Positions 1-64,000 of a stretch of 64,000 bases of DNA are shown in pieces (the first letter of the stretch is position 1; every line of letters begins with the position of its first letter). The translations under genes and the position numbers were made by a program. The notes beneath the pieces are model-generated. The model was not told the DNA's origin. It saw only the letters and a list, made by a program, of their open reading frames with translations, and ran no database searches. The DNA is from Candidatus Bathyarchaeota archaeon (GTDB lineage Archaea; Thermoproteota; Bathyarchaeia; Bathyarchaeales; Bathycorpusculaceae), in contig CAWHDT010000003.1 in the NCBI GenBank assembly GCA_963828195.1, positions 320,001 through 384,000 of the forward strand, given 5' to 3'.

Positions 1-68
1 TGTTTTTGTTTAAGCATAATGTTAAAGAGTTAACAAAACCAAAAGAAGCCTATTACGGTTGATTACTG

Positions 69-620
69 ATGAGCGAGACCAAAAAAACGCAGACTCCCGA
101 ATTCAGAACCTGCGGCACGTTGGCGAAAAAAGGCGTTGTGGTAGCTGAGCAAAGCAGTATAGACGCGTTGACCTCACGCGGCTACGGCACATTAGAGGAT
201 AAGGTTTTCACGCTTACATTTTTTGAGGCCCTGTATCTATTGGATAAGGGCATGTTGGAAGTTAAAGGCGAAGAGGGCAAAGCTGCGGATTTCCAAACGC
301 TACTGCACTGCTACGAAACCCAAAACGAGAACGGGTGGGTCAGCTATCTTGTTTACCGCGACCTGAGAAGCCGCGGCTATGTGGCGCGGGAAGGATTCGG
401 CGCTGGAATTGACTTTCGCATCTATGAGCGGGGCGCATACGGCAAGGATACGGCGCCTTACTTGGTTTTGAGCACTCAAGAGGGGAAACCGTTGGGTATA
501 GACGAGTTAGCAGATGCCCTGCAGCAGTGCCAGAGCCAAAAGAAAGAAATGATTTTGGCAGTTATGAACCGCCGAGGCGAAATAGTCTACTACTCAGTCT
601 CACAGTTAACGTTCAAATAA
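69..620 (+). CDS. endA: tRNA-splicing endonuclease subunit
   Basis: LTFFEALYLL and YLVYRDLRSRGYVAREGFGAGIDFRIY motifs typical of tRNA intron endonucleases. The catalytic Tyr of the usual KYG motif is not evident, so this may be the structural subunit. Confidence 0.85.
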   Translation: MSETKKTQTPEFRTCGTLAKKGVVVAEQSSIDALTSRGYGTLEDKVFTLTFFEALYLLDKGMLEVKGEEGKAADFQTLLHCYETQNENGWVSYLVYRDLRSRGYVAREGFGAGIDFRIYERGAYGKDTAPYLVLSTQEGKPLGIDELADALQQCQSQKKEMILAVMNRRGEIVYYSVSQLTFK

Positions 621-634
621 GCCCGTGGAAAAAC

Positions 635-1435
635 ATGGCAAACCCAAGTTATAACTGGAACGCGGCGGACTACGCAAAAAACAGCCAAAACCAGCAACAG
701 TGGGCACGGGAGCTTATTCCCAAACTAAAACTGCGCGGAAACGAGGCTTTGCTGGACATCGGCTGCGGCGACGGAAAAATCACGGCAGAACTTGCACGGC
801 ACCTGCCTGAGGGCTGGGCAGTGGGAGTTGACAGTTCAGAAAAAATGATAAATCTGGCACAAAACTCTTTTCCGCAAAAAGATTACCCGAACCTGACTTT
901 CCAAGTTATGGATGCAAGGAAACTGGCTTTCCAATCGCAATTCGACATAGCATTTTCTAACGCGGCGCTGCACTGGATTGTTGACCAAAAATCCGTTCTT
1001 GCGGGCGTGCAAAGAAGCCTTAAGCCAGGCGGCAGACTGCTGTTTCAGATGGCGGGCAAAGGCAACGCCAAAGACGTACTCAGCATCATATACGAGTTGG
1101 CGGATGAAGACCCTTGGACACAGTATTTCCACAAAATGGCGTTCCCCTATGGCTTCTATGACCCTGAAGAATACAGAGGTTTCCTTAAACAGGCAGGTTT
1201 GGCGGCTGAGCGGGTTGAGCTTTTTCCCAGAGACATGAAATTTAACGGCGCAGAGGGCTTAGCAGGATGGATAAGAACCACGTGGCTGCCCTTCACAGAC
1301 AAGCTACCCGCAGAGCTTAGACAGAAATTCGTTGAGCAAATCGTCAACCGCTACCTCAAAAATCACCCCTCAGACGCTGAGGGCACGGTTCACGTTTGCA
1401 TGATACGCATAGAAGCAGAAGCTTACAAATCGTAA
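635..1435 (+). CDS. Class I SAM-dependent methyltransferase (trans-aconitate methyltransferase-like)
   Basis: LLDIGCGDG SAM motif, FSNAALHW, LKPGG. Start moved to ATG 635, just after the endA stop. Confidence 0.85.
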   Translation: MANPSYNWNAADYAKNSQNQQQWARELIPKLKLRGNEALLDIGCGDGKITAELARHLPEGWAVGVDSSEKMINLAQNSFPQKDYPNLTFQVMDARKLAFQSQFDIAFSNAALHWIVDQKSVLAGVQRSLKPGGRLLFQMAGKGNAKDVLSIIYELADEDPWTQYFHKMAFPYGFYDPEEYRGFLKQAGLAAERVELFPRDMKFNGAEGLAGWIRTTWLPFTDKLPAELRQKFVEQIVNRYLKNHPSDAEGTVHVCMIRIEAEAYKS

Positions 1436-1451
1436 AGAATATTAATGGACC

Positions 1452-1703
1452 TTAGATAACCCCCGCTTTTTCTCTGCGATTAATCTGAGCAACCTTAAGA
1501 ATAGAAGCAAAATAATCCAAGTCCTCGTCTGGAACCTGCCAACGATTCTTGTTAACCGATGAATCAATCGCTTGGCCCTCTATGATGCCTGTTTGTCTTA
1601 GGTCATCAAGACTAGCTTTTACATCGACGTCATATATCAATTCCAAAGTCTGATTCGCCTCCATTAGCACTTTTACGAAAAGCCAACGTGGAAAAAAAAT
1701 CAA
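1452..1703 (-). CDS. Hypothetical protein, possibly a gene remnant
   Basis: 83-aa ORF with protein-like composition and no recognisable motif; start is uncertain. Confidence 0.4.
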   Translation of the reverse strand: MIFFPRWLFVKVLMEANQTLELIYDVDVKASLDDLRQTGIIEGQAIDSSVNKNRWQVPDEDLDYFASILKVAQINRREKAGVI

Positions 1704-1766
1704 GTTAGACCTTTCCGATGCGTGGGTGTACTCTCCCAGTCTTCAATCTCTTCCTCGTTCTAATTT

Positions 1767-1784
1767 TTAGAACAATTGTTCTAA
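1767..1784. promoter_or_regulatory. Perfect 18-bp palindrome TTAGAACAATTGTTCTAA, candidate operator
   Basis: Exact self-complementary sequence between divergent ORFs 1452-1703(-) and 1831(+). Confidence 0.45.
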
Positions 1785-1830
1785 GAAGAAGGCATAAGAG
1801 CGATTGCAATAAGTCATTCTATGGATAACC

Positions 1831-2469
1831 ATGAAGAAAATACTCTTGGTCACAGTTGCAGTTATACTTACAATAATTCTTGCTCTTAGTTATTTTATCA
1901 TTATCACGCCAGTTGAGAAAGCTGAAAAGCCTGATGCAAGTGATGCTTCACATATTCCTGCTAGTGACCCTGTTCCAAATCTCGTTTTCACAGTGAGCTC
2001 GGAAGTGCTTAACAGCCCAATGATTGACAATAAGCTTGCTTTGCCACCACCAAATTATTACACTAATGTTACTCAGGGAAGTGACCTAAAAATCAATGTA
2101 ACAATTACGTCAACCGGACTTGAAGAAGTAGTCAACGTTACGAGCGTTGATGTATGGTGGTATAATCCCCAAGTTAATTTGTACACATGGTATGAGCCAC
2201 CTAACACAGGTAATGAAAGCAGTGTAATTCAGGCAAGTGCTTTTAACTATTCTTCAAGCCCTAACCCTGTCAGCCTACAACCATCCACGTCCAATTCCAC
2301 CATTATCACACTTAACATAGCAAAAGATGCACCTACGGGTCAATATTCGATGTACATAAATCTGGAGGCTGAACTCAAGCAATCAAATGAAAATGAAACC
2401 TCAGAATTTAACGTACTGGAACAGGCATATTGGTTTTCGATGATAATAAATCCTGGTCCAACTGCTTAA
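1831..2469 (+). CDS. Membrane-anchored secreted protein with Ig-like beta domain
   Basis: MKK plus hydrophobic N-terminal helix; ITLNIAKDAPTGQYSMYI Ig-like strand pattern; several N-x-S/T sequons. Confidence 0.75.
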   Translation: MKKILLVTVAVILTIILALSYFIIITPVEKAEKPDASDASHIPASDPVPNLVFTVSSEVLNSPMIDNKLALPPPNYYTNVTQGSDLKINVTITSTGLEEVVNVTSVDVWWYNPQVNLYTWYEPPNTGNESSVIQASAFNYSSSPNPVSLQPSTSNSTIITLNIAKDAPTGQYSMYINLEAELKQSNENETSEFNVLEQAYWFSMIINPGPTA

Positions 2470-2542
2470 CACAATAGCATGCGCAGTTCGGGTGTACGTT
2501 GCAGGCGAAGGTATCATCGGCGACAAATTCACCGTAGGGAAA
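2461..2542 (-). pseudogene. Truncated paralog of the C-terminus of ORF 3292-3612 (FPYGEFVADDTFACNVHPNCACYCVKQ)
   Basis: About 85% identical by eye (roughly 12 mismatches in 82 nt) to 3312-3393; in-frame TAG immediately upstream on the minus strand. Confidence 0.8.
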
Positions 2543-2775
2543 GAGAGAGCGCTAAGCCATCATTTCAGTATGTATCGTAGCAGTTGGAATAACCTGCCTA
2601 TTGCCCGTAATATTTACCCCACAAATTTCTGGGCGTCGATTTGCATATAATTGGACCTCCTTGCGAATAAGCAAATTTTAAATAAAGGCGCAGTTTAAGA
2701 AGATAGATAGATAAACCTGAAAATCGGGTAGAAAAAATTTTCTAAACAAAATTGTATCCCATTGAAGGTTAACCC

Positions 2776-3210
2776 ATGGTCTCAAAGATTTCCAAAGGAA
2801 CAGGAACAAAATTCTCCAGATATGCCATTATACTTGCCATAGTGATGATTGTGAACGTCGTGATAATCATCCTTTTGACTCCAATTGGCTTTGAGACCCG
2901 CCCGACATCCGCCTTGAAGACGCTCGGCTACATTGCGATTACTACTATTTTTGTCGGTCTCGCACTGGACTTGACGTCAATTGTCCTTCTGTTGAAGAGA
3001 ATCAGAGTCAGATTAGCTTCGAGTCTTGTGATCATCAGCTCGGTCGCATTCCTCTTGGTCATTTTGGTAGATCGAACCGGGTCCTTCTTCTCGGTACCAA
3101 CCCCTCCTGCAATTAACCACCTCGAATACATCTTCGCCGCCGTATTGATCGTGACCCTCATTATTGCGTCATTGGTCTACAGAGAGAGTAAGCACACTTC
3201 AAGCCATTGA
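2776..3210 (+). CDS. Four-TM integral membrane protein
   Basis: 144 aa with four hydrophobic segments. Confidence 0.75.
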   Translation: MVSKISKGTGTKFSRYAIILAIVMIVNVVIIILLTPIGFETRPTSALKTLGYIAITTIFVGLALDLTSIVLLLKRIRVRLASSLVIISSVAFLLVILVDRTGSFFSVPTPPAINHLEYIFAAVLIVTLIIASLVYRESKHTSSH

Positions 3211-3291
3211 CTTCTGTCGAACTCCAGACACAGAATCCGGAAAGCTTTCGACAGTTGTTGCATTATTTCCAGCTTTCACACTCATGCAACT

Positions 3292-3612
3292 TCAAGCATT
3301 TTGAAAATCTGACTGCTTAACACAGGAGCATGCGCAGTTCGGGTGAACGTTGCAAGCAAAGGTTTCATCGGCTACGAATTCGCCCCACGGAAAAATATCC
3401 TTCAGATCGTCAGGGTCATCCAGCTCGTACTCGCCGCCGTCGTAATCTGCGCATTTTGCGAATGTGTTAGGGTTTTTGGAGTTGTAGAAGCGCCAGGTAG
3501 AGAATTTTATGTTAGGATCCACAACAGCAGCTTCAAAGCTTTTGACAGCGATAACGGCGATGACCGCCTCCTGATATATCTCCAGCACAAGGCTTCCTCT
3601 TTTTCCGTTCAT
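3292..3612 (-). CDS. Small protein with HPNCAC motif, resembling MuF/SPP1 gp7 head morphogenesis C-terminus
   Basis: KCADYDGGEY...VHPNCAC resembles the C-x2-C-x2-lDG...HPNCRC signature. The paralog differs mostly at synonymous positions, which supports this reading frame. Confidence 0.55.
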   Translation of the reverse strand: MNGKRGSLVLEIYQEAVIAVIAVKSFEAAVVDPNIKFSTWRFYNSKNPNTFAKCADYDGGEYELDDPDDLKDIFPWGEFVADETFACNVHPNCACSCVKQSDFQNA

Positions 3613-3733
3613 TGATGCTTAGTTAAGAAACTTTGACATAACAACGAAATTCTACCTCAAGAAAGTTTGACGAATAACCTTTTATCGGTCTTGCTGCCCA
3701 ACAACTTATTGAAACCAAGAGGGTGAATAACAA

Positions 3734-4273
3734 TTGCCTGACATGAGAGCTCCCTCAAGAAGAAAAGTTATACTGTTGGGTTTGTTAGCTATTCTTATAA
3801 TATTCATGGGCTATGTCATTTATGTAGACGTTGATAATGCGATAAAAAGTTCTAATCCATCGCCTACAACTAAGCCCGTGATTGAACAGCTAATTCCCCC
3901 TGCCTACCCAAATAATCCTTCTAATTACTCGCTTGTGAGTAACTACTCAATAACTATCCCCGAAATATACACTGGTGGCGACATTCCAGTGTATTACGTT
4001 TCTATGAAATTTATAGCGCCATTATCTAGTCTTCAAAGCGAAGAAAATTGGACTATTACAAATTACACCGTCCTTAGGGTGCCATTTCCTTTTACCACTT
4101 GGGCAAGCAACACAAGCACGTCTTCAAGCCCGTACTCAATTGCCCAAATTCTTCCAGCAGTCTTTAACGGAACAACAATAGCAGTTAAAGTTGATGTATA
4201 TGGATACAACGGCTTTGGTGTCCAGTTTGAAACTTCCAAAGAATGGAATGTAACGGAATATGTTTACAGTTAG
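3734..4273 (+). CDS. Membrane-anchored secreted hypothetical protein
   Basis: RRK plus TM helix, then an S/T/N-rich extracellular domain with sequons. Confidence 0.7.
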   Translation: MPDMRAPSRRKVILLGLLAILIIFMGYVIYVDVDNAIKSSNPSPTTKPVIEQLIPPAYPNNPSNYSLVSNYSITIPEIYTGGDIPVYYVSMKFIAPLSSLQSEENWTITNYTVLRVPFPFTTWASNTSTSSSPYSIAQILPAVFNGTTIAVKVDVYGYNGFGVQFETSKEWNVTEYVYS

Positions 4274-4633
4274 TGCACCACATCTTTTCTCCAAACAGGT
4301 GTAAACGGTAACTCTTAAGTCGAGAAACTACTTGCGGTATCTATATCCTTTGCAGTTATGGTGTCAAAGCAGTCAAGGCAAGGCTCGCACAAGATACGCA
4401 GCCCCATTACCCGCCTTAACCGACTTCGCAGGCAACTTACTATGAACCTTTCTCGATTAACTTGAACTTTCAGAGTGCTGTTCTTCTGGCTGTCCGAACG
4501 TCTCTGGTTGCATTGTTGCTGCGGCTTCAAATCACCCCTATTTGCCTCTAGCATTCCAAGTTCGGCAAAGGCTTCTTTTCACTAAAATGTGTCAATCACT
4601 TTAAGCCGTATTCTTCGGCAAAACTTTTTATCT

Positions 4634-4874
4634 TTATAAATTTGCCGCGTCTACAAGTTTCTCAATTTCTTTGACGAACTCTGGCTTTAGTTCGTGACCA
4701 TTTACTTCGGTGGTATCTAGATAAACTTGAATGACTTCGTTGATTCCATTCATCACTTCATCAAGAGTTTTTCCCTGAATGTGACAGCCTGGTAAACTCA
4801 GGAACAGAAGCTACATAATATCCATCCTTATCCTTTTCAACGACTATACCCAATTTCACTTTATCACTAGGCAT
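4634..4874 (-). pseudogene. hicB: HicB-family antitoxin with +1 frameshift
   Basis: MPSDKVKLGIVVEKDKDGYYVASVPE, one extra T (run at 4794-4796), then LPGCHIQGKTLDEVMNGINEVIQVYLD...ANL*. 241 nt = 80 codons + 1. Confidence 0.85.
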
Positions 4875-5017
4875 TACACTGAAATGAGATAACCATTACT
4901 AAAGCCTTTTTTCAATGCTAACTTGCGTGTTTAGCGGATTTTGAGTCGGATAGATTCAAACTCTGTGCGAGAGTTTAAAAGAATAATTGCTGCATCTTAA
5001 GCAAAGGAGAAAACGCT

Positions 5018-6292
5018 ATGCCAACGTTCCAAACTGTCCGCGGAATGCGGGATTTACTCGGTGAAGAAGCGCAGACCTTCACACACATAATCGCCAAAGC
5101 CCGAGAGACCGCTGCGCTCTACGGCTACAAAGAAGCTATAACGCCAGTGGTTGAGCCGCTTGAGCTACTCAGCGCGAAGTCCGGTGAAGAAATCCGCCAG
5201 CGCATGTTCATATTCAAGGATTTGGGCGAGCGTCAAGTGGCGCTACGTCCAGAATTCACCGCTTCAATCGCGCGGCTAGCCACAACAGCCCTCAAAAACG
5301 AACCCAAACCCCTTCGGCTTTTCTCAGTGGGCAGCGTTTACCGTTATGATGAGCCGCAGCGTGGGCGGTATCGGGAGTTTTGGCAGTCAAACTTCGAACT
5401 CATGGGCTCAGGCAGACCTGAGGCAGACGCCGAAATCGTCTTGCTGACAAACAGCTTGATGATGGGGTTGGGTTTGCATGGTTACGCCTTCAAAATCGGC
5501 CATATCGGCGTGATACGGGGGATACTCAGCCAAGAGGGCGTGGAAGAAAAGACCCAGAACGCAATTCTGCAGCGCATGGATAAGAAAGAATACGAGGAAG
5601 CGTTCAAGCTGGCGCCCACGGAGAAGTGCCGCGTTATGCTTGAAGGGCTGCTCGAGTTGAAGGGAGGCGACTGTTTTGAAACGGTCGAAAAAATCAAGAG
5701 CTATGTGGCTGGCTGCGATAAAGCTAAGGCTGCAGCAGAAAACCTGTGCGAAATCCTCAAGCTCATTGTTGAGAGCGGCTGTCCAATTCAAACAGTTGAG
5801 CCCGCGTTCGCAAGGGGCTTGGAGTATTACACGGGCATGATTTTTGAAATCTATATTCCCGAACTGGACATTGCATTGGGCGGCGGAGGCAGATATGACA
5901 GACTTATCGAATTATTCGGCGGGGAACCCACGCCAGCGGTTGGCTGCGCTCACGGGATTGACAGGGTCGCGCTTGCGTTGCAAACCCAGAAAGCAACAGT
6001 TGCAGGCAAAGCTGGACCCCGCGTGCTTGTTCTCGCCGTGAACGAGGCGCTCAAGGCTGAAGCATTAAAAATTGCGCAGATGCTTCGAGGCTTGGGGGTT
6101 GTTGTGGAGTTTGAAATTATGGGCAGGAAGATGGGGAAGGCTTTGGAGGATGCGGATAAGCGGAAAGCTGATTTCGCGGTGATTGTCGGTGAACGTGAAC
6201 TCAAGGACGGCGCTGTAATGCTTAGGAATCTATCTAGGCGGGAGCAAACGACTGTTCAAATTAAAGAGTTGGCTGAAAAAATCAGAAGCTAA
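5018..6292 (+). CDS. hisS: Histidine--tRNA ligase
   Basis: RGMRD, LRPEFT, YRYDEPQRGRYREFWQ, ARGLEYYTG and GGGRYD motifs. Confidence 0.98.
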   Translation: MPTFQTVRGMRDLLGEEAQTFTHIIAKARETAALYGYKEAITPVVEPLELLSAKSGEEIRQRMFIFKDLGERQVALRPEFTASIARLATTALKNEPKPLRLFSVGSVYRYDEPQRGRYREFWQSNFELMGSGRPEADAEIVLLTNSLMMGLGLHGYAFKIGHIGVIRGILSQEGVEEKTQNAILQRMDKKEYEEAFKLAPTEKCRVMLEGLLELKGGDCFETVEKIKSYVAGCDKAKAAAENLCEILKLIVESGCPIQTVEPAFARGLEYYTGMIFEIYIPELDIALGGGGRYDRLIELFGGEPTPAVGCAHGIDRVALALQTQKATVAGKAGPRVLVLAVNEALKAEALKIAQMLRGLGVVVEFEIMGRKMGKALEDADKRKADFAVIVGERELKDGAVMLRNLSRREQTTVQIKELAEKIRS

Positions 6293-6493
6293 ACTTCAAC
6301 ACCCTTTCTATGTTAAAATGCACTTTTCTGCGTGCAAAGTGCGCGGCTTTCACTCGTTGCACGCCTATGTTGAATCATGTTTTGAGCCTAATTGACGCAT
6401 TCATACGACTAGAGAGTAGCCCACACAAAAGCGCTCTGCCTAAGAGGATACCTACTATTTGCGCCAAAAAACCGCCACAAATATGGAAGGCGG

Positions 6494-6533
6494 AAGAAGA
6501 AGAAAAATTGTTTTCACCAGCTTCTTCTTCTTT
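6494..6533 (+). repeat. 40-bp palindromic element, allele A, copy 1
   Basis: AAGAAGAAGAAAAATTG-TTTTCACC-AGCTTCTTCTTCTTT; matches copies at 40218 and 61514. Confidence 0.9.
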
Positions 6534-6548
6534 AAAAATTTTGCCAAG

Positions 6549-6588
6549 AAGAAGAACAACAGTTGCTCTTCAGGTGTTGTTGTTCTTT
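6549..6588 (+). repeat. 40-bp palindromic element, allele B, copy 1
   Basis: AAGAAGAACAACAGTTG-CTCTTCAG-GTGTTGTTGTTCTTT; matches copies at 61434 and 61577. Confidence 0.9.
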
Positions 6589-6697
6589 CAAAAATTAAAA
6601 TTCTACCAAAATCCAGCCACAAAAAATGGAGAATAACAAGCGAGCTCACGTTGAAATTAAAAAATTCAGCAGCGGAAAACTGTATGCTACTTTATGG

Positions 6698-7585
6698 CTA
6701 AAGAAGCGGCAGAATAACCAGACCCATGATTAATCCGCCCGCTAACCCCAGCATGATTGGGAAAGGCAAACCTGGAAAGATCCCTTTCTTTTCAAGTATG
6801 AAAAAAGTTATGATTGAACCCGCCATGATGCCCACGATTGAAACTAAGCATGGAAGTATTCCTAAGGGATAGCTGACTGAGTTGATGTAGGTGAAGAACA
6901 TGGAGCCGGTTAACATGGAGTAGAATACTAAGTCGCCGAGCCCCATCTGAATGTCTTTAAAGGAGAAGCTTAAGCCTTGAAGCTGATCCATTCCTCCTGA
7001 CGACTGAGCAATTTTTCCTACGGGACCACGATAAACCGCAAATACATCGTACACTGCCAGAAACGCTAGAATTAACACTGCACTCCACAGCGGGATTGCC
7101 CATCCGAAGAAAATGCCCAAGGCGCCGCCGATGCCTACAACAGCTACGTTGCGCGGTATGTTGCCCAGTCGGAAGATGGCGAGGTCAAACAGCACCATAA
7201 TAACAACGGACACCGCGATGAGCAAATACAGGTTTTCAAGGATTGGGAAATCGGCGAAAAGTGCATTGAGGTAAACAAGGGCTAAGAGCAGAGAAGCGGC
7301 GGACATGGCAACGACGATTAAGCCTTTGATGATATTTTTGCTTCGTCGTTTAAGCAGGAGATAAAATATGGTTGCGCTGATTGCGATGAGGACAACGAAG
7401 TATAATGCGTTGCCAAAGGGGGCTGAAGCGCTGTTGCCGCTTATAGGCGTAATAGGTGGAGCTGTTGACTGAGGCTGAGGCTTGAGCAAGTAAGCGCAGC
7501 CTAAACCGAAAACGAGGCTTGCCAGTATCGGAAGCAAATAGACAGTTTGAAACTTGAATTTGTCCAGCTTATCTTGTTCGGTCAC
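6698..7585 (-). CDS. Presenilin-family (A22) intramembrane aspartyl protease
   Basis: Multi-TM protein with AVYD, MGLGDLVFY (GxGD) and PGLP (PAL-like) motifs. Confidence 0.92.
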   Translation of the reverse strand: MTEQDKLDKFKFQTVYLLPILASLVFGLGCAYLLKPQPQSTAPPITPISGNSASAPFGNALYFVVLIAISATIFYLLLKRRSKNIIKGLIVVAMSAASLLLALVYLNALFADFPILENLYLLIAVSVVIMVLFDLAIFRLGNIPRNVAVVGIGGALGIFFGWAIPLWSAVLILAFLAVYDVFAVYRGPVGKIAQSSGGMDQLQGLSFSFKDIQMGLGDLVFYSMLTGSMFFTYINSVSYPLGILPCLVSIVGIMAGSIITFFILEKKGIFPGLPFPIMLGLAGGLIMGLVILPLL

Positions 7586-7590
7586 GTTGC

Positions 7591-8142
7591 TTACCCTAAA
7601 TTGCTAATAGCTAATGCCGCTTGCAAATAACACTGGTCACACAATAAGCTTTGCTTTTTATCCGTATCAAAAATAGAGTTGGAAAAATGCATAACGCATA
7701 AACTTCGAGGGCAATGCTGCAGACCCAACGTGTGACCTAATTCGTGAATTGACTCCTTTAAGACTCGCGATGCAAAAACGGTTGAGCCAGCGTTTTCTCC
7801 ATAAAACTGGGACTTAAGCCGCCACAGTGAAATCAAAGCGGCTCGTCCAGGAGTGTATGCTTCACCAAACACATAGTTCAACTCGGGCACAAAAATGTCA
7901 ACATCAACAACGCCCAAAACCCTGTGAAACGTCTCGTTTTTGGATCCAAAAGCTTTTACCTCATTAAGAATCACGCTTGAATTGTATTGGTTGCGTTTTT
8001 TATCAAAAGCCAACTTGGAAACAGGCAGGGCTTTCTTAATAATCGTGCAGGCTACGTCAGGAAAAGTTTTCACTAAACCCTGCTCAATCCCGGTTAGCAC
8101 ATCAGGGGATACTTCGCCAATAGCCAAAATACCTATCTTCAT
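7591..8142 (-). CDS. amzA: Archaemetzincin Zn metalloprotease
   Basis: HELGHTLGLQHCPRSLCVMHFS...C-x2-C signature. Confidence 0.93.
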   Translation of the reverse strand: MKIGILAIGEVSPDVLTGIEQGLVKTFPDVACTIIKKALPVSKLAFDKKRNQYNSSVILNEVKAFGSKNETFHRVLGVVDVDIFVPELNYVFGEAYTPGRAALISLWRLKSQFYGENAGSTVFASRVLKESIHELGHTLGLQHCPRSLCVMHFSNSIFDTDKKQSLLCDQCYLQAALAISNLG

Positions 8143-8151
8143 AATAACAGC

Positions 8152-9417
8152 CTATATCTCGTAGGTTTCTCCAGTCCTCGGCGCCACAGCATCCAACCCT
8201 AACTCGGCCTTCGCCCAATTCGCCAAAAGCTCGCAGTTGCCTTCGGCGCCGTGGACACAGAAAACTTTGGGTTTGCCGCCAAGCCGACGCAGCCCCTCTT
8301 TGAGCTGACTAGCGCCGCAGTGGGAGGAGAAATCAAAATGGCGGTACTGTGCCTTAACCTTGCTTACTTTTCCATCTATCGTGGTGACACCCTTGTCCAT
8401 CAGTTGTTTTCCAGGTGTTCCAGGAATCTGGTAACTGACCAGAAAAATAGAATTCGTTGCTTTCTTTGCTATTTTGGAGAGATAAAACTGTGATGGACCA
8501 CCTTTCAGCATGCCTGCAGGCGAGATAACTAGCCCCGGGTCCTTCGCGGCTCTTCGCCGATCACGCCATCCATCAACCCAATCCAGCGAGTGTATTGCAT
8601 TCACAAAAAGCCTTGGATCCCTAAGGAACTCTTTGTGATCCATGATTATTCGGCTAGCTTCCCGAGCCATCCCATCTAAAACAACAGGAAACTCAAAGTG
8701 ATTTGCTGCTAAAACGCAGGCGATTTCCTGAGCGCGCCCCACACCGAACGCGGGCACCAGAACTGTTCCGCCTCGCTCAACCACTTCAGTCGCCGCCTCA
8801 ACAAAATTCTTCTCAAGCTCAGGGCGCGGGGTATGATCCTCACTTGCATAGGTGCTTTCGGTGACAACGGCATCTAAATCTCCATAATCCATCGTTGCGC
8901 CTTTAAGCAGTTTGCTGTCTTCCATATTGTAGTCGCCAGTGAAAAGAATCTTCTTTCCGTCCGCTTCAACAAGCACCTGGGCGCTACCGGGCGTATGACC
9001 TGCATCAAACAGTTTAATCTTCATGTCGCCGATGGTTTCTTCAACCCCAAAATCCAAATGCCTGTTGTTATGCATCATGGCGTCAAGCTCAAGATATTCA
9101 AAAGGCAAATAGTAACCGGACAAATGAATAAAATCCTGAATAAGAACCTGCGTTAACTCTAAATTAAGCCTATTCGTGTACAGCGGCTTCTTATCGTTAA
9201 TATAAAACATCGGCACAGCGCCCGAGTGGTCAAGATGGCTGTGAGTTAAAACCACTGCGTTAACTTCTTTTGGCGGAACATGCATTGGGAAACCCGGTTC
9301 ATGATCAAGCATGACGCCGTAATCTAACACAACTTTACTTTTCTCTGACTTAACAGTTATACCGATTCTGCCAACTTCTCTTGCGCCGCCCAAAAATCCA
9401 ACTTGCAAGCAAACCAA
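8152..9417 (-). CDS. MBL-fold beta-CASP ribonuclease (aCPSF2-like)
   Basis: LGGAREVG, THSHLDH, AGHTPGS, TESTY, AFGVGRAQE, FSSH; no N-terminal KH domains. Confidence 0.92.
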   Translation of the reverse strand: MVCLQVGFLGGAREVGRIGITVKSEKSKVVLDYGVMLDHEPGFPMHVPPKEVNAVVLTHSHLDHSGAVPMFYINDKKPLYTNRLNLELTQVLIQDFIHLSGYYLPFEYLELDAMMHNNRHLDFGVEETIGDMKIKLFDAGHTPGSAQVLVEADGKKILFTGDYNMEDSKLLKGATMDYGDLDAVVTESTYASEDHTPRPELEKNFVEAATEVVERGGTVLVPAFGVGRAQEIACVLAANHFEFPVVLDGMAREASRIIMDHKEFLRDPRLFVNAIHSLDWVDGWRDRRRAAKDPGLVISPAGMLKGGPSQFYLSKIAKKATNSIFLVSYQIPGTPGKQLMDKGVTTIDGKVSKVKAQYRHFDFSSHCGASQLKEGLRRLGGKPKVFCVHGAEGNCELLANWAKAELGLDAVAPRTGETYEI

Positions 9418-9463
9418 TCCTTGTCGTAAATTCGTTTAATGTTTAAAAAGGAACTGTGCTGTT

Positions 9464-10069
9464 TTAAATATGTATTGACCCTCTTGATGCCTGAGCTGAT
9501 ACGGAACCCTTCTTGATTGCCTTCAAAACGGCGTCAACATCAAACGAAGCCTCAATTTTTGTGCAGACACTGAACAGCTCTGACAGTTGATGCGCGTCGC
9601 TGCCCGCTGTTCCAGGCAAACCCATACTCTTAGCAAGCTCCTTCGCCTCGCTGTTCGCCGCAGCCGTGGACCCGCCATTTAAAACTTCAATAGCGTCAAC
9701 TTTGTAGTTTCTCGCTGAATCGCCCATGCCGTACTGGCGAAAAGGATGCGCCACAATCGAAACCGCACCGATGCTTTTGGCGTAGTCAACCACAGCTTCA
9801 GGTGTCCATGGTCTAGGCGGCAACTCCTCGGTGCCCAAAACCAGCATATCCCCATTTTGAGTGCTGATTTCAACGCCGGGAATAATTAAGATGTCAGGAT
9901 AAGCCGAAGCCAACTCAACTGTAGCTCGGCAGCCTCTTACGCTGTCGTGGTCTGTTACGGCTGCAACCTTAATGAAGCTGTGAGCTGCAAGCTGGTCAAC
10001 CAAAGTTTTGGGTTGAATCAGAGAATCACTGGAATAAACTGTGTGAATATGCAAATCAGCTTGAATCAA
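9464..10069 (-). CDS. PHP-domain metal-dependent phosphoesterase
   Basis: DLHIHT, TDHD, GVEIS, AHPF and GSDAH motifs. Confidence 0.92.
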   Translation of the reverse strand: MIQADLHIHTVYSSDSLIQPKTLVDQLAAHSFIKVAAVTDHDSVRGCRATVELASAYPDILIIPGVEISTQNGDMLVLGTEELPPRPWTPEAVVDYAKSIGAVSIVAHPFRQYGMGDSARNYKVDAIEVLNGGSTAAANSEAKELAKSMGLPGTAGSDAHQLSELFSVCTKIEASFDVDAVLKAIKKGSVSAQASRGSIHI

Positions 10070-11697
10070 GGTTGTTCGCTCAGCTGTCTGCGCAGAATGT
10101 TCTCTAAACGAACTAAAATCTCTTTGCTTCCTGCCACTTCGGCATCAACAGAATCAAACGCGAGCCCCTTTGCTTTGCATGTTGACTTGCAGGCTTTTTT
10201 AACGGTGTCTTTCCAAAGTTTCGGGTCGTTGAGCAAAACAACACCCATGTACGATGTGCGTTTGATGTATTCGCTGGTTTGATTTGCAACGTAGCTTATG
10301 GTTTCTAGGTCAAGGGGCAAAGCAGCTTCATGTTGGCTGAGCGGGTAAACCTCGTCAAGCTCCAGCGGAACCACCCCAAACGGCGCAGAGTAGACGCAAA
10401 TGTGAATTTTCGAAGCCAATTCGTCGCCTAAGACGCGGAGAAGGTGCCTAATCTTCTTAAACTCAGGCGCGCTATGGAAGGGTTTATTCCTTGTTTGCGG
10501 CACCAGAAAAAGAACCTTCGCGGCAGCGGGCGGGTCATATTGGGCGTTTAATCGTTTGCGGTAATGGGTTATTTCGGGACGCACAAGACCCACTGAATCA
10601 AAGTAGAAGAAGCCGTTGCCTTTCACGGTTGGACTGTACTTTTCAAGAAAATCGTCATGTCCCCGCAATCTTTTAAGAGCTGAAAGCAACGCTGGATGTC
10701 CATGAACCCGCATTTCCGTATGCTCCCAAAGCCTGCCGTTTCGTATCGCTTGCTTGATGCGTTTAAGCTCGGCTTGGCAAACGTAGAGGTTATGTTCAGC
10801 TAGGAAAACTTCTTTTTCGCCCTTCGATTTTTTCTCCAGTTCCTTCGGGGTATCCGCGGCGCATCTGGGGCAGCAGCATGGAAAATAATCCATTTCTTCA
10901 AGGCGCCACGTGCCATTCTCAGTCATGTAGCGGTTTTCCCTTGCATACAATGCGTAAGCTGCTGAATCAAATAGGTCACATCCTAACGCCGTCGCCAACG
11001 AGAACATGGCTGGGTGCCCAGCGCCAAACAGGTGCAGGGGGCGCTCAATCGGTAAGCCTTTTTTAGCCGTTAAAATCATGTCGGCTAAAACATCGTAGCG
11101 GTAGCTCTGCATGACTTCCGTTGGGCTTCCCAGCGCGTGGATTTGGAACGGTAGCTTTCCCATTTCAAGCGCTGATTTTGCCACAAGGTCCAAGTGCCTG
11201 CCGCCCTGAATCGGTCCAACCCATAAAATGTCGTCTCGTCTTTTGGTTTCGAAAAAAGCTTTTGCTCTATGCAAGGTTTCAGCTACAGTTCCTTCTGCTT
11301 GCTCTTTAGTTATTTTCCAGCCTGTGGGGATGTCAAGCATGGTGGCGATGTCGCTGCCGATGCCTTCTTGGTAAGCAACGATTTCCGCTTGGCTGACATC
11401 TACTTCCCCGTAAACGAGGATTTGGTAGGCTCCTGAATCCGTCATTACTGCGCCGTCGAAGTCCAGAAATTTATGCAAGCCTTCATGAACGGGTTTTTCG
11501 TCGTACCGTTTTTTGAGTATGTATGCGTTGGTTATGATTGCTTCAAAACCGAAGGTTTCCTTCAGCTTCTTTGGCGGAACCAGCTGGATGCTGGGGTTGA
11601 TTACTGGGAATAAGAGGGGTGTTTCCACTGTTCCACTTTTAGTTTTTAGTTTGCCGATTCTGCCAAGCAAATCTTTTTCTTTTATTTCGAAACTCAA
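10066..11697 (-). CDS. tgtA: Archaeosine tRNA-guanine(15) transglycosylase
   Basis: VETP, ITNAY, MTDSGAYQ, HLFGAGHP, DLFDSA and Zn site CCCPRC...HNL. Confidence 0.95.
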   Translation of the reverse strand: MSFEIKEKDLLGRIGKLKTKSGTVETPLLFPVINPSIQLVPPKKLKETFGFEAIITNAYILKKRYDEKPVHEGLHKFLDFDGAVMTDSGAYQILVYGEVDVSQAEIVAYQEGIGSDIATMLDIPTGWKITKEQAEGTVAETLHRAKAFFETKRRDDILWVGPIQGGRHLDLVAKSALEMGKLPFQIHALGSPTEVMQSYRYDVLADMILTAKKGLPIERPLHLFGAGHPAMFSLATALGCDLFDSAAYALYARENRYMTENGTWRLEEMDYFPCCCPRCAADTPKELEKKSKGEKEVFLAEHNLYVCQAELKRIKQAIRNGRLWEHTEMRVHGHPALLSALKRLRGHDDFLEKYSPTVKGNGFFYFDSVGLVRPEITHYRKRLNAQYDPPAAAKVLFLVPQTRNKPFHSAPEFKKIRHLLRVLGDELASKIHICVYSAPFGVVPLELDEVYPLSQHEAALPLDLETISYVANQTSEYIKRTSYMGVVLLNDPKLWKDTVKKACKSTCKAKGLAFDSVDAEVAGSKEILVRLENILRRQLSEQP

Positions 11698-11839
11698 CGC
11701 TGAAGCCTAAACAAGAATCACAGGTCAATTATAAAAAACACTAGCCTGCAAAATCGCTTAACGGCAACGACGGATTGATGCTGCACCTTTAATTCGGCAA
11801 CCTTATATCGTATTGATTTGTCTAATAGCGACAACGGAG

Positions 11840-12601
11840 ATGCCACTCATGGTTTGCTCAATAGACATAAGTGAAAGACCCCAACTGAACAATCCGATTC
11901 TAATTGAAGGGTTGCCTGGAATAGGATTTGTAGCAAACATTGCAGCACTACATTTAATTCGGGAGCTGAAAGCTAAACGGTTCGTCCAGATTTTTTCCTC
12001 CTCATTTCAAGATTTTGCGGTAACAACCGAAGAGGGCGGCGCACTTTCACCTATAAATGAGCTCTATTACGTGAAGCGGGAAGACAGCGGACGAGACTTA
12101 ATTATCTGGTATGGAAACACGCAGGCACTGACCACCGTTGGGCAATACGAGCTTGTCGGCAAAGTGCTCGATTTAGCTCAGGAGTTTGGCTGCCGATTTG
12201 TAATATCCGTCGGAGGATTCAAGAAAGATGAGGTGCAGCCGATACCCGCGATTTACAGTACAGCCACGGATTTGGATACGATGCAGGAAGCGCTTGATTT
12301 AGGCACTAAAGTGATGGTTGGGCACGTCTTCGGCATCGCCGGCTTATCCGTTGGTTTAGCAGGGATTAAAGACATGAAGGGTTTCTCTTTGTTGGTTGAT
12401 ACGCCGGGAATGGACCCCGACGTGAACGCTGCAAAGTACGCTTTGACTACGCTTGGTAAATACCTGAAGCTTAACGTTGACTTATTCAAGCTTGAAGAAA
12501 GCGGCTGCGAAATAAAGAAAGTTTTAGAGTCCTTTGGTATTGTCAGAACGATTACAGAAGAAAAGAAGAAAGAGGAAGAGCAACTGCGCTGGTTTATTTA
12601 G
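11840..12601 (+). CDS. PAC2-family proteasome assembly chaperone-like protein
   Basis: LIEGLPGIGFVANIA N-terminal motif; ISVGGF; DPDVNAA. Start placed at ATG 11840 (11849 also possible). Confidence 0.88.
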   Translation: MPLMVCSIDISERPQLNNPILIEGLPGIGFVANIAALHLIRELKAKRFVQIFSSSFQDFAVTTEEGGALSPINELYYVKREDSGRDLIIWYGNTQALTTVGQYELVGKVLDLAQEFGCRFVISVGGFKKDEVQPIPAIYSTATDLDTMQEALDLGTKVMVGHVFGIAGLSVGLAGIKDMKGFSLLVDTPGMDPDVNAAKYALTTLGKYLKLNVDLFKLEESGCEIKKVLESFGIVRTITEEKKKEEEQLRWFI

Positions 12602-13021
12602 GCTTTGACTTCGCTCATGAATTGTTCGTATACTTTTTGCACTCGGTCAGCGGCTGGACCTGAACCTTCAACAACGCCTTTTTCGGTTAGTTTCACTTTG
12701 TCCATTACCCATATGAAGCCTTTGTCTTCGTACAGTTTAACCATGGTTGGGAAGACTTTTTCAAGTCTGTTCAGCTAGGGCTTTTAGGTCGAAGGGTTTT
12801 TCTGCGCTTGATATTTGAGCAACCACGTTTCCATTTAGGAAAACTCGGTGAAGCAAGGTTCCAATTTCGTCTTTTGCATCAGCGAGACATAGGCTCATGT
12901 TGTCCTGGTTGATGCCGATGAGTGTGCCGTTGAATATTTTTCCAGTAGTTGTCGCTACAGATATAGTTTTATCTGCTAAGGCTGCGACTTCGGTGAAATA
13001 CTTTCTTTGTGCTACAGACAA
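12598..13021 (-). pseudogene. SmAP3-type Lsm RNA-binding protein with +1 frameshift (or sequencing error)
   Basis: Sm fold (FNGTLIGIN...VFLNGNVV), then PFDLKALA. Removing one A near 12770 restores D-R-LEKVFPTMVKLYEDKGFIWVMDKVKLTEKGVVEGSGPAADRVQKVYEQFMSEVKA*. RBS AAGGAG precedes TTG 13021. Confidence 0.88.
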
Positions 13022-13129
13022 GTTTATTTCTCCTTTAAAGCAACGATATTGCACTACCACTATTTATCTTTAAGCGCCTTCCCCGAAAACGACTATTAAA
13101 CCATGAGTCATTTTTGTAAGAAATTAATT

Positions 13130-13306
13130 TTACATTTTTCTATACGACAGAAAGAAAAAATAAGTGTTCATTGCAGCGAAGCCAAGTATCCATAGTGCTT
13201 TCGCATAAAGCATAAGGTCAAAGTAGGCAGGCACACAACCGAAGCCTAAAAGTATAAGACCACAAAAACCCACGGTTTCCTTTTTTAAGCCCAAACTTTT
13301 TGACAT
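13130..13306 (-). CDS. Small two-TM membrane protein (58 aa, below the ORF-track cutoff)
   Basis: MSKSLGLKKETVGFCGLILLGFGCVPAYFDLMLYAKALWILGFAAMNTYFFFLSYRKM*; fills an otherwise empty gap and has the same orientation as its neighbours. Confidence 0.55.
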   Translation of the reverse strand: MSKSLGLKKETVGFCGLILLGFGCVPAYFDLMLYAKALWILGFAAMNTYFFFLSYRKM

Positions 13307-13479
13307 CAACAGCTTTCAAGCTCTACAATAATCTTTGCGGGATATAACGGAAATAAAGCTTATCGACCGAAAATATACATACTAAATAGATTGGCGGTTT
13401 TTCTATGTTGGTTGTCTACGAATTTGATAATCTGTGCGTTGATTTCTGACGTGCTTGTTAAAAGAGTCAAGTTTTGATT

Positions 13480-13794
13480 TTATTGTTTATCGCCGAAGAT
13501 TTCAAAGAAGCCCTGCATTTTCCAGTAAGTATCCAGGAATTCCAAGCCGCGTGGGGTGGCAAAATAGAGGGTTTGTTGGTCGGCTGTGAGTTTTCTCACT
13601 AAGCCGTAGTCTGACAGGGACTCAAGTATTTTTCGTAGGCGGTCGATGGGTGTTCCTACTCCATAGGAGATGCGGGTTATTTTTCCGCCTTCAGGGTAAC
13701 GAATAAGCACCTCCAAGACTTGAGCGTAGAGATCAGTTTTGGAACGCTTAACACTATGCTCTCTCATGGACGGTTCCCCAGGCAATTCCTTCAA
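13480..13794 (-). CDS. Winged-helix transcriptional regulator (HTH_45-like)
   Basis: KRSKTDLYAQVLE...ITRISYG...LSDYGLV...YFATPRGLEFL. Confidence 0.85.
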   Translation of the reverse strand: MKELPGEPSMREHSVKRSKTDLYAQVLEVLIRYPEGGKITRISYGVGTPIDRLRKILESLSDYGLVRKLTADQQTLYFATPRGLEFLDTYWKMQGFFEIFGDKQ

Positions 13795-15086
13795 AGGAGC
13801 GGATTTGGCAACTCCTCAACTTTTTTTGCAGGTTCACTTACCGCTGCTCCAAAGTCAACTTTTAGTTCGTCGGTGTAGGTTATTTGTGTTGCAGCGGAAC
13901 CCTGTTCCAACGTTGCCTTGTGAGCAAAAACGTGGCCCGCTCTACACATTGCGCCGATCACCACTTCTGAAGCGTAAATATCCCCAACCATAGTTCCTGC
14001 TCCCGCCGCCGCCAAATTACTCCACCAACCACCAAAACTCAAATCAGCGTTTTTACCTATCTCAACGCGCTCACCAACTAAGAAGCCGTCTAATCGAGTT
14101 CCACTGCGTACGCTAACGACTTTAGCTTTCAGTCCCTGCTTAACATCTATTTTGCCGCTGATATCTGCCTCTTCCCGAACAACAATCTTGTTTGCAGAAA
14201 ATTTACCGCTCACTCGCAAGTGTTCGCTTTCAAAATCATGGGCTACTTCTGTTACGCCATTGCCCTCAAATCGGTCGGAGACCACGAGTGAGCCAGCCAC
14301 CCAAAGTCTTCCGACTAACTCAATTTTCTGCGCTTTGCAGTCGCCATGTATTTCGATGACGCCCCCCGCCTGAATATACTCGCAGGTTAGGTCTCCGTCA
14401 ACCTCAAGTTTGCCTAGAGTTGATATCTTGCGTCCTTTGCAGCCTGCGGGTAAATTGCCTTTGCCGTAGACCAGCAGTTCCCCAAATTCCAAAGGCTTGG
14501 TGCTTCTGAATTTTCCACCGACCCGAATGTTTCCCAGGATGGATCCTCCGCCTACGTCGGCTTCGCCCCCAACGTCAAGGTCACCTATTTTGACTACTCC
14601 GAGAGCAACTACTTTGCCGCCAACTCGAACACTTGACGCTTCAAAGGTACCTTGTATGTCTACGCGTCCACCTACTCGAATTCTGTCGCATTTGATGGCT
14701 CCAGCCTCTACTTTTCCGCCCACATCAATGTCTGATGCGTTGATTGCGCCGATGGCTTTCACTGAGTGACTTACACTGAGTTGCTTATGAACTGTCAAGT
14801 TGCCGTTTACCTCGAGCTTACCAACGTATCGGCCTGTCAAGTCAAGCCTTGCTCTTTGACCGCCCGCGCTAATTTCCCCATGTTTAGACAGGAATAGTCC
14901 AGATTCTATAGTGTCGCATTCAAGGTCACAGTTCACATAAGCTTTGCCTTCAAGGTAAACGCCGCCGGAGACGACGACGTTTTTGCCGTTGATAGCTTGG
15001 ATGGTTGCGTTGTTGCCGACTTTGAGGTCGCCCTCCACTTTATCAAGGGTCACGGTTTGTCCACGCGGTATATGTAAGTCTGACAT
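13791..15086 (-). CDS. Bactofilin/polymer-forming cytoskeletal-like beta-helix protein
   Basis: Continuous ~16-17 aa V/I-x-V-G-G repeats (IDVGGKV, IRVGGRV, VRVGGKV, LDVGGEA, IRVGGKF) over about 400 aa; no signal peptide. Confidence 0.75.
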   Translation of the reverse strand: MSDLHIPRGQTVTLDKVEGDLKVGNNATIQAINGKNVVVSGGVYLEGKAYVNCDLECDTIESGLFLSKHGEISAGGQRARLDLTGRYVGKLEVNGNLTVHKQLSVSHSVKAIGAINASDIDVGGKVEAGAIKCDRIRVGGRVDIQGTFEASSVRVGGKVVALGVVKIGDLDVGGEADVGGGSILGNIRVGGKFRSTKPLEFGELLVYGKGNLPAGCKGRKISTLGKLEVDGDLTCEYIQAGGVIEIHGDCKAQKIELVGRLWVAGSLVVSDRFEGNGVTEVAHDFESEHLRVSGKFSANKIVVREEADISGKIDVKQGLKAKVVSVRSGTRLDGFLVGERVEIGKNADLSFGGWWSNLAAAGAGTMVGDIYASEVVIGAMCRAGHVFAHKATLEQGSAATQITYTDELKVDFGAAVSEPAKKVEELPNPLL

Positions 15087-15160
15087 GATTTCTAGTTTAC
15101 CTCCAGCGCTTTTAAGGGTAATTCACTTTGTGTTATTCCAACCGTATAGTAAGTCTCCTT

Positions 15161-16021
15161 TTATTCTGCCTTTAAGGCATTTCGTGCGATCAAATATCCA
15201 ATTGCTGCAAGGACTACAGCGAAGACGGCTAGGTACAGCATGTTTCCAGCTAGAGTTGACAGTTGCCCTGAGGAGAGATTGCCGTTCACTATGAGCAGCC
15301 TGGCGGTTTCGCAAGCCGTTGTGATTGGGTTAACTTCAGCGATTCCTTTGAGCCATGATGGGAAGTTTCCCAAGGGAAATATGGCGCTGCTCATAAAAAC
15401 CAATGGAAAGGCCAGAAAATTAACTATCGCAACTAGCGAATCAACTTGCTTTACTGAGTAGGCAAGTGCGGTGAAGAGACAGCCGAATCCGAACGTCAAG
15501 AGTCCAAAAGCAACAAAAATGCCGATAAAGTTAAGCACTCCGAAACCCGTGCCAACTTGTAACCCGTTTGGAAGAAGAAACCCAACCACGAACGTCAGCA
15601 AAGCTATGAACATGGCTTTCACAAAGTTCTGCATTACGCCGGAAAAAAATATTGATGCTCTGGATATAGGTGCGCTCAGTAGAGAGTTAAGGTAGCCTAG
15701 TTGTCTATCAAGTACTAAGTCGATTCCGCCGTAGGCAGCATTGATTATAACTACAAATGAGATTACGCCCGCTGTGAGGAAAGTTATGTAGTTTGCTGTA
15801 CCGCCAAACACAGAAGCAATCGCAGCTCTAATCTGTACCACCAAAACAGGTGACAACGCGGTGCCCCCGATTTGTGTGGGAACAAGATTGGCGGGGTTAA
15901 ATGAACTTCCAAACAGCGCTAGCCAAAAGACAGCCATGAATAATCCAGGCATCATGGCGGCGGGGTTTCGTATCCATTTTTTTAGGAAACGATTTGTCAA
16001 AGCTATAGTGTCGCCGAACAT
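15161..16021 (-). CDS. ABC-2 type exporter permease (DrrB-like)
   Basis: Six TM segments; LLSAPISRASI; FMSSAIFP...PSWLKGIAEVNPIT. Confidence 0.92.
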   Translation of the reverse strand: MFGDTIALTNRFLKKWIRNPAAMMPGLFMAVFWLALFGSSFNPANLVPTQIGGTALSPVLVVQIRAAIASVFGGTANYITFLTAGVISFVVIINAAYGGIDLVLDRQLGYLNSLLSAPISRASIFFSGVMQNFVKAMFIALLTFVVGFLLPNGLQVGTGFGVLNFIGIFVAFGLLTFGFGCLFTALAYSVKQVDSLVAIVNFLAFPLVFMSSAIFPLGNFPSWLKGIAEVNPITTACETARLLIVNGNLSSGQLSTLAGNMLYLAVFAVVLAAIGYLIARNALKAE

Positions 16022-16022
16022 T

Positions 16023-17018
16023 TTACTTCATCCTCTCAATTAAAACGCGTTGTCCATACGAGTCGCCGTTTGCTGCACCATCTCGCATTGTGTTGCCTGT
16101 GATTTGCAGGAAAACTTGGTCCAGTGTGGGCTTAGCTAAAGTGATGTCTGAAATTTTGAGCCCTTTCTTATTCACGGTTTCAACTATGTTTGGGAGAGCG
16201 GTTTCGGTTCTTGTGAGCTTGATTTTGTATGTGTCGCCTTCTTTAGTTACGTCGGTAACGTCGTCTACTCCTTTGAGCAGGGTGGATATGTCAGCAGTGC
16301 CTGTTAATTGCAGAGTCAGAATAGTGCCGCCAAGTTTAGCTTTTAACTCCGAAGGCGAACCCGACAGCTTAATTACTCCGCCATCTATGATTGCGATTCT
16401 ATCGCATAGGGAGTCGGCTTCCTCCAAGTAATGAGTAGTCATAAACACAGTGATGCCTTTTTTGCGGTTAAGGTCTCGAATGTAGGTCCACATGTTCTGT
16501 CTTGTTTGGATATCCAACCCCAATGTTGGCTCATCTAGAAACAGGATTTTAGGTTCGTGAATAAGTCCCATCGCAAGTTGCAGACGCCTCCGCATACCGC
16601 CCGAATAAGTTTTAACTTGCCTTTGCGCAGCGCCTTCAAGCTCCAAAAGCTCAAACAACTCCTTCGCCTTTCTACGCGCTTGGTCATTTGTAACGTGGTG
16701 GAGCTTTGCCGAGAGCAACAGGTTTTCTGAGCCTTTCAATTCGTCGTCTGCCGTTAGTTCTTGAGGTACAACCCCAATGATTTTTCGGATTGCATCAGGG
16801 TTTTTGGCTACGTCGTAGCCTCCTACTGAAGCCTTGCCTTCGGTTACAGAAGCCAAGGTTGTGAGCATTTTGATTGTGGTGGTTTTTCCTGCCCCATTGG
16901 GTCCTATAAAACCGAATAGTTCGCCTTCTTCCACAGAAAAAGAAATGTGGTCAACGGCTTTGACGGTTTTTTTGTAAGTTTTAGCGAGGTTTATAGCCTC
17001 AATTATGTTGTTTTTCAT
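16023..17018 (-). CDS. ABC exporter ATP-binding protein (DrrA-like)
   Basis: GPNGAGKTT, YSGGMRRR, FLDEPT, TTHYLEEA, PTLDQVF. Start at ATG 17018. Confidence 0.95.
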   Translation of the reverse strand: MKNNIIEAINLAKTYKKTVKAVDHISFSVEEGELFGFIGPNGAGKTTTIKMLTTLASVTEGKASVGGYDVAKNPDAIRKIIGVVPQELTADDELKGSENLLLSAKLHHVTNDQARRKAKELFELLELEGAAQRQVKTYSGGMRRRLQLAMGLIHEPKILFLDEPTLGLDIQTRQNMWTYIRDLNRKKGITVFMTTHYLEEADSLCDRIAIIDGGVIKLSGSPSELKAKLGGTILTLQLTGTADISTLLKGVDDVTDVTKEGDTYKIKLTRTETALPNIVETVNKKGLKISDITLAKPTLDQVFLQITGNTMRDGAANGDSYGQRVLIERMK

Positions 17019-17278
17019 GTTTATCCCGTTCCTTAATTTGGACGTTGCCTGCGGACGATAAATAGTCAGTTCACTTTGGGTAATCACAAAAAGTCATCAC
17101 AATAAGATACTAAATGAAATTCACACAAACACTAAATCTTGTAAATCAAAACTTTAACCGCTTCTGATACTGGAAAAGAAAAATGGGTTGGCAAACCGTT
17201 AATAAAATAATTTAGGTTAAAAGTTAAAACAAAAAATATATTAAGTTAACTGTTTTATGGTTGTTTGCCCGTGAATTC

Positions 17279-17749
17279 ATGAAAACACTAGTCATCTGTT
17301 TTTCTTATCATCATAAAAACACTGCGAAAATAGCGCTGGCGATTGCAGGTCCCCTTAACGCAGAAATCAAAACACCATCAGAAGTTGACCCAAATGGCCT
17401 CTCAGAATATGACCTTGTCGGCTTCGGGTCCGGAGTCTATTATGGAAAACTCGATAAGTCCCTGCTTGAACTTACCGACAAGCTGCCTCAGGTAACTGAC
17501 AAGAAAGCATTCATATTCTCAACAAGCGGCCGAACTGGAAATGCACCTAAATTTCATAAGCAACTCAGAGAAAAACTTCAAGCAAAAGGATTCAACATTG
17601 TCAACGAGTTTAACTGCGCAGGGTTTGACACTTTTGGGCCTCTGAAATTAGTTGGAGGCACAAATAAGGAACGACCCAACCCAGACGATATCAAGCAAGC
17701 AGAAGCCTTCGCCCAAAGCCTAAACCAACCAGCGTCAGTGAAAAGCTAA
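17279..17749 (+). CDS. Flavodoxin-family protein
   Basis: SYHHKNTAKIA, YDLVGFGSGVYYG, FIFSTSG, RPNPDD. Confidence 0.9.
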   Translation: MKTLVICFSYHHKNTAKIALAIAGPLNAEIKTPSEVDPNGLSEYDLVGFGSGVYYGKLDKSLLELTDKLPQVTDKKAFIFSTSGRTGNAPKFHKQLREKLQAKGFNIVNEFNCAGFDTFGPLKLVGGTNKERPNPDDIKQAEAFAQSLNQPASVKS

Positions 17750-17922
17750 GTTTATGCATTTTAAGTGTCTTCAGCGCTGCGCGCGATTAATGTGCTTCGA
17801 TTTGTTAGCATTTCGCGTGCTTGCTTGTCCATTAGGGATCCTATAGATGCACTTATTTGGATCATATAGTAAACCGGAAGGCTAATCCTGAAACGCCAAC
17901 TTCTAACGGACCTGCTTGTGTT

Positions 17923-19026
17923 TTATTCCGTTTTTTTGGCTAGTGACTCTACCCATTCGCGTTTTTCCCAAAGGGCGCAGCCTTGTATTTCTTTGAGTTC
18001 TGCGTGGTTTTCACGTATAGTTTTGAGCATTTTGGATTGCAGGGCTTCTCTTAGGGGGATGTTTTTGAGGTTGGTGTCTGAGTAGGCGATGAAGGGGCAT
18101 GGTTCAACGTTTCCTTCCGAGCTGACATGGATGAATCCGCGTCCCGCAGAGAGGCATCCGCCGATTTCCTCCTCATCCCAGGGCAAGGCAATGAACATCG
18201 CTGGAAATTTTTTGCGGAAACCATTTCGGATCGCTATGACTTTTGATTTCTGCTCTGCTGAGAGGACCCAATCTTCCGTTCCAGCGATTACGGGAGTGTA
18301 TTCAACCATCATGAAGAGTTTGCATCCCGAATCGACCAGTTGCTTGATGAAGGCTTCGTCTGTGACTTCTGAAAAGTTAGTTCTTGTCAGGGTCAAGGTT
18401 GTTCCCCAAAAGAGACCTTTGTTTTTTAGCTTGTCAATTGATTTGAGCAGTTGATCGTATACTCCTGTGCCTCGTCTGCCGTCTGTGTCAATTTGGTATC
18501 CTTCGAGGCTTAGAAGCGGAACAATATTTTTGGCTGATGCTATTTGCTTAAGCACTTGTTCGTTTAGCAGCAGCCCGTTTGTGAACATCAAAAACATTAT
18601 TTCAGGCGTCTGCTTAGAGATGTCTAATATGTTTGGGCGCATGAGGGGTTCTCCGCCTGCGAGCACAATAAAAGAGATACCACGTTCTTTTGCTTCGTCC
18701 ACGAGGCGCTCGATACGCTCATCACTCATTTCAGCATCGGGTTTGTTTCTTAATGCTTGATGATAGCAACCCGCACAATGCAGGTTACATTTGCTGGTGA
18801 CGCTTATGACTAAGATGGGCGGAACATGCAGTCCCTCTAGTTCCAGCTTCTGCCTTGTCTTAGCCGCTCTATTTTGCCACCGATACGTGCGCAAAAAGAA
18901 AACCGACTGCGAAGGACTGGTGAGGGCAATTCTCACGGCATCTTTAAAGAAGACTCGCAGCGCATCGTTAACTATTTTGTTAATGTTCAAGTTTAGATTG
19001 TCGTCTGGGCGGGATGTTTGGCTCAT
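17923..19026 (-). CDS. Radical SAM protein with SPASM/twitch-like domain
   Basis: CNLHCAGC (CxxxCxxC), GGEPL, GCLSAGR...GNVEPCPF. Confidence 0.93.
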   Translation of the reverse strand: MSQTSRPDDNLNLNINKIVNDALRVFFKDAVRIALTSPSQSVFFLRTYRWQNRAAKTRQKLELEGLHVPPILVISVTSKCNLHCAGCYHQALRNKPDAEMSDERIERLVDEAKERGISFIVLAGGEPLMRPNILDISKQTPEIMFLMFTNGLLLNEQVLKQIASAKNIVPLLSLEGYQIDTDGRRGTGVYDQLLKSIDKLKNKGLFWGTTLTLTRTNFSEVTDEAFIKQLVDSGCKLFMMVEYTPVIAGTEDWVLSAEQKSKVIAIRNGFRKKFPAMFIALPWDEEEIGGCLSAGRGFIHVSSEGNVEPCPFIAYSDTNLKNIPLREALQSKMLKTIRENHAELKEIQGCALWEKREWVESLAKKTE

Positions 19027-19132
19027 TTATACCACTTTGAGGAGCACGCAAGAATCTATTATACTTATGCATTTTATGCTATTTAGAAAAAAATAGGAAT
19101 ATTTATATTTCTTGAATCAAAAAGGGAAAAGG

Positions 19133-19837
19133 CTATTCGAGTATTATTCTGGCGTCAACTGTTTTTGCGCCTTTCTCGTAAGCCATCACGGGGTTAAGGT
19201 CAAGCTCTTTGATTTCTGGGTTATCCATGACGAGGCGTGAAGTGGCAAACAATATGTTCACTAAGGCTTCGATGTCTGCGGGCGGCGAATTTCTGTACCC
19301 TTTCAGGAGCGGGTAAGCTTTAAGTTCTGTAATCATATCCCTTGCATCATCCATGGTTAGGGGCGCTATTTTGAAGTTTACGTCTTTGAGGATTTCAACA
19401 AAAATTCCGCCTAAACCAAACATCAATGTTTGACCGAACTGGGGGTCTTTGATGGCTCCCACAATAACTTCTGTTGACTGCGGCGCCATTTCCTGCACTA
19501 AAAGCCCCACGATTTTTGCGTTGGCATTGTATTTTTTTACGTTTTCCAAAATTTTCCTGTAAGCTGCCTTGACTTCATCCGCGGTTCTCAAGTTAACCAT
19601 AACGCCGCCAGCATCAGACTTATGAATTACATCAGGCGAAACAATCTTCAAAACAACTGGGTACCCAATTTCATCAGCAAAATCCGCCGCCTCATCTTCA
19701 TTTAACGCAACTTTAAATTTAGTAACAGGAATACCGTACTCCAAACAAACGACTTTGGCTTCCGGTTCAAGAAGCGCCTTTCTGCCCTCTTTTTTAGCTT
19801 GACTAATAATTTTCGAAGTCTGATTCATCTTAAGCAA
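19133..19837 (-). CDS. ADP-forming acetate--CoA ligase beta subunit (ATP-grasp)
   Basis: GYPVVLKIVSPDVIHKSDAGGV, DPQFG, FGLGGIFVE, ELDLNP. Confidence 0.92.
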   Translation of the reverse strand: MLKMNQTSKIISQAKKEGRKALLEPEAKVVCLEYGIPVTKFKVALNEDEAADFADEIGYPVVLKIVSPDVIHKSDAGGVMVNLRTADEVKAAYRKILENVKKYNANAKIVGLLVQEMAPQSTEVIVGAIKDPQFGQTLMFGLGGIFVEILKDVNFKIAPLTMDDARDMITELKAYPLLKGYRNSPPADIEALVNILFATSRLVMDNPEIKELDLNPVMAYEKGAKTVDARIILE

Positions 19838-20013
19838 CTCCCATAGACATTTGAGCTTATGACATACACTATTGCTTTAAAATTCTTTTGATAGGCTGAA
19901 AGCATTTGGATGATGCTGCTTGCTTGGTGTAGATGTGTTCAACACCCCAACATTACAATATATTGAGACATAAGACTTAATAAGTGTTGGGGTGAACCTA
20001 AATACGATTAACA

Positions 20014-21747
20014 ATGCAAAAGCCAAGCCTCAAACAAAAACTCAAAGAATCAACCTCCAAGCTACTGCACCCCAAAAACAAAAACAAATCACCCAACAAA
20101 AAAACTGCTGAAACCAAAGCTTCCACAGAAAGCAAACCAAACACCAACAAAAGATTCAAGCTCCCGAAAATCAATTTCGCCTCAAAAAAGAAAAAACCGG
20201 AACCAGAACTGCCTTCAGTAGCCAAATCGCTACCGAAAGGGATCAAAATTGCCGACAAATACCCATTGTACGAGCCGTTCTCGCAGGTTGTAATAGTTCA
20301 GGACCCTAAAACGGGAGAGTTCAAGTACGTTCTTGATGAGTTGCAGCTTGATCCAATGGAACGGGGAATATATAATCGCATCTTAGAAATGTTGCTTGCC
20401 GAAATTGAGTCGCCAAAAGGGCAAATAAAGGATCCCAGAAAATTTTTTGCTCAAGAAGCAAAAAAGATAGTGGACAAATACCGCATCAGCCTCGGCTGGT
20501 TGCCAGATGTTTCATGGTACAAAATCATCTATCATGCAGAACGTGACCTTGTCGGTTTCGGCTTAATCGATTCATTAATGCGTGACCCAAACATAGAAGA
20601 CATTTCATGCGACGGAGTAAACAGGCCAGTTTACATTTGGCACCGCGTCTTCGAAAGCATAGAAACCAACGTTCAATTTGAAAGCGACGAAGTCCTCGAT
20701 AACATGGTGGTTAAACTTGTTCACATGGCTGGAAAACACGTCAGCTCCGCTTTCCCAATAGTTGATGCTTCTCTCCCAGGAAAACACAGATTGGCAGTGT
20801 GTTACAGAAGAGAAATCACGCCTTTTGGAACAGCTTTCACGATCCGAAAGTTCCGAGATGATCCATATTCAATAATCGATTTAATCAACATAGGTACATT
20901 CACGGAAGAACTTGCAGCTTACCTGTGGATTTGTTTAGAAAACCGTGCTTCCATCATGATTCTGGGCGGAACAGCTGCTGGCAAAACCACCGCGTTAAAC
21001 GCAATGGCATGCCTGATTAAGCCTGGAAGCAAAATCATCACGATAGAAGAAACTGCTGAGTTAAACTTATCTGCTGAAAACTGGGTTTCATTGATTTCTC
21101 GTCAAAGCTACGGTTTAGGCGGAAGCAGCGTTGGCGAAGTACCGCTCTTTGACCTAGTAAAAGCTTCAATGCGTCACCGCCCCGACATGTTAATTGTAGG
21201 AGAAATTAGAGGTCAAGAAGCATACGTTCTATTTCAAGCCTTAGCTACCGGCCACGGCGGCATGGCAACAATGCACGCTGAAAATGTGGATACAGCAGTT
21301 AAACGGTTAACGCAGAAACCCATGGAAATTTCTCCAGCTTATATCCCATTAATGAACGTAATCATATCCGTTCAGCGTGTGCACCTCGTCAAGAACGGCG
21401 TAAAAAAGGCTTACAGGCGTATACTTGCCACTAGTGAAATTGTCGGCTTTGAAAATTATCTAAAAATCTTCCAATGGGATCCAAACGCTGACGTGCAAAA
21501 TCCGTATTTTGAAAACAGCGAGTTATTATCGTCGATAGCAAAACGTTCGGGTATAACAAGGGAAGAGTTGCTTGAAGAAATGAAAAGACGCAGTAATGTT
21601 CTGCGTTGGATGCGGCAACAAAAAATCAGAAGCTACAAGGAAGTAGCATCAATAATCGCAGAATACTACGCAAGACCGAAAGAATTTTACCAAAAAATCC
21701 ACGTAAACGAGGAGGTAAAACCAGTTGCCGTTTCTAGAGAAATTTGA
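20014..21747 (+). CDS. Type IV pilus/secretion assembly ATPase (VirB11/FlaI-like)
   Basis: DPNIEDISC, GGTAAGKTT, IEETAE, RHRPDMLIVGEIRG, ATGHGGMATMHA; Lys-rich N-terminal extension. Confidence 0.95.
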   Translation: MQKPSLKQKLKESTSKLLHPKNKNKSPNKKTAETKASTESKPNTNKRFKLPKINFASKKKKPEPELPSVAKSLPKGIKIADKYPLYEPFSQVVIVQDPKTGEFKYVLDELQLDPMERGIYNRILEMLLAEIESPKGQIKDPRKFFAQEAKKIVDKYRISLGWLPDVSWYKIIYHAERDLVGFGLIDSLMRDPNIEDISCDGVNRPVYIWHRVFESIETNVQFESDEVLDNMVVKLVHMAGKHVSSAFPIVDASLPGKHRLAVCYRREITPFGTAFTIRKFRDDPYSIIDLINIGTFTEELAAYLWICLENRASIMILGGTAAGKTTALNAMACLIKPGSKIITIEETAELNLSAENWVSLISRQSYGLGGSSVGEVPLFDLVKASMRHRPDMLIVGEIRGQEAYVLFQALATGHGGMATMHAENVDTAVKRLTQKPMEISPAYIPLMNVIISVQRVHLVKNGVKKAYRRILATSEIVGFENYLKIFQWDPNADVQNPYFENSELLSSIAKRSGITREELLEEMKRRSNVLRWMRQQKIRSYKEVASIIAEYYARPKEFYQKIHVNEEVKPVAVSREI

Positions 21748-23452
21748 GGCCCTTTCTTACCGCCTTTTCGGTCGTTTCACACCGTACTTTTTGACAAATG
21801 TTTTTCCAACTGTTAAAGGTTCTTTGGAGAAGGGACGGGTAAAAATTTACCCTCAAACTTACATTTCTATGATGTTCTTCATAGCTATTTTGACTCTTCC
21901 TGTCTCAGTGTTGGGTGTATTTCTTGTTTTGATTACTCGGTTTTTACCGCTCCTTGCTTTGGTACCGCTCCCGCTTTTTGTAATCGGCGGGTTCTTGCTT
22001 GTTCCCTCAAATAATGCCAGCGACCGAGCGACAAACTTGGAGCGTGAAATACCGTTTGCGGCAGCATATATCAGCGTCATGGCATCAGGCGGCATTGCAC
22101 CCTACACCAGCTTCAAACGTCTATCAGAAGTTGATCTTATGCCAGCTATGCGTAAAGAAGCACAGGATTTAATGAAAGACGTCGAAGTTTTTGGCGTTGA
22201 CCCACTATCGGCCCTGGAGCAAGCTGCAAAAAAAGTCCCGCTGGACATATTCAAAGATTTTCTGAGCGGTTACGCTTCAACAGTTATTATCGGCGGCGAC
22301 ATAGGACATTTCCTTGAACGCAAAGCAGAAGACATATTCAAAACCCGTGCGCTGCGCGTTAAAGCCGCTGCTGAACGTCTTGGAATGCTACTTGAAACCT
22401 TCATTATTGTTATGGTTATGATGTCACTTTGTTTCTACATACTCTTCGCTGTCCAGCAAATTCAGACAGGGACCAACACAGCAACCAACTTGTCCACGTT
22501 CTCAGGCATACTGATGTACACTTACCTTTTCTCGCCACTGCTCGCAGTAGTATTCGTTTATCTAGCTCACAGTATGCAGCCCAAAACGCCGATAGTAGAA
22601 ATGCGTCCCTACAAAATTTTTGGAATATGCAGCGTAATAGGCATATTTGTATTCTTGCTGCTCACAAACTTCATGGGAGCAACTCAACTTCCTCTCTTCA
22701 CCAACCTGATAGCCATGGGTCTTGATTTGCCTATAGCTCTAACGGTAGCCTTGTTTATCACTGCTGCTCCGGCAGCCTTAGTTCACATAAAATTGGCCAA
22801 AGCTAAAGAAAGCATGGAAGCGGGAATCACGAGTTTTCTCAGAGACCTCACGGAAGTGAGGAAAACAGGTCTGTCTCCAGAAAAATGCATCGAAAGCCTA
22901 TCCACCCGAGACTATGGCTCTTTCAGCAAGGAACTTCGTAAAATCAGCGCCGACATTTCCTGGGGGATCCCGCTCAAAAAGGTCATGATGGATTTCCTTC
23001 GCCGCACGCGCAGTTGGATGGTGCAGATAGTCATGTTTCTGCTAGTTGAAACTATAGATGTTGGCGGCGGCACCATCGCCATGATTGAATCCTTGGCACG
23101 CTTTAACAGTTTGACAGCCGAAGTGGATAAAGAAAAGAAAATGTCCGTTCGCCCCTACGTGATGATGCCCTATTTGGCGTCAATCTTGCTTGTCGCAACC
23201 ACCGTCATGATGATGAGCTTTACCACAGGCTTTGGCGCAACAACTACAACCGTCACCGCGGCATCTGCAGCAAGCAAAAGCCTGATGCAAACGATATTCA
23301 TGACCGCGGTTATCTTCAACAGTTATGTCATCGGAATAGTTGCTGGAAAAATAAGTGAAGAATCAATCTCAGCTGGATTCAAACATGCTGCAATCCTTGT
23401 TATAATCGCCTGTTTAGCTGCAAAACTCATACCCATGTTCGTGAAAATCTAG
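21725..23452 (+). CDS. Type IV pilus membrane platform protein (TadC/FlaJ-like, two GspF domains)
   Basis: Two GspF-like repeats (EREIPFAAAYISVMASGG; FLRDLTEVRKTG), C-terminal AGKISE...GFKH; overlaps the ATPase stop. Confidence 0.92.
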   Translation: MPFLEKFEALSYRLFGRFTPYFLTNVFPTVKGSLEKGRVKIYPQTYISMMFFIAILTLPVSVLGVFLVLITRFLPLLALVPLPLFVIGGFLLVPSNNASDRATNLEREIPFAAAYISVMASGGIAPYTSFKRLSEVDLMPAMRKEAQDLMKDVEVFGVDPLSALEQAAKKVPLDIFKDFLSGYASTVIIGGDIGHFLERKAEDIFKTRALRVKAAAERLGMLLETFIIVMVMMSLCFYILFAVQQIQTGTNTATNLSTFSGILMYTYLFSPLLAVVFVYLAHSMQPKTPIVEMRPYKIFGICSVIGIFVFLLLTNFMGATQLPLFTNLIAMGLDLPIALTVALFITAAPAALVHIKLAKAKESMEAGITSFLRDLTEVRKTGLSPEKCIESLSTRDYGSFSKELRKISADISWGIPLKKVMMDFLRRTRSWMVQIVMFLLVETIDVGGGTIAMIESLARFNSLTAEVDKEKKMSVRPYVMMPYLASILLVATTVMMMSFTTGFGATTTTVTAASAASKSLMQTIFMTAVIFNSYVIGIVAGKISEESISAGFKHAAILVIIACLAAKLIPMFVKI

Positions 23453-23467
23453 AAAGGAACAAAAAAC

Positions 23468-24361
23468 ATGTTGTCTACTAAAGCCCCAAAAAACATGCGA
23501 AGAAATGAACAGGCAATAAGCCCAGCTATTTCTACCGTTATCATGACAGCGGCTCTTGTGGTTCTAGTTTTCGTGGCTTTGAGCTTTGCAGACACCAGCC
23601 TAAACACTCAGCTGGCTGGAGACGAGTTTAATGCAAACAAGCAGTTCATGCAATCCACTGGCCAGCAGATAGATGACGTGGCATGGACAATTGGGAGAAC
23701 CGAAACAGTTGATTATACAGCCAAATACGGGCAAGTGGCATTTGAACCTAACGTTATTAACTATACTATTGAAATTAACACAGGAAGTTTAGGGCAGCCT
23801 CATTGGCAGACCATTTACAACTTTACAACCGGCATGGTCGTGTTCAACATGCCAGTAAGTGACTACAGTTTAGGCAACAATTACTTTACCCGAATAATAC
23901 CTTCCGACAACGGTTCATTTTTGCAATGGAACGCTTCTGCGCCAGTTTGCCAAGTATTTGCTAGGCAAGTGGCACCCATGCAGGATGGAAGTTACGCGAG
24001 AATAGTTGCAGTTCCCACAGTTAGAGCATTAAATTCGACCCTGAATACAGGGAACGGGAACTTGAATTGCTATACGTTTTACTTGCCACAGCTTTTCAGC
24101 ACCTCAAATCCATATCTTTCGCAATCTGTCACGTTAACTGGAGTAGGTTTGACTAGCTTAACTCCAAGTGGTACTATTTCTCAAGTTCGCATAAACGGAA
24201 CGGCCTTGGCAGCGCCGTCAACTCCCCCAGGGTTCAATACTGCGTTCTTCAACTTTGACCACACTTCAGAAACTGTTTCAATTACTTCTTCGGGGTCTCT
24301 TTCCTCATTAATTGAATTTTACATAGGCTCAGTAGAAGTCTCGATAGGGATGGCATCTTAA
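23468..24361 (+). CDS. Type IV pilin-like protein with class III signal peptide
   Basis: RRNEQA|ISPAISTVIMTAALVVLVFVAL. Confidence 0.85.
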   Translation: MLSTKAPKNMRRNEQAISPAISTVIMTAALVVLVFVALSFADTSLNTQLAGDEFNANKQFMQSTGQQIDDVAWTIGRTETVDYTAKYGQVAFEPNVINYTIEINTGSLGQPHWQTIYNFTTGMVVFNMPVSDYSLGNNYFTRIIPSDNGSFLQWNASAPVCQVFARQVAPMQDGSYARIVAVPTVRALNSTLNTGNGNLNCYTFYLPQLFSTSNPYLSQSVTLTGVGLTSLTPSGTISQVRINGTALAAPSTPPGFNTAFFNFDHTSETVSITSSGSLSSLIEFYIGSVEVSIGMAS

Positions 24362-24380
24362 TGCTGAAGAGGTGTGAAAT

Positions 24381-24857
24381 GTGGCAAATATAACCATTGA
24401 GTACATGATTTTGATTCCAATTTTAATCTTACAAATATTCCTGTTGCCATACGCTACGGGCATTTTCATGAGTTACTGGACAACATCAAGCGACACGCTT
24501 GCCCTCAACAACGCTTGCACTCATATAAGTGCCTCAATAGGGCAACTCTACTTGTTCTTAAACAACCCTTCTGTTTCATCTGGAACAGTAACGAACAATC
24601 TTGGCATTTCTACATACATCGGAAACTATGCTTACAGTGGAAACGCGACTTTGAACTCCTCTTCTGGCTCTGGCTCGGGGGCAGTCTTAGAATTAACCCT
24701 GACTTTGATAGGGAGTTCAATTTCGACTACCGCGCCAGTTACTTTGGGGAACAATGTTCAATGGGTGAACTCTACTCTTGTGAGTAACTCAAATCTCAAT
24801 TGCGTTATTGGACAAAAAGAAAGCAACAACACAATTTTGCTATCTTTTGGGACTTAG
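24381..24857 (+). CDS. Minor pilin-like protein
   Basis: MANITIEYMILIPILILQIFLL: TIEY plus hydrophobic helix; GAGGTG RBS upstream. Confidence 0.75.
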   Translation: MANITIEYMILIPILILQIFLLPYATGIFMSYWTTSSDTLALNNACTHISASIGQLYLFLNNPSVSSGTVTNNLGISTYIGNYAYSGNATLNSSSGSGSGAVLELTLTLIGSSISTTAPVTLGNNVQWVNSTLVSNSNLNCVIGQKESNNTILLSFGT

Positions 24858-24868
24858 GAGGAAATGAA

Positions 24869-26083
24869 GTGTCAGGTGTAACTATTGATCATCTCGTTTC
24901 AGTTGTGGTGCTTGTAGCTGCCGTGCTGCTTTTTATTGCTCTCTTTAATAACACACTTTCTGTCGCGGTGGATTATCAGCGCAATACTTCAACCGCAGGA
25001 GAGTGTAGTGATCTCTTAGATTCAATATTGCTGACGCCGGGAATTCCAACAATTGGCACCCCGGTGGAGTTTGGGCTACAAGATCCATCGTTGACACAAT
25101 ATCAACTTAATGCCTTTGCGTTGATGCGTCTAGATTCATCATCTGGGACAGCTGTAAGCTATCAGAAAACAAGCCTTACCTATAGCAATATTACTAGCCC
25201 TAACAGTTATTTGCTTTATCCATACAGCGACATGGTTAATTATTCTACGGCATTGTCGTTGCTTGGAATAAACGGCACTTACGGATTTCAGCTGTCTTTG
25301 ACCCCAACAGTGGCTGTATCTATAACTCCAACCAGCACCATCAACAATCCTTTGAACTTAACGATAAACGTGAGAGGAACCGGTTTTCCACTCGGCTACG
25401 CTGACATTAACTACATTCTGGTTCCGGTGTCTCTTGCCAGCACTTACCCAATTTTTGAAACTCTAAGCGATCAAGCTGGAACGGTAGAAACTAATAGCTT
25501 AGGCTCGGCTTCTGTGACATTTTCCGATTTCTCGCCGAACCCAAATTTGACTTACGCGTTTGTAGCTTATGCCTACCTTGACGGAGTCACAGGCGTAGGA
25601 TACTATGTGCCTGCTCCATTGGGAGATCAAAGCATTGTTCCATTCATTAATCCGCTTTCTACTGAAAGTGTAACTTTGGCAAATAGCGCTGACGTTCCCG
25701 ACACCTCCAATACTGCAAGTGCTTTGAATTACAATGCAACTTTCATTTTAGAAGGCGAAAACTACGCCATTCAAGAGACTTCGCTTGGAAGTTCTAATCC
25801 ATCTGGCTCGGTAACCTCGGGCTCAGGATATCCATCTATTACCCTCTCAATGGGTTCTTACAGTCCTGGCATTCTTGTAATAGCATACAGTAACTCTGAC
25901 AACAGCGGCGTCACTCTTGTGCCCTGGGGATTTGGTTCTTTAGGTTTTCCCATGACGTTTGGAGGAAGCCCGATAAATCAAGGGTGGGTTGCAACGGACT
26001 TGCGTCAAGTGCAAATCAGCGGGATTTCTTACCAGGCCAAGCTTTCCATTTGGAGCGAACAAAGCTATTCGGAGGCAGGCTAA
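24869..26083 (+). CDS. Minor pilin-like secreted protein
   Basis: GTG start after AGGAGG; MSGVTIDHLVSVVVLVAAVLLF N-terminal helix; S/T/N-rich body. Confidence 0.75.
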   Translation: MSGVTIDHLVSVVVLVAAVLLFIALFNNTLSVAVDYQRNTSTAGECSDLLDSILLTPGIPTIGTPVEFGLQDPSLTQYQLNAFALMRLDSSSGTAVSYQKTSLTYSNITSPNSYLLYPYSDMVNYSTALSLLGINGTYGFQLSLTPTVAVSITPTSTINNPLNLTINVRGTGFPLGYADINYILVPVSLASTYPIFETLSDQAGTVETNSLGSASVTFSDFSPNPNLTYAFVAYAYLDGVTGVGYYVPAPLGDQSIVPFINPLSTESVTLANSADVPDTSNTASALNYNATFILEGENYAIQETSLGSSNPSGSVTSGSGYPSITLSMGSYSPGILVIAYSNSDNSGVTLVPWGFGSLGFPMTFGGSPINQGWVATDLRQVQISGISYQAKLSIWSEQSYSEAG

Positions 26084-26085
26084 TT

Positions 26086-27426
26086 ATGATGCGAACAGTT
26101 GAAGTTGTGCTGGTCATATTGCTTTTGGGCGGGGCATATGTAGCTGTCTCAAGCTATATTACGCTTCCATCTCCAAGCAGTGTTTCTCCAGTCAACTTGA
26201 ATCAGCTTGCTTACACTACTCTGCAAGAATTGGACTCACGTTATGATTTGAGCTCAGTTGCCTTCCAAAATAGTAGTAGTCCTCAATGGGGTCTGCTTCA
26301 AATTGCGCTTCAGGCATCGTTGCCGCCAAACATGGTTTACAACCTTACGGTATACAACGTAAACACCGCCTCAAACGGAGCACCCTTATACTCAAGCATA
26401 TCTTCAATTTCCGACGCGGCCAATCTGCCAACTTCAGATTCGGTTTCATCACTAGAAGCCTCCTCCAATGTAACCTACATATCAACACCGCAACAAATTT
26501 CTGCAGATGGCGCTCCAGTAACGCTTTACATTTTAGATTGCAGCGACACAAACGGCTGGTGGATCACCGGCTATACTCCTCAAAGCCTAGCTCAAACAGT
26601 CTACAGCCTTCTTTCCCCTTACTTTAAAAACACTATCATGGTTCAAAATACGAATCAATTAAATCAGTTACTAAGTGGACAGTCGCTTCAAGGAGAAACC
26701 GTCAACAACGCTATTGTCATCAATACTTGCGGTGAAGCTGTACCAATTCCTACGAGTTTTAGCAGTCCTACTGGTCTCAATTATACCCAAGGCTACAACT
26801 CTACCGAAAATTCGTTTGCACCATACGATTACACTTTAGGTAAAGTTACAGAGGACTACAATTGGACTTGGGTTAGCATAGTGGGCTGGCCCTTCTATTA
26901 CGTCACCAATACAGGTTCCCTAAGCAGTTCTCAAAACACTTGGGGTATATACGGAATGAACATGGTCGGTTCAGAGGGACTAAGCGCTTTTCTTGAAGGA
27001 TTGGATAACCAACCCTACTCCTACACCGCCTCTTCCGTAGGTCAACCCGGAGTCGTGTCTTTATCAAGCCAGACTCAAAGCTTATGTAACTATTATGGGC
27101 TTTACCCCTCTGTTAATCAGACTTCGACACGCGCATTATCTAGCTCAATAACAACGCAATACAATTTGACAGTCACAACCTCTCTATTCAGTCCTGTCAG
27201 TAACTGTAATCCTGGTGCTGTCTACGAACACCATTGGACTACCAATGGCGTTACGAACTATCAGGGTGGCTTTTTTGCGCTAGGAATGACTAGGATTCCC
27301 GATATTAGACTGACTGCTTTAGGTATCCTATGTGATTATCAGCCAACTAGGTATGGTTCTTTGTATACGGCTGCAGGAAGCAACCGACTTGTGGTGCTTC
27401 AATTGGGAACTGTTGGGGGCGGATAA
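26086..27426 (+). CDS. Minor pilin-like secreted protein
   Basis: MMRTVEVVLVILLLGG N-terminus; start 2 nt after the upstream stop; S/T/N-rich. Confidence 0.75.
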   Translation: MMRTVEVVLVILLLGGAYVAVSSYITLPSPSSVSPVNLNQLAYTTLQELDSRYDLSSVAFQNSSSPQWGLLQIALQASLPPNMVYNLTVYNVNTASNGAPLYSSISSISDAANLPTSDSVSSLEASSNVTYISTPQQISADGAPVTLYILDCSDTNGWWITGYTPQSLAQTVYSLLSPYFKNTIMVQNTNQLNQLLSGQSLQGETVNNAIVINTCGEAVPIPTSFSSPTGLNYTQGYNSTENSFAPYDYTLGKVTEDYNWTWVSIVGWPFYYVTNTGSLSSSQNTWGIYGMNMVGSEGLSAFLEGLDNQPYSYTASSVGQPGVVSLSSQTQSLCNYYGLYPSVNQTSTRALSSSITTQYNLTVTTSLFSPVSNCNPGAVYEHHWTTNGVTNYQGGFFALGMTRIPDIRLTALGILCDYQPTRYGSLYTAAGSNRLVVLQLGTVGGG

Positions 27427-30400
27427 ATGGACAATAAGGGACAGTTCACTATTATTGCGGCTTTACTTGTGGCGATAGTTCTTGCGGGTACATTGATAGC
27501 GGTGTATGCGACAATCCGCTATGATTCAAGTCAAAGTCAAACGCCTCAGACACTAACATCGACCGATGAAACAAACTCAGCAATCCTGAAAGCCTTAGGC
27601 TTTACCGTAGGCTATTACGGCTCAATTCTTCAGGTAACAGGCAATCAAACGTATGCTCTTGGTCAATCGAAGACTTACATGGAAAGCGCTTTGCAATACA
27701 TAGAAAACATGAACCCATCATTGGGCGAATCGATAAACATGACAAGCCTCAACCTTGGCACAACTTGGTTTTCAAACCCAAGCATCAGCACAGGTACGCT
27801 TTCAGTTGTTTATAACTTAGCTGACCTCGGCATCTACGGCGTAAATTACACGACTTCTTGCAGTTTAGGCGTTCAAATATTTAATTCACCAAACAGCAAT
27901 CAAGTATGCCTAAATGTGACCCAGGACTTAAATGAACCTTTAACCAGTTTAGGGCAACAGAACTTTGATTTCTACTTTTACAATTACACAGCTAGCGATT
28001 GGCAGCTAATAAATTCAAATTCAAATCCAACGATTTTCACTAATGGCACATATTTAATCAACATTCCTTCAGAGGTAACATCTTCTTCATTTATGGTTCA
28101 AGTGACTGATTCACGGGGAATAATGGTTGAGGCATCTTCATTCAACAGTTACAACATAAACTTCGGGTTTTCTTCTCAAAGCTCCTCAGCACCCACCTTA
28201 GTTGAGTTATTGCAGAACGGCACTATGCTGTGGTCTGGGCAAGACCTATTAAATACAACTCAAGCCCAACCAATCCCGCCGGTTCCAGTAATGGCCCTTA
28301 ATTTATGTCAAAACGGCGCGACTTCAGATATTCCATTTCAAGTGGAAGATTGGGCATCAGGATATATGATTCCGTTAGGTCTAAGTAGCAATTATACTAT
28401 CTTTAGCAGCGACCAAATGCTCGTTTTTGAAGTAAGTCCCTCAATGTCACAATTGACGTTATGGTGGAACGGAAGTGACACAGCAGTGCAGTCCTCTGCA
28501 GCCTATGTAGACACTTGTTTCACTGTTGGCAGCTCAACAATTCCCTCCCTTTCAAATGGAAACATGACGCTACAATTCAGCTATCCAGAAGACAGTGCAG
28601 GAGACAGCATCTTTCAGGTAACATCGAATGTAAACGGTGTGACTAGCACCACAAATTTCATGCGCATCAACAGGGACAATAGCACGTATGGATCGGGTTC
28701 GCCTGCCTTCATAATAGAATATGGCGTAGTTAGAGATATTGTTCAGGAAGAAGGCGAATGGGGCAACGAGGGGCCTACTAACTGCTCGGATGTTTACTCG
28801 CAAATCGCGCTTACATTTCCAGCGAATGCAACATACTTTACATATCAGCTTAGACTAATTTTCGTAAACGCTTCTACGGCGCCTACGGCCAGCAATATCA
28901 GCGATATCAGTCTAATTCGGCTGACGACTTCAGCAACTCAGCCCCAACAAGCTATAACTGAGAATGGAATTACAAACGGGATTCTAAATGTCACACTCGG
29001 CCCCGGAATCTTTAACGACAGCACAGGGAATAGCCATGATTGGAGTGAACTAATTAATAGCGCATCGCAAGGAGCGGGGATAATGTTCACAGATAGCGAG
29101 AATCAACAGCTCTATGCTTTTGATAATCTGGCTAATAATGAGCCTACAGGGGCAATTAACATAACTGGTTCTATTATTGAACTTGATCCTGTTACTTGTT
29201 TCGCTCCAGTTTTAAATTTCAATTCAGCTTTGGACTTAACTTGGTACGGGGACGTGGCTACTTTTAACGGCGTAAACCCCATTTATAACAGCAGCGGAAA
29301 CTCTGGTATCTGGCCTCTTGTGGCGCAACCGCCCTCGGTGACCATTAATCCGCAATCTGCAGCTTCGACGTCGATAACCATTTCTCCTTCGATTGGTTCA
29401 GGAAATAACAATGTTGTAGTATCAGGCGGCGGATTCATACCTGACTCTCAGATAACAATTACGGTCAACGGGAACACAACTACCACGATAAAGGCAACTG
29501 CTTACGGCGAAATTCCGTTAGGAACCACCGTTTTCATTTCAGCTACTGCGCCGGGGGGCTACACAATCGCTGCTACTGACACAAGTTCTGATTCAGCTTC
29601 AGCAAACTACATAATACCGCCAGTTGAAACCATTAATTTCCAAGTCAGCGGAATCGGCAGTGACGCAGGTTCCTCGACAATTCTAACAATCGATTCAGTG
29701 AATTATACGTACTCCACTCTTCCAGCCCAGTTCAGCTGGCCAGCAGAATCGACGCATACTATAACTGCGTCCGGAGTCGTTGCTGCAGGAGCTGGCAAGC
29801 AATACGTATGGGCATCATGGATTGATGGCGGAGCCCAAACACACACCTACATTGTTCCCAGCGCTAACACTACTGTTACAGCCAGCTTTGGGACTCAGTG
29901 GCAGGTTACCTTTAGCTCGCCTGGTTTAGATGCTTCAACGGCTTCAGGGACAGTTTTGACGGTTAACGGCACTAACGTTGCATATTCAGGTTTGCCATAC
30001 AATGTTTGGGTGAATAACGATGACGGGCTAGTTTACACTTACAATGCCTCTGTTTCAAGCACGACGGCAGGCAAACAATTTATTTTGGGGAGTGTGAGTC
30101 CCGTTTCTCCTTTAGTTGGAATCACTAGTGCGCTGGCAGTTACGGGCAGCTACACAACACAATACCAATTAACCCTGACTAGCAACTTTGGTACAACGAT
30201 CCCTGCTGGAGGAAGCACTTGGTACAATGCCGGCTCCACCGTAACAATTTCAGCAACTGCACCAAATGCAGGGGCTGGTGAGCAGTACAGCTGGAACGGT
30301 TGGGCGGGAACGGGCTCAGGAAGCTACACGGGCACAAATAATCCCGCCGCAAACGCAGTCACCATGAATGCAGCCGTTACTGAAGCTGCCTCGTGGATTC

Positions 30401-32154
30401 ATCAGTACCAAGTTACCGTGACAGCTAGCCCCAGCGGAGCAATCGGTGGAACATTTTTGGTTACCTATACAATGAGTGGAACCACACATACAAACGAGCA
30501 ACATACTACGCCTTGGACTCAATGGATAGATGCTTCTAAAACGGTTACTTTAAGCAGTCCTCAAAGTTCCTTCAGCGGCTACACATTCGGCAGTTACACA
30601 AGTAACCCAGTTACGGTTAACTCGGCTCAAACAATAAGCTTGATGTATTATGGACCTTTAGATCACTTCGCCTTTAACACTATCACCACTCCTCAAACTG
30701 CCGGTACAACTTTCAGCATAACGATTACAGCTATGGACGCCTATGGCAACGTCGTTGCGAATTATGCTGGATCCAACTCTTTGAGTGTTTCAACAGGAAC
30801 TATTAACCCAACTACCACTGGCACCTTTTCGAGTGGTGTTTGGACTGGTTCCGTTACGGTGACTGGAGCAGGTTCAGGAGTCACGATCTCAACGTCTGGT
30901 TCCAGCAAGTCAGGAACAAGCGGCAGCTTCACAGTCAATCCTGGAGCTCTTGACCACTTCGCATTCACAAGCATCAGCAGTCCCCAAACCGCCGGCACAG
31001 CAATCACAGGCATCACAATTACAGCAATGGACGCAAATAACAACATCGTCACAAGCTACGCAAGCTCAACAAGCATAACTGAAACTAACGGCGGTTCAGG
31101 AGGAACTGTTAGCCCCGCCTCGGTGACCTTCAGCGGCGGTCAGTGGTCTGGCTCTTTAACGTTAACTGCATCCGGTACGGGCGCAACAATAACTGCTTCA
31201 GGTGGCGGCAAAACTGGAACAAGCAGCTCTTTCACGGTTAACTCTGGTCCACTTGACCACTTTATCTTCAACACCATAGCTAGCCCCCAGACGGTCAATT
31301 CAGCCTTCAGCATAACCATAAAGGCGGTTGACGTAAACTTAAACACAGTCACAAGCTACACAAGCACCAACACTCTATCTGCCTCCGTTGGAACCATTAG
31401 CCCGGCCACTACGACGGCTTTCGCAGCGGGCGTCTGGACAGGTTCAGTAACTCTTAACACCGTAGGCAGCAGCGTTTCCATAAGCACATCTGACGGCACC
31501 CAAACTGGAACAAGCAACACTTTCACAGTAAGCACTGCACCGCCGGCATTAGATGGCGAGGCATCAACAAACACTATAAGTAGTGGTATTATGACAATAA
31601 GTCTCAAAACCACCAAAGCTAATGATGTGTTATACCTCTCGTTCGTTGGAGGCGGCAGCACAGACATAAACTACATCAATTCCACTGGCACTTCAGCGTG
31701 GACTCAAAGAGGATACGTACAAACTGAAGACTCAACCCATCACTTATCCACATGGTATGCGACATGGACCTCAAGCGGAACAATAACAATCACAATCACC
31801 CTGAAAGGAACCAACACTCATTGTGCGGCAGTTGTATTTGGAATTAACGGAGCCAACATGACTGCCCCGTTTGATGGCAATGCAACAACAAATTACGGCA
31901 ACTCTGCAACAGCCAGCGTCGGCATAACTACGACCCACTCAAATGACCTTATCATCGGGTCTTTAGGAATTGGTATAACAACAGCACCTACAAACGGGAG
32001 CGGTTACACTTCCATCGCAACTGAATCTGTGTCCAGCAGCCGTGAAACATCAGATGAATATTGTATAGCATCAGCAACAGGAACGTACACTCCAACCTAC
32101 ACCTTCAGCTCAAATCCCTGGGGTATAATTGCAGATGCAATAAAATCCTCGTAA
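27427..32154 (+). CDS. Giant pilin-adhesin (1575 aa) with class III signal peptide and Ig-like repeats
   Basis: MDNKG|QFTIIAALLVAIVL; tandem Ig-like modules; very Ser/Thr/Asn-rich. Confidence 0.88.
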   Translation: MDNKGQFTIIAALLVAIVLAGTLIAVYATIRYDSSQSQTPQTLTSTDETNSAILKALGFTVGYYGSILQVTGNQTYALGQSKTYMESALQYIENMNPSLGESINMTSLNLGTTWFSNPSISTGTLSVVYNLADLGIYGVNYTTSCSLGVQIFNSPNSNQVCLNVTQDLNEPLTSLGQQNFDFYFYNYTASDWQLINSNSNPTIFTNGTYLINIPSEVTSSSFMVQVTDSRGIMVEASSFNSYNINFGFSSQSSSAPTLVELLQNGTMLWSGQDLLNTTQAQPIPPVPVMALNLCQNGATSDIPFQVEDWASGYMIPLGLSSNYTIFSSDQMLVFEVSPSMSQLTLWWNGSDTAVQSSAAYVDTCFTVGSSTIPSLSNGNMTLQFSYPEDSAGDSIFQVTSNVNGVTSTTNFMRINRDNSTYGSGSPAFIIEYGVVRDIVQEEGEWGNEGPTNCSDVYSQIALTFPANATYFTYQLRLIFVNASTAPTASNISDISLIRLTTSATQPQQAITENGITNGILNVTLGPGIFNDSTGNSHDWSELINSASQGAGIMFTDSENQQLYAFDNLANNEPTGAINITGSIIELDPVTCFAPVLNFNSALDLTWYGDVATFNGVNPIYNSSGNSGIWPLVAQPPSVTINPQSAASTSITISPSIGSGNNNVVVSGGGFIPDSQITITVNGNTTTTIKATAYGEIPLGTTVFISATAPGGYTIAATDTSSDSASANYIIPPVETINFQVSGIGSDAGSSTILTIDSVNYTYSTLPAQFSWPAESTHTITASGVVAAGAGKQYVWASWIDGGAQTHTYIVPSANTTVTASFGTQWQVTFSSPGLDASTASGTVLTVNGTNVAYSGLPYNVWVNNDDGLVYTYNASVSSTTAGKQFILGSVSPVSPLVGITSALAVTGSYTTQYQLTLTSNFGTTIPAGGSTWYNAGSTVTISATAPNAGAGEQYSWNGWAGTGSGSYTGTNNPAANAVTMNAAVTEAASWIHQYQVTVTASPSGAIGGTFLVTYTMSGTTHTNEQHTTPWTQWIDASKTVTLSSPQSSFSGYTFGSYTSNPVTVNSAQTISLMYYGPLDHFAFNTITTPQTAGTTFSITITAMDAYGNVVANYAGSNSLSVSTGTINPTTTGTFSSGVWTGSVTVTGAGSGVTISTSGSSKSGTSGSFTVNPGALDHFAFTSISSPQTAGTAITGITITAMDANNNIVTSYASSTSITETNGGSGGTVSPASVTFSGGQWSGSLTLTASGTGATITASGGGKTGTSSSFTVNSGPLDHFIFNTIASPQTVNSAFSITIKAVDVNLNTVTSYTSTNTLSASVGTISPATTTAFAAGVWTGSVTLNTVGSSVSISTSDGTQTGTSNTFTVSTAPPALDGEASTNTISSGIMTISLKTTKANDVLYLSFVGGGSTDINYINSTGTSAWTQRGYVQTEDSTHHLSTWYATWTSSGTITITITLKGTNTHCAAVVFGINGANMTAPFDGNATTNYGNSATASVGITTTHSNDLIIGSLGIGITTAPTNGSGYTSIATESVSSSRETSDEYCIASATGTYTPTYTFSSNPWGIIADAIKSS
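30652..31536 (+). repeat. Three tandem ~97-101 aa Ig-like repeats within the adhesin
   Basis: Units start at 30652, 30943 and 31246: G[PA]LDHF.F..I..PQT....ITI.A.D...N.V..Y.....G.W.GS.T....GTS..FTV. Confidence 0.9.
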
Positions 32155-32251
32155 CACAAAACTAAGGAACACTCATATGAAAAAAATAAAATGGTTGCCC
32201 TCAAAAAACTCTCAGAATTCAAGTTGGACAAACGCTAGGTAGGAAGATAGA

Positions 32252-33208
32252 ATGAAAAATCAAAAAATAATAAAATTAGTGACTTGCCTCGTACTCGTCG
32301 CGTTAGTTTCGGCAATTTTTACCTTTACTCCGCAGGCTAAAGCAGATTCTGAGGGAGTCTATATTTGGATTGACCCGAGTCAAGGTTGCGGAAGCGTTAC
32401 TCAAAATTTAGTAAATAACTATACTACTTTCAATTTGACTGTTGACATTTCAAACGCCACAAATCAAAATGACAATTGCAAGATAAGATTGTCCACAGAT
32501 TCCTCAGAAAGCGTGGCAATTTACTGGGAGACCGACACTATCGACGCTCAATCAACATATTTCGCTCAAACCCTATCAGTATGTAATGCCACGGACACCA
32601 CTGAAATAGATTGCAACACAACAACGTTTGCGCCGAATCTGGTTTGGGATGGAAACACGATATATTGGTACGGTAATGATTCTAACTTGTTGCTGGGAAG
32701 CATGGATACTTCTGCTTATTTTTCAAACGTGTCTATGACTTTCATAGATGCAACTATGTCATTTGATTCTGGAAGCGTCAACATAAATATCGAAACTATG
32801 AGCGCGCCGACGCCAACTCCATCTCCATCGCCAACGCCTTCTCCAACTCCAACATCAACGCCGACTCCGACCTCCACTCCAGCCCCAACCGCAACACCAA
32901 CGCCCACACCCTCACCAACACCCACTCTGATCCCTACATCAACCCCTACTCCAACATCGTCATCAACACCCACATCTTCCCCAAATCCAACACCAACTGC
33001 GTCCCCGGGCCCATTACCATCGCCAACGCCGACCCCTGTACCAACAACTCAAACTGACCTCACGGTTCCAGAATTCCCTGCTCAATTGCTAACAATTACC
33101 TTAGTTGCGTCTATGATTATCGTCTTGTCTGCGGTTATTGTTGCAAAGAAAAAAATACTTGAAAAATCCCGCGGATCACAAACAATCGCCAACTCCGTCA
33201 GCGCTTAA
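32252..33208 (+). CDS. Secreted surface protein with Pro/Thr linker and PEF-CTERM-like sorting signal
   Basis: Sec signal (AKA|DS), PT/PS repeat stalk, VPEFP + TM + KKK. Confidence 0.85.
32802..33050 (+). repeat. Low-complexity Pro-Thr/Ser coding repeat
   Basis: Encodes (PT/PS)n for about 80 aa. Confidence 0.85.
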
Positions 33209-33488
33209 ACCCTTTTTCGCTCCAAACTTCATCTAAGGAAACGAAGCATGACAACCACGATAATTTTATAGTGGAAAACTCTTTTCTCTGTATTGATACT
33301 TATTTTTGATAAGTATTTGCTATTCATATTCAATAAATAGTAATAGGGCGTTTTTATCGAGTGGAAAGGTGAAGACAAGTCAAGATAAAGTCAGCAGGTA
33401 GCATCCTTTTCTTATGTTCAGTTCAGGCAATTACGCCACATTTTATTAGTGCGATGGGCAATCATAAGAAAAACAATAAGGGATTACA

Positions 33489-34304
33489 TTGAACTTCCAA
33501 GCAGTTCTCATTGCGGCGCAAGTGGTGGTTTCAGCAGCTTTGCTTACTTATGCCTCATGGAGTGACTACAAAACTCGCGAAGTAAGCAACCGAGTCTGGG
33601 CGGTCTATGCACCTATAGCAATCGTGCTTTCCCTCGCAGAGTTTTTGCTCTATGATCCCTCAAAACTTGCTCTATTCGGCATCAGCGCAGGATTTACCGT
33701 CGGGTTAGCGTTTCTTTTGTTTTATTCTGGTGCATTTGGCGGCGCGGACTCAAAAGCACTCATGTGCATCGCCTTCGCCATGCCTTTCGCCCCGATAACA
33801 CTATTTACACCCATCTTAGCCGGCGGGTTATCCCCAATCTCACAGGTCATATTTCCATTAACTATATTCAGCAACGCCGTTCTTTTCGCAGCAGCAAGCG
33901 GCATCTACATGATACTGCGCAATTTGGTTTGGCACAAAAAAAACGGAAGAAAAATGTTTACGGGAACACTTGCAAATGAATCTCTGTGGAAAAAAATAGT
34001 TATACTGATAACAGGTTACAAGGTGACGGTTGCAAAATTAAGGGAGAAATGGCATGTTTTTCCTATGGAAGATGTAGATGAAGGCGAGAACACGTTACAG
34101 AGAAAGCTAGTTGTTATTCCAAGTGATGAGGGACGCGATAAAATTGTGGAACGCTTGTCTAACGCCGTTCAAGGAGGAAAAATCGATACTTACGTTTGGG
34201 CGACTCCGGGTTTACCCATGCTCATATTCATAACTTTAGGATTAATTGTAGCCTTATTAGGTGGAGATCTGGTTTGGTTGCTAGTCAGATTTATCCTTCG
34301 ATGA
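33489..34304 (+). CDS. Prepilin/prearchaellin peptidase (A24, PibD/FlaK-like)
   Basis: SWSDYKTREV, FGGADSKAL, VWATPGLPML. Confidence 0.93.
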   Translation: MNFQAVLIAAQVVVSAALLTYASWSDYKTREVSNRVWAVYAPIAIVLSLAEFLLYDPSKLALFGISAGFTVGLAFLLFYSGAFGGADSKALMCIAFAMPFAPITLFTPILAGGLSPISQVIFPLTIFSNAVLFAAASGIYMILRNLVWHKKNGRKMFTGTLANESLWKKIVILITGYKVTVAKLREKWHVFPMEDVDEGENTLQRKLVVIPSDEGRDKIVERLSNAVQGGKIDTYVWATPGLPMLIFITLGLIVALLGGDLVWLLVRFILR

Positions 34305-34535
34305 AAAATCAAAATCTTCACTAAACATGTTTTTGCCACGTTTTGAGTATGAAACAGATGCGGTTACAGTGAGGACTGACCCAAAACTTACCAATACAAG
34401 AGCGTAGCCGTGATATGGATATGTCCAGTTTAGATTAAAATTTGAGCCGCCTGCCTGATAAGAATAAAAGAAGACGCCTATTGCGAACAACAATAGCGCA
34501 AGCGACAGCAAACAAACTTCCGTTTTGAACTTCAT
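34281..34535 (-). CDS. Small two-TM membrane protein
   Basis: 84 aa, two hydrophobic helices, GGAGGAG upstream. Confidence 0.7.
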   Translation of the reverse strand: MKFKTEVCLLSLALLLFAIGVFFYSYQAGGSNFNLNWTYPYHGYALVLVSFGSVLTVTASVSYSKRGKNMFSEDFDFSSKDKSD

Positions 34536-34622
34536 ACCCCTATACTCCTCCGTATTCCCAAGACTCTATCTTAATCAAAAGGTATTTTAGCTTTTTGGAA
34601 ATACACCTACTAGAGCATTCTG

Positions 34623-35711
34623 ATGTACGATAATGAATGCAGAAAAGAACTGCTAAGCCTTCTGAGCGAAAAACCGAAAGATTGCAGAGTCGTCGTTCTA
34701 CCTGATTTCTTTCTTGACAGACTCATTAATTTGAATTGGAGCCCCTTAGAGTTTTCATCACTGATTTCAGATGTTGCCAATCGGAAGGGCGGCAGTATCG
34801 ACGGGATCCCTCAGACTGACATGCGAGGCGGAAACGCCATCAACGTAGCGTCAGCTTTAGCCAGATTGGGCGCTAAGATAACTCCAATCGTTTGTACGAG
34901 CGAATATGGCTTGCAACAAATAAAATACTACTTCAGGGACGCTCCAGTAGATACAACGCATATTAAAATTCGGAAAAAAGCCTCAGTTACAACCGCTTTA
35001 GAGTTCAAAAACAAAGAAGAGAAAACAAACGTTATGATACGCGACTTGGGGTCGCTGGCAGATTTTGGTCCCGAAGATTTGGATGAAGATGATTACTCGT
35101 TAATTGAGGATGCCGATTATACGTGCCTTTTCAATTGGGCGGGCACATTAAAATTTGGGACCCCGCTTGCCCAAGCCGTTTTCAGCACGGCAAAAAAGAA
35201 ACGCAAAGGCAAAACTTACTTTGATACAGCAGATCCTACGCCAAATCAGCTGGCAATCCCTCAATTGATGGAAACAGTTTTAAAATCCAACCAGTTGGAT
35301 ATTTTGAGCCTAAATGAGAATGAGGCAATTATGTACGCGTCATTGTTGGACAAGACTTTGTACGATAGGAAAAGCGATTTAGATTTCACTGAGTTGGCGA
35401 TGGAGGCAGCACGAGTGCTGGCAAAGCATTTTCGATCTAGAATTGACTTGCATACCACGGCTTTTTCAGCGACCTTAAAGGACAAAACTGAGACGACGGT
35501 TCCTGCCTTTAATGTTAAAGTTTTGCGTGCGACTGGAGCTGGTGATGCTTGGACGGCAGGAAACATCTTGGGCGATAGAAATGGTCTTTCAGACAAATGC
35601 CGTTTAGCGTTAGCGAACGCCGTTGCAGCTTGTTACCTTTCGGGCCCAGCGGGTCTCCATCCTTCAAGGCGTGAGCTAACCACATTCATTGAGCGCAGAT
35701 TAAAAGAATAA
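34623..35711 (+). CDS. PfkB-family carbohydrate kinase
   Basis: GGNAINVA, NENEA, ATGAGDAW anion hole. Confidence 0.9.
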   Translation: MYDNECRKELLSLLSEKPKDCRVVVLPDFFLDRLINLNWSPLEFSSLISDVANRKGGSIDGIPQTDMRGGNAINVASALARLGAKITPIVCTSEYGLQQIKYYFRDAPVDTTHIKIRKKASVTTALEFKNKEEKTNVMIRDLGSLADFGPEDLDEDDYSLIEDADYTCLFNWAGTLKFGTPLAQAVFSTAKKKRKGKTYFDTADPTPNQLAIPQLMETVLKSNQLDILSLNENEAIMYASLLDKTLYDRKSDLDFTELAMEAARVLAKHFRSRIDLHTTAFSATLKDKTETTVPAFNVKVLRATGAGDAWTAGNILGDRNGLSDKCRLALANAVAACYLSGPAGLHPSRRELTTFIERRLKE

Positions 35712-35773
35712 TCTGTTTGCTTAGGCGACTGTACTTTTTCGTTTATTTATTGAGTCTATTTTTTAAGTTATGG

Positions 35774-36487
35774 TTAAACAATGCTGAGTAACTCGTTGAG
35801 TCGCTGAATTGTGAAGTCTGGTTTAATTTTTCTTTTTCCTTTTTCATTTAATCTGCGTCTATCCATCAGCACCGTCACCATTCCACATTGATTTCCGCCT
35901 AAAATGTCTCGTTCCAAATTGTCGCCTACCACAACGGTTTCTGATGGGTCAGTTTTAAGTTGAACTGAGGCTTCTTTAAAGATTTTAGGGTCAGGTTTTT
36001 CCACGCCAACTTCTTCCGAAACAACAATTACGTCGAAGAATTCTCTAATTGCGAGTCTTAAAAGTATCTCATAGGTTGTGTCTGTCGATCCGTCTGTTAT
36101 GACTCCAAGTTTGTAACCCTTGGCTTTCAGAGCTGACAACGTTTGAATAACAGTTGAAGACGGCAAAATAATAGAAATTATGAAGTCGCGGTAAATGATG
36201 TGGGCGCTTTTTATGACCATCGGATCTGCTTTGATGCTTAACTCTTCAAAAAATTTTGAAAAGAAAAAATCATTTAAAAATAATCTGTCGGCATGTGGCT
36301 TAGCATATTTTTGGATTACTTTCTCAAAAAGCCTGTCAGCTTCATCAACATCCTTTATCGGTATGTTCTGGTCAATCAGTTTTTCAATCGTCATTCTGCG
36401 GGCGAAACACGTGTAGCTTGTAAGATCAAACAAAGTGTCCCCTAAATCGAACAGAATCGCCGAGATTTTAGTTTCTTGCTTTTTCAT
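35774..36487 (-). CDS. HAD-superfamily hydrolase
   Basis: FDLGDTL, ITDG, KPDPKIF, VGDNLERDI. Confidence 0.92.
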   Translation of the reverse strand: MKKQETKISAILFDLGDTLFDLTSYTCFARRMTIEKLIDQNIPIKDVDEADRLFEKVIQKYAKPHADRLFLNDFFFSKFFEELSIKADPMVIKSAHIIYRDFIISIILPSSTVIQTLSALKAKGYKLGVITDGSTDTTYEILLRLAIREFFDVIVVSEEVGVEKPDPKIFKEASVQLKTDPSETVVVGDNLERDILGGNQCGMVTVLMDRRRLNEKGKRKIKPDFTIQRLNELLSIV

Positions 36488-37188
36488 ATTTTCTCAACTT
36501 TTTTGTGTAATTCGATGAATTCTGAAAGTTTTTGGCAAAGTAAGTCTTTATGCCAATACATCGCTGTTTTTTGGAACGACATGCTTCCTTCAATTTCGGC
36601 TTTTGCTTTTTTCCAAAAGAGAACTGAGAAGACCGCTGCTAACAAAATCTGTGCTAGATCAAGGTTTGAGTTCGGTTTATAAGATAGGAAATGGGAAAAG
36701 CTTGGACTTGAAATGGAAAGCGCAAGAAATAAAATATATCCAAGAAGTACAATGCTGCAGTTTGCGTACAGATAAAAAGTAGACGCATAAATTCTTTGTC
36801 GTTCCCTTACGGGCTCAGAAACCTCAGAGTAGGAAAAATTGCCCCAGAAATCGGCATAAAACTTGTTGGGTTTTAACGAGTTAAGGTTTGGATATTTATC
36901 CTTTTGAGCATTTGCGATTTTCAGCATCGTCTCGATTTTTTCATCTTCATTTATCGTCAGCATGCTGGCAAGTTTTGGCTTGAAAACAGGTATTTTCTTT
37001 TCTAGTCGCATTCCATATAGAGCTATGCCTAATCCTACTCCGCCGACTAATGCTAAAGCGATTCCTGTGTTGCCGGCAAATATTGAGGGATATAATGTGT
37101 ACACTAAGAAAAGTGCGAAATAGCCAGGGATCACTATTCTAAATGTTTCGTTAATGCTTTCTTGTCCAAGGCTTGGTAACTGCGCCAT
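36484..37188 (-). CDS. Four-TM hypothetical membrane protein
   Basis: 234 aa with two TM hairpins separated by a soluble domain; stop overlaps the HAD start. Confidence 0.75.
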   Translation of the reverse strand: MAQLPSLGQESINETFRIVIPGYFALFLVYTLYPSIFAGNTGIALALVGGVGLGIALYGMRLEKKIPVFKPKLASMLTINEDEKIETMLKIANAQKDKYPNLNSLKPNKFYADFWGNFSYSEVSEPVRERQRIYASTFYLYANCSIVLLGYILFLALSISSPSFSHFLSYKPNSNLDLAQILLAAVFSVLFWKKAKAEIEGSMSFQKTAMYWHKDLLCQKLSEFIELHKKVEKI

Positions 37189-37341
37189 ATTGTTTATTTT
37201 ACTGCGAATCTAGAATAAAAATTGCGTGCTTGCCTCGGAATTGCAACGACCAAATTTTTGGCAATCCAGTTAAGGGTCTGTTTGAAATATTTAATATCGA
37301 ATAGTTTATTTTAACGCTAACTTCAATATTAGAGTAAACAT

Positions 37342-38727
37342 TTGGAGGACACCAAACTGACCAATTCAGTTGCATCAGACTTAGACAACATTTTCAGAGC
37401 CTACGATATAAGAGGAATTTTCGGCAAAAACCTCACTCAAGAAACAGCATCCGTCTTCGGATTAGCTTTCTCCACTTTTATGGGGGAAGGAACTGAGGTT
37501 GCCGTCGGACGCGATATCCGACTAAGCGGCGACGCTCTCAAGGAGGCACTGCTGTCAGGGTTGCTCTCCAAATGCGACGTCACCGATGTCGGAGTAGTTT
37601 CAACGCCCATGCTATATTTTGCAACAAACCATCTGAAGAAGAAATCAGGAATAATGATAACTGCCTCTCATAACCCGCCTGAATGGAACGGATTTAAACT
37701 CTTCAAGCAAAATGGATGCGTCCACGGGGAAGAAATGTATCAAATAAAACAGATAGCAAAAAACTCGCCAACTAAACCGACTGCACAAATGGGAAAAGCG
37801 AAACAATATCCTGGGATTTTTCAGGACTATACCCATTTTGTATTTGAAAAAATCAAAATTAAGAGAAAACTAAACGTGGTTGTTGACACGGGCAACGGGG
37901 TCTGCGGGTTATTTGTTCCATCTCTCTTCAAACAGGGTGGATGCAGTGTTCTAACTTTAAACGAAAAACCAGACGGAAGATTTCCAGCGCACCGTCCTGA
38001 ACCAACCGAAGAAACATTGGGGGAACTGGAGCAAAAAGTGCTGGAGACCCAAGCTGATTTTGGAGTAGGCTACGATGGAGATGGTGACAGAGCAGTTTTT
38101 GTTGACAATAAAGGCCGTCTGATTCCAGGTGATCTGACTCTGATGATATTTGCCAAGAATGTTCTTCAAAAAAATAAGGGTGCCTCAATAGTTTACGAGT
38201 TAAGCTGCTCCATGGCTGTCGAGGAATTCGTAAGAAAATACGGCGGAAACCCAATAGTTGAACGGGTTGGTCACACGTATATTATGGATCGGATGCTCTC
38301 CGAAAAGGCTTCGCTGGGCGGAGAAAAAAGCAGCCACTTTTATTTTTCCGAGACCAACGGCGGAGACGACGCAATTTTTGCAAGCTTGAAAATGGCCGAA
38401 ATTTTATCCAGCACAACAGAAACCCTTTCAGATATCTTTGATTCTTTGCCGAAATACCCGTCGATATTTGAAGAAAACTTTAAGGTTTCTGACGAACAAA
38501 AATTCGCCTTGATTGAAAAATTGAAAATCAACTTTAAGAAGTATTCGCTGAAGACTCTTGAGGCGGACGGAGTGAAACTGCTGTACGAAGACGGATGGGT
38601 TCTTTTGAGGGCATCTAACACTGAACCAATCATCAGGGTCTCTGCTGAAGCAAGGACTAAAAAAAGACTTGACGAAATCTATACGTTTGCGGTAAACGAG
38701 CTAAAACAGGCAATGAAGGAGAGCTAA
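37342..38727 (+). CDS. Phosphomannomutase/phosphoglucomutase
   Basis: FRAYDIRG, ITASHNP, DGDGDR, GEKSSH, RASNTEP. Confidence 0.95.
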   Translation: MEDTKLTNSVASDLDNIFRAYDIRGIFGKNLTQETASVFGLAFSTFMGEGTEVAVGRDIRLSGDALKEALLSGLLSKCDVTDVGVVSTPMLYFATNHLKKKSGIMITASHNPPEWNGFKLFKQNGCVHGEEMYQIKQIAKNSPTKPTAQMGKAKQYPGIFQDYTHFVFEKIKIKRKLNVVVDTGNGVCGLFVPSLFKQGGCSVLTLNEKPDGRFPAHRPEPTEETLGELEQKVLETQADFGVGYDGDGDRAVFVDNKGRLIPGDLTLMIFAKNVLQKNKGASIVYELSCSMAVEEFVRKYGGNPIVERVGHTYIMDRMLSEKASLGGEKSSHFYFSETNGGDDAIFASLKMAEILSSTTETLSDIFDSLPKYPSIFEENFKVSDEQKFALIEKLKINFKKYSLKTLEADGVKLLYEDGWVLLRASNTEPIIRVSAEARTKKRLDEIYTFAVNELKQAMKES

Positions 38728-40044
38728 ATGCAGGCTGTATTGCTGGCTGGTGGCGCGGGAAAAAGGGTTTTTCCTTTATCGGCAAATAAGCCGAAACCAA
38801 TGTTCAAGATCGTTGGAAAACCACTTATCGAACATGTTATCGAAAGAATGAAGACAGCTGGACTAACCGACTTCGTCGTTATTGTTGGACCTAATGGAGC
38901 GCAAATTAAAGAGTTTTTAGGAGACGGCGGCGCCCTTGGTGTCCACATCTCTTACGGTTTTCAAAAAGAACCTTTGGGCATGGCAAACGCGCTTGAATCT
39001 GCCAAAGAACTGCTTGAAGACAACTTTTTTGTTGTCAACGCCGACGACATTTTCGAAAACGCGCTCATAAAACAGATGTTTGAAACATTCAGGAAAAGTG
39101 ATGCAGAAATCTTGCTTTCATGCCAGCCAGTCAAAGAAACTTGGAAGTTCGGGATAATCAAAAAGGAAAATGACAAAGTCACATGTCTTGTTGAGAAACC
39201 GCCGAAGGGTCAAGAACCAAGCAACCTTGCGGTCATAGGCGTTTACCTGATGACGAAAAAAATCTTAAGTTACTATGGGAAAGTGGGGGTTTCTGACCAC
39301 CAGTACGAAGATGCAATTCAAGCTTTCATAGAAGACAAAAATGTTGTGAAGGCAGTTAGCTACGACGGATTCTTTGCGGGCTACAAGTATCCATGGGATC
39401 TTTTCGCGATAAATCAACATTTAATGAATGAACTCATAACAAAACAAACCGTGGAGAAAGACGTGGAAATTTCAGAGCGCGCTGAGGTTGATGGAAACGT
39501 CTGGGTAAGAAAAAACACCAAAATAATGCCGGGCGCCGTCATAAAAGGACCTGCCTACATTGGACCAAACAGCATCATCGGAAATAACAGTTTAATAAGA
39601 AACTGCTCATCCATCGGCGCTAATTGTGTAGTGGGGTTTTCCAGCGAAATCAAGCGTTCGCTGATAGGTGACAACTGCTTTTTCCACATGAACTTCATCG
39701 GGGATTCAATAATATCTGACGGCTGCCTGTTCGGAGCGGGATGCATAACAGCCAACTTCCGATTTGACGAACAAGCAGTCAGTTTAACTGTTGACGCCAA
39801 AAAGGTCTCTTCTGGAGACAACAAAATAGGCGCCATCGTGGGCGAGAACAGTAAAGCAGGCGTTAACTCAACCCTTGGACCAGGCGTCAAAATTGGCCCC
39901 CAAAGCATCGTTGGACCAGGAGTTTTTCTTCAAAAAGACCTTGCGCCCGGCACGGCCATCTTTTTGAAAAGCGAAAACTATGTTTCCCAAGCGAATAGGC
40001 TGTCTTGTTCGGAAGATAAAAAAGCAAACGATAAGCATCAATGA
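38728..40044 (+). CDS. Bifunctional sugar-1-phosphate nucleotidyltransferase/acetyltransferase (archaeal GlmU-like)
   Basis: LAGGAGKR...KPKP, EKP, YPWDL, C-terminal hexapeptide repeats with ANFRFD. Confidence 0.9.
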   Translation: MQAVLLAGGAGKRVFPLSANKPKPMFKIVGKPLIEHVIERMKTAGLTDFVVIVGPNGAQIKEFLGDGGALGVHISYGFQKEPLGMANALESAKELLEDNFFVVNADDIFENALIKQMFETFRKSDAEILLSCQPVKETWKFGIIKKENDKVTCLVEKPPKGQEPSNLAVIGVYLMTKKILSYYGKVGVSDHQYEDAIQAFIEDKNVVKAVSYDGFFAGYKYPWDLFAINQHLMNELITKQTVEKDVEISERAEVDGNVWVRKNTKIMPGAVIKGPAYIGPNSIIGNNSLIRNCSSIGANCVVGFSSEIKRSLIGDNCFFHMNFIGDSIISDGCLFGAGCITANFRFDEQAVSLTVDAKKVSSGDNKIGAIVGENSKAGVNSTLGPGVKIGPQSIVGPGVFLQKDLAPGTAIFLKSENYVSQANRLSCSEDKKANDKHQ

Positions 40045-40217
40045 TCCCGCAGCTTCCCCAACTCTTTGTCTCTCTTCACAGCTTCCACTTGGTTCACTAT
40101 TTGAACCCGATGAGTCTGCGTGAAAACCTGCGATAAGCCCAACAAATAAGCATCTTGGCTTAAATGCTCTGTTACCACGATCGGTTTGTTATATTACTGC
40201 TTAGATGATTTTGGAAG

Positions 40218-40257
40218 AAGAAGAAGAAAAATTGTTTTTCTAGGCTTCTTCTTCTTT
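40218..40257 (+). repeat. 40-bp palindromic element, allele A, copy 2
   Basis: AAGAAGAAGAAAAATTG-TTTTTCTA-GGCTTCTTCTTCTTT. Confidence 0.9.
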
Positions 40258-40689
40258 TGGAAAAAAATTATGCCGCAGAATTTTCGCGCAGTCTCAATAA
40301 CGCACTAAACAGAATTCAACATAGACGCAAGGCCCCGCACCTTCAACATAGAAACGTCTTTTTGCTTGAGAAATACGCTGTTTTTCGATTGTTTTTTGAA
40401 GGAAAAAAAAATTGCAAATATTGAAAAGGGAAAATGACTTGAAGGACTTTTCAGATGAATTAAGATGCCTTAAGAGTATTTTTCTGTTCTTTGGTCTAAT
40501 TGAATATCAATACAACATATCTAACAACTTTGGAATGTGAAGACTTTTCCGCCATTGGACATTTTTGGCTGGTTAGTTTTTATTCGTTTGAATTCCGAAT
40601 CTATGTTTTCGTGTTTTACACCGTTCTTATTTATAACTTGGCAGATTAATAGTTGGAGGTTAATATTTTCATAACCTTCGGAAGGCACG

Positions 40690-41361
40690 ATGATGGCTGA
40701 CACTTACGCCTCAATAATCTTGCATATTTTACAGGACAAAGTAGCTGTGCCTGAATTGGTTAAACCAAAAAAAGACCCATTTGAAACTTTAGTTATAACG
40801 ATTATTTCTCAAAACACCGCTGACCGCAACACTGAGAGGGCCTTCGAAAACCTTTCGAATCAATTCGAAATAACGCCTCAAGCACTATCACAGGTTGAAA
40901 CAAGCAAGATTGAAGCTTGCCTTCACGTTGGCGGACTCTACAAAAACAAAGCCAAAACAATACAAGCCGTCTCAAAAATAATATTGGAAAAATTTCATGG
41001 CTCACTGAAACCCATTTTATCGTTGCCTTTTGAGGAGGCTAGACAAGCACTTATTGAGTTGCCTGGAGTTGGGCCGAAAACTGCGGATGTTGTCTTGCTT
41101 TTCGCAGCGAATCAGCCCACTATTCCCGTGGATACGCATGTTAATCGGGTGTCGAAGCGGCTTGGGTTAGCGCCTGCAAACGGCGGTTACGAGGAGGTGC
41201 GTTTGAGTCTTCAGTCACTTTTTGACCCGAAAGATTATCTGGCGGTTCATTTGATGTTGATTGCGCACGGAAGGAAATACTGCAAGGCAAGGCAGCCGCT
41301 TTGCCCAAAGTGCCCAGTGAGGACTTATTGCCCTTCTAAGTGTTTAGGAGATAAAAAATGA
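40690..41361 (+). CDS. nth: Endonuclease III
   Basis: ISQNT, HhH LPGVGPKTA, VDTHV, C-x6-C-x2-C-x5-C Fe-S motif. Confidence 0.95.
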   Translation: MMADTYASIILHILQDKVAVPELVKPKKDPFETLVITIISQNTADRNTERAFENLSNQFEITPQALSQVETSKIEACLHVGGLYKNKAKTIQAVSKIILEKFHGSLKPILSLPFEEARQALIELPGVGPKTADVVLLFAANQPTIPVDTHVNRVSKRLGLAPANGGYEEVRLSLQSLFDPKDYLAVHLMLIAHGRKYCKARQPLCPKCPVRTYCPSKCLGDKK

Positions 41362-43289
41362 CAATTAAGCTGCCATCGGCGGTTGAAAAGTATTTTCCAT
41401 ATCAAAGCGTGCGTCCGCATCAAGATGAATTTATCTCCACAGTTTATAACGCCGTGCATGAGAGACGTTCAGTTCTCATCGAAGGAAGTAACGGTTTAGG
41501 AAAAACCATCTCAGCTCTTTCTGCCTGCCTACCGGTAGCAATGGAGAAAGATTTGAAGATACTTTATGTCGCTAGAACCCATCGGCAACACGACCGAGTT
41601 ATAGAAGAATTAAAAGCTATACATAGAAAACAACCCGTTGCTGGGGTTTCTATTCGTGGGCGCAATGAAATGTGCCTTAACGCTTTTGCCACCGGAGGAG
41701 CTTTTGACTCAAAATCAATGATGGAAGTTTGCGAACTGCTGAAGAACAAAAGCAGGTGCCCATTTTACCAAAACGTTGTTAAGCGAACGTCAGATTTTAT
41801 TCAAATTTCTGCCGCAGTTGCCGCTCGACCGTATTTGGCATCTGATATCCTGTCGATTTGCCTAAGAAAAGAGTTGTGCCCGTATGAGTTGGTGAAGTCG
41901 GCGGTTTCAGAAGCCAGAGTAATTGCTTTAAGCTACTTGTATGTTTTTGACCCTAATATTCGAAATGCTTTTCTGAAAAACTTAGAGCAGGAACTATCAA
42001 AGATCATATTAATTGTGGACGAGGCGCATAATCTGCCTGAGACAGCCATTGACATCTCGAGCACAAGTTTATCTTCTTTTGCTGTTCGGCAGGCGGAGTC
42101 GGAAGCCGACAAATTTGGAAATAAGGAAGTTGAGAGATTTGCTCATTTCTTGAAGGATACGATTGAAACCTTAACTGATGGCGAAAGTCGAGAAAAGATA
42201 ATTCCATCCAGTGAAATAATCGAAAGTATCAAAAAATCTTCAAGTATCGATGACCTAAATGGATTCTTTGAGCGCATGGTGGAAGCTGGCAACGCGATTA
42301 AGAAACGTTTGTTGGTGGAGGGGAAAAATCCGCGGTCATATGTCCATTCAATGGGGGATTTCTTGCTTAGACTGCTCGATACCGCTGATGATGATTCCTT
42401 CATAAACGTGGCTAGTTGCTATCTTAACAGAGAAAGAAACAAAACGGCGAAGTTGGAAATTGTTGCGTTGGATCCTTCAAAAATTACAAAGCCAGTTTTT
42501 TCTTCGACTTATGCCAATGTGATAATGTCGGGGACACTTCAGCCGATGGAAGCTTATGAGCAAATAACAAAGCCGCCTGTAAACACTGTGGAATTCATTG
42601 TTCCGTCGCCGTTCCCAAAGGAACACGTGTTCTCAGTTGTGGTTTCAGGAGTAACCACAGCGATGGAAAAAAGAACCCCGACCATGTACCAAACCATCAT
42701 CGAACGAATAAACGAGGTGGCGGATAATACGCCGACAAACACAGGTGTTTTTGCTGCTTCATTCCAAGTATTAAACTCAATCCTTTCGGAGGGATTAGAA
42801 GATGCTCTGGCAAAACCTCTTTTTTACGAAAAAAGAGAAATGACCTCGGAGCAAAATGAAAAAATGGTATCAAATTTTAAAGAATGCGGCAGCAAAAAAG
42901 GCGCCGTGTTCCTCGGCGTGCAAGGCGGAAGAACCTCTGAAGGAGTGGATTTTCCAGGCAACCAAATGAACTCAGTGGTAGTTGTCGGCATTCCGTATGC
43001 TGAGCCGACGCCGAGGGTGAAAGCGCAGATTGAGTATTACGAGAAATGTTTTCCTGGGTTTGGTCGGGAATATGGTTATGTTTTGCCCGCTATGAAAAAG
43101 GCTTCTCAGGCGGCGGGCAGACCAATCAGGACGCTGGATGACCGGGGAGCCATAGTCTTTATGGACTCTCGCTTTGGAACGAGTTACTGCAGAGGTTTCC
43201 TTCCCGTTTGGATAACCAATGGAATGAAAACTTTGCCTGACGAAAAAGATGCTTTGGCATGGGAAATCAGCAATTTCTTTAAAATTTAG
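41358..43289 (+). CDS. xpd: XPD/Rad3-family Fe-S DNA helicase
   Basis: RPHQ, GLGKT, RTHRQ, Fe-S cysteines, DEAHN, SGTL, EGVDF, QAAGRPIR. Confidence 0.93.
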   Translation: MTIKLPSAVEKYFPYQSVRPHQDEFISTVYNAVHERRSVLIEGSNGLGKTISALSACLPVAMEKDLKILYVARTHRQHDRVIEELKAIHRKQPVAGVSIRGRNEMCLNAFATGGAFDSKSMMEVCELLKNKSRCPFYQNVVKRTSDFIQISAAVAARPYLASDILSICLRKELCPYELVKSAVSEARVIALSYLYVFDPNIRNAFLKNLEQELSKIILIVDEAHNLPETAIDISSTSLSSFAVRQAESEADKFGNKEVERFAHFLKDTIETLTDGESREKIIPSSEIIESIKKSSSIDDLNGFFERMVEAGNAIKKRLLVEGKNPRSYVHSMGDFLLRLLDTADDDSFINVASCYLNRERNKTAKLEIVALDPSKITKPVFSSTYANVIMSGTLQPMEAYEQITKPPVNTVEFIVPSPFPKEHVFSVVVSGVTTAMEKRTPTMYQTIIERINEVADNTPTNTGVFAASFQVLNSILSEGLEDALAKPLFYEKREMTSEQNEKMVSNFKECGSKKGAVFLGVQGGRTSEGVDFPGNQMNSVVVVGIPYAEPTPRVKAQIEYYEKCFPGFGREYGYVLPAMKKASQAAGRPIRTLDDRGAIVFMDSRFGTSYCRGFLPVWITNGMKTLPDEKDALAWEISNFFKI

Positions 43290-44374
43290 TCTTGAATTTC
43301 CTGCAACTTCTCGTTAAGAAAGACTTTTCCGAAAACAAGCCTCTTAGGCTTAGCTGAAACTGCGGTTTGAACTTTTAAGGCTCTTCTCACATGGTTAATT
43401 TCACGCAAAACTCCGATTCCTAAAAATTTGCTTTTAGAACCGTATAACCCCACAAGAAGTCCCTTCTCTGGCTCTTGATATTTTGGAAGAGCATATCTGG
43501 GTTCAATCGTCACATAACCTATTGGGTAGTTACGGAGCCTCGCGTTTTTCATATATCGTGCATAAGTCATTTCGCGTAGGCTTCTGCGTTTTTCGGCACT
43601 TCGTTGATTAAGAAAAGAAGAAGGCTCGACAATAATTGGTGGATTGTCATCTAAGTAAGCAATAAGAGACCTAAGTTCATCTTCAACTTGCACGGCGACT
43701 ATAACGTCTGGTTTTAGTTCTTTGATTAATTGCGTTTTGTAGCTTACAGCAATATCGCCTGTCACCCAGCCATCGGTATTAACTATCACAAAATCTACTG
43801 GCCTTTCTAAAATCTCAGCCTTCATAGCGGCTAAGCCTTCGACCGTTTTTGCTATTGCCATTATCGGTGAGGTAACGCCCATGAAAAAAGCGTTCTGAAG
43901 CTTCAAATTGTACAATTCTGTAATTGGCTTGGAAATTATCGCGTAACCCACAGTTCCTGAGGGTCCAATGTCTGATTGACCTAAATCGCCGTCTAAAAGA
44001 GCAACCCTGCATTTTCCGTCAACCAACTTATTTACTAAATAAGTGCAGTAGCTGCTTTTTCCAGAATCAATTTTTCCCAAAAGCAAAACAACAACTGGCT
44101 TCTTCTGCATACTCAAAATTGCTTCAAGAGGTGTATTCCATGACACTGGAATCGTGTTACCTTCAACTTCTTCAACGCATGCGTTTGGTCCTAACGAAAC
44201 GTCAAGAACCGTTTTTTCAAGAGCAAAAAATGGCAGACGCTTTCCTTCACGAACCAGGATTTTCACAGCTTGCTTTAATTGATAGCCGAACATTTCAGCC
44301 TTGCCAGAAACAACGCATACAGATGCGGGACCATCCACGAGCAATGTCTTATTGGATTCAACTGTTTGCTGCAA
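43286..44374 (-). CDS. Clp1/Grc3-family polynucleotide 5'-hydroxyl kinase
   Basis: GKIDSGKS, DGDLGQSDIGP, VNTDGW, RSAEKRRSLRE. Confidence 0.9.
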   Translation of the reverse strand: MQQTVESNKTLLVDGPASVCVVSGKAEMFGYQLKQAVKILVREGKRLPFFALEKTVLDVSLGPNACVEEVEGNTIPVSWNTPLEAILSMQKKPVVVLLLGKIDSGKSSYCTYLVNKLVDGKCRVALLDGDLGQSDIGPSGTVGYAIISKPITELYNLKLQNAFFMGVTSPIMAIAKTVEGLAAMKAEILERPVDFVIVNTDGWVTGDIAVSYKTQLIKELKPDVIVAVQVEDELRSLIAYLDDNPPIIVEPSSFLNQRSAEKRRSLREMTYARYMKNARLRNYPIGYVTIEPRYALPKYQEPEKGLLVGLYGSKSKFLGIGVLREINHVRRALKVQTAVSAKPKRLVFGKVFLNEKLQEIQD

Positions 44375-45008
44375 TCATTTTCCTCCTCCTTGGAAAAATA
44401 TAGCCTGTTCTTGCAGCAATCCGTATCGCTGAAGAAATATGCCTGATTCTTCGGCTACGCCTGTTATTTTTTAGGGGTAAGTTGGTTCCCGCCTCATTCA
44501 CAACTTCCAGCACGATGTCTGGTGGCAAAGCATCATCTAAGGCTTCAACTAAATCTTTGTAAACAGGAACACCATTCCCAATTTTTACGGAAACACTTGT
44601 CACTTTGGAATTAACAATTCTTATCGTTTTGATTATGCTGTTAATTACCTCTTGCGTGCTAAAGCAGTTATTTTCTTCGATAACTTTTCCATCGGCAATT
44701 GCTGCCAACCCAATCGCTGCACCTGGGTCAATGCCGATTGAGATTTTTTCGTAGGCTTCTTTTCCCTGAAGTATGCGCTTTACCTCGTTAACCAAATTGT
44801 CCAGTTCACTTTCGCTTGCTAAGATTAGTATGTTTTCATTTTTCACTAAATGCTTCTCACGCTCGGTTGTTATTACCGCTTTTACTTCTGCAGGCACAAA
44901 CTGTCCTGGAACTAAACTTATGAAGGGAACACCTTGCTCCCTCAGCCCGTTTACGATTAGAAAGTAAGCTTTACCCTCAACTGTGGCTACTGCAACTTTT
45001 TCCTTCAA
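44358..45008 (-). CDS. Conserved archaeal hypothetical protein with RNase H-like (IGIDPG) fold
   Basis: IGIDPG...GLA, VKIGNG, VVNEAGT, HISSAIRIA. Confidence 0.75.
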   Translation of the reverse strand: MKEKVAVATVEGKAYFLIVNGLREQGVPFISLVPGQFVPAEVKAVITTEREKHLVKNENILILASESELDNLVNEVKRILQGKEAYEKISIGIDPGAAIGLAAIADGKVIEENNCFSTQEVINSIIKTIRIVNSKVTSVSVKIGNGVPVYKDLVEALDDALPPDIVLEVVNEAGTNLPLKNNRRSRRIRHISSAIRIAARTGYIFPRRRKMIAANS

Positions 45009-45093
45009 TAAATCAACCTTAATAGTATACGTTTAAGTGCAAAACACATTATTAGTTTCAAGTTTATAATCTTGACGCGAAAAAGGGTAAAAC

Positions 45094-45789
45094 ATGATTA
45101 CAATCAACACTGGGTCCCAATGTATCGACAGCAACATCGGCGGGGGCATTTCACCTGAAAGTGTCACTTTAATTTATGGCGAACCCGAAACTGGAAAAAC
45201 AACTTTAGCAATACAATGCACTGTTAGTTGTGCATTACAAAACTACAAAACACTCTTTGTAGACTGCGATAACACTTTCTCAACAAAAAGGCTCTCACAA
45301 CTCTCCGCTGATAAATTCGACCAAATCGCTGAACAAGTCATTTTAATTAAACCTAAGGATTTCCGTGAACAAATGGCAGTTATAGATTGCATTCAAGATT
45401 ACACATCAAAAAATTTCGGGCTAATAATAGTTGACACCTTCACATCTTTATACGGAGCAAAAGTTGCTGAGTCCTCTGGGAAAGCTTTCAGCGTTAACCG
45501 TGAATTAAACAGACAATTAGCAATATTGGCGCAAACAGCAAAAATCCGAAAAATCCCGGTTATTATCGTTAGTCAAGTGAGAAGCGTTTTTGATGACCCA
45601 AACGTCAGTGTCGCACCCGTTGCAAACAGAGTTTTAAAATTCTGGGCTGACACAATAATCGCCATGAAACCCATCGATTACCCCCAAACAATCAAAGTTA
45701 ACCTTGAAACACGGAGCAACAAGCAAGAAGTTACTTGTTATCTACAAATAGGTGAAACAGGAATAAAAGATACTGAATTCCGCGAATGA
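45094..45789 (+). CDS. radB: RadB-like RecA-superfamily ATPase
   Basis: Short RecA core: IYGEPETGKTT, LIIVD, VSQV; lacks the RadA N-terminal domain. Confidence 0.8.
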   Translation: MITINTGSQCIDSNIGGGISPESVTLIYGEPETGKTTLAIQCTVSCALQNYKTLFVDCDNTFSTKRLSQLSADKFDQIAEQVILIKPKDFREQMAVIDCIQDYTSKNFGLIIVDTFTSLYGAKVAESSGKAFSVNRELNRQLAILAQTAKIRKIPVIIVSQVRSVFDDPNVSVAPVANRVLKFWADTIIAMKPIDYPQTIKVNLETRSNKQEVTCYLQIGETGIKDTEFRE

Positions 45790-46295
45790 TGGTTGACCTC
45801 ATGGAAATAACCCAATTAATTGTTGAAGCGCTGAAATTTATTTTCCCAGCGTACTGCGCCAACGCCACTCCCGTGCTTGCCGGAGGAGGAACACGAATGG
45901 ATTTCGGAAAGAATTTCTTCGATGGAAAGCGAATCTTTGGAAACAACAAAACTTTCAGAGGCTTCTTCTTCGGCTTGGCAGTCGGCATACTTGTTGGGTT
46001 GATGGAGTGTGTTGTCTTCCGTTTTCCGATCTTATTTGCGGTGTTGATTCCTTTAGGAGCGCTGTTGGGCGATTTGACAGGGGCTTTTTTGAAGCGGCGG
46101 ATCGGAATTGCTCCTGGAGGTTTACTTCCTGTAATTGATCAAATTGACTTTGTAGTTGGAGCAGTCGTGTTTTCGGTTCCTTTAGCCATAATAAACTGGG
46201 AATTGGCAGTTACAGTTTTGCTTATTACTCCGCCTATTCACTTGTTCACTAATTTCTTAGCGTACAAAATGAAACTAAAAAGACACCCGTGGTAA
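45786..46295 (+). CDS. carS: CDP-archaeol synthase
   Basis: PAYCANATPV, DGKRIFGNNKTFRG, GDLTGAFLKRR, DQIDF, C-terminal PW. Confidence 0.95.
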   Translation: MMVDLMEITQLIVEALKFIFPAYCANATPVLAGGGTRMDFGKNFFDGKRIFGNNKTFRGFFFGLAVGILVGLMECVVFRFPILFAVLIPLGALLGDLTGAFLKRRIGIAPGGLLPVIDQIDFVVGAVVFSVPLAIINWELAVTVLLITPPIHLFTNFLAYKMKLKRHPW

Positions 46296-46332
46296 AAAGA
46301 AAAAAACTATAGAAAAAAGGAAAAAAGCTGGG

Positions 46333-46758
46333 TCAAGCTCCGCCAGACGTCTTGAAGGCGATTGCGCCTTCTAAGAATATGTACGAAATGAGTAGAAATG
46401 CTACGCCAATGATTAGCATCAGGTAGGCTTGCCTTGGGTTATATGCATTTTTGGTGCTTTGGTAAATGGCAAACAGTCCAAGGAAACCAAAGCCATAAAG
46501 TATTACCGCGATCACGGTGTCAGATATGAATTGTGAACTAATACTTGGATAGAGGAAATAGAAGTTATTGTTAACGTAGGCTGATGGAAGAGGACGCGTA
46601 ATAAGAGTAAACAAGCCACCGCCGAAAAGAAAGATGCAGTAACCAATTCCTACAATGGTTATTAAGAGTGATGAAGGTGTAGTTGTTGAAATTCTGTGGA
46701 ACCAGCGGCTCATCGAAAAGGACATGTTCGACGTGCGCTTCTTTAGTTTATTTGACAT
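46333..46758 (-). CDS. Three-TM protein resembling OST3/OST6-family (DC2/OSTC) oligosaccharyltransferase subunit
   Basis: GGGLFTLITRP...FLYPSISSQFISDT...LYGFGFLGL parallels the eukaryotic DC2 pattern (GG-IY-I-P...FL..R...QY..EG...L...GGLG); alignment by eye. Confidence 0.65.
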   Translation of the reverse strand: MSNKLKKRTSNMSFSMSRWFHRISTTTPSSLLITIVGIGYCIFLFGGGLFTLITRPLPSAYVNNNFYFLYPSISSQFISDTVIAVILYGFGFLGLFAIYQSTKNAYNPRQAYLMLIIGVAFLLISYIFLEGAIAFKTSGGA

Positions 46759-46907
46759 TGTATTCTCTCCCTTTAATCAGTGTTTTTACTACATCTTTAG
46801 CCCATTATCAGGTTAATGAATTTTTCTGATTCCCAACTAAAAAAACAATCCAAATCCTGCCAGAAGCGTCCTTTCTTAGCTCACCCAACCAAGTTAAGTC
46901 ATTTTCC

Positions 46908-48980
46908 TCAGTTGCAAGTTCCTTTTGAGGGGCAATCGGGATTCAGGCATGATTTCCAAGTCCTTTTCCCTTTCATGTATATACGCAACATTGGGTACCC
47001 ACAATTTTTGCAAGTGACTTTTAGGGGTTTTACTCCGCCAGTTTGAGGCAGCGGAAATGTCACGTTGCATTTTCCTTTGAAATAGTTTGTGCAGCCGACA
47101 AAACGTTTACCTGTTTTTTTGGAACGTAAAATAACTAGTTTTCCATCAGCACACTTTGGGCATGCACCAACTGTTCTTTCTTCAAGACGACCTTTATTCA
47201 AAGCTTGGCTAATTTGAATTCCTATAATGGACTCTTTTTCCTTAAGCTCAGCTAAAACTGGTTTCAAGATTTTAACAGCATTTTGCACCACAACTTCTCT
47301 TGTTTCTTTGCCTTGCTGAATTTCATTCATCTTCTCTTCAAGCTTTCTAGTTAGTTCAGGTGAGATAACAGCTGGACAATACTTTGATAGGATTTCGATG
47401 ACTTCAACGCCAAGGTCAGAAACCGCGAGACTCTTGGTTCCGTTTAGATATTTTCGGGCATACAACGTTTGTATGGTTGCTGCCCTCGTTGCTTTAGTGC
47501 CGATTTCCTCATTTTCCATTTTTAAAAGTAAAGTGCGAGGGTTGTATCTAGCAGGCGGTCTCGTAAAATTGTTTTTCACAGTTACTCTTTTAACTGAGAC
47601 TTTTTGTCCCCGAATTAAGTTGGGCAAAGCTACGTCATTCAGTTGGGCATAAGGTTTGTAAAATTGAAGCCACCCGTCACTTAGCGTTCGAACGCCATTT
47701 AAACGAAAAAGGTTCCCGCAGATACTAATATCTGCTTTCGTCCTTTGGCGGATGGCAGGCTCAGCGAAAACGGATAGGAACCTGCGAACAATAAGATCGA
47801 AAACGTTTCTTTCGCTTGCGCCAAGAGGTTTTTCTGGAAGGTTTCCAGTCGGGTAAATGGCTGGATGCGCAGAATCGGCTTTTTCCCCTTCATTGGGCTT
47901 CAAAACTGGCTGAGCGAGCAAGTAAGATGCAAATTTCTCGCAACCGGGCAGTTTAGTTAGTTTTCTTAATATGTTTCGGTAGTCGATTGTGGGCGGGAGT
48001 TTTTGGCTGCTTGTTCTGGGATACGAGATTAATGCATCCAAGTACAGGTGCTGAGCTATGTTTGAAGTACGAATCGGCATAAAGTGGAAATTTCTGTAAG
48101 CTTCACTTTGTAAAGTTCCCAAGTCAAAAGGCACCGGAGGTTTCTGCTCAAACTCTTCCACAACTGTCGTTTCTATTTGACCTTCTTTGCTTTTGCAGGC
48201 GTCTTTTACTGCCGTTGCTTCTTGGCTGCTTCTGAGGATTTTTTCATATTCAGCTTCGTATGTTGTGTCGTTTATGATTATTTTTGCGGTTATGCTCCAG
48301 AAAGGAGTGGGAACGAAACACTTTATGGTTTTTTCTCGATCTTCTAAAAATTTAAGGGTTGGCCCTTGTACTCAACCGGTGCTCAGTGTAGCGTATTGTC
48401 CGCTGCTTCTTTTCACAGCCATTGTTAAGGCTCTAGACAGGTTTATTCCGTAAAGCCAATCTACCTCATGCCTTGTCAATCCAGCTTCTACAAGAGCAAA
48501 ATCCAAATGCGGCAACAAGTGAGCGTAAGATTGCTGCAGTTCCTCTTTTGTAAGTGTAGAGTATTTCATGCGTTTAGCGGTTTTTTCTTTGCTGCCGCAA
48601 GCATACCTAAGTATGCAGTACCCTATGATGCTGCCTTCAATGTCAAAGTCGCATGCATCCACAAACTCCTCAGCGTTTTCTGCTAACTTTGCAATTACGT
48701 TTAACCAAACACGGATCTTCGATGCACTCCGTTCAGCAAGGTACCTTGGAACCCATTGATAGTCGAAAACTGGATAATCACGTTTAATTTTTTCTTTACT
48801 TGCAACGGTGTAAAGATGCCCAAGGGATGGCACAACAACGACATCGCTCTCTCTGTATGCTTTATAGTATGGAACGCCGTTCTCAACTATTTTTTGAGCT
48901 TTTCCATCTGCGTCCAAAGCCATAGCTATTCTTTTGGCGGCATCGGGTTTTTCAGTTACAATTAATGTGTACTTCCCCAA
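46908..48980 (-). pseudogene. topA: DNA topoisomerase IA interrupted by a single in-frame TGA (48372-48374)
   Basis: TEKP, GHL, CDFDIEG (TOPRIM), LSTG*VQGPTL, catalytic ISYPRT, GTKATR and C-terminal Zn ribbons all in one frame. 2073 nt = 691 codons. Confidence 0.93.
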
Positions 48981-49104
48981 AGGCGATTAACCACACACTT
49001 TAACATTCCAATAGACCCACTTAAAATAAACTTTGCAGTTAACTAAGTGCATTATTTAGGAACCAATAAATATGCCATAGCATGTTATTATCGGGGGATT
49101 TGGG

Positions 49105-49278
49105 ATGCCGCAGCGAGTTATTTGCCATGGATGCAATTATGTTTTATATGAAGGCAGCGAACTTAAACCACCAGACGAAATTATTTCGCAAAATGGCGGA
49201 AACTGCCCAAAATGCCATAGGAAACTTTCATTGTTACCCATAGACGTTGAAGTCAAACCCATATTTAAGCGACGATAA
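49105..49278 (+). CDS. Small Zn-ribbon protein (57 aa, below the ORF-track cutoff)
   Basis: MPQRVICHGCNYVLYEGSELKPPDEIISQNGGNCPKCHRKLSLLPIDVEVKPIFKRR*; two CxxC motifs; GGGGGA upstream. Confidence 0.85.
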   Translation: MPQRVICHGCNYVLYEGSELKPPDEIISQNGGNCPKCHRKLSLLPIDVEVKPIFKRR

Positions 49279-49551
49279 ATAAAGTCGCTCCAAAGCTTCG
49301 ATAACTGATCCTGCAAGAGAGCATTAGAAAAGCGACTTAGCGAGAGTATTACAAAAGTAAGTTTATGCTTTGTCTGCCCAAAACAGGGTTCAAAGCTAAA
49401 AATTCTTTTAATATTCTACATTGACTTTTTTGGCCTAACTGGATTTTTTGTTGATTTTAGCTTATTTCGGTTAAAAAATATCTATATAGTTTAGCTATTG
49501 GGTTATATTGCAATATATTTAAATTACTTTAATCACCAAACTATGTTAGTT

Positions 49552-49559
49552 CATTTTGG
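49552..49559 (+). repeat. Left target-site duplication CATTTTGG
   Basis: Identical 8-mer at 54935-54942 directly abutting the other element end. Confidence 0.92.
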
Positions 49560-49703
49560 GGTTCTGGTAACTTCATGGGTGATAAATCTACCTGTTAAGA
49601 ATCGGGTGATAAATCCGCTGTTTTCTGTCTCTCGGAAAAGACCTGTTAATCTTCGGGTGATGACAAGGCTTAAGTCAAGAATCACATAATAAACGATTGG
49701 GGA

Positions 49704-50126
49704 ATGAAAGAACTGTCTCAAAATATTGGAGAGAAAGCGGTTAATTATGTCTTAAATTATCTTAAAGAAACAGAGCACAAAGAAGCAAGGCGATGCAAAA
49801 AAGGCAAGAATGGTGAAGGTGCAGACATAATTTCTGCCGAAGGCAAATACATTGAAGTCAAAGGATGCGACAAAAAAGAAACCAATTTGCGAATTGCACG
49901 ACAATCATTAGAAAAGATTTCTAAAGCAGGTAAACTAAAACAAGATTCTTACTTCATCTACTATGTTTACAACATGGAGAAAGAACCCACTTTAATGATA
50001 TTCGATTATGACACTTATAACAAGAACAAATTTGAAGAGACCAAATTATTAATACAACCGTTTAAAATTGAGAAAGAAACGGGCAAACCTGAGAGAATAA
50101 AACTAAAGAAGATGACTAGCTCATAA
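49704..50126 (+). CDS. Small PD-(D/E)xK nuclease (DUF3883/NO VEIN C-terminal-like)
   Basis: E-x-AV-x-Y helix, then GADIISAEGKYIEVKG, YFIYYVYN. Confidence 0.75.
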   Translation: MKELSQNIGEKAVNYVLNYLKETEHKEARRCKKGKNGEGADIISAEGKYIEVKGCDKKETNLRIARQSLEKISKAGKLKQDSYFIYYVYNMEKEPTLMIFDYDTYNKNKFEETKLLIQPFKIEKETGKPERIKLKKMTSS

Positions 50127-51252
50127 ATTTTTTGCTCGCATTTTCTATGATGGTTTTCCACTTGTCATTTCCTTCAATGATTATTCCGCAAGCCTCGGCG
50201 GGAGTTTTGCCGTCTAACGCCTCATGAGGTCGAACATAATTATGATAAAGCTGATAGCCCTTGAGAGTAGCCGTATCGTCTTTCTTTAAGCCTCTCATGA
50301 CTTTTTCACGGTCTCTTACCTCGCCGTTCATGCGCTCCATCTTGTTATTGTTCATATCACCTCTTAGTTTTATGGCGTTAATATGCTCTGTTCTTGGAGC
50401 TTTTATGGTAAAAAACTCTTTTTTGTAAGCGTCATGATAAGCTGGAAGACCATCGGTTATGAAGGTCATGGGCTTTTTACCCATCAGTTCCTTAGACATT
50501 CTGAGTAGGTTGCGTGCGTCATGCTTATCTTTTGATTGCGCTACCTCTTGAGCAATCCAAAACCGTGTCTCATCATCCATCATAGCAAACAGATACTTCA
50601 TGTTGCCATTGATTTTAACGTATAACTCATCGGCTCTCCAAGTGTCACTAACGTTAGGCTTCATCTTCTCAAGATAATCAGTCATTAAAGCCGTGTACTT
50701 TGTTATCCACTTCAAAATTGAAACATGACTAATGGTTACGCCTTGTAGCTTTAGGAATTTCTGAACGTTCCTTAGTGACTCACCTGTGAAGTACAGTTGC
50801 ATCGCAGAGGTTATGACTTGAGGCGAAGCTTTCATATTCTCAAAACCAACATTGACGCTAAAGCGTTTGCCACATGCCTTGCACTTGTACCGCTGAAGAT
50901 CATACTTTTTGTTGTGGCGAACGGCATCTTTCACTATTTCTTCAGAGCCACAGTAAACGCATTTTGAAGTGTTCAAGGGCTGAATAACTACGTTGCGTTT
51001 GACTTGCTCCTTCATTTTGATGCTTACTTCTACCGCCACAATGTGCTTGCATTTTAAGTGTCGATAGGTGTGGTCTGGACATTCACAGTGCCATTCACCA
51101 TCAACCTGAAAAATCGCATACTCGCCATTTCCAGATTGTGATTTTACGGTGTAAAAGTTCTCTTCTATACTGATAACTTGACTCTCTTTGGATTGAGCAA
51201 TTACTAATCCTCTTTCTTCACGGACTTTTTCAAGTGTTTCAAGGCTCATCAT
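50116..51252 (-). CDS. IS6/IS240-like DDE transposase with N-terminal SWIM and Zn-ribbon domains
   Basis: SWIM CECPD...CKH; CVYC...CKAC ribbon; HTH SLRNVQ...SHVSILKW; WRADELY / ITDGLPAY / NNKMERMNG triad; HNYVRPHEAL.GKTPAE tail. Confidence 0.93.
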   Translation of the reverse strand: MMSLETLEKVREERGLVIAQSKESQVISIEENFYTVKSQSGNGEYAIFQVDGEWHCECPDHTYRHLKCKHIVAVEVSIKMKEQVKRNVVIQPLNTSKCVYCGSEEIVKDAVRHNKKYDLQRYKCKACGKRFSVNVGFENMKASPQVITSAMQLYFTGESLRNVQKFLKLQGVTISHVSILKWITKYTALMTDYLEKMKPNVSDTWRADELYVKINGNMKYLFAMMDDETRFWIAQEVAQSKDKHDARNLLRMSKELMGKKPMTFITDGLPAYHDAYKKEFFTIKAPRTEHINAIKLRGDMNNNKMERMNGEVRDREKVMRGLKKDDTATLKGYQLYHNYVRPHEALDGKTPAEACGIIIEGNDKWKTIIENASKKFMS

Positions 51253-51280
51253 ATTATATTACCTTCTTGTTTACCCACAA

Positions 51281-51397
51281 TATTACCATATGTCTTACTA
51301 ACTTATAAACATGATGGTAATACGGTAGGTAAACTAAACAAACTTTAAGGTAAACTTATATACCACAATCAAGCCATTTACCATATTGAAGGTAAAT
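51281..51397. promoter_or_regulatory. Divergent promoter region with inverted TTACC/GGTAA operator-like repeats
   Basis: TATTACCAT (51281) / ATGGTAATA (51314) and ATTTACC-N8-GGTAAAT (51376-51397); TATA-like CTTATAAA and CTTATATA. Confidence 0.55.
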
Positions 51398-51400
51398 AAG

Positions 51401-51625
51401 ATGGGCGAATTAACTACCCTTTCAGTAGCAACATCAAAAAAAGAATCTCTCAGAACAACCGTTCCAATGAGTATCCTAAAGCAGTTCAAACTATGTTCAG
51501 GTGATAAACTTGAATGGGAACTAGAAGCACGAAATAACGAATTGATTATTCTAGTAAAACCTGTTAAAAATTCAGAGTCCAAAGTGAACTCTGATTCTAA
51601 AAATTCCACTGAAAATATACGTTAG
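51401..51625 (+). CDS. AbrB/MazE/SpoVT-like DNA-binding protein
   Basis: SLRTTVPMSILKQFKLCSGDKLEW...IILVKP swapped-hairpin pattern; divergent from the transposase. Confidence 0.85.
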   Translation: MGELTTLSVATSKKESLRTTVPMSILKQFKLCSGDKLEWELEARNNELIILVKPVKNSESKVNSDSKNSTENIR

Positions 51626-51713
51626 TAATTGCCGTAAAACCTTTGAAAAAAGAAAAGTAGTAGAAGAACATATATAGAACTAATAAAAACCCGAAAGGAA
51701 AAATGTAAAAGAA

Positions 51714-53600
51714 ATGAGTCAATTTACCCGCCCCTTAGAATCTGCAACGAGAAAAGAGATAGACTTAGTTCTAAATAGCCTCGGATGGATTACTGACGAA
51801 ACAAAACCAACTTGCAACGTTTTTACTGAAAGAGCAAAAACACTAAATCAAAATGCTAGCTTCAAGGGGAATAATCCTGACTATGTTCTTTATAAATCAG
51901 GCACAGAAGACGACCCAATAGCAATTATTGAAGCGAAAAGGAAAGGTCAAAGTTTAGAAAAGGCTTTAGAACAAGCGATAGAAAAATATGCAAAACCGCT
52001 TGGTGTTTCCTTAGTTTTTGTTTACGATGCCACTTTTATAAGAACATTTGATTTAAGAAGTAAAAAGGAACTTACAATAGATGGAAATAGCTTAAAGCAG
52101 TTAGTTTCCGAAGCAAAACTGCTTCGTTTTCTGAAAACAGGTTCAAATATTGACGAAACTGCCCCTGAAGTAAAACACACTAGAGAAGAATTAATACGAA
52201 TTTTTAAATGGGTGGAAGAACTTCTAAGGCAAGAAGGTTTAAGAAACCTTGACAGGTTTGTTGAGTTTTCTAACTTATTATTCATAAAAATCATAAGCGA
52301 AATCGAAGACGACCGAGAAAAGAAAGGATTGCCTAGACGGTTAGCTAAAGACATATGTTGGGATAGCTTCTGTGATGAAAAAGACCCCAAAAAAATGCTC
52401 AACTACATTAACGATACTGTATTGAAGCAAGGTCTAGCTAAAGAGTATAATCATACTGACGATATTTTCCAAGAGAAATTAAAAATCCAAAATCCCCAAA
52501 CAGTTAAAGAAATAGTAAATAAACTATCCACCTTAACCCTACTCAACACTGAATCAGAGATTAAGGGTGATGCATTTGAGTATTTCCTAAAAAGCATAGC
52601 ATCTGGAAACGATTTAGGCGAATACTTCACCCCACGACATATCGTAAAGCTAATTGTGTCTTTGGTTAACCCAAAGTACGGAAACACCGTTTTAGACCCA
52701 TTTTGTGGAACAGGTGGATTTTTAATCGAAGCGTTTAGGCACCTAAAATCAAACGTAGACGAAAAAGACGAAAACATAGTGAAAGCACTAAAAGAAAAAA
52801 CCATTTTTGGGATTGAACTAACAGACACTTACAAAATAGCAAAAATGAATATGATAATCACTGGTGATGGGCACAACAACATAGTACAAGATGACGCTGC
52901 TAAAAACATTTTTTGGGACAAAATTATCGGTAGTTATAAAGAAAAAGACATAATCGAGGCTTTACAGGTCATAAAAGCTAAGGGGTTCGATGTAGTTTTC
53001 TCAAATATTCCCTATGGGCAACCAACAATTTTCGGAAATACTTATCCCATCCCATCAAATCAGGGCGATAGTGTCTTCATTCAATTCATAATTAAAATGT
53101 TAGGAAAAGATGGGCGATGCGGAGTGATAGTTCCAGAAGGATTACTATTCAGGTCGGAACACAAGAGTTTAAGAGAATATTTGATGCAAGAATGCGACTT
53201 AGAAGCTATCATTTCGTTGCCAAGCGGAGTGTTTTATCCCTATGCAGGTGTAAAAACAGACATTCTAATCTTTAAAAAGGGTAACTCAACTGAAAAAGTT
53301 TGGTTTTACAACGTAGAAAATGATGGATTTGAGCTATCTGCTAAAAGGAAAAAAATTCCAAAAGATGATTTGCCCGATGTTTTAGCCAAATTTCCATTGA
53401 GAGAAAACTCCGCTAAAAGTTTTAGTGTCCTGAAAAAAACTATAGAAAATAACGAGTTTAGACTCAATTTAACAAGTTACATTGAGAATAAAACAGGGGA
53501 ATTGACTTTCAAGTCTCCAATGCAAGTACTTGACGAAATCAATAAAATAGAACTAGAAATCAATAAAGAACTTGAAGTCTTAAACAAGATGATGCAATGA
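51714..53600 (+). CDS. Fused restriction endonuclease / N6-adenine methyltransferase (HsdR_N + HsdM-like)
   Basis: N-terminal PDYVLY...IIEAKR nuclease motif; GEYFTPRHIV, DPFCGTGGF, SNIPY (motif IV variant), IVPEG. Confidence 0.92.
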   Translation: MSQFTRPLESATRKEIDLVLNSLGWITDETKPTCNVFTERAKTLNQNASFKGNNPDYVLYKSGTEDDPIAIIEAKRKGQSLEKALEQAIEKYAKPLGVSLVFVYDATFIRTFDLRSKKELTIDGNSLKQLVSEAKLLRFLKTGSNIDETAPEVKHTREELIRIFKWVEELLRQEGLRNLDRFVEFSNLLFIKIISEIEDDREKKGLPRRLAKDICWDSFCDEKDPKKMLNYINDTVLKQGLAKEYNHTDDIFQEKLKIQNPQTVKEIVNKLSTLTLLNTESEIKGDAFEYFLKSIASGNDLGEYFTPRHIVKLIVSLVNPKYGNTVLDPFCGTGGFLIEAFRHLKSNVDEKDENIVKALKEKTIFGIELTDTYKIAKMNMIITGDGHNNIVQDDAAKNIFWDKIIGSYKEKDIIEALQVIKAKGFDVVFSNIPYGQPTIFGNTYPIPSNQGDSVFIQFIIKMLGKDGRCGVIVPEGLLFRSEHKSLREYLMQECDLEAIISLPSGVFYPYAGVKTDILIFKKGNSTEKVWFYNVENDGFELSAKRKKIPKDDLPDVLAKFPLRENSAKSFSVLKKTIENNEFRLNLTSYIENKTGELTFKSPMQVLDEINKIELEINKELEVLNKMMQ

Positions 53601-54772
53601 CTGACTTTGTAGGAATCATTGACGTATGCGAAATTAATCCATCAAAAAAAATAGCAAAACTAAACACAAACGAGCAAGTTAGTTTTGTAGAAATGTCCTC
53701 AGTCTCCGAAGATGGCAAAATAATCAACGAGCAAACGTGTCTCTTGAAAAATGTAGCGAAAGGTTTTACATATTTTGTCAAAGGCGACATAATCTTAGCC
53801 AAAATAACCCCTTGTTTTGAAAATGGAAAGAGAGCATATGTCAATAACATAAAGAACACAATTGGGTTTGGAAGCACTGAATTTCTCGTTTTACGACCTA
53901 ACGAAAAGATTGTACCTGAATACCTATATTATATGGTTAGCAGAAAAAAGTTTAGAGAAGATTTAACGCCTCTATTGGTTGGAACCGCAGGTCAAAAAAG
54001 GTTACATAAAGACGTTTTAGCAAATTATCTAATTCCTCTTCCATCTAAGCAGAAACAATTTGATATAGTCAACAAGCTAAAACAGATTGAAAAAATAAAG
54101 AAGTTAAGGATTACACAAAATGAGGCTTTTGACGAATTGATAAAAAGTAAGTTTTTGGCTTTGTTTGGAAACCCCTCGCAAAGTGATTTTTCACTTGTGG
54201 AGCTTCGTACCGTTGCTAAGTTGAATATGGGTGGAACACCATCAACCCAAAAACCTGAGTATTATGTTAATGGTGACATTAATTGGATGAAGTCGGGAGA
54301 CATTAAGTCCGATTTTGTCAAGATTATTCCGAACAAAATAACTAAGTTAGGATTAAAAAATTCCAATGCTAAAATGTATTCTATCGGTGACGTGGTTATC
54401 GCTTTAAACGGACAGGGTAAAACCAGAGCGACAACTGGAATTTTGAAGATAGAAACTGCAAGCAATCAGTCAGTAGCTTCAATATCTCCAAATTTGGATG
54501 TATTGCTTCCCGATTATTTGCATTTTGATTTGAAATATAGGTATCAAGAACTACGAAATTTAACGGGTGATAAGCAAAGAAGTGGTCTCAATTTGAATAT
54601 ATTGAGACAATTGGAAATTCCCTTGCCTCCACGGGAATTACAAAGTCAATTTGGCGATTTTGTAAGACAAGTGGAAATTATGAGAGAAAAACAAAATTCT
54701 TCTAAGATTGAAGCTGAACAACTATTTGAATCCGTTTTGAATGAACTATATGTTCCCAACGTTTCAAATTGA
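53597..54772 (+). CDS. hsdS: Type I-like specificity subunit with two TRDs
   Basis: AKITPCFENGK...GSTEF...GTAGQKR...IPLPS..Q; second TRD GGTPS...IPLPP.ELQ..F; ATGA overlap with the upstream gene. Confidence 0.92.
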   Translation: MTDFVGIIDVCEINPSKKIAKLNTNEQVSFVEMSSVSEDGKIINEQTCLLKNVAKGFTYFVKGDIILAKITPCFENGKRAYVNNIKNTIGFGSTEFLVLRPNEKIVPEYLYYMVSRKKFREDLTPLLVGTAGQKRLHKDVLANYLIPLPSKQKQFDIVNKLKQIEKIKKLRITQNEAFDELIKSKFLALFGNPSQSDFSLVELRTVAKLNMGGTPSTQKPEYYVNGDINWMKSGDIKSDFVKIIPNKITKLGLKNSNAKMYSIGDVVIALNGQGKTRATTGILKIETASNQSVASISPNLDVLLPDYLHFDLKYRYQELRNLTGDKQRSGLNLNILRQLEIPLPPRELQSQFGDFVRQVEIMREKQNSSKIEAEQLFESVLNELYVPNVSN

Positions 54773-54934
54773 AAAGCATTTTATCTTGTTAAGAAATTGA
54801 AATTTAACTACTATTTTTTCTAATCCAAGATTTTATCACTCTGTCACCCGTTTATTTACATGTACATTTCAAAGGCTTAATCCGTCACCCGAAAACTAAC
54901 AGAGAAAACCATCGCCTATGAAGTTAACAGAACC

Positions 54935-54942
54935 CATTTTGG
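54935..54942 (+). repeat. Right target-site duplication CATTTTGG
   Basis: Identical to 49552-49559. Confidence 0.92.
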
Positions 54943-55007
54943 AAAGCCATAAATAAACCTCCAATGTGTATAAATTAAGAATTAACCGATAAAGATACAA
55001 TTAACAC

Positions 55008-57338
55008 ATGGAGAGATGGCTTAAAGTGGGGGAAGGAATTAAAGATCGGCTAAGTAAAAGACTAGCACCATTACGCATCGAGCTAAGTCACGGACAAATA
55101 ATAGCGTATTCTGCGTTAGCTGTAATATTGTTCGTCGCATTTATCGTCAGAATTTTGCCTTTACGCTGGGAAAACCTCTCCGGAGGAACATCTCTTCTTA
55201 ACGAGTTTGACCCTTACTATCAATTCAGCATCACGCAATACATGGTAAATCACGGTTTGATTTCACCTTTTTATCCCACGCACTGGATCAACAATCAACT
55301 GTGGTATCCTTTCGGACTTGACATGTCCACTGCCTTGCCATCAATTCCTATAACGGGTGCAGTGGTCTATGATGTCATCGCAGGTTTAGGCGCAAGCGTT
55401 AATTTGATGACCCTTTGCGCAATGATTCCGCCTGTGGTTGGTGTCATTTCGGTTTTGGTGATTTATTTCTTAGGCAAAGACATTGGTGGAAGAACAGTTG
55501 GCTTATTATCTGCGTTGTTCTTGGCGTTAGAGCCCTCTATCATTGAAAGAACATCTCTGGGGTTCTTTGATACACAGGTCCCAGGAACTATTGGTCTTAT
55601 CTTATTCGTATTCTTATTCTTGAGGTCTATCGACAACAATAGGTCCCTACGTCAATCAATCTTTTACGCGTTAGGTTCCGCCGGCGCCCTAGCTTATTTC
55701 ATAGCAGGCTGGGGTGGAGCATACTACATGATTGACATGACTGTTCTGTTCGTTTTTGTTATGGTTCTGTTTAAGAGGTACAATCAACGGCTTCTGATTA
55801 GCTACAGCATATCGTTTGGTTTAGCATTATACATTTCAGCAATAGTGCCCTATCTGGGACTCACCTACTTAACTTCAGGGGCAGTAATTCCTGTAGCTGG
55901 CGGATTCGTTTTACTTCTCATCGCGGAACTTTTACGAAACAACATATCCTTAAGAAGCAAATTACTTATAGCAATTACTTCGCTTGTCATAATTGTTGGC
56001 GGTTTTTCCACATTATATGCCGTTGGATTCATCAGTGGCAGTGGTCTTCAAGGTAAATTCAGCACAGTTTTGGATCCCTTTATCAGAGCAACTTCGCCCA
56101 TTATCAATTCAGTAGCTGAACAACAAATTACAGCTTGGGGAAACATATACATTGAACTAGGCGTAGGCATCCTATTCTTCCTCATCGGCTTCTACTTTGT
56201 ACTGAAAAATCCAACGAACAGAAACATCTTCCTAGTAGTTTTCGCCATAACATCGCTTTTCTTCGCTGCTTCAATGATTCGTTTACTGGCAATCTTTGCC
56301 CCAGCGTTCTGCATCATAGCGGGCGTGGGCATTCTGGGTCTCATAAAACCGTTTTACACTTTACTTAAAGAAGCGCCGCACAACCTCGCAAAAACAAAAC
56401 GTAGAATGTCGCGAGTAAGCAAGGAATACAGCGGCATCGCAATCTTTCTGATATTCCTAATACTGGTAACTGACGTAGCTTTCTCACCGCAAACTGGCGG
56501 AATACCAAGAGCCATCGACCAATCTTACGTGCCCACAGCGATAAGCGCATCGAGCCTTCCCATAGGCGGCGCAAGCCTAAGTCAACCAGTAGGCGCATGG
56601 CTTGACGCGCTAAGCTGGATGAAAAGCAATGTTCCCGCAAATAATGCTATGGTTGCTTGGTGGGACTATGGCGACTGGTTAACCAACCTTGGAAACGTAA
56701 CAACTCTGTGCGACAACACCACGTACAATACTACGCAAATCGAAAACGTAGGCTACATAATGATGGGCAACGAAAACCAGTCAATGCAAATGCTAAACAA
56801 CTATGAAAACTACCACAATCCTGGGCTGGTCAACTACATCCTCGTCTTCACCGTTCTGCAAATATCTCAGTCAAGCAGCGGCTCAGGATACACCGTGAGT
56901 CCTGCTGGATACGGAGATGAAGGGAAATGGGTGTGGATGGCGAGAATTTCAGGAACAGCAGAGTCATGGTACGAACAAAATAACTACATGAATGCAACGA
57001 CATCAACAGTATGGTCAAATGAAAACGCCTTCGGCAACACCGATAACCAAACAGGGCAGTGGGATTGGAACCTGCAAGGAGATAACTGCACAATCTATGA
57101 ATTGATGAACTATGCAGAAGTGCAATATTGCAACCAATGGACTGCCGCCTCAGGAACTACGTTCACGCCAAGTACGACAACAACAACGCCGACATACTTC
57201 GTAAATCCCTACATCGCTGGCGAAGACACATCACCATTCGAATACGGCGGATTAGTGCCGTTAGTTGCTATCTACCAAATCGACTACCAAGCATACTATA
57301 ACGCGACGGGCGCAACAGGCACAGGCGGCACAGGCTAA
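55008..57338 (+). CDS. aglB: Oligosaccharyltransferase AglB/STT3
   Basis: EFDPY, RTSLGFFD, SVAEQ, WWDYG, DNTT, DEGK motifs; many TM helices. Confidence 0.96.
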   Translation: MERWLKVGEGIKDRLSKRLAPLRIELSHGQIIAYSALAVILFVAFIVRILPLRWENLSGGTSLLNEFDPYYQFSITQYMVNHGLISPFYPTHWINNQLWYPFGLDMSTALPSIPITGAVVYDVIAGLGASVNLMTLCAMIPPVVGVISVLVIYFLGKDIGGRTVGLLSALFLALEPSIIERTSLGFFDTQVPGTIGLILFVFLFLRSIDNNRSLRQSIFYALGSAGALAYFIAGWGGAYYMIDMTVLFVFVMVLFKRYNQRLLISYSISFGLALYISAIVPYLGLTYLTSGAVIPVAGGFVLLLIAELLRNNISLRSKLLIAITSLVIIVGGFSTLYAVGFISGSGLQGKFSTVLDPFIRATSPIINSVAEQQITAWGNIYIELGVGILFFLIGFYFVLKNPTNRNIFLVVFAITSLFFAASMIRLLAIFAPAFCIIAGVGILGLIKPFYTLLKEAPHNLAKTKRRMSRVSKEYSGIAIFLIFLILVTDVAFSPQTGGIPRAIDQSYVPTAISASSLPIGGASLSQPVGAWLDALSWMKSNVPANNAMVAWWDYGDWLTNLGNVTTLCDNTTYNTTQIENVGYIMMGNENQSMQMLNNYENYHNPGLVNYILVFTVLQISQSSSGSGYTVSPAGYGDEGKWVWMARISGTAESWYEQNNYMNATTSTVWSNENAFGNTDNQTGQWDWNLQGDNCTIYELMNYAEVQYCNQWTAASGTTFTPSTTTTTPTYFVNPYIAGEDTSPFEYGGLVPLVAIYQIDYQAYYNATGATGTGGTG

Positions 57339-57367
57339 AACGATGCAAAAGAGCAGGGAAGCCACGA

Positions 57368-58228
57368 TTGTTTCCAAAGGTTCCAGACCAGCATAAAGTT
57401 GGACACCCCTTAATTCCAAACGGTCTAGGCGTAATCTACGTCCTATTCACAACCGTTTACCTTTTTCTCCTCTACTTTCTAAAAATAGCTGGAAACCCAT
57501 CGAATGTTTCAGCGCCATTTACCCTGGCTGTATGCGTTCTTTTCGGCGGCTTCATGGGACTGCTTGACGACTGGATAGATTTGAAGTGGCGTTACAAAGC
57601 GTTCATGCCCTTAATCGCCGCGTTACCCCTCATATACTACGCCCAAGAGACTGGTGCAAGAACAACTTTGCTGCTGCCATACATTGCAACGCTCCATCTT
57701 GGCTCCATCTATTTTTACATCATTATTCCAGTGATTGTCATGATAGTTACCAACGCTGTGAACATGCTCGGCGGGTTGAACGGTTTAGAAACAATATGCC
57801 CAGCCATAGTTATCTTGGGGTTAATGGCTGTTTCGCCGTCATACATTTTAATGGTTGGCCCCATTTTATTTTGGCTAGTTTTAGCTTACTTCAACTTTAA
57901 CGGCAAAGTTTTCGTGGGAAATTCAGGCTCCTTCGCCATAGGGATGACGATAGCGTCGTTCGCTGTGATTTCAGACTTAAAATTAAGCTTGCTTGTTATG
58001 CTTCTGCCGTACATTTTCAATTCTGCATTAATACTTTTGATGGTTTACTTTACACGCAAAAAAGCCAGTGTTTCGTTTGACGGAGAAAAGCTTTCGTCGG
58101 ACCATAGAAGAAGTCTAATTACGTTGATAACTTACCATCGACCTTTAACTGAGAAGCAAGTGGTTAGAATAATAGCTTTAACAGTTGCACTATTCACGCT
58201 ATTTGGCGTAATTATTCAGCTAATATAA
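57368..58228 (+). CDS. MraY/GPT-family polyprenyl-phosphate sugar-1-phosphate transferase (AglH-like)
   Basis: GLLDDW, NAVNMLGGLNGLE, VFVGNSGS; downstream of aglB. Confidence 0.88.
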   Translation: MFPKVPDQHKVGHPLIPNGLGVIYVLFTTVYLFLLYFLKIAGNPSNVSAPFTLAVCVLFGGFMGLLDDWIDLKWRYKAFMPLIAALPLIYYAQETGARTTLLLPYIATLHLGSIYFYIIIPVIVMIVTNAVNMLGGLNGLETICPAIVILGLMAVSPSYILMVGPILFWLVLAYFNFNGKVFVGNSGSFAIGMTIASFAVISDLKLSLLVMLLPYIFNSALILLMVYFTRKKASVSFDGEKLSSDHRRSLITLITYHRPLTEKQVVRIIALTVALFTLFGVIIQLI

Positions 58229-60952
58229 TTAGGCGAGGAACCGTTCAAGTTTAGTTAAGCCGATGATTTCGTCAAAGCTCAAGCCTAAAGCATCCAAAAC
58301 CTGGTCAAAAGTAGAGTGCAAATAAGCAACGTACTTGTCAACATCCACCTCGTTTCTTGATGTCAACTCGACGGGTTTCACATGCGGCTCACGAATAACT
58401 TTAACAAAACTGATTAAATCGCCCGTATGCAGCTCTTTTCCATTTTCCTGCAGAATCCGCGCAGCTTTCACATGCTGAGGTGTAGTTTTAGTGTAACTTG
58501 AAAGTTCATCGCCTAAAGCTACATGAAAAGCCAGTTCGCTAATGTCACCCCACTCTCTGCGTTTTAGCCGCGTGTACCTTTCACGGATTATTTCAGCGAT
58601 TTCTTTTCTTGCCTTCTCGAAGTCGGATGGATTTTTAACTCTTGCAAGGGATTCTTTCATTTTGTTAAAAGCATCTTTGATAAAGACTGGAATGTGTTTT
58701 TTCTTGCCCGTTAAACCCTTCACATCCACAGTTCCGTCTTCCAAAACACCGAGATAATTCTTTTTGCGTGAACTAAATACGGCGTACCTGTAAACTTTGT
58801 CTACGTCGATACCCATGTTCAATTCGTGTTCCGTGTAGTGGACTAATTCTTCAATTTGCTCTTTAGAAGGGTTTTTCAAAAATAAGCTGTCTGTGTCGCC
58901 GTAAAGAACCTGTATGCCCACTGACTCGGCGTGCGTGAGTATTTGTGTAATAGAGTACCTGCCGATGGCTGCCGTTGCTTCAGCTACAGGAGGGCAATAT
59001 AGGTCGAAGCTGTCAGCGCCAAAGACTCCGTAGCTGGCATTTAAAATAACTTTAAGCGCTCCCTGCGTGGTGTTGTACCAGCTTCTAAGCTCAGGCGGCA
59101 AGGTTTTGTCTTTTGCGCGCTGCTTATACCATTTAACCCTTAGATCCCGCAGTGAACCAATCAATAAGCTTTCCAGCGCTCGTTTCTCGCTGCATACCCA
59201 ATGTTGAGTGTCAGGTATCATGCGGCGTCTGCATTCGCTATGTTGGCAATCAATTGACTGGTAACCCAGGTTCCAAACTTTAATTATTGAGGGGTACAGA
59301 CTGGGAAAATCCATAACTGAAACGTTAAAGTGAACGCCAGGCGTGGGTTCAACAACTATGGCGCCTTTATATTTTTTTCCTTTTATTGTAGCTGTCGACG
59401 AAGTTTTTCCTTTCTTTGTCAAAATGTCCTCTGCGTTGGGGATCAGCATGTTTTTTCTTCGGTGCTCGCGGTGCATAAAGTTGCGTATCCAACGGCTTAC
59501 GCCTTGTCGGCTTACGTCTTCCATGGGCATGCTGGCAATTCGTGCAAGGACAAGAATCAACTTCATTGCGGAGTCGTTGTCAAAACTGGTTAGTTTGTAG
59601 GTGATTTCTGAGTCTCGGAGGCAATAAGCTGCGAGTTCAGAATATGTTAAGTCGCCGAAGGTTTTTTCGAGGTGAATTTTTTCAACGCCGATTAATGCGT
59701 TGCCAACATCTTCTAAACTTACGTCTTTATAGCGGCCGCCGTAGGCGTAGATTTGGACGGATCTGTTGAAGAAGAACTTGTAGAGATCAATGTGTATGCC
59801 ATACTTCAGCAAACAAACCCGTTTGCCTACCTCTATGGGAACCTCGCTTCTTCTAAATCCCAAGTTCATTGCTCGATGGGTTAAATAGCGGAGGTCGAAG
59901 TCGTCGCCGTTGAAAGTTAAAATAAACGGATATTCAAGCAGCACATCAAAGGTTTTCTTAAGCAGCTCCTCCTCGGTTTCGCAGAACTCTACCGTAATAT
60001 CTGCTGCTAAGTGATGATTTCCTTCCCGTACGCCTTCGCGTCTGAGAACAAGCACTTTTTTTTCGCCGTCTGAACTGTAAATTGACACGGCGATCACGGG
60101 GCAGGCGCCTTCCCGTGCATCTGGCATTCTTGTGGATAACGGCGAGTAAACTTCTATGTCGATGGCTGCTCTGCGAAATTTTGGGGCAGGGTACTCGAGG
60201 AGTTTTGCCCACATCTCTGCGTATTCACGTTCTTCAGCCGTGCAGTCTGTAAAGAGACGCTTTATCTGGTTCAGGTTCTCGGTAGCTTCCTCAAGAACTT
60301 TAGGCACCAAGTCGCCGTTTTTAACCTCATAAATCATGCCTGGCAAAAGCTGGCGGTCATAAATGTATGATTGATAATACTTTATTTTTGACTCCCAAAC
60401 TTTAGTGTCGCTGTCCTCGATTCTGCATCCGCAAACACGGGGGTAATCTTCAGGAATTATGTCTCTAATCGTGCCCGCTGGTCTCCCACCGATGGCTAAC
60501 GGGTCTTTTGTCACTATTTTGATCAGATTTACATCTTTGTTTTCCAAGGGGTCAAACTTTTTCTGCTCTTCAAAAGCGAAGAAGCCATCATGTCCCGTTA
60601 TGCGGTCGAATTTTTCCAGTTTCTCCCGAGTCAAGTTGGTTAAACAGTAGGGTTTATGGTTCGTATTGTCATACCAAAAATAGATTTGCTCTGATTCGGG
60701 CTCGTAGAGTTTGATAACTGCTTTTTTCTGGCGGCCATCGTAGGATGCTGAAACAAAATAGGATGCAGGCAGGTTTTGGGGAGCCACTGGCGGAAAGGCA
60801 AGGGGTCTTTTCTTTTTTGGTCGTTTAGCTTCTTCTGGTTTCATTTCTTCGTTGTTTATGAGTGGCTGGGGCGTGGCTTTCGCTTTTGCTTCTTCTTTTG
60901 GCAGGGGTTTAGTTTGTTCGCTGCCACAGTAATCTAAGAGTGTTCGCGCCAT
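58229..60952 (-). CDS. polB1: Family B DNA polymerase (PolB1 type)
   Basis: DIEVY, FNGDDFD, YCLRD, DFPSLYPSI, KVILNASYG, YGDTDS, KKNY; PolB1-like N-terminus (HKPYC, DPLAIG). Start uncertain (60952 or 60985). Confidence 0.95.
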   Translation of the reverse strand: MARTLLDYCGSEQTKPLPKEEAKAKATPQPLINNEEMKPEEAKRPKKKRPLAFPPVAPQNLPASYFVSASYDGRQKKAVIKLYEPESEQIYFWYDNTNHKPYCLTNLTREKLEKFDRITGHDGFFAFEEQKKFDPLENKDVNLIKIVTKDPLAIGGRPAGTIRDIIPEDYPRVCGCRIEDSDTKVWESKIKYYQSYIYDRQLLPGMIYEVKNGDLVPKVLEEATENLNQIKRLFTDCTAEEREYAEMWAKLLEYPAPKFRRAAIDIEVYSPLSTRMPDAREGACPVIAVSIYSSDGEKKVLVLRREGVREGNHHLAADITVEFCETEEELLKKTFDVLLEYPFILTFNGDDFDLRYLTHRAMNLGFRRSEVPIEVGKRVCLLKYGIHIDLYKFFFNRSVQIYAYGGRYKDVSLEDVGNALIGVEKIHLEKTFGDLTYSELAAYCLRDSEITYKLTSFDNDSAMKLILVLARIASMPMEDVSRQGVSRWIRNFMHREHRRKNMLIPNAEDILTKKGKTSSTATIKGKKYKGAIVVEPTPGVHFNVSVMDFPSLYPSIIKVWNLGYQSIDCQHSECRRRMIPDTQHWVCSEKRALESLLIGSLRDLRVKWYKQRAKDKTLPPELRSWYNTTQGALKVILNASYGVFGADSFDLYCPPVAEATAAIGRYSITQILTHAESVGIQVLYGDTDSLFLKNPSKEQIEELVHYTEHELNMGIDVDKVYRYAVFSSRKKNYLGVLEDGTVDVKGLTGKKKHIPVFIKDAFNKMKESLARVKNPSDFEKARKEIAEIIRERYTRLKRREWGDISELAFHVALGDELSSYTKTTPQHVKAARILQENGKELHTGDLISFVKVIREPHVKPVELTSRNEVDVDKYVAYLHSTFDQVLDALGLSFDEIIGLTKLERFLA

Positions 60953-61112
60953 CCCCAATGATACCTTAGCCTCCATATGGTACATTGAGACTAAAATCTT
61001 TGCTTACTAAAAACCGGCAATCTGCCTTAAGATTAAAGTGATCAAAATAACATGCGAAAAGCAGAAGAAACCTGAAATCGGTTTAATTTTGAGACAAATT
61101 TCACGAAGCGGC

Positions 61113-61247
61113 TTAGAACAATTCATGCAGCACATTGAGGTGGCTATCGACTTCTTTTTTGGAATTGAAGATTTGACCACACTCAGAACACATATATTGC
61201 CCCGCTTTGGTTTGTGAGTTGCTTTTACGTTTGATCACTTGACTCAT
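61113..61247 (-). CDS. Stand-alone C2H2 zinc-finger microprotein (44 aa, below the ORF-track cutoff)
   Basis: MSQVIKRKSNSQTKAGQYMCSECGQIFNSKKEVDSHLNVLHELF*: Y-x-C-x2-C-x3-F-x5-V-x2-H-x4-H. Confidence 0.8.
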   Translation of the reverse strand: MSQVIKRKSNSQTKAGQYMCSECGQIFNSKKEVDSHLNVLHELF

Positions 61248-61433
61248 TGTTTACTTCTCTTGCTTAAAGAAGACGAAAGTGGCATAAACTGATTTGTGCA
61301 AGCAATTTTGCTACACACTTATTGATTAGAAAAGGAGGTGTGTGTGTTTCTGTAGGAGTTGGTTTTGGGTTGCTTTTTTGGTTTAGAGCTTGGATCTTCG
61401 TGCTGGGTGGCTCTGAATAAGGTTTTGTTTTTG

Positions 61434-61473
61434 AAAGAACAACAACACCCGAAAAACAACTGTTGTTCTTCTA
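61434..61473 (-). repeat. 40-bp palindromic element, allele B, copy 2
   Basis: Reverse complement TAGAAGAACAACAGTTG-TTTTTCGG-GTGTTGTTGTTCTTT. Confidence 0.9.
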
Positions 61474-61513
61474 TTGATCCAGATTTAAGGCAGCCATCTA
61501 AAAAATAAAATTA

Positions 61514-61553
61514 AAAGAAGAAGAAGCTTCAAAAAACAATTTTTCTTCTTCTT
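61514..61553 (-). repeat. 40-bp palindromic element, allele A, copy 3
   Basis: Reverse complement AAGAAGAAGAAAAATTG-TTTTTTGA-AGCTTCTTCTTCTTT. Confidence 0.9.
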
Positions 61554-61576
61554 CTTCTTCCATGCGCACTTTTTCA

Positions 61577-61616
61577 AAAGAACAACAACACTTGGGAAAC
61601 AACTGTTGTTCTTCTT
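61577..61616 (-). repeat. 40-bp palindromic element, allele B, copy 3
   Basis: Reverse complement AAGAAGAACAACAGTTG-TTTCCCAA-GTGTTGTTGTTCTTT. Confidence 0.9.
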
Positions 61617-61672
61617 GCTTTGTTTTGAATTCTTATTTAGAAGAGCTGCATCTTCTTTAGGCGTGAACTAGT

Positions 61673-63028
61673 TTGCTTAAGGATGCTTGGACAATCGCAA
61701 TTGAAACCCTAAGCTGGATGGAGATGGAGAAACTAAGCGAGCGCCTTGCTCTGGCAAGAACAATCAAGCAGCTGGGCGCAAACGACCCCAACGCCATCCG
61801 CTACGCATACGGCTTAGTCGTCGAAACCACACGACGCCGAAACCTCATCGACAAACTCATCAACACCACAGTTGCCCCCAAAAAAATCGGCGAATACAAC
61901 CTCGGCATCCAATCATTCTTAAGACTTTACGTTTACCAAACGCGCGTGGCTAAGAACTGGGTTAAAATCAATTTGCAAGAAGCCCAAAGCATCGCAGGTC
62001 TTGGCAGATCCATTTTGGGCTGGGAAACCATGCGTGAAGTTGAGCCAATTTTAGGTCTTCTGTTAACGCGCCCGCTTGAGCCAATCCTGAAGGCGGCAAA
62101 CGATGTGGAGCGGGTTAGCTTGCAAACGTTTCATCCCTCATGGTTCGTCAGGTACTGTTTCAGGCTTTTTGGACGAAGCGAAGCCATCAACTTCTTGGAA
62201 GGCAGCGTAAATCCACCGCCCACCTACATCCGAGTCAACACTCTTGCGGCAACGGAAGAGGCAATAGTTCAGAAGCTTGAAGCGGAAGGCGTTAAACTAG
62301 AAAAAGCTGAACCGTTAAAGTTCACTTACAAAATTGGCGAAATGAAAAAACCCCTAAACACCTTGGTGAGCTACAAAGACGGGTTATTTTACATTCAGGA
62401 TAAAGCAAGCTGCTTCGTCGCACAAGCCGCAGACCCCAAACCCGGGAACGTGGTTTTCGACGTTTGCGCCGCGCCCGGAGCAAAAACGACGTTTTTGGCT
62501 CAGCTTATGCGTAACGAAGGCAGCATAGCCTCGGTTGATTTCTCAAATAGGCGTATGAAAGTTTGGAAAAAAGAAGTCGCCCGTATGGGAACCACCATTG
62601 CGGAACCACTGATTGCCGACGCATGCGCCCCCTTGCCTTTCAACGTGCAAGCGGACTTGGTGATTTTGGATCCGCCCTGCACCAGCACAGGCGTCTTCGC
62701 CAAGCAGCCCTCAGCCAAATGGCGCCTCAGACCCAAATCGATTGAGAAAATGGCGGCTATCCAGTGGAAAATGATTAACAGCTGCGCCGAAAAAGTCGCC
62801 GATGGCGGAGCATTAACCTACTCTACATGCAGCATAACAGTAGAAGAGAACGAAATGATAATTGAGCGTTTCCTAAAGTGGCACCCAGAATTCACCTTGA
62901 CGGAGATAACGCCCAAAGTAGGTTTGCCCGGGCTTCGGGAACTAACTAAATGCCAAAGACTCTACCCGCAACTTCACCAGTGCAACGGCTTTTTCATAGC
63001 AAAACTGCAAAAAGAAAATAGAAGTTGA
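61673..63028 (+). CDS. RsmB/NOP2/NSUN-family RNA m5C methyltransferase
   Basis: IRVNTL, IQDKAS, DVCAAPGAKT, LDPPCTSTG, YSTCS, EENE, GFFIA. Confidence 0.95.
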   Translation: MLKDAWTIAIETLSWMEMEKLSERLALARTIKQLGANDPNAIRYAYGLVVETTRRRNLIDKLINTTVAPKKIGEYNLGIQSFLRLYVYQTRVAKNWVKINLQEAQSIAGLGRSILGWETMREVEPILGLLLTRPLEPILKAANDVERVSLQTFHPSWFVRYCFRLFGRSEAINFLEGSVNPPPTYIRVNTLAATEEAIVQKLEAEGVKLEKAEPLKFTYKIGEMKKPLNTLVSYKDGLFYIQDKASCFVAQAADPKPGNVVFDVCAAPGAKTTFLAQLMRNEGSIASVDFSNRRMKVWKKEVARMGTTIAEPLIADACAPLPFNVQADLVILDPPCTSTGVFAKQPSAKWRLRPKSIEKMAAIQWKMINSCAEKVADGGALTYSTCSITVEENEMIIERFLKWHPEFTLTEITPKVGLPGLRELTKCQRLYPQLHQCNGFFIAKLQKENRS

Positions 63029-63045
63029 GTTCTCAATTTATTTTT

Positions 63046-63510
63046 CTATTGCGCCATTAATTCTTTATCCACGAACTCTCTGAAAGACGAATCAAACCAG
63101 GTTGGCACCGGTGAACTCTGCCATTGTTCTTTTATCATTCGCCATTGGAAAACATTTTTCATCATTTTAAACCAGCCTTCCCATTGGTAGTCTTTAAGTA
63201 ATTTTCTCTGCCTCATTTGGTAAACCTTGGAGGAAAAAGAAATTATTTTGTATGCTAGTATTGATTGCGAGATTGAAATTGGGGAGTTATCGTATATAGT
63301 TTGTATTGCTTCAGGATTTGAAATAATAATATCAAATAAACTTGCGTTTTCCTCGTCTAAGTACGTTTGGATTCTCATTTCTGAGTCCCTTTCAGATCTT
63401 CGCAGTTGTTGCCAAGAAAAATAAAACGTTACTGCCAAGCTTGTCAAACTTGCAATGATTGCAACTGTCTGCCAAAAGAGTAAGATACCCGTGTTAGCAA
63501 CAAGAAACAT
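63046..63510 (-). CDS. Hypothetical protein with N-terminal TM helix
   Basis: 154 aa; TM then a helical domain ending FREFVD; GGAGGTG RBS upstream. Confidence 0.75.
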   Translation of the reverse strand: MFLVANTGILLFWQTVAIIASLTSLAVTFYFSWQQLRRSERDSEMRIQTYLDEENASLFDIIISNPEAIQTIYDNSPISISQSILAYKIISFSSKVYQMRQRKLLKDYQWEGWFKMMKNVFQWRMIKEQWQSSPVPTWFDSSFREFVDKELMAQ

Positions 63511-63743
63511 TGTATCACCTCCGTACTTGAAGAACAGAGGGATCTATAAATAAAAAAACGCGTTAAAGCTAAGCTCCGAAATCTTCAAGCGTTCTCCGCG
63601 GGCTCTCTTTTGTAAACATGGGTAGGTTATTTTTGTTGCTTTTGACTTGTGTAGTTTAGTTGGACTCTGCCCAGCTTCCTTAAACTAGCCTACTTGAGCC
63701 ATAAAGTTAGCAAGATATTTGGGCTTTCAAAGGTTCGCGAGGT

Positions 63744-64000
63744 CTAGGCTGGCTTTGGGTTGAGGATTTTTGTGCTGGTAACCTCTTTTGCGCTGTTGCA
63801 GAGTTTTTGGTCTGCGGTGTATAGTGTGCCGTTTATTTTTTCTGCGGCGGCAATGTAGAGGGCGTCGTATATGCTTACGTCGAGTTTTAATGCTATCTGC
63901 ACTGATTCGCCAGTTAGTTCACGGGCTGAGATGACGTTTAAGCCGTCGTATACTCTGGTGAGGTCTTCTATCGTGGAGTTTACCTCACCTAACTTTAGGT
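63744..64000 (-). CDS. vapC: PIN-domain VapC-like toxin, C-terminal part (runs off the window)
   Basis: ...QIALKLDVSIYDALYIAAAEKINGTLYTADQKL...PKPA*: YDA-Y...L-TAD-KL PIN signature. Confidence 0.88.
   Translation of the reverse strand, partial: LKLGEVNSTIEDLTRVYDGLNVISARELTGESVQIALKLDVSIYDALYIAAAEKINGTLYTADQKLCNSAKEVTSTKILNPKPA

Follow-up and report, generated by a model that had tools for sequence, protein, structure and literature searches.

The 40-bp dyads that recur between genes of this Bathyarchaeial genome are, in the reading that we favor and consider rather likely, captured mimics of the pac signals of several viruses, at which headful packaging of host DNA would start. By sequence comparison, each repeat module whose source could be traced was shown to share homology with sequence that, in proviruses from the same genus, lies within a terS-like gene or immediately ahead of it, and all such modules have the same direction with respect to their own terS.

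Number, geometry and setting of the repeats

An earlier note on this DNA had described six copies of a 40-mer in the window (the whole 64,000-nt stretch analysed here), and all six were found at their positions and strands (Table 1), the copy at 61434 differing at a single position, its first base. Across the genome, 55 matches to form A and 58 to form B were detected on both strands with at most 4 mismatches, compared with 1 and 0, respectively, when the genome was reversed; allowing up to 6 mismatches gave 121 non-overlapping matches, and removal of a weak one (C5:888399) left 120 copies (60 A, 60 B) at 69 loci. When the search by which the note had proposed that a fixed length could be refuted was run across the genome, the inner length was constant in 57 of 64 regular-expression matches to A and in 48 of 49 to B. 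The left and right arms co-vary as claimed, in that a search of the genome yielded no hybrid copies (A-left/B-right or B-left/A-right). According to our own gene calls none of the 120 copies lies inside a gene, and the units are co-oriented in every one of the 48 loci, among the 69, that contain two or three of them (AB 42, BA 3, BAB 3).

Other parts of the earlier description needed amendment. The arm-N8-arm geometry stands, but the core is not free: it is rich in T or pyrimidine and then in purine, and resembles the viral loop. Dyad symmetry is likewise present, but not in the register proposed, since a shift of 3 nt, read directly from the sequence, pairs better (A, 11 bp perfect; B, 12/13). 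Between copies the stems are 97-98% alike and the loops 67%, and near-identical pairs of copies occur. The A and B consensus begins AAGA or GAGA, as single strands both forms show modest folding (z -1.2 to -2.8), and T/C-rich tracts are found on both strands of the loci. The 40-mers are themselves part of a larger mosaic that extends from about -125 to +150 relative to A.

The copies had been said to occupy convergent, tandem and divergent gaps alike; divergent gaps are indeed represented (13/69 loci), but convergent ones are overrepresented (24/69 loci vs 172/1191 long gaps, p=1e-5). A spacing of 21-34 kb did not hold up as a fixed period (CV 0.93 vs 0.98 in the null, p=0.37); gaps of 15-60 kb are in excess (0.66 vs 0.47, p=0.002, for a window picked afterwards), and there is about one locus per 40 kb. 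Adjacent loci alternate in orientation beyond expectation (same orientation in 21/62, p=0.015), and a check for replichore polarity revealed no orientation bias relative to local GC skew, which is weak in this genome.

The idea that the copies might be fragments of an IS or MITE found no support in 23 full-length U-A-B-D loci, none of which has a target-site duplication (TSD) or terminal inverted repeat (TIR). The longest word shared by the two ends of a locus was 4.65 nt, vs 4.58 nt between loci, and inverted words were 4-6 nt; the ends are ragged, with which a decayed TSD would be compatible. Inspection by eye of the 138 neighbouring genes revealed no evident recombinase. A CRISPR array or known ncRNA was considered and rejected: the units of one stack are unlike each other but reappear in other stacks, and Rfam (gathering score) and tRNA scans of the window returned nothing.

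Table 1. Repeat modules and flanking features in the window
Feature	Position	Strand	Match or resemblance
U module	6367..6485	+	profile match E 7.7e-16
U module, 3' half	about 6435-6485, core 6452-6470		reverse complement of intergenic DNA 50-110 bp before 'DTQR' TerS-like gene
Dyad A (GAA-type)	6494..6533	+	reverse complement resembles EEE...SSS linker of Myb-HTH terS genes
Dyad B (CAA-type)	6549..6588	+	reverse complement resembles QQQ...CCS linker of Myb-HTH terS genes
D module, second, shorter U-core copy	6587..6633	+	profile match E 2e-4
Upstream flank, A-only subfamily (six members)	40090..40207	+	6 matches in genome
Dyad A, solo	40218..40257	+	
Downstream flank, A-only subfamily	40261..40316	+	
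Dyad B, third unit of B-A-B stack	61434..61473	-	
Long A-to-B linker	61473..61512	-	common to five loci
Dyad A, middle unit of B-A-B stack	61514..61553	-	
Dyad B, first unit of B-A-B stack	61577..61616	-	

Viral counterparts of the modules

Forms A and B, which had been taken for two alleles, are instead alternative types of a dyad of which Bathyarchaeial proviruses have a single copy each. In viral contigs, 18 of 20 stretches that match a B-like dyad (many of them close kin) have the dyad within a gene of ~150 aa directly before terL, the gene for the terminase large subunit, and this small gene probably encodes the small terminase, TerS. The downstream terL matches phrog_2 (E 4e-37), its nearest solved structure being T4 gp17 in the ATPase part only (E 5e-9). 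Among 74 dereplicated genes, each with terL downstream, 56 have a perfect stem of at least 8 bp in the linker, compared with 2 and 2 in equal windows upstream and downstream, and the mean stem is 9.6, vs 5.7 after synonymous recoding. The stem persists though the encoded residues differ (EEE/SSS, QQQ/CCC, VVV/TTT, DDD/SSS). In 4 of 4 proviral regions of 40-60 kb there is a single dyad, located in terS, and from a 35-kb provirus only DNA of the terS locus was found amplified.

Copies of B other than the one at 6549 agree with viral terS at 82-85% across 54-60 nt, flank included (E 3e-10 to 1e-8), and the orientation of the terS match is identical for 115 of the 120 host copies, or for 92 of 120 with loop and flanks shuffled. 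No viral terS carrying exact A or B was found, the best match being 82-87% over about 50-60 nt, and the A-type pattern had 0 matches in viral contigs. (A reading of A as encoding a small peptide was rejected; the frame that can be read is that of terS, on the opposite strand.) The earlier proposal of a protein-bound site is probably correct for dyads of such fixed geometry; because A and B represent two viral types of terS dyad, the likely binder is a viral small terminase rather than a host protein.

The predicted model of the Myb-type gene product comprises a helix-turn-helix (HTH), a disordered linker and a helical hairpin. Its N-domain is similar to the DNA-binding domains of GcrA/Myb (Z 7.2 for 49 residues, Z 6.4 for 51), and its best match in a Foldseek search of the PDB is the G20C small terminase, albeit a weak one (E 0.062). 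No PHROG or Pfam family names the dyad gene TerS, and a viral-structure library contained no named match for the model; gene position, architecture and the weak fold match together make TerS the probable identity. Across 104 proteins, helix 3 tracks dyad type: E40, R43 and Q44 are present in 39, 40 and 40 of the 40 proteins of CAA type, and N40 and Y43 in 26 and 25 of the 33 of GAA type. The C-domain carries little dyad-type signal. Dyad type changes 14 times on a tree of the N-domain, 34 times on one of the C-domain, about 49 times when shuffled and 27 times on a tree from residues 1-36, from which helix 3 is removed. The covariation with a DNA-recognition helix points to double-stranded DNA as the predicted ligand, and part of it could arise from linkage alone, the coding DNA of helix 3 being 15-40 nt from the dyad.

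The U module matches DNA 50-110 bp upstream of the genes of a second, unrelated TerS-like family (DTQR). The U profile matches upstream of a proviral DTQR gene in the source genome (G000:C5, E 2.4e-6) and in a relative (G031, E 1.1e-8); among 29 loci of relatives, the match upstream of terS is strong at 2 (G031, G035), with four more at E 0.02-0.7. Ten of 120 genomes have the U core at least 10 times, and all 10 have a DTQR gene, which is present in 43 of the 120. The Myb-HTH and DTQR families do not align (probability 0.3), the predicted DTQR model lacks an HTH, a search with its fold returned generic coiled coils only, and no DTQR gene was found in viral contigs. In 363 related loci, other host copies aside, no source was found for the far half of U, for either flank of the A-only subfamily or for the long linker; the upstream flank of that subfamily had no match there at E<0.1.

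The source genome has a head-tail cluster (C5:553-577 kb) with portal and capsid genes, in which terL has suffered a deletion that left a terS-terL fusion, and it has a separate terS-terL pair on C6. An intact dyad-bearing terS is absent from this genome, so the stacks would serve incoming viruses in trans.

Related genomes and rival explanations

Intermediate states occur in relatives, two of which (G023, G010) contain tandem terS fragments of different types between host genes, and decayed pieces of terS are common in both. Stacks of 3-5 dyads occur in G104, G007, G067 and two metagenome loci. Host copies in relatives retain terS codons on both sides of the dyad, which argues for flow from virus to host. 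Dyads are nearly confined to one family, and the number of loose matches varies from 0 to over 90 among congeners, many having 0-5.

Comparison of orthologous positions showed, at the level of sequence, that the sites are old, being U-only in relatives, and that A and B were added later. Consistent with this, a full U without dyads adjoins, in relative G004, the same presenilin 3' end as the locus with the D module, which is probably the remnant of an older U-only site. When U-only sites of relatives were compared with the source genome, an element was faced by 32 of 50 D-side and 6 of 31 U-side genes (background 5.7%). At 55 loci, the D-side gene only was shared in 22 cases and the U-side gene only in 5 (p=0.0015; the genomes being kin, cross-genome p-values overstate significance), and most of the variation in gene content is on the terS-sense side. 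In the source genome the nearest gene shows a bias towards accessory genes (p=0.023) that is not seen over five genes (p=0.28). Neither an empty site nor molecule ends were found in the assembled contigs of 4 runs. (Note that a distance of some 20-65 kb between hisS and presenilin in many relatives prompted the idea that loci mark a one-headful circular permutation. We rejected this idea: inspection by eye of 309 kb of G105 put breakpoints at 4 of the 7 informative element sites and synteny at the other 3, and breakpoints, being common elsewhere too, are not specific to the elements.)

In the mechanism that we propose, the dyad would be the site read by the TerS HTH and, if so, a virus of matching type, whether infecting or induced, would begin headful packaging at host stacks in the terS-sense direction. 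Because the packaged DNA would start with a stack, it would have homology to the resident stacks of the next host, such that DNA could be exchanged on the packaged side and further pieces of terS could join in tandem. Stacks would also draw terminase off viral DNA. An unlikely variant of this scheme is that the stacks serve defence only, as decoys that titrate the small terminase or misdirect packaging and thereby cut virus yield, gene transfer being incidental. All of the homology evidence fits it equally well, as do the several virus types per stack and the retention of stems at 97-98%, and two or more P1 pac sites in a host chromosome lower phage productivity (work cited in PMC11260489). 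However, decoys do not predict the one-sided turnover of neighbours (22 vs 5 of 55) or the long retention next to unchanged core genes. It is quite unlikely that the dyad and U are other signals of the terminase operon (an autoregulatory operator, RNA hairpin or terminator), with host copies acting as T-rich bidirectional terminators or insulators. The enrichment in convergent gaps (24/69 vs 172/1191), the T/C-rich tracts on both strands and the modest folding would suit such a role, but the 13/69 loci between divergent genes, the capture of two unrelated signals (one in-gene, one upstream) in terS-sense order, the covariation with the recognition helix and the single dyad per provirus region would not.

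A neutral or selfish non-autonomous element, derived from provirus debris, copied by an unrelated recombinase or gene conversion and with no present link to packaging, would explain the copy numbers of 0 to over 90 loose matches in congeners, the decayed terS pieces in G023 and G010 and the near-identical copy pairs. We nevertheless regard it as very unlikely, given the lack of TSD or TIR in the 23 full-length loci, the lack of a Y1 transposase, the far better preservation of stems than of loops and the amplification, as far as found, of terS-locus DNA alone. Highly improbable is a host site for chromosome organisation, partition or Xer-type recombination that viruses later borrowed: the fixed geometry, the density of about one locus per 40 kb and the alternating orientation (21/62 same, p=0.015) speak for it, but there is no skew polarity, the spacing CV is not under the null, relatives' copies keep terS codons on both sides, and the near restriction to one family, with 0-5 loose matches in many congeners, argues against the essential role expected of the partition or SMC-loading site suggested earlier.

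Known systems and significance

REP/BIME elements, which with their RAYT partners feature inverted alternation of units and a GTAG-type 5' foot, were another suggestion of the earlier note. The likeness is loose and extends to short extragenic palindromes, clustered mosaics with set linkers, lineage-specific amplification and enrichment between convergent genes; unlike REP/BIME, the units here are co-oriented, lack a GTAG-type foot and come from viral terS, and the transposase partner is missing (no PF01797 in the source genome, which is 96% complete, and no dyad at any of the 20 best Y1 loci of relatives).

Closer parallels come from pac itself, which in P22 (PMC11260489) and the halovirus phiH1 (PMC6210493) lies inside terS. 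As far as these accounts describe it, pac there, like the dyad, is a conserved DNA feature that occurs once in each genome, within the coding sequence of terS; unlike it, the dyad is triplet-periodic, encodes the linker from the HTH to the oligomerisation domain and switches type with the recognition helix. The Salmonella chromosome has nine 17-nt single P22 pac-like sites, mostly within ordinary genes and of shown function, and the authors suggest that selection could keep host pac-like sites, a question left open there (PMC11260489). Like those sites, the stacks are host sequences resembling an in-terS pac and would direct high-frequency one-way packaging of host DNA; unlike those sites as reported for one phage, these candidate sites occupy 70-90 extragenic loci, are virus-derived, and combine signals from several types of virus and from two TerS-like families that are unrelated to each other. 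Gene transfer agents and lateral transduction also carry host DNA in viral heads, as we propose here, and the source genome too has a head-tail cluster, but RcGTA is described as packaging without sequence specificity (PMC7947584) and lateral transduction as starting at the prophage's own pac (10.1101/2024.11.15.623857), whereas here the host itself would supply many specific start sites for outside viruses. A literature search, mostly at the level of search results, returned nothing that described these repeats or stacks of this kind; the main text of two studies of Bathyarchaeia (10.1101/2023.08.24.554615, PMC11697101), whose supplements could bear on this, has no match to 'palindrom' or 'transduc', and the portion of PMC11008901 that we drew on holds no precedent for a hairpin in terS.

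Known host pac-like sites are a few resemblances to one phage's signal. The sites described here are virus-derived, amplified dozens-fold and stacked from unrelated terminase families, and their orthologous positions persist across species, which makes the question of selection testable. For a TerS family found in uncultured archaeal viruses, they also provide predicted pac sites together with a matching recognition-helix code (CAA, GAA and GTN types). If our favored reading is true, packaging from stacks would disseminate host genes and might weaken infection. More tentatively, the host genus may maintain a heritable collection of viral packaging signals that grows by successive co-oriented additions of pac, from several virus types, at fixed sites spaced about one per viral genome length; such a collection would turn many viruses into directed transducers of the whole chromosome, each site being both a one-sided port of entry for accessory genes and a decoy for terminase, and would amount to an acquired, sequence-specific, non-CRISPR memory of viruses that serves gene flow. 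The stacks may help to explain the turnover of accessory genes and the local shuffling in an abundant archaeal genus of soil and peat.

Dyad copies across the genome

All six 40-mers that an earlier note had reported in the window are present where it placed them. The window spans C3:320001-384000 of an archaeal genome of 2.83 Mb, 96% complete. Allowing up to 6 mismatches, a search of this whole genome returned 121 matches, and with one weak match discarded the genome-wide count the note had called for came to 120 copies, 60 of type A and 60 of type B, spread over 69 loci. At up to 4 mismatches there were 55 A and 58 B copies, compared with 1 and 0 in a reversed-genome control. The fixed length described from the window held genome-wide (constant inner length in 57/64 A and 48/49 B matches), no copy had hybrid A/B arms, and stems were 97–98% alike between copies versus 67% for loops. 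The co-orientation seen in the window's clusters is likewise general: units pointed one way in all 48 multi-unit loci (stacks), usually A then B, 51–61 bp apart.

None of the 120 copies fell within genes in our own gene calls, as expected from the intergenic placement first described. Divergent gaps are indeed also used (13 loci), but gap contexts are not used alike, convergent gaps being favoured (24 of 69 loci vs 172 of 1,191 long gaps). Regular spacing of the loci was not borne out. Their density is one per 40 kb, or per 32 kb when sites carrying only an upstream module, U, are counted; provirus spans of ~34–35 kb, read by eye in two relatives (G074, G091), lie near this density, as does one 46.8-kb provirus in the available text of PMC11697101. 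Neighbouring loci alternate in orientation beyond expectation genome-wide (21/62 same, p=0.015). Dyad loci are missing from two segments of contig C5 (479–602 and 602–795 kb). Inverted pairs of similar stacks lie 4–7 kb apart at C5:863200 with C5:867134-867191, which are near-identical, and at C3:433577 with C3:440170; these may be inversion substrates.

Viral genes, probably terS, as the source of A and B

A search of viral contigs for the B-like pattern returned 20 stretches, in 18 of which the dyad lay inside a ~150-codon gene abutting terL (terminase large subunit), the probable small terminase gene, terS. This helix-turn-helix family (Myb type) occurs in 77 of 120 congeneric genomes; no intact member was found in the genome under study. 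Of 85 dereplicated intact genes, 74 had terL downstream. A perfect stem of at least 8 bp was present in the linker of 56 of these 74, whereas windows of equal size upstream and downstream of it each held one in 2 genes. Linker stems averaged 9.6 bp, versus 5.7 bp after synonymous recoding, and the stem is kept across the residue switches EEE/SSS, QQQ/CCC, VVV/TTT and DDD/SSS, which places the constraint on the nucleic acid. Host copies align with viral genes past the stem (82–87% over 50–60 nt), and 115 of 120 match in a single orientation; shuffling of loop and flanks left this preference in 92 of 120, at much lower scores. No exact A or B was found in a viral gene. The dyad was single and within terS in 4/4 regions of 40–60 kb and is almost restricted to one family; loose matches had a median of 13 in genomes with a Myb-type gene and 2.5 in those without, terS hits and dyads not being independent. 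These comparisons of sequence demonstrate that the feature is real and that A and B derive from the terS locus of viruses; rather than two alleles, as first proposed, they are its GAA-type and CAA-type dyads, respectively.

Relatives retain intermediates that establish stepwise stacking. In G023 and G010, dyad-centred terS fragments lie between host genes as tandem arrays of different types (such as EVV–EEE–QQQ), one fragment junction being common to different loci and species. Three to five dyad types are stacked in G104, G007, G067, G032 and at two metagenome loci, and the host repeats of G066 are similar to the dyad in that genome's provirus.

The predicted TerS model has a three-helix N-domain, which resembles GcrA and Myb DNA-binding domains, a disordered linker (the site of the dyad) and a helical C-domain; among solved structures its top match, a weak one (E 0.062), is a small terminase. 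Among 104 proteins dereplicated at 85%, with 15 of other or no type left out, CAA-type genes encode E40 (39/40), R43 (40/40) and Q44 (40/40), and GAA-type genes N40 (26/33) and Y43 (25/33); C-domain columns hold little information on dyad type. The N-domain tree requires 14 changes of dyad type, rising to 27 once helix 3 is left out; the C-domain tree requires 34, and shuffled types about 49. Dyad type thus appears to follow the recognition helix, consistent with each protein binding the dyad of its own gene in duplex form, with linkage a confounder because helix 3 is coded 15–40 nt from the dyad.

Module U and one-sided gene turnover

The 40-mers are embedded in a mosaic (about −125 to +150) in which A and B are flanked upstream by U and downstream by a module, D, that reiterates the U core; of 42 AB loci, 19 have both cores, and a full locus in terS sense reads U-core, B, A, U. 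The U profile has 62 matches in the genome, 18 of them away from dyads. One lies within the C5 provirus directly before a 195-codon gene, a deletion fusion of a ~130-codon gene of a second TerS-like family (DTQR type) to the start of terL. This family, not alignable with the Myb type, occurs in 43 of 120 genomes, with a terL match following in 14/30 loci. Among 29 loci of relatives, DNA 50–110 bp ahead of the DTQR start matches the 3′ half of U in G031 (E 1e-8), in G035 (E 1e-3) and, weakly, at four others. Amplification of the U core, to 11–48 copies (controls, at most 2), was seen in 10 of 120 genomes, all ten with a DTQR gene; in the nine other than ours the association gives Fisher p=5e-5, overstated because the genomes are kin. 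On this evidence U derives from the locus of a second, unrelated terS-like family, and a full locus appears to join signals of two unrelated families in the same orientation.

A 171-bp repeat, 90% identical, occurs upstream of the C6 terS-terL pair (C6:24301-24471) and beside an A locus (C5:424165-424400), and has a piece in common with the far half of U. Isolated terS-terL pairs (see table) may be domesticated or mobile terminase cassettes able to pair with terminase-less head clusters. Where proviruses place terS-terL after the tail genes (see table), the terS type at this slot varies, L378 and L379 having the DTQR type there. No integrase was seen in the C5 remnant.

Provirus-related features and other features of the window
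Feature	Location	Loci	Remarks
Head-tail provirus remnant, ~24 kb	G000 (genome under study):C5:553397-577450	L155, L156	Adjoins secY; portal and capsid genes; terS fused to terL start by deletion; in long dyad-free stretch
Second provirus, split terL	G000:C9:164600-181818	L157	
DTQR terS and terL fragment	G000:C8:49619-50135	L158	In glycosylation gene region
terS-terL pairs without usual viral neighbours in compared DNA	G000:C6:21793-23596; G014:C1:48576-50739	L154; L163, L164; also L133, L135, L138, L140	Several without dyad
Proviruses with terS-terL after tail genes, near one end	G074:C1:820050-824008; G091:C4:56583-60535; G096:C1:1088946-1092903		Then ABC-type ATPase with acetyltransferase-like part
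1575-aa ORF	Window 27427-32154		Follows genes for a type II/IV secretion ATPase and T2SSF; no Pfam match
Type I restriction-modification M and S genes	Window 51714-54772		
179-aa ORF	Window 3734-4273		Inside 838-bp segment (window 3534-4373) skipped by a contig of run X1; some strains may lack this gene

Taking 60 U sites (of 69 matches) from G108, G004 and G031, we found a dyad near one. With one duplicate and the proviral site removed, 32 of the 50 orthologues that D-side genes have in our genome face an element, as do 6 of 31 for genes on the U side (terS-sense side), against a background of 5.7%. This indicates that the sites are older than these species and that A and B were added into U sites. 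Gene turnover is one-sided: among 55 loci with enough flank, 22 had a counterpart in our genome for the D-side gene only and 5 for the U-side gene only (p=0.0015). In our genome, codon scores are lower for the gene nearest on the U side (p=0.023), which is also paralogue-rich more frequently (17% vs 4%); over five genes the U-side effect is gone (p=0.28). Small U-side genes, named by eye from sequence, are often AbrB-like, DUF433-like or PIN-like (for example at C3:194444, C5:424506, C5:867134, C7:160026, C7:277624 and C8:109821).

A probable packaging role and its alternatives

P22-type packaging runs in the terS-sense direction, which at the host loci is the U side. We consider it probable, judging from sequence, that the dyad and U are packaging-initiation (pac) signals recognized by TerS and that headful packaging of the host chromosome begins at host stacks. 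Incoming DNA starting with a stack would then recombine at resident stacks, so that the DNA on the U side is replaced and, at times, a further signal is added. The stacks might instead serve solely as decoys, which is unlikely as a full account; this reading has the same binding step, so that some TerS-directed function is, overall, likely. That they are some other regulatory signal or a terminator seems rather improbable.

Functionless mobile debris is more doubtful still; a MITE is not supported, neither target-site duplications nor terminal inverted repeats being found at the 23 full-length loci. REP/BIME-like hairpins, our initial reading and one of the note's, failed the REP/RAYT test: no Y1 transposase was found in the genome, and no dyad at any of the relatives' 20 top-ranking Y1 loci. 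The note's partition-type site failed its test too, and a host chromosome site of any kind is very improbable.

A pac site inside terS has archaeal precedent in phiH1, according to the accessible text of PMC6210493. By analogy with the nine P22 pac-like sites of Salmonella, as presented in the part of PMC11260489 available to us, the bathyarchaeial stacks may work alike. Unlike known pac-like sites, these are captured sequences that stack signals from different virus families, have been amplified and are inherited at fixed positions. No description of these repeats or stacks was found in the openly accessible main-text literature covered. Tentatively, they may represent a distinct system, in which the host maintains a library of viral packaging signals.

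Follow-up and report, generated by a model that had tools for sequence, protein, structure and literature searches.

DNA transposons with cargo are a driving force behind the spread of bacterial resistance and defence genes. Members of the IS6 family, whose hallmark is an 8-bp target-site duplication (TSD), transpose exclusively via cointegrates (replicon fusion); those described are single-gene elements of 0.7-0.9 kb (1.2-1.7 kb in the long group), and cargo is moved by two copies as pseudo-compound transposons. Several bacterial IS families occasionally include transporter IS (tIS) of the ISfinder type, in which a single pair of terminal inverted repeats (TIRs) surrounds one IS-type transposase together with non-transposition passengers. 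A study of Tn3-family toxin-antitoxin pairs is said to have found small regulator- or antitoxin-like genes beside the transposase promoter, and cargo-carrying transposons of the Tn7 family have reportedly been described in archaea.

According to the cited passages of Harmer & Hall 2019 (PMC6807381), the ends of IS6/IS26 start with GG and, after a G at position 7, continue with TT, and the archaeal and long clostridial 'IS6' elements should form a separate family. One IS6 member, ISDsp3, is named with a passenger gene in the relevant part of a 2021 review (Varani 2021, PMC7986276). Among archaeal elements with passenger genes, aloposons are described, in the portion cited here, as integrating at tRNA genes and encoding giant proteins (PMC8813620); neither aloposons nor the Tn7-family elements are known to use an IS6-like transposase.

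Element boundaries and empty sites

The DNA analyzed here, referred to as the window, is a stretch of 64,000 nucleotides from a Bathyarchaeia genome, whose source organism is described as a soil archaeon. A unit transposon occupies positions 49560-54934 of the window (5,375 bp; Table 1). It is real and recently inserted, belongs to an archaeal family related to IS6, and is very probably a 'transporter IS' in which one DDE transposase moves everything between a single TIR pair. Both ends begin with GGTTCTG, the TIRs match at 21 of 24 nt, and no inverted repeat of the region is longer than this end pair (51 nt, 75%). When GG...CC inverted pairs of any kind around the transposase were searched for blindly (at least 14-16 of 22 positions matching), only this pair had an 8/8 duplication, and the identical search at 40 mock loci in the source genome gave one such pair. 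The inverted repeats, the exact flanking duplication and the AT-richness proposed in a first-pass annotation were all confirmed, the last by a GC content of 0.357 vs 0.428-0.446 for the nine contigs. The element contains five uninterrupted ORFs and a single transposase, and has no second IS copy within it. The left subterminal copies of the end motif (49590-49661) are presumably extra transposase-binding sites, and a second site recurs across the family at about positions 33-49 of the element ends.

Table 1. Features of the element and its flanks (window coordinates)
Feature	Position	Strand	Remarks
Left 8-bp target-site duplication CATTTTGG	49552-49559	.	Exact; single copy in relatives' empty sites
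Left terminal inverted repeat (IRL) GGTTCTGGTAACTTCATGGGTGAT	49560-49583	+	Fits family consensus GGTTCTGTtAAgTctTCGtctG
Left subterminal direct repeats, end motif ACCTGTTAAgaaTCGGGTGAT	49590-49610, 49641-49661	+	Repeats D17, I4, I21
NOV_C (DUF3883-type nuclease-like) protein, 140 aa	49704-50126	+	Pfam NOV_C 9.4e-11; PADLOC TmtA C-terminus 1.1e-6
Transposase, 378 aa	50116-51252	-	Pfam DDE_Tnp_IS240 2.3e-17, SWIM 1.2e-4, both above gathering score
Putative divergent promoter/operator region between transposase and AbrB-like gene	51253-51400	.	GGTAA/TTACC repeats; repeat I9
AbrB/SpoVT-like (AbrB/MazE-like) small DNA-binding protein	51386-51625	+	Pfam MazE_antitoxin 5.7e-4, below gathering score
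Restriction-modification (R-M) fusion, 628 aa	51714-53600	+	Pfam HSDR_N 9.9e-8, N6_Mtase 2.5e-58
Specificity (S) subunit, 391 aa, two target-recognition domains	53597-54772	+	Pfam Methylase_S 2.6e-26 (two stretches); PADLOC Specificity_I 5.3e-55
Right subterminal end-motif copies (TCACCCG...)	54844-54869, 54885-54902	-	Inverted repeats I4, I21
Right terminal inverted repeat (IRR)	54911-54934	-	Reverse complement is GGTTCTGTTAACTTCATAGGCGAT
Right 8-bp duplication CATTTTGG	54935-54942	.	aglB (STT3) start at 55008, 66 bp downstream

As the first-pass annotation had anticipated, relatives carry the corresponding empty site. Three congeneric genomes (G004, G019 and G016) have one CATTTTGG with breakpoints exactly at 49560/54934; their matches to the left and right flanks overlap by exactly 8 bp, and the junction reads ...GTTAGTTCATTTTGGAAAGCCATAAATAAAC... 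Three further empty sites are more diverged. Metagenome runs, searched as assembled contigs (Logan contigs), also contain the empty allele: a contig of soil run X2 joins 49551 to 54935, skipping 5,383 nt (5,375 + 8), and eight letters fit both sides. Because it mismatches the window at positions 49518 and 49520, it comes from a close strain and not from excision within the same clone. Element-interior pieces at 100% identity are present in X2 itself and in X3 and X4, and element-identical pieces were found in runs of four studies. With one transposase and one TIR pair, and with the whole 5,375 bp missing from the empty sites, the locus is a unit transposon, as had been claimed, and its passengers move with the single transposase as in a tIS. 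The claimed recent insertion is likewise accepted; the TSD is exact, and an empty-site allele of a very close strain occurs in the same metagenome.

The transposase and its relation to IS6

The transposase combines a SWIM zinc finger (C56xC58...C68xH70), a second zinc ribbon of the CxxC...CxxC type (C98, C101, C124, C127), an HTH region and a DDE core (D208, D267 and E306, plus R313). The DDE residues and zinc ligands are invariant in all eight aligned paralogues (alignment A1). Its assignment to IS6 in the first-pass annotation holds insofar as the models exceed their cut-offs, although it is borderline: Pfam DDE_Tnp_IS240 scores 63.8 bits against a cut-off of 27, whereas the NCBIfam IS6 model (transpos_IS6, residues 137-340) passes marginally, at 127.8 vs 125 bits, and the nearest annotated IS6 transposases, of the clostridial ISCpe7 type, are about 28-31% identical over residues 96-366 only. 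The top annotated plasmid matches are IS6/ISCpe7-family transposases which share the CxxC zinc ribbon before the HTH. An IS1/IS1595 Zn domain was also matched in NCBIfam, the IS1, IS481 and IS3 models gave weak matches, and a PDB search with the transposase returned no relatives.

Compared with IS6/IS26, and especially with the 'long' clostridial group (ISCpe7; clade h/VII), the element has in common an IS240/IS6-type DDE transposase (a marginal match), GG-starting ends with G7, and the 8-bp duplication. Unlike the compact sole-gene members of that family, it comprises 5,375 bp with four further genes, and the archaeal elements described below (74/74 at 2.0-9.2 kb) also differ in their subterminal end repeats, the extra SWIM finger and an identity of about 30%. 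Tn3-family transposons with toxin-antitoxin pairs are also unit transposons with cargo, and the replicative cointegrate route would probably be common to both; however, the present element has a transposase of 378 aa instead of about 1,000 aa, no resolvase, no 38-bp TIR, and a TSD of 8 bp instead of 5 bp. No recombinase domain was found in any of its ORFs with Pfam and NCBIfam, which sets it apart from Tn3.

A family of cargo-carrying elements in archaea

In the same Bathyarchaeia genome, the full-length paralogues number seven; each has ends of the GGTTCTG type and is flanked by an exact 8-bp TSD, which differs in sequence between copies. Two copies of 2,434 bp are 100% identical and occupy different sites, indicating recent transposition. 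The exact 5.4-kb element is present in one copy, and another family member interrupts a truncated A-like left end located at C5:22237-22276. Possible MITE-like pairs of family ends in this genome were unconvincing: C7:15232-16169 (938 bp) lacks a TSD and C3:74585-75369 (785 bp) has a 7/8 TSD.

Homologous transposases proved to share the ends, duplications and cargo, as the first-pass annotation had expected. The same structure (ends, 8-bp duplication and extra genes) was found at 30 of 31 loci of the genus, with transposase identity of at least 53%, and at 58 of 80 loci from other genomes (vs 1 of 40 mock loci). The exact TSD was absent at L065 in the genus and at 22 of the 80 loci elsewhere. 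Many of those 22 loci lie on short contigs or have perfect TIRs without a matching TSD (e.g., L108, L128, L137). For a more distant transposase clade of the genus (32-39% identity, 9 loci), no TIR/TSD was detected by the same method, and these loci are left out of the elements considered below.

Across archaea, 74 distinct elements were delimited, all with an exact 8-bp TSD and ranging from 1,983 to 9,197 bp (median 3,674), in Bathyarchaeia, Nitrososphaeria, Methanoperedens, Methanoregula and Asgard bins. None of them is a bare single-gene IS, and extra DNA of at least 0.83 kb is present in 74/74. In the 148 ends, T3 (93%), T4 (94%), C5 (94%), T6 (100%) and G7 (97%) are strongly conserved; GG at positions 1-2 was imposed by the search, whereas TTCTG (positions 3-7) was not required. 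The elements also contain 103 singleton ORFs (at least 100 aa) without a relative within the set. The unit transposon that the first-pass annotation considered a possibly new vehicle is real but does not stand alone, being part of a large family of archaeal elements that as a rule carry extra DNA. In contrast to other tIS, cargo is the norm in this family, the hosts are archaeal and the cargo is often R-M.

DNA-methylase or restriction genes, a recurring type of cargo, occur in 19/74 elements and are concentrated in two transposase clades, with four changes of state on the transposase tree. The clade of the 5.4-kb element has MTase/R-M cargo in 8/8 elements, and within it the R-M modules are 24-52% identical vs 73-85% for the transposases. 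No homologue of the NOV_C-like gene, which overlaps the 3' end of the transposase gene tail-to-tail by 11 nt, was found in the other 73 elements. For the cargo of paralogues B, C, E and G of the same Bathyarchaeia genome, the sole Pfam and PADLOC matches were weak ones to SocA_Panacea and DUF4145, in E.

Cargo, regulation and possible roles

The R-M fusion begins with a PD-(D/E)xK nuclease (PDYVLYK...IIEAK, residues 55-75) and continues as a gamma-class N6-adenine methyltransferase with motif I DPFCGTG at 328 and motif IV NIPY at 431. PADLOC reports MTase_I (9e-99) and REase_MTase_IIG (9e-26), PDB matches are type I M subunits (E 1e-37) and RM.BsaXI (4.4e-16), and no ATPase motor or helicase domain was reported for the fusion by Pfam, NCBIfam or PADLOC. 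The gene of the S subunit overlaps that of the fusion by 4 nt. A nuclease and a gamma N6-adenine methylase in one chain, a separate S subunit with two target-recognition domains and the lack of an ATP-dependent motor are shared with Type IIB / IIG systems (BcgI, BsaXI type); unlike these, the fusion is nearer to type I M subunits (E 1e-37 vs 4e-16) and has NIPY as motif IV. From its sequence, the pair is predicted to be type IIB-like. Motif IV is NPPY or NPPF in the 11 relatives where a canonical motif was found, and NIPY may mean that the pair is impaired. The R-M genes of the first-pass annotation are thus present with open ORFs, whereas its terms 'intact' and 'defence' would apply to a putative activity.

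The AbrB-like gene, for which the ATG at 51401 yields 74 aa, is divergent from the transposase, heads the R-M operon and presumably encodes a regulator. Homologues are present in 31/74 elements and absent from 43/74; 30 of the 31 lie on the strand opposite to the transposase, and 27 are 90-134 bp from its start. In the intergenic region, a likely operator, TATA-like boxes are flanked by the arms of a 21-nt inverted repeat (51269-51289 / 51314-51334). In 28 such regions, GGTAW/WTACC occurs 4.26 times per 100 nt vs 0.36 elsewhere in the elements (about 12-fold), and perfect inverted repeats (the best of each region) reach 7.2 nt on average vs 1.8 in shuffles. A universal third core gene was also considered and rejected, as the 140-220-aa ORFs that follow the AbrB-like gene form several unrelated small clusters which were not merged by iterated profile search. 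In many other elements, small two-gene pairs resembling toxin-antitoxin modules lie beside the transposase.

These features suggest a possible mode of action. The binding sites of the IS6-related transposase are most likely the 22-24-nt terminal site and two to three subterminal copies per end. Staggered cuts 8 bp apart in the target DNA, to which the enzyme would join the ends, would give rise to the 8-bp duplication. A replicative reaction is probable from the analogy to IS6/IS26, with a cointegrate then resolved by host recombination; with no resolvase in the element, any cointegrate would have to be resolved by the host. The divergently transcribed AbrB-like protein probably represses both promoters, and the R-M pair may act as an addiction module that stabilizes the element and could protect the host from viruses.

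It is possible, with a probability well short of even, that the transposase represents a separate DDE family having only the RNase-H-fold core in common with IS6, the GG ends and 8-bp TSDs being convergent; its chemistry would then not be the cointegrate route of IS26 but another (e.g., cut-and-paste or copy-out-paste-in). This would agree with the split argued for in the cited passages of Harmer & Hall 2019 (PMC6807381), whose account of IS6/IS26 ends (GG, G at position 7, then TT) nevertheless fits the present ends. The low identity over part of the protein, an NCBIfam score just 2.8 bits over the cut-off beside weak matches to three other families, and the SWIM finger, subterminal repeats and 2-9 kb size unlike IS26 also argue for a separate family, whereas IS240 and IS6 are the best Pfam and NCBIfam models. 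The 8-bp TSD, too, is as expected of IS6, and an IS6-related enzyme is preferred here.

Another question is whether the element is still an active defence vehicle. A structurally complete but immobile fossil insertion with a decaying R-M pair would be consistent with the NIPY motif, the single copy and interrupted A-like end in the genome, and TIR mismatches at 3/24 positions, but it is unlikely given that none of the five ORFs is interrupted, the exact TSD is accompanied by an empty-site allele in the same metagenome, the catalytic residues and zinc ligands are intact, sister elements include 100% identical copies, and element-identical pieces recur in four studies. There is a considerable, if somewhat less than even, probability that the R-M genes are a selfish addiction module or methylase-based self-protection for the transposon and not host-selected defence cargo. 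The confinement of MTase-type cargo to two clades implies that it is carried along with particular lineages of transposon, the AbrB-like gene heads the R-M operon in the manner of a controller protein, and the toxin-antitoxin-like pairs of other elements point in the same direction. However, the divergence of R-M modules relative to their transposases suggests repeated exchange of specificities, which is expected under viral selection, and selfish and defence roles are not mutually exclusive.

Literature searches (ISfinder and TnCentral were outside their scope) found no description in print of an archaeal IS6-like cargo family, and nothing on a SWIM + IS6 transposase in archaea, passenger genes in archaeal transposons or a Bathyarchaeota IS6 family. 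A 2019 survey of thaumarchaeal mobile elements states, in the portion cited, that cargo-carrying transposons were not detected in archaea, and its 'IS6' matches there are only IS605, IS607 and IS630 (PMC6563490); its supplementary IS tables or Fig. 7 might list these elements under some family. It is tentatively proposed, with confidence only just below even, that this is a previously undescribed archaea-wide family of IS6-related unit transposons in which cargo is the rule, an AbrB-like protein is a partner and sublineages shuttle fast-changing R-M genes.

If this is true, the family would be a major, so far overlooked vehicle by which defence genes of soil and sediment archaea spread both inside a phylum and from one phylum to another. 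The window provides a cleanly delimited archaeal example with the empty site as proof, which led to 74 relatives in several phyla, about one quarter of them with DNA methylase or restriction genes. A 378-aa transposase with short ends should be a tractable system for understanding how an IS6-type enzyme handles long cargo. Position inside such elements offers a route to archaeal defence and unknown accessory genes, and the elements may also lend themselves to genetic tools for archaea that are hard to manipulate.

A precisely delimited and recently inserted transposon

The stretch between window positions 49560 and 54934 is a real unit transposon, precisely delimited and of recent insertion, that belongs to an archaeal family related to IS6 and has restriction-modification (R-M) cargo of a type IIB-like kind. 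The element measures 5,375 bp and is flanked by an exact 8-bp target-site duplication (TSD). Its terminal inverted repeats (TIRs) agree at 21 of 24 positions, and the repeat finder gave no longer inverted repeat in the region than the one to which they belong (51 nt, 75%). When all GG...CC pairs around the transposase were scored by a blind script, the TIR pair at 49560/54934 was the sole one flanked by an 8/8 duplication; the same procedure returned one pair with an 8/8 duplication (15/22) in 40 mock loci of the same genome. The GC content of the element is 0.357, compared with 0.43-0.45 in the contigs.

Empty sites were sought by comparing window 48000-56500 with 40 relatives. Three congeners (G004, G019, and G016) match this query as two pieces (2-1560 and 6936-8501) that overlap by exactly 8 bp in each genome, the empty site reading ...GTTAGTTCATTTTGGAAAGCCATAAATAAAC... 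with one CATTTTGG, and the same empty junction was present in three further, more diverged relatives. The R-M genes were absent from all 40 relatives searched, which gave no more than two isolated matches of about 40 nt. In addition, public soil and bog metagenome runs contain pieces identical to the element. In the public run X2 (contigs only), one contig joins 49551 to 54935 and skips 5,383 nt (5,375 + 8), the 8 letters fitting either side, and other contigs span the interior of the element without any difference. The empty-site contig deviates from the window at two positions (49518 and 49520) and hence represents a very close strain that lacks the insertion, not proven excision. The first-pass annotation had read 49552-54942 as an intact, recently inserted unit transposon with one transposase, TIRs, an exact TSD and R-M cargo, and had suggested looking for a single CATTTTGG in relatives; this reading holds for structure, cargo and insertion, with the chemistry of transposition presumed and the defence role predicted.

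The start codon of aglB (STT3) lies 66 bp downstream of the insertion, and its promoter may be intact because TATA-like boxes are retained in the intervening sequence. A topoisomerase gene located upstream of the element appears as two ORFs separated by a 210-nt gap, which may reflect a frameshift, a pseudogene or an artefact of ORF calling.

Features of the element and its flanks (window positions)
Feature	Position	Strand	Remark
Topoisomerase gene, ORFs of 417 and 202 aa	46908-48980 (46908-48161; 48372-48980)	-	
TSD copies, CATTTTGG	49552-49559; 54935-54942		window sequence
Left TIR, GGTTCTGGTAACTTCATGGGTGAT	49560-49583		
Inward copies of end motif, left end	49590-49610; 49641-49661		repeat finder
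NOV_C nuclease-like protein, 140 aa	49704-50126	+	
Transposase, 378 aa	50116-51252	-	Pfam DDE_Tnp_IS240 2.3e-17; rve; SWIM above gathering score
AbrB/MazE-like protein, 74-79 aa	51386-51625	+	weak Pfam match
R-M fusion, PD-(D/E)xK nuclease (HSDR_N) and gamma-class N6-adenine methylase	51714-53600	+	N6_Mtase 2.5e-58
S subunit, two domains	53597-54772	+	
Inward copies of end motif, right end	54844-54869; 54885-54902		repeat finder
Right TIR, GGTTCTGTTAACTTCATAGGCGAT (reverse complement)	54911-54934		
TATA-like boxes ATAAATAA and TATAAATTAAG	54943-55007		

Transposase, predicted regulator and R-M genes

Homologues of the transposase comprise 5,529 protein clusters at E <= 1e-20. The close ones are named 'IS6 family transposase' by NCBI, and the protein itself scored 127.8 bits against the NCBIfam IS6 model (cut-off 125, residues 137-340). 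Residues 98-132 form a zinc domain of the IS1/IS1595 type, and an alignment of eight paralogues revealed invariant SWIM (C56, C58, C68, and H70) and ribbon (C98, C101, C124, and C127) residues together with invariant D208, D267, E306, and R313. The nearest annotated proteins among 72,556 plasmids were clostridial IS6/ISCpe7-family transposases (28-31% identity over residues 96-366). Transposition would presumably follow cointegrate chemistry.

The AbrB-like gene was found in 31 of the 74 elements delimited in this family, on the strand opposite to the transposase in 30 and 90-134 bp from the transposase start in 27. GGTAW/WTACC motifs reach a density of 4.26 per 100 nt in 28 transposase-AbrB intergenic regions, whereas that in the rest of the elements is 0.36, and they make inverted repeats around TATA-like boxes. 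The intergenic region is predicted to be an autoregulated divergent promoter, and the AbrB-like protein would have a regulatory role. In many elements, the arm upstream of the transposase contains a small gene (53-75 aa) whose stop codon overlaps the start codon of a second gene, of 140-220 aa, an arrangement resembling toxin-antitoxin pairs; the 140-220-aa proteins fall into several unrelated clusters and had no Pfam match.

In PDB, the R-M fusion is related to type I M subunits and to the type IIB enzyme RM.BsaXI, and no motor domain was detected in the R-M genes by Pfam, NCBIfam and PADLOC searches. Methylase motif I is DPFCGTG. The R-M pair may be active, with the caveat that motif IV reads NIPY (residues 431-434, window 53004-53015), and could be of benefit in defence; 11 relatives have NPPY or NPPF at the motif IV position, namely the closest one (L040, 52% identity, NPPY) and 10 others.

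Paralogues and distribution of the family

The genome (2.83 Mb, 9 contigs) contains seven full-length paralogues with 59-68% identity, besides remnants, and all seven have GGTTCTG-type ends and exact 8-bp TSDs of differing sequence. Elements of this genome measure 5,375 bp (TSD CATTTTGG), 4,109 bp (TAATAAAG), 6,051 bp (TGTTTTTT), 3,841 bp (TCCAAAAT), 2,948 bp (ATTGTTCA), and 2,434 bp in two copies (CTCTCTCT and TCGAACAG) that are 100% identical to each other, signalling recent transposition. At locus L022 (contig C5, 22237-22298), a 40-nt left end resembling that of the element (one difference in the first 20 nt) stops where the end of a different family member begins (GGTTCTGGTGCATCTTCGGGTA), representing an insertion nested in a decayed sister copy. 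Run X2 contains this junction too, as a loose end. Two family-type end pairs without a transposase, on contigs C3 (74585-75369, 785 bp, TSD 7/8) and C7 (15232-16169, 938 bp, no TSD), may be deleted or MITE-like derivatives.

Homologues of the transposase occur in 45 of 101 genomes of the genus (E <= 1e-30), and the same ends with an 8/8 duplication were found in 30 of 31 fetched genus loci (at least 53% identity). In a wider scan with one genome per species, 207 relatives were obtained, of which the best 80 were examined for ends and 58 of these had an 8/8 duplication. The first-pass annotation had proposed looking for such ends, TSDs and cargo around homologous transposases, and they recur there. 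After duplicate removal, 74 distinct elements of 1,983-9,197 bp (median 3,674) were delimited, none of which is a bare transposase-only element, the smallest having 0.83 kb of other DNA. The consensus of the family ends is GGTTCTGTtAAgTctTCGtctG, in which positions 3-7, not imposed by the search, are 93-100% conserved; a weaker second motif copy (cTGTtAA...TCG) at about positions 33-49 implies that the ends hold at least two predicted binding-site copies. The genus also holds a distant transposase clade (L066-L074, 32-39% identity, also about 380 aa), whose ends were not found by the GG/8-bp search.

Most hosts are labelled Bathyarchaeia (including 'Bathycorpusculum'), and others Nitrososphaerales, Nitrosotalea, Methanoperedens, Methanoregulaceae and Asgard bins. 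A few carrier bins have bacterial labels (L075, L113, and L120, Limnocylindrales; L090, Saccharibacteria; L130, Gammaproteobacteria), which are probably due to mislabelling or contamination, since the Limnocylindrales one (G093) places in the genus of the window itself. Transposases from different phyla still share 57-65% identity, and a tree built by a quick method groups them mostly, not wholly, by host, a pattern that fits transfer between phyla. Three viral contigs in IMG/VR (L155-L157) encode transposase relatives (57-65% identity), and viruses or proviruses might ferry elements of the family.

Cargo across the family and relation to described transposons

Besides transposases, the 74 elements encode 183 ORFs with a minimum length of 100 aa, and 103 of these are singletons. 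In the 148 ORFs that reach 125 aa, Pfam matches included N6_Mtase (14), N6_N4_Mtase (4), Methylase_S (6) and HSDR_N (5), single restriction enzymes (BsaWI, AlwI, and GmrSD with HNH), and HEPN, NYN and DUF3800, with which PADLOC was concordant (MTase_I 14, type IIG 9, Specificity 11). Methylase or R-M cargo recurs in 19 of the 74 elements (14 N6_Mtase-type, four N6_N4 methylase, and one GmrSD-like) and sits in two transposase clades, 8/8 in that of the element and 5/5 in the other, besides two singles. In the clade of the element, transposases are 73-85% identical while R-M proteins share only 24-52% identity and their architectures vary (split, fused, or single-chain), so the R-M modules are exchanged and not simply inherited. 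Non-defence-like cargo was also observed in some elements (L047, L089, L116, and others), comprising a TATA-binding protein (one case, Pfam TBP 1.3e-29) and four proteins that weakly match a Proteasome subunit.

Literature searches outside ISfinder and paper supplements did not find this family described in print, and it is unrelated to archaeal Tn7-family elements, which are reportedly the subject of a later report. A 2021 review gives IS6 elements as 0.7-0.9 kb, with long clostridial forms containing a zinc finger and one passenger-gene member (PMC7986276), and Harmer and Hall state that archaeal and long forms should be taken out of the IS6 family (PMC6807381). IS26-type ends are described there as 14 bp, whereas those of the present family contain two or more motif copies. 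According to Krupovic et al., passenger-carrying transposons were undetected in archaea as of 2019 (PMC6563490); the aloposons reported later in archaea (PMC8813620) are unrelated to this family. The main interest of the element lies in the family-level picture.

Follow-up and report, generated by a model that had tools for sequence, protein, structure and literature searches.

Iterated bipartite sites at the ends of E1, an IS6-like, cargo-carrying transposon of archaea

The E1 locus

The window, meaning the whole 64-kb stretch of DNA analyzed here, contains a 5375-bp transposon (referred to here as E1) at positions 49560-54934, with GGTTCTG-type termini and an 8-bp target-site duplication (TSD), CATTTTGG. 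E1 is flanked by a topoisomerase gene and an STT3/AglB-type oligosaccharyltransferase gene, and its ends form a 51-nt imperfect inverted repeat that is 75% complementary. We found the empty site in a genome of the same genus (G004, locus L105), where a single CATTTTGG directly joins both E1 flanks; therefore, E1 is a real insertion and 49560-54934 are its limits. The element and its genes are as follows.

49552..49559, left copy of the TSD CATTTTGG, 8 bp
49560..54934, whole transposon E1, 5375 bp, termini GGTTCTGG... and GGTTCTGT...
49704..50126, + strand, cargo ORF of 140 aa with a NOV_C (DUF3883-like) domain (Pfam, 42.1 bits); homologue in element L059
50116..51252, - strand, transposase of 378 aa: SWIM-type Zn domain (approximately 1-90), Zn ribbon (approximately 98-132), three-helix HTH (144-194), DDE RNase-H core (204-378)
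51334..51609, - strand, small ORF of 91 aa immediately upstream of the transposase gene and on the same strand; no family match
51714..53600, + strand, type I-like N6-adenine methyltransferase of 628 aa with an N-terminal HSDR_N-like domain (Pfam N6_Mtase 198 bits, HSDR_N 32.5 bits)
53597..54772, + strand, specificity (HsdS-like) subunit of 391 aa (Pfam Methylase_S 93 bits; PADLOC Specificity_I 185 bits)
54935..54942, right copy of the TSD CATTTTGG, 8 bp

The 628-aa methyltransferase scores 329 bits against PADLOC MTase_I and matches type I M subunits in the PDB at E 8.5e-37. A homologue of the 91-aa ORF is likewise placed in one relative (L056:7677-7949), 52 bp upstream of the transposase gene. 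A sigma-70 promoter and terminator scan of E1 returned 14 promoter-like sites compared to 17.6 expected, with models that are uninformative for an archaeon. To the left of E1, the topoisomerase gene (46908-48980) is one reading frame broken by a single in-frame TGA (48372-48374, - strand) in a conserved-looking topoisomerase stretch (...LSTG*VQGPTL); a nonsense mutation, recoding, or an error in sequencing may account for this TGA.

Each end of E1 contains three bipartite sites, one terminal and two further inside.

49564-49582, + strand, L1, terminal site: CTGGTA-ACTTCA-TGGGTGA (also split CTGGTAA-CTTCA-TGGGTGA), directly after the GGTT terminus
49592-49609, + strand, L2, internal site: CTGTTA-AGAAT-CGGGTGA (CTGTTAA-GAAT-CGGGTGA), 28 bp past L1, 13/15 identity to L1
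49643-49660, + strand, L3, third site: CTGTTA-ATCTT-CGGGTGA (CTGTTAA-TCTT-CGGGTGA), 51 bp past L2, 15/15 identity to L2
54930-54912, - strand, R1, terminal site: CTGTTA-ACTTCA-TAGGCGA (CTGTTAA-CTTCA-TAGGCGA)
54902-54885, - strand, R2, internal site: CTGTTA-GTTTT-CGGGTGA (CTGTTAG-TTTT-CGGGTGA), 28 bp past R1
54861-54844, - strand, R3, third site: ATGTAA-ATAAA-CGGGTGA (ATGTAAA-TAAA-CGGGTGA), 41 bp past R2, two mismatches to the pattern

These six sites, three per end, had been proposed in an earlier sequence-only reading of this DNA, and we found all of them at the positions listed above. The same reading held that the first two sites are equally spaced at both ends while the third is not, and this is the case: the L1-L2 and R1-R2 distances are both 28 bp, whereas the third site lies 51 bp past L2 and 41 bp past R2, a difference of 10 bp. 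The pattern it gave, CTGTTA-N5-CGGGTGA, describes the internal sites but not the terminal ones, where the gap is 6 nt by that reading's own parsing.

We found that CTGTTA-N5-CGGGTGA, with up to two mismatches, has four matches in the 64-kb window (three exact matches and R3), all of which sit in the E1 ends and face inward. The mean in shuffled windows was 0.74, and four matches were attained in 1 of 100 shuffles. Across the whole 2.83-Mb genome, with up to one mismatch, there are five matches, three of which are E1 sites and one the end of a related element, while the reversed pattern used as a control has a single match. Non-autonomous derivatives with E1 ends were not found in this genome. 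The only further match to the E1 ends there is 40 bp left over from an E1-like left end (G000:C5:22237), cut within site 2 by a family member of another half-site class (22237-22300).

The E1 family and its iterated end sites

The genome that contains E1 has seven full-length transposase genes, that of E1 and six homologues with 59-68% identity, and three further elements in it have GGTTCTG termini and 8-bp TSDs. A search of one genome per prokaryote species (GTDB representatives) returned 254 relatives, and 80 loci were kept. These loci are mostly from Bathyarchaeia, with others from Methanoperedens, Nitrososphaeria, Methanoregula, and two Asgard lineages. Relatives at L022 (the closest, with 85% identity), L051, L055, and L057 come from MAGs labelled as bacterial (Limnocylindrales, Gammaproteobacteria, Saccharibacteria), which could be the result of mis-binning or inter-domain transfer.

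Elements were delimited by a GGTTCTG-like terminus on either side of the transposase gene, ends identical at 16 or more of 24 positions, and a perfect 8-bp TSD. By these rules we delimited 48 elements, 2.1-9.2 kb in size, in 47 of the 80 loci; the remaining 33 loci (possible causes are short contigs, ends beyond the sequence, and imperfect repeats) were left out of the counts. With the four elements of the E1 genome this gave 52 elements and 104 ends, among which the pairing of gene to ends may be wrong at nested or adjacent loci (contigs C4 and C5 of the E1 genome, and L030). Two elements of the E1 genome (G000:C4:105826-109934 and G000:C5:545557-551607) have matching ends and TSDs and each contain an extra unpaired end of another half-site class (C4:108727 and C5:546277, respectively), so the resident transposase gene may belong to either class of ends. 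L030:1448-7545 contains a head-to-tail array of two distinct family members plus one more end, in which one 8-bp sequence, TGATATTT, recurs between the units and on either side of the array. The array recalls those of IS26 and points to an end already in place that was inserted at repeatedly or served as a target. Family members often sit inside the subterminal sites of others or immediately behind them (approximate positions L022:4400, L053:120, L065:2470, L043:9540, L029:9590, and L072:4690). An apparent end pair at L111, in a staphylococcal IS257 region, was spurious and was dropped.

To describe the cargo of the family, 145 ORFs, each 90 aa or longer and drawn from 51 elements (L016-L018 and L022-L100), were clustered with the four of E1. 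The majority of cargo ORFs have no Pfam match at 1e-5, and the identifiable ones are dominated by restriction-modification and defence-type genes. N6_Mtase cargo is present at seven loci in addition to E1, several with an HSDR_N-type N-terminal domain and some adjoining a separate S-subunit gene. Other defence-type cargo includes N6_N4 methylases (three loci, one beside a BsaWI-type endonuclease), GmrSD (two), HEPN (one), and ParB_N with DUF488 (one). A conserved accessory gene was considered as the source of a protein that binds the internal sites and was rejected; the largest cargo cluster, counting the 145 ORFs and the four of E1, covers eight loci. Since no cargo family is common to the elements, the transposase is the sole candidate for an element-encoded reader of the sites. 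The E1 family is best explained as a large, mainly archaeal group of unit transposons related to IS6/IS26, with the transposase as their single conserved protein.

We defined the proximal half-site as element positions 5-11 and the distal half-site as positions 17-24, and site 2 was scored out of 15 against the terminal site of the same end. We found that 88 of the 104 ends contain an internal, same-strand copy of their own terminal site (at least 12/15); the two controls, the opposite strand of that stretch and the outer flank, gave 0 of 104 and 5 of 100, respectively. The remaining 16 ends scored below 12/15, mostly 10-11. The motif is thus kept at the ends of homologous elements, and its loss there had been named beforehand as the result that would speak against the proposal. 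The one-base difference between terminal and internal gaps seen in E1 is general across the family, with a half-site spacer of 4 nt at the internal site in 85 of the 88 ends versus 5 nt at the terminal site. Across the family, the invariant positions read GGTTCTGT-A-A...T..CG...G.T at the terminal site and TGT-A-A...TCG...G.T at the internal one.

The distance between sites 1 and 2 takes few values. Site 2 starts at offset 32-34 in 53 ends, 41-44 in 28, 52-53 in five, and 74 in two, with none between. Where both ends have a site 2 (46 elements), the left offset equals the right one in 25 elements and differs from it by 1 in 14, by 10 in three, and by 11 in four; differences of 2-9 never occur. 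Our data indicate that the spacing of sites is quantised in steps of approximately 10 bp, which may reflect a constant helical phase between the bound proteins.

Three sites per end, as the sequence-only reading had it, is correct for the clade of E1 but not for the family at large, where two is the norm. With site 2 as the query, a third site (at least 12/15) was found in 4 of 98 ends, a set that does not include the right end of E1; the two controls gave 1 of 98 and 1 of 94, and we rejected the third site as a family-wide feature. Within the E1 clade, all six visible ends contain three sites: both ends of E1, both ends of L022, and one end each of L023 and L101. Sites are at 5, 33, and 74 at both ends of L022 (85% identical transposase), with the 41-bp third spacing seen between R2 and R3, and at 5, 33, and 84 in L023 (77% identical transposase), with the 51-bp third spacing of the E1 left end. 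The spacing in L101 (73% identical transposase), 28 and 51 bp, is also that of the E1 left end. The third site of the E1 clade, 41 or 51 bp past site 2, therefore obeys the same spacing rule as site 2. Overall, two sites per end are the rule of the family, and three are specific to the E1 clade.

Transposase domains, half-site covariation, and the end complex

The E1 transposase scores above the cutoff of the NCBIfam transpos_IS6 model (127.8 bits versus a cutoff of 125, over residues 137-340). Against Pfam, it matches DDE_Tnp_IS240 (63.8 bits) and SWIM (21.9 bits), with the SWIM Zn finger at residues 52-75, and residues 98-132 match the NCBIfam IS1/IS1595 Zn domain (29.8 bits versus a cutoff of 28). 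An AF2 model of the transposase, built from 51 family sequences (pLDDT 79.9, pTM 0.70), predicts an N-terminal helix and beta domain (4-85), a beta-rich segment (88-132), three helices (144-194), and an RNase-H-like core from residue 204. Foldseek searches with this model matched the DDE enzymes ISCth4, retroviral integrases, IstA, TnsB, and MuA.

Both half-sites vary across the family. Variants of the proximal half (CTGTGAA, CTGTTAC, CTGTCAA, CTGTAAA, and CTGTTAA) differ between elements and match within an element. The distal half occurs as GGGTGA, GTCTGT, GTTTGG, GGTTGA, GTCGGA, GTCACC, TGGACA, and many others; in all, the 104 ends contain 47 different 6-mers. The distal half of the internal site matches that of its own terminal site at 6.69 of 8 positions on average, versus 4.77 of 8 for the terminal sites of other elements. 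We calculated the association between half-sites and transposase domains as a partial rank correlation over 1326 element pairs, with identity of the DDE domain controlled and 999 label permutations.

Distal half: SWIM 0.258, Zn ribbon 0.456, HTH 0.264 (p = 0.001 for all three)
Proximal half: SWIM -0.055 (p = 0.81), Zn ribbon 0.002 (p = 0.46), HTH 0.254 (p = 0.001)

In sliding windows of 20 residues, the correlation with the distal half peaks at residues 101-150 (0.33-0.41) and that with the proximal half at residues 171-200 (0.29-0.36), while in the catalytic core the correlation stays between -0.12 and 0.21, for the most part close to zero. These values come from 52 related elements, with site 2 located by its likeness to site 1 and shared ancestry removed in part by the control for DDE identity. 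A weak correlation with the distal half is also seen for the SWIM and HTH regions. The sequence-only reading had suggested that the bipartite site is read by two DNA-binding domains. This idea gains correlative support, with the distal half associated with residues of approximately 100-150 (the Zn ribbon) and the proximal half with residues of approximately 171-200 (the HTH), and the correlations fit two putative reading heads, the Zn ribbon and the HTH.

From these patterns, we infer that the end sites are bound by the transposase and build a multi-protomer transpososome similar to those of IS21 and Mu, in which terminal protomers would cleave and join while internal ones would pair the ends. 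We place the probability of this reading at approximately 70%. Its higher-order assembly is proposed because of the analogy with IS21, as that system is described in PMC10122671. Each bipartite site would bind one transposase protomer. The HTH would read the conserved proximal half, (C/A)TGTnAA, as the HTH of Tnp26 reads TGT in IS26, and the Zn-ribbon region would read the element-specific distal half, CGnnnGnT. Protomers on the terminal sites, beside the GGTT cleavage end, would carry out the chemistry, both cleaving and joining. Protomers on the internal sites, in helical phase with the terminal one, would have a structural role, bringing the ends together and activating the complex. On this model, a complex of two paired ends would contain four or more protomers. 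This arrangement would parallel the IstA tetramer of IS21, where R1 is occupied by the catalytic subunits and R2 by the structural ones.

The internal sites might instead be bound by the transposase for regulation, i.e., for titration or autoregulation, for blocking read-through transcription into the ends, or for marking the ends against or for insertion by other members. Family members have repeatedly inserted just inside or beside the subterminal region (C5:22237 in the E1 genome, L022, L053, L065, L043, L029, and L072), and this, like the tandem elements of L030 that are split by the same 8 bp, hints that bound ends influence targeting. Furthermore, the transposase gene of several relatives ends 51-71 bp from the right terminus, beside site 2. 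However, in E1 the left end and the transposase gene are 556 bp apart and the gene starts in the middle of the element, so the sites cannot be its operator. Regulation would also account less well than a fixed protein assembly for spacing that is strictly quantised in 10-bp steps from the terminal site and for a layout that is identical at both ends, and we consider a purely regulatory role unlikely.

Binding of the internal repeats by some other protein, either a host factor or an accessory protein encoded by the cargo, is far less probable. The 91-aa ORF upstream of the transposase gene in both E1 and L056 could encode such a protein, and most cargo ORFs belong to no known family, yet no cargo family occurs in more than eight loci. 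Internal sites copy their own terminal site in both halves, and their variable bases covary with the DNA-binding regions of the transposase. Inside a single genome, a host factor would not follow element-specific sequences, and the five readable element types of the E1 genome have five different half-site combinations. The internal copies could also be functionless relics of earlier nested insertions or duplicated ends, which would suit the frequency with which ends of family members nest or abut. We consider this most improbable: the internal sites have no GGTT terminus, their spacer is one base short of the terminal one in 85 of 88 ends, the two ends share their orientation and quantised distances, and they are kept across transposases only 53-68% identical to that of E1 in hosts from several archaeal phyla.

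The transposase-bound, multi-protomer end complex thus remains our preferred reading. We found no description of the E1 family, or of iterated ends in IS6-like elements, in a literature search whose scope stopped short of ISfinder and the supplements of two IS6 reviews, which possibly hold TIR alignments of the clostridial group. Tentatively, and with somewhat less than even confidence, we propose that E1 represents an undescribed and widespread archaeal family of IS6-related unit transposons that carries restriction-modification and defence genes, that independently evolved a multi-protomer transpososome in the style of IS21 and Mu, and whose modular end recognition would combine a conserved HTH half-site with a fast-evolving Zn-ribbon half-site, yielding dozens of mutually orthogonal transposase-end pairs. 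If this is true, one genome can be home to several family members that do not mobilise one another. The 47 distal 6-mers in the 104 ends are natural specificity variants, with which the assignment of domains to half-sites can be tested directly. The family also points to a vehicle for the mobility of defence genes in poorly studied archaea (Bathyarchaeia, Methanoperedens, Nitrososphaeria, and Asgard lineages).

Comparison with known systems

IS6/IS26 elements are minimal insertion sequences with one gene, a 14-bp inverted repeat, and no internal cargo. Pfam and NCBIfam place the E1 transposase in IS6/IS240 and not among TnsB/MuA-type enzymes, and its core is approximately 25-29% identical to IS26/IS257-type proteins. 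Similar to IS6/IS26 transposases, that of E1 has its HTH directly N-terminal to the DDE core and exceeds the NCBIfam IS6 cutoff. The TSD is 8 bp, as in IS6/IS26, and perfect around E1, the 48 relatives, and three more elements of the E1 genome. The terminus GGTTCTGT of E1 equals the first 8 bases of the 14-bp IS6 consensus GGTTCTGTTGCAAA given by Harmer and Hall (PMC6807381), who, in the accessible part of their article, describe IS6 ends solely as terminal inverted repeats. IS6/IS26 termini are characterised by an initial GG and a G at position 7 in addition to this consensus. Positions 1-8 (GGTTCTGT) are 91-100% conserved in 85 ends of the E1 family, whereas positions 9-14 differ from the consensus (nAAgTc) and the putative recognition sequence extends out to approximately position 24. 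Pong et al. (PMC8477213) report that Tnp26 requires TGT at TIR positions 6-8, and E1 retains this triplet.

The differences from IS6/IS26 lie in the protein, the size, and the ends. With 378 aa and two extra N-terminal Zn domains, the E1 transposase exceeds the 220-250 aa of IS6/IS26 transposases. Elements of the E1 family are 2.1-9.2 kb and contain cargo (E1 itself is 5375 bp with four further ORFs), whereas IS6/IS26 elements are 0.7-0.9 kb with one gene. There are two or three bipartite sites per end, three in E1, rather than one 14-bp TIR. The sole hint in the E1 family of the cointegrate-only movement of IS6/IS26 elements (copy-in or targeted conservative) is the L030 tandem. The archaeal IS6 entries of ISfinder have transposases of 211-231 aa according to Harmer and Hall (PMC6807381), who state that they found no experimental data on long or archaeal IS6-like elements. 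In the review of Varani et al. (PMC7986276), as far as its text was available, a single IS6 member with a passenger gene is described, along with a clostridial clade with Zn-finger transposases of 340-350 aa, and the terms 'subterminal', 'internal repeat', and 'binding sites' have no occurrence.

Three elements from outside the family were used as controls: one copy of IS26, one 745-bp Natronococcus IS6, and one copy of ISCpe7. Neither the IS26 copy nor the Natronococcus IS6 contains an internal copy of its end above the reverse-strand control (7-9/15 versus 8-9/15). For ISCpe7, whose limits were set by comparing plasmid copies and empty sites, inspection by eye of one copy showed no second TGTTAA-type site within approximately 150 nt of either end. 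The contrast with classic IS6 drawn by the sequence-only reading thus holds as far as these three elements go, all of them without a second site.

The best matches to the E1 transposase in 72,556 plasmid records are from the ISCpe7 group, the 'long' clostridial IS6-like elements (clade VII of Harmer and Hall, clade h of Varani). ISCpe7-type transposases are approximately 28-31% identical to that of E1 over residues 96-366, which span the Zn ribbon, HTH, and DDE core, and the ISCpe7 terminus, ATCTGTTAAGTT, holds the same CTGTTAAGT proximal motif as the E1 sites. However, ISCpe7 is a 1.27-kb insertion sequence from bacterial hosts that has neither a SWIM-type N-terminal domain nor cargo, and its end does not start with GG. 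The ISCpe7 type combines a Zn-finger extension with an HTH and a DDE core in 340-353 aa (elements of 1.2-1.35 kb); to this, E1 adds the SWIM domain, a larger size, archaeal hosts, and iterated ends.

By analogy, the nearest functional parallel to E1 may be IS21. As described in PMC10122671, each IS21 end contains two bipartite direct repeats, and each half of a repeat is read by one of two HTH domains. The same source reports that both repeats are needed for integration, and that IstA is a tetramer whose R1-bound subunits are catalytic and whose R2-bound subunits are structural. The E1 family resembles IS21 in having bipartite direct repeats in each end, here in 88 of 104 ends, and the IstA structure 8b4h is among the Foldseek matches to the E1 transposase model (E 2.1e-4). 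In contrast to IS21, the transposase of E1 is of another lineage, and no IstB-like AAA+ partner is encoded by E1 or by the 145 cargo ORFs of 51 elements. The TSD is 8 bp rather than the 5 bp reported for IS21 (PMC10122671), and repeats are spaced in variable steps of 10 bp rather than separated by 23 bp, the IS21 value from that source. The putative second reader is a Zn ribbon in E1 and a second HTH in IS21. The iterated bipartite ends may show how E1 works, not that it is a member of IS21.

Mu, Tn7/TnsB, and Tn552-type ends contain several transposase sites each. E1 is similar in having several sites per end and in a mild asymmetry, with the third sites unequally spaced on the left and right, but it has no ATPase (TnsC, MuB, TniB) or target-selector genes and its DNA-binding domains are different. 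A layout with several sites per end has so far been known from other transposon families, e.g., IS21 and Mu. The E1 family has kept the terminus, the 8-bp duplication, and the catalytic core of IS6 and has added two zinc domains, kilobases of cargo, and iterated bipartite ends like those of IS21. It is a natural case of a simple insertion sequence turning into a cargo-carrying transposon with what would be a more elaborate end complex. E1 combines the chemistry and terminus of IS6-like elements with an end architecture like that of IS21 and Mu and a cargo capacity unusual for IS6.
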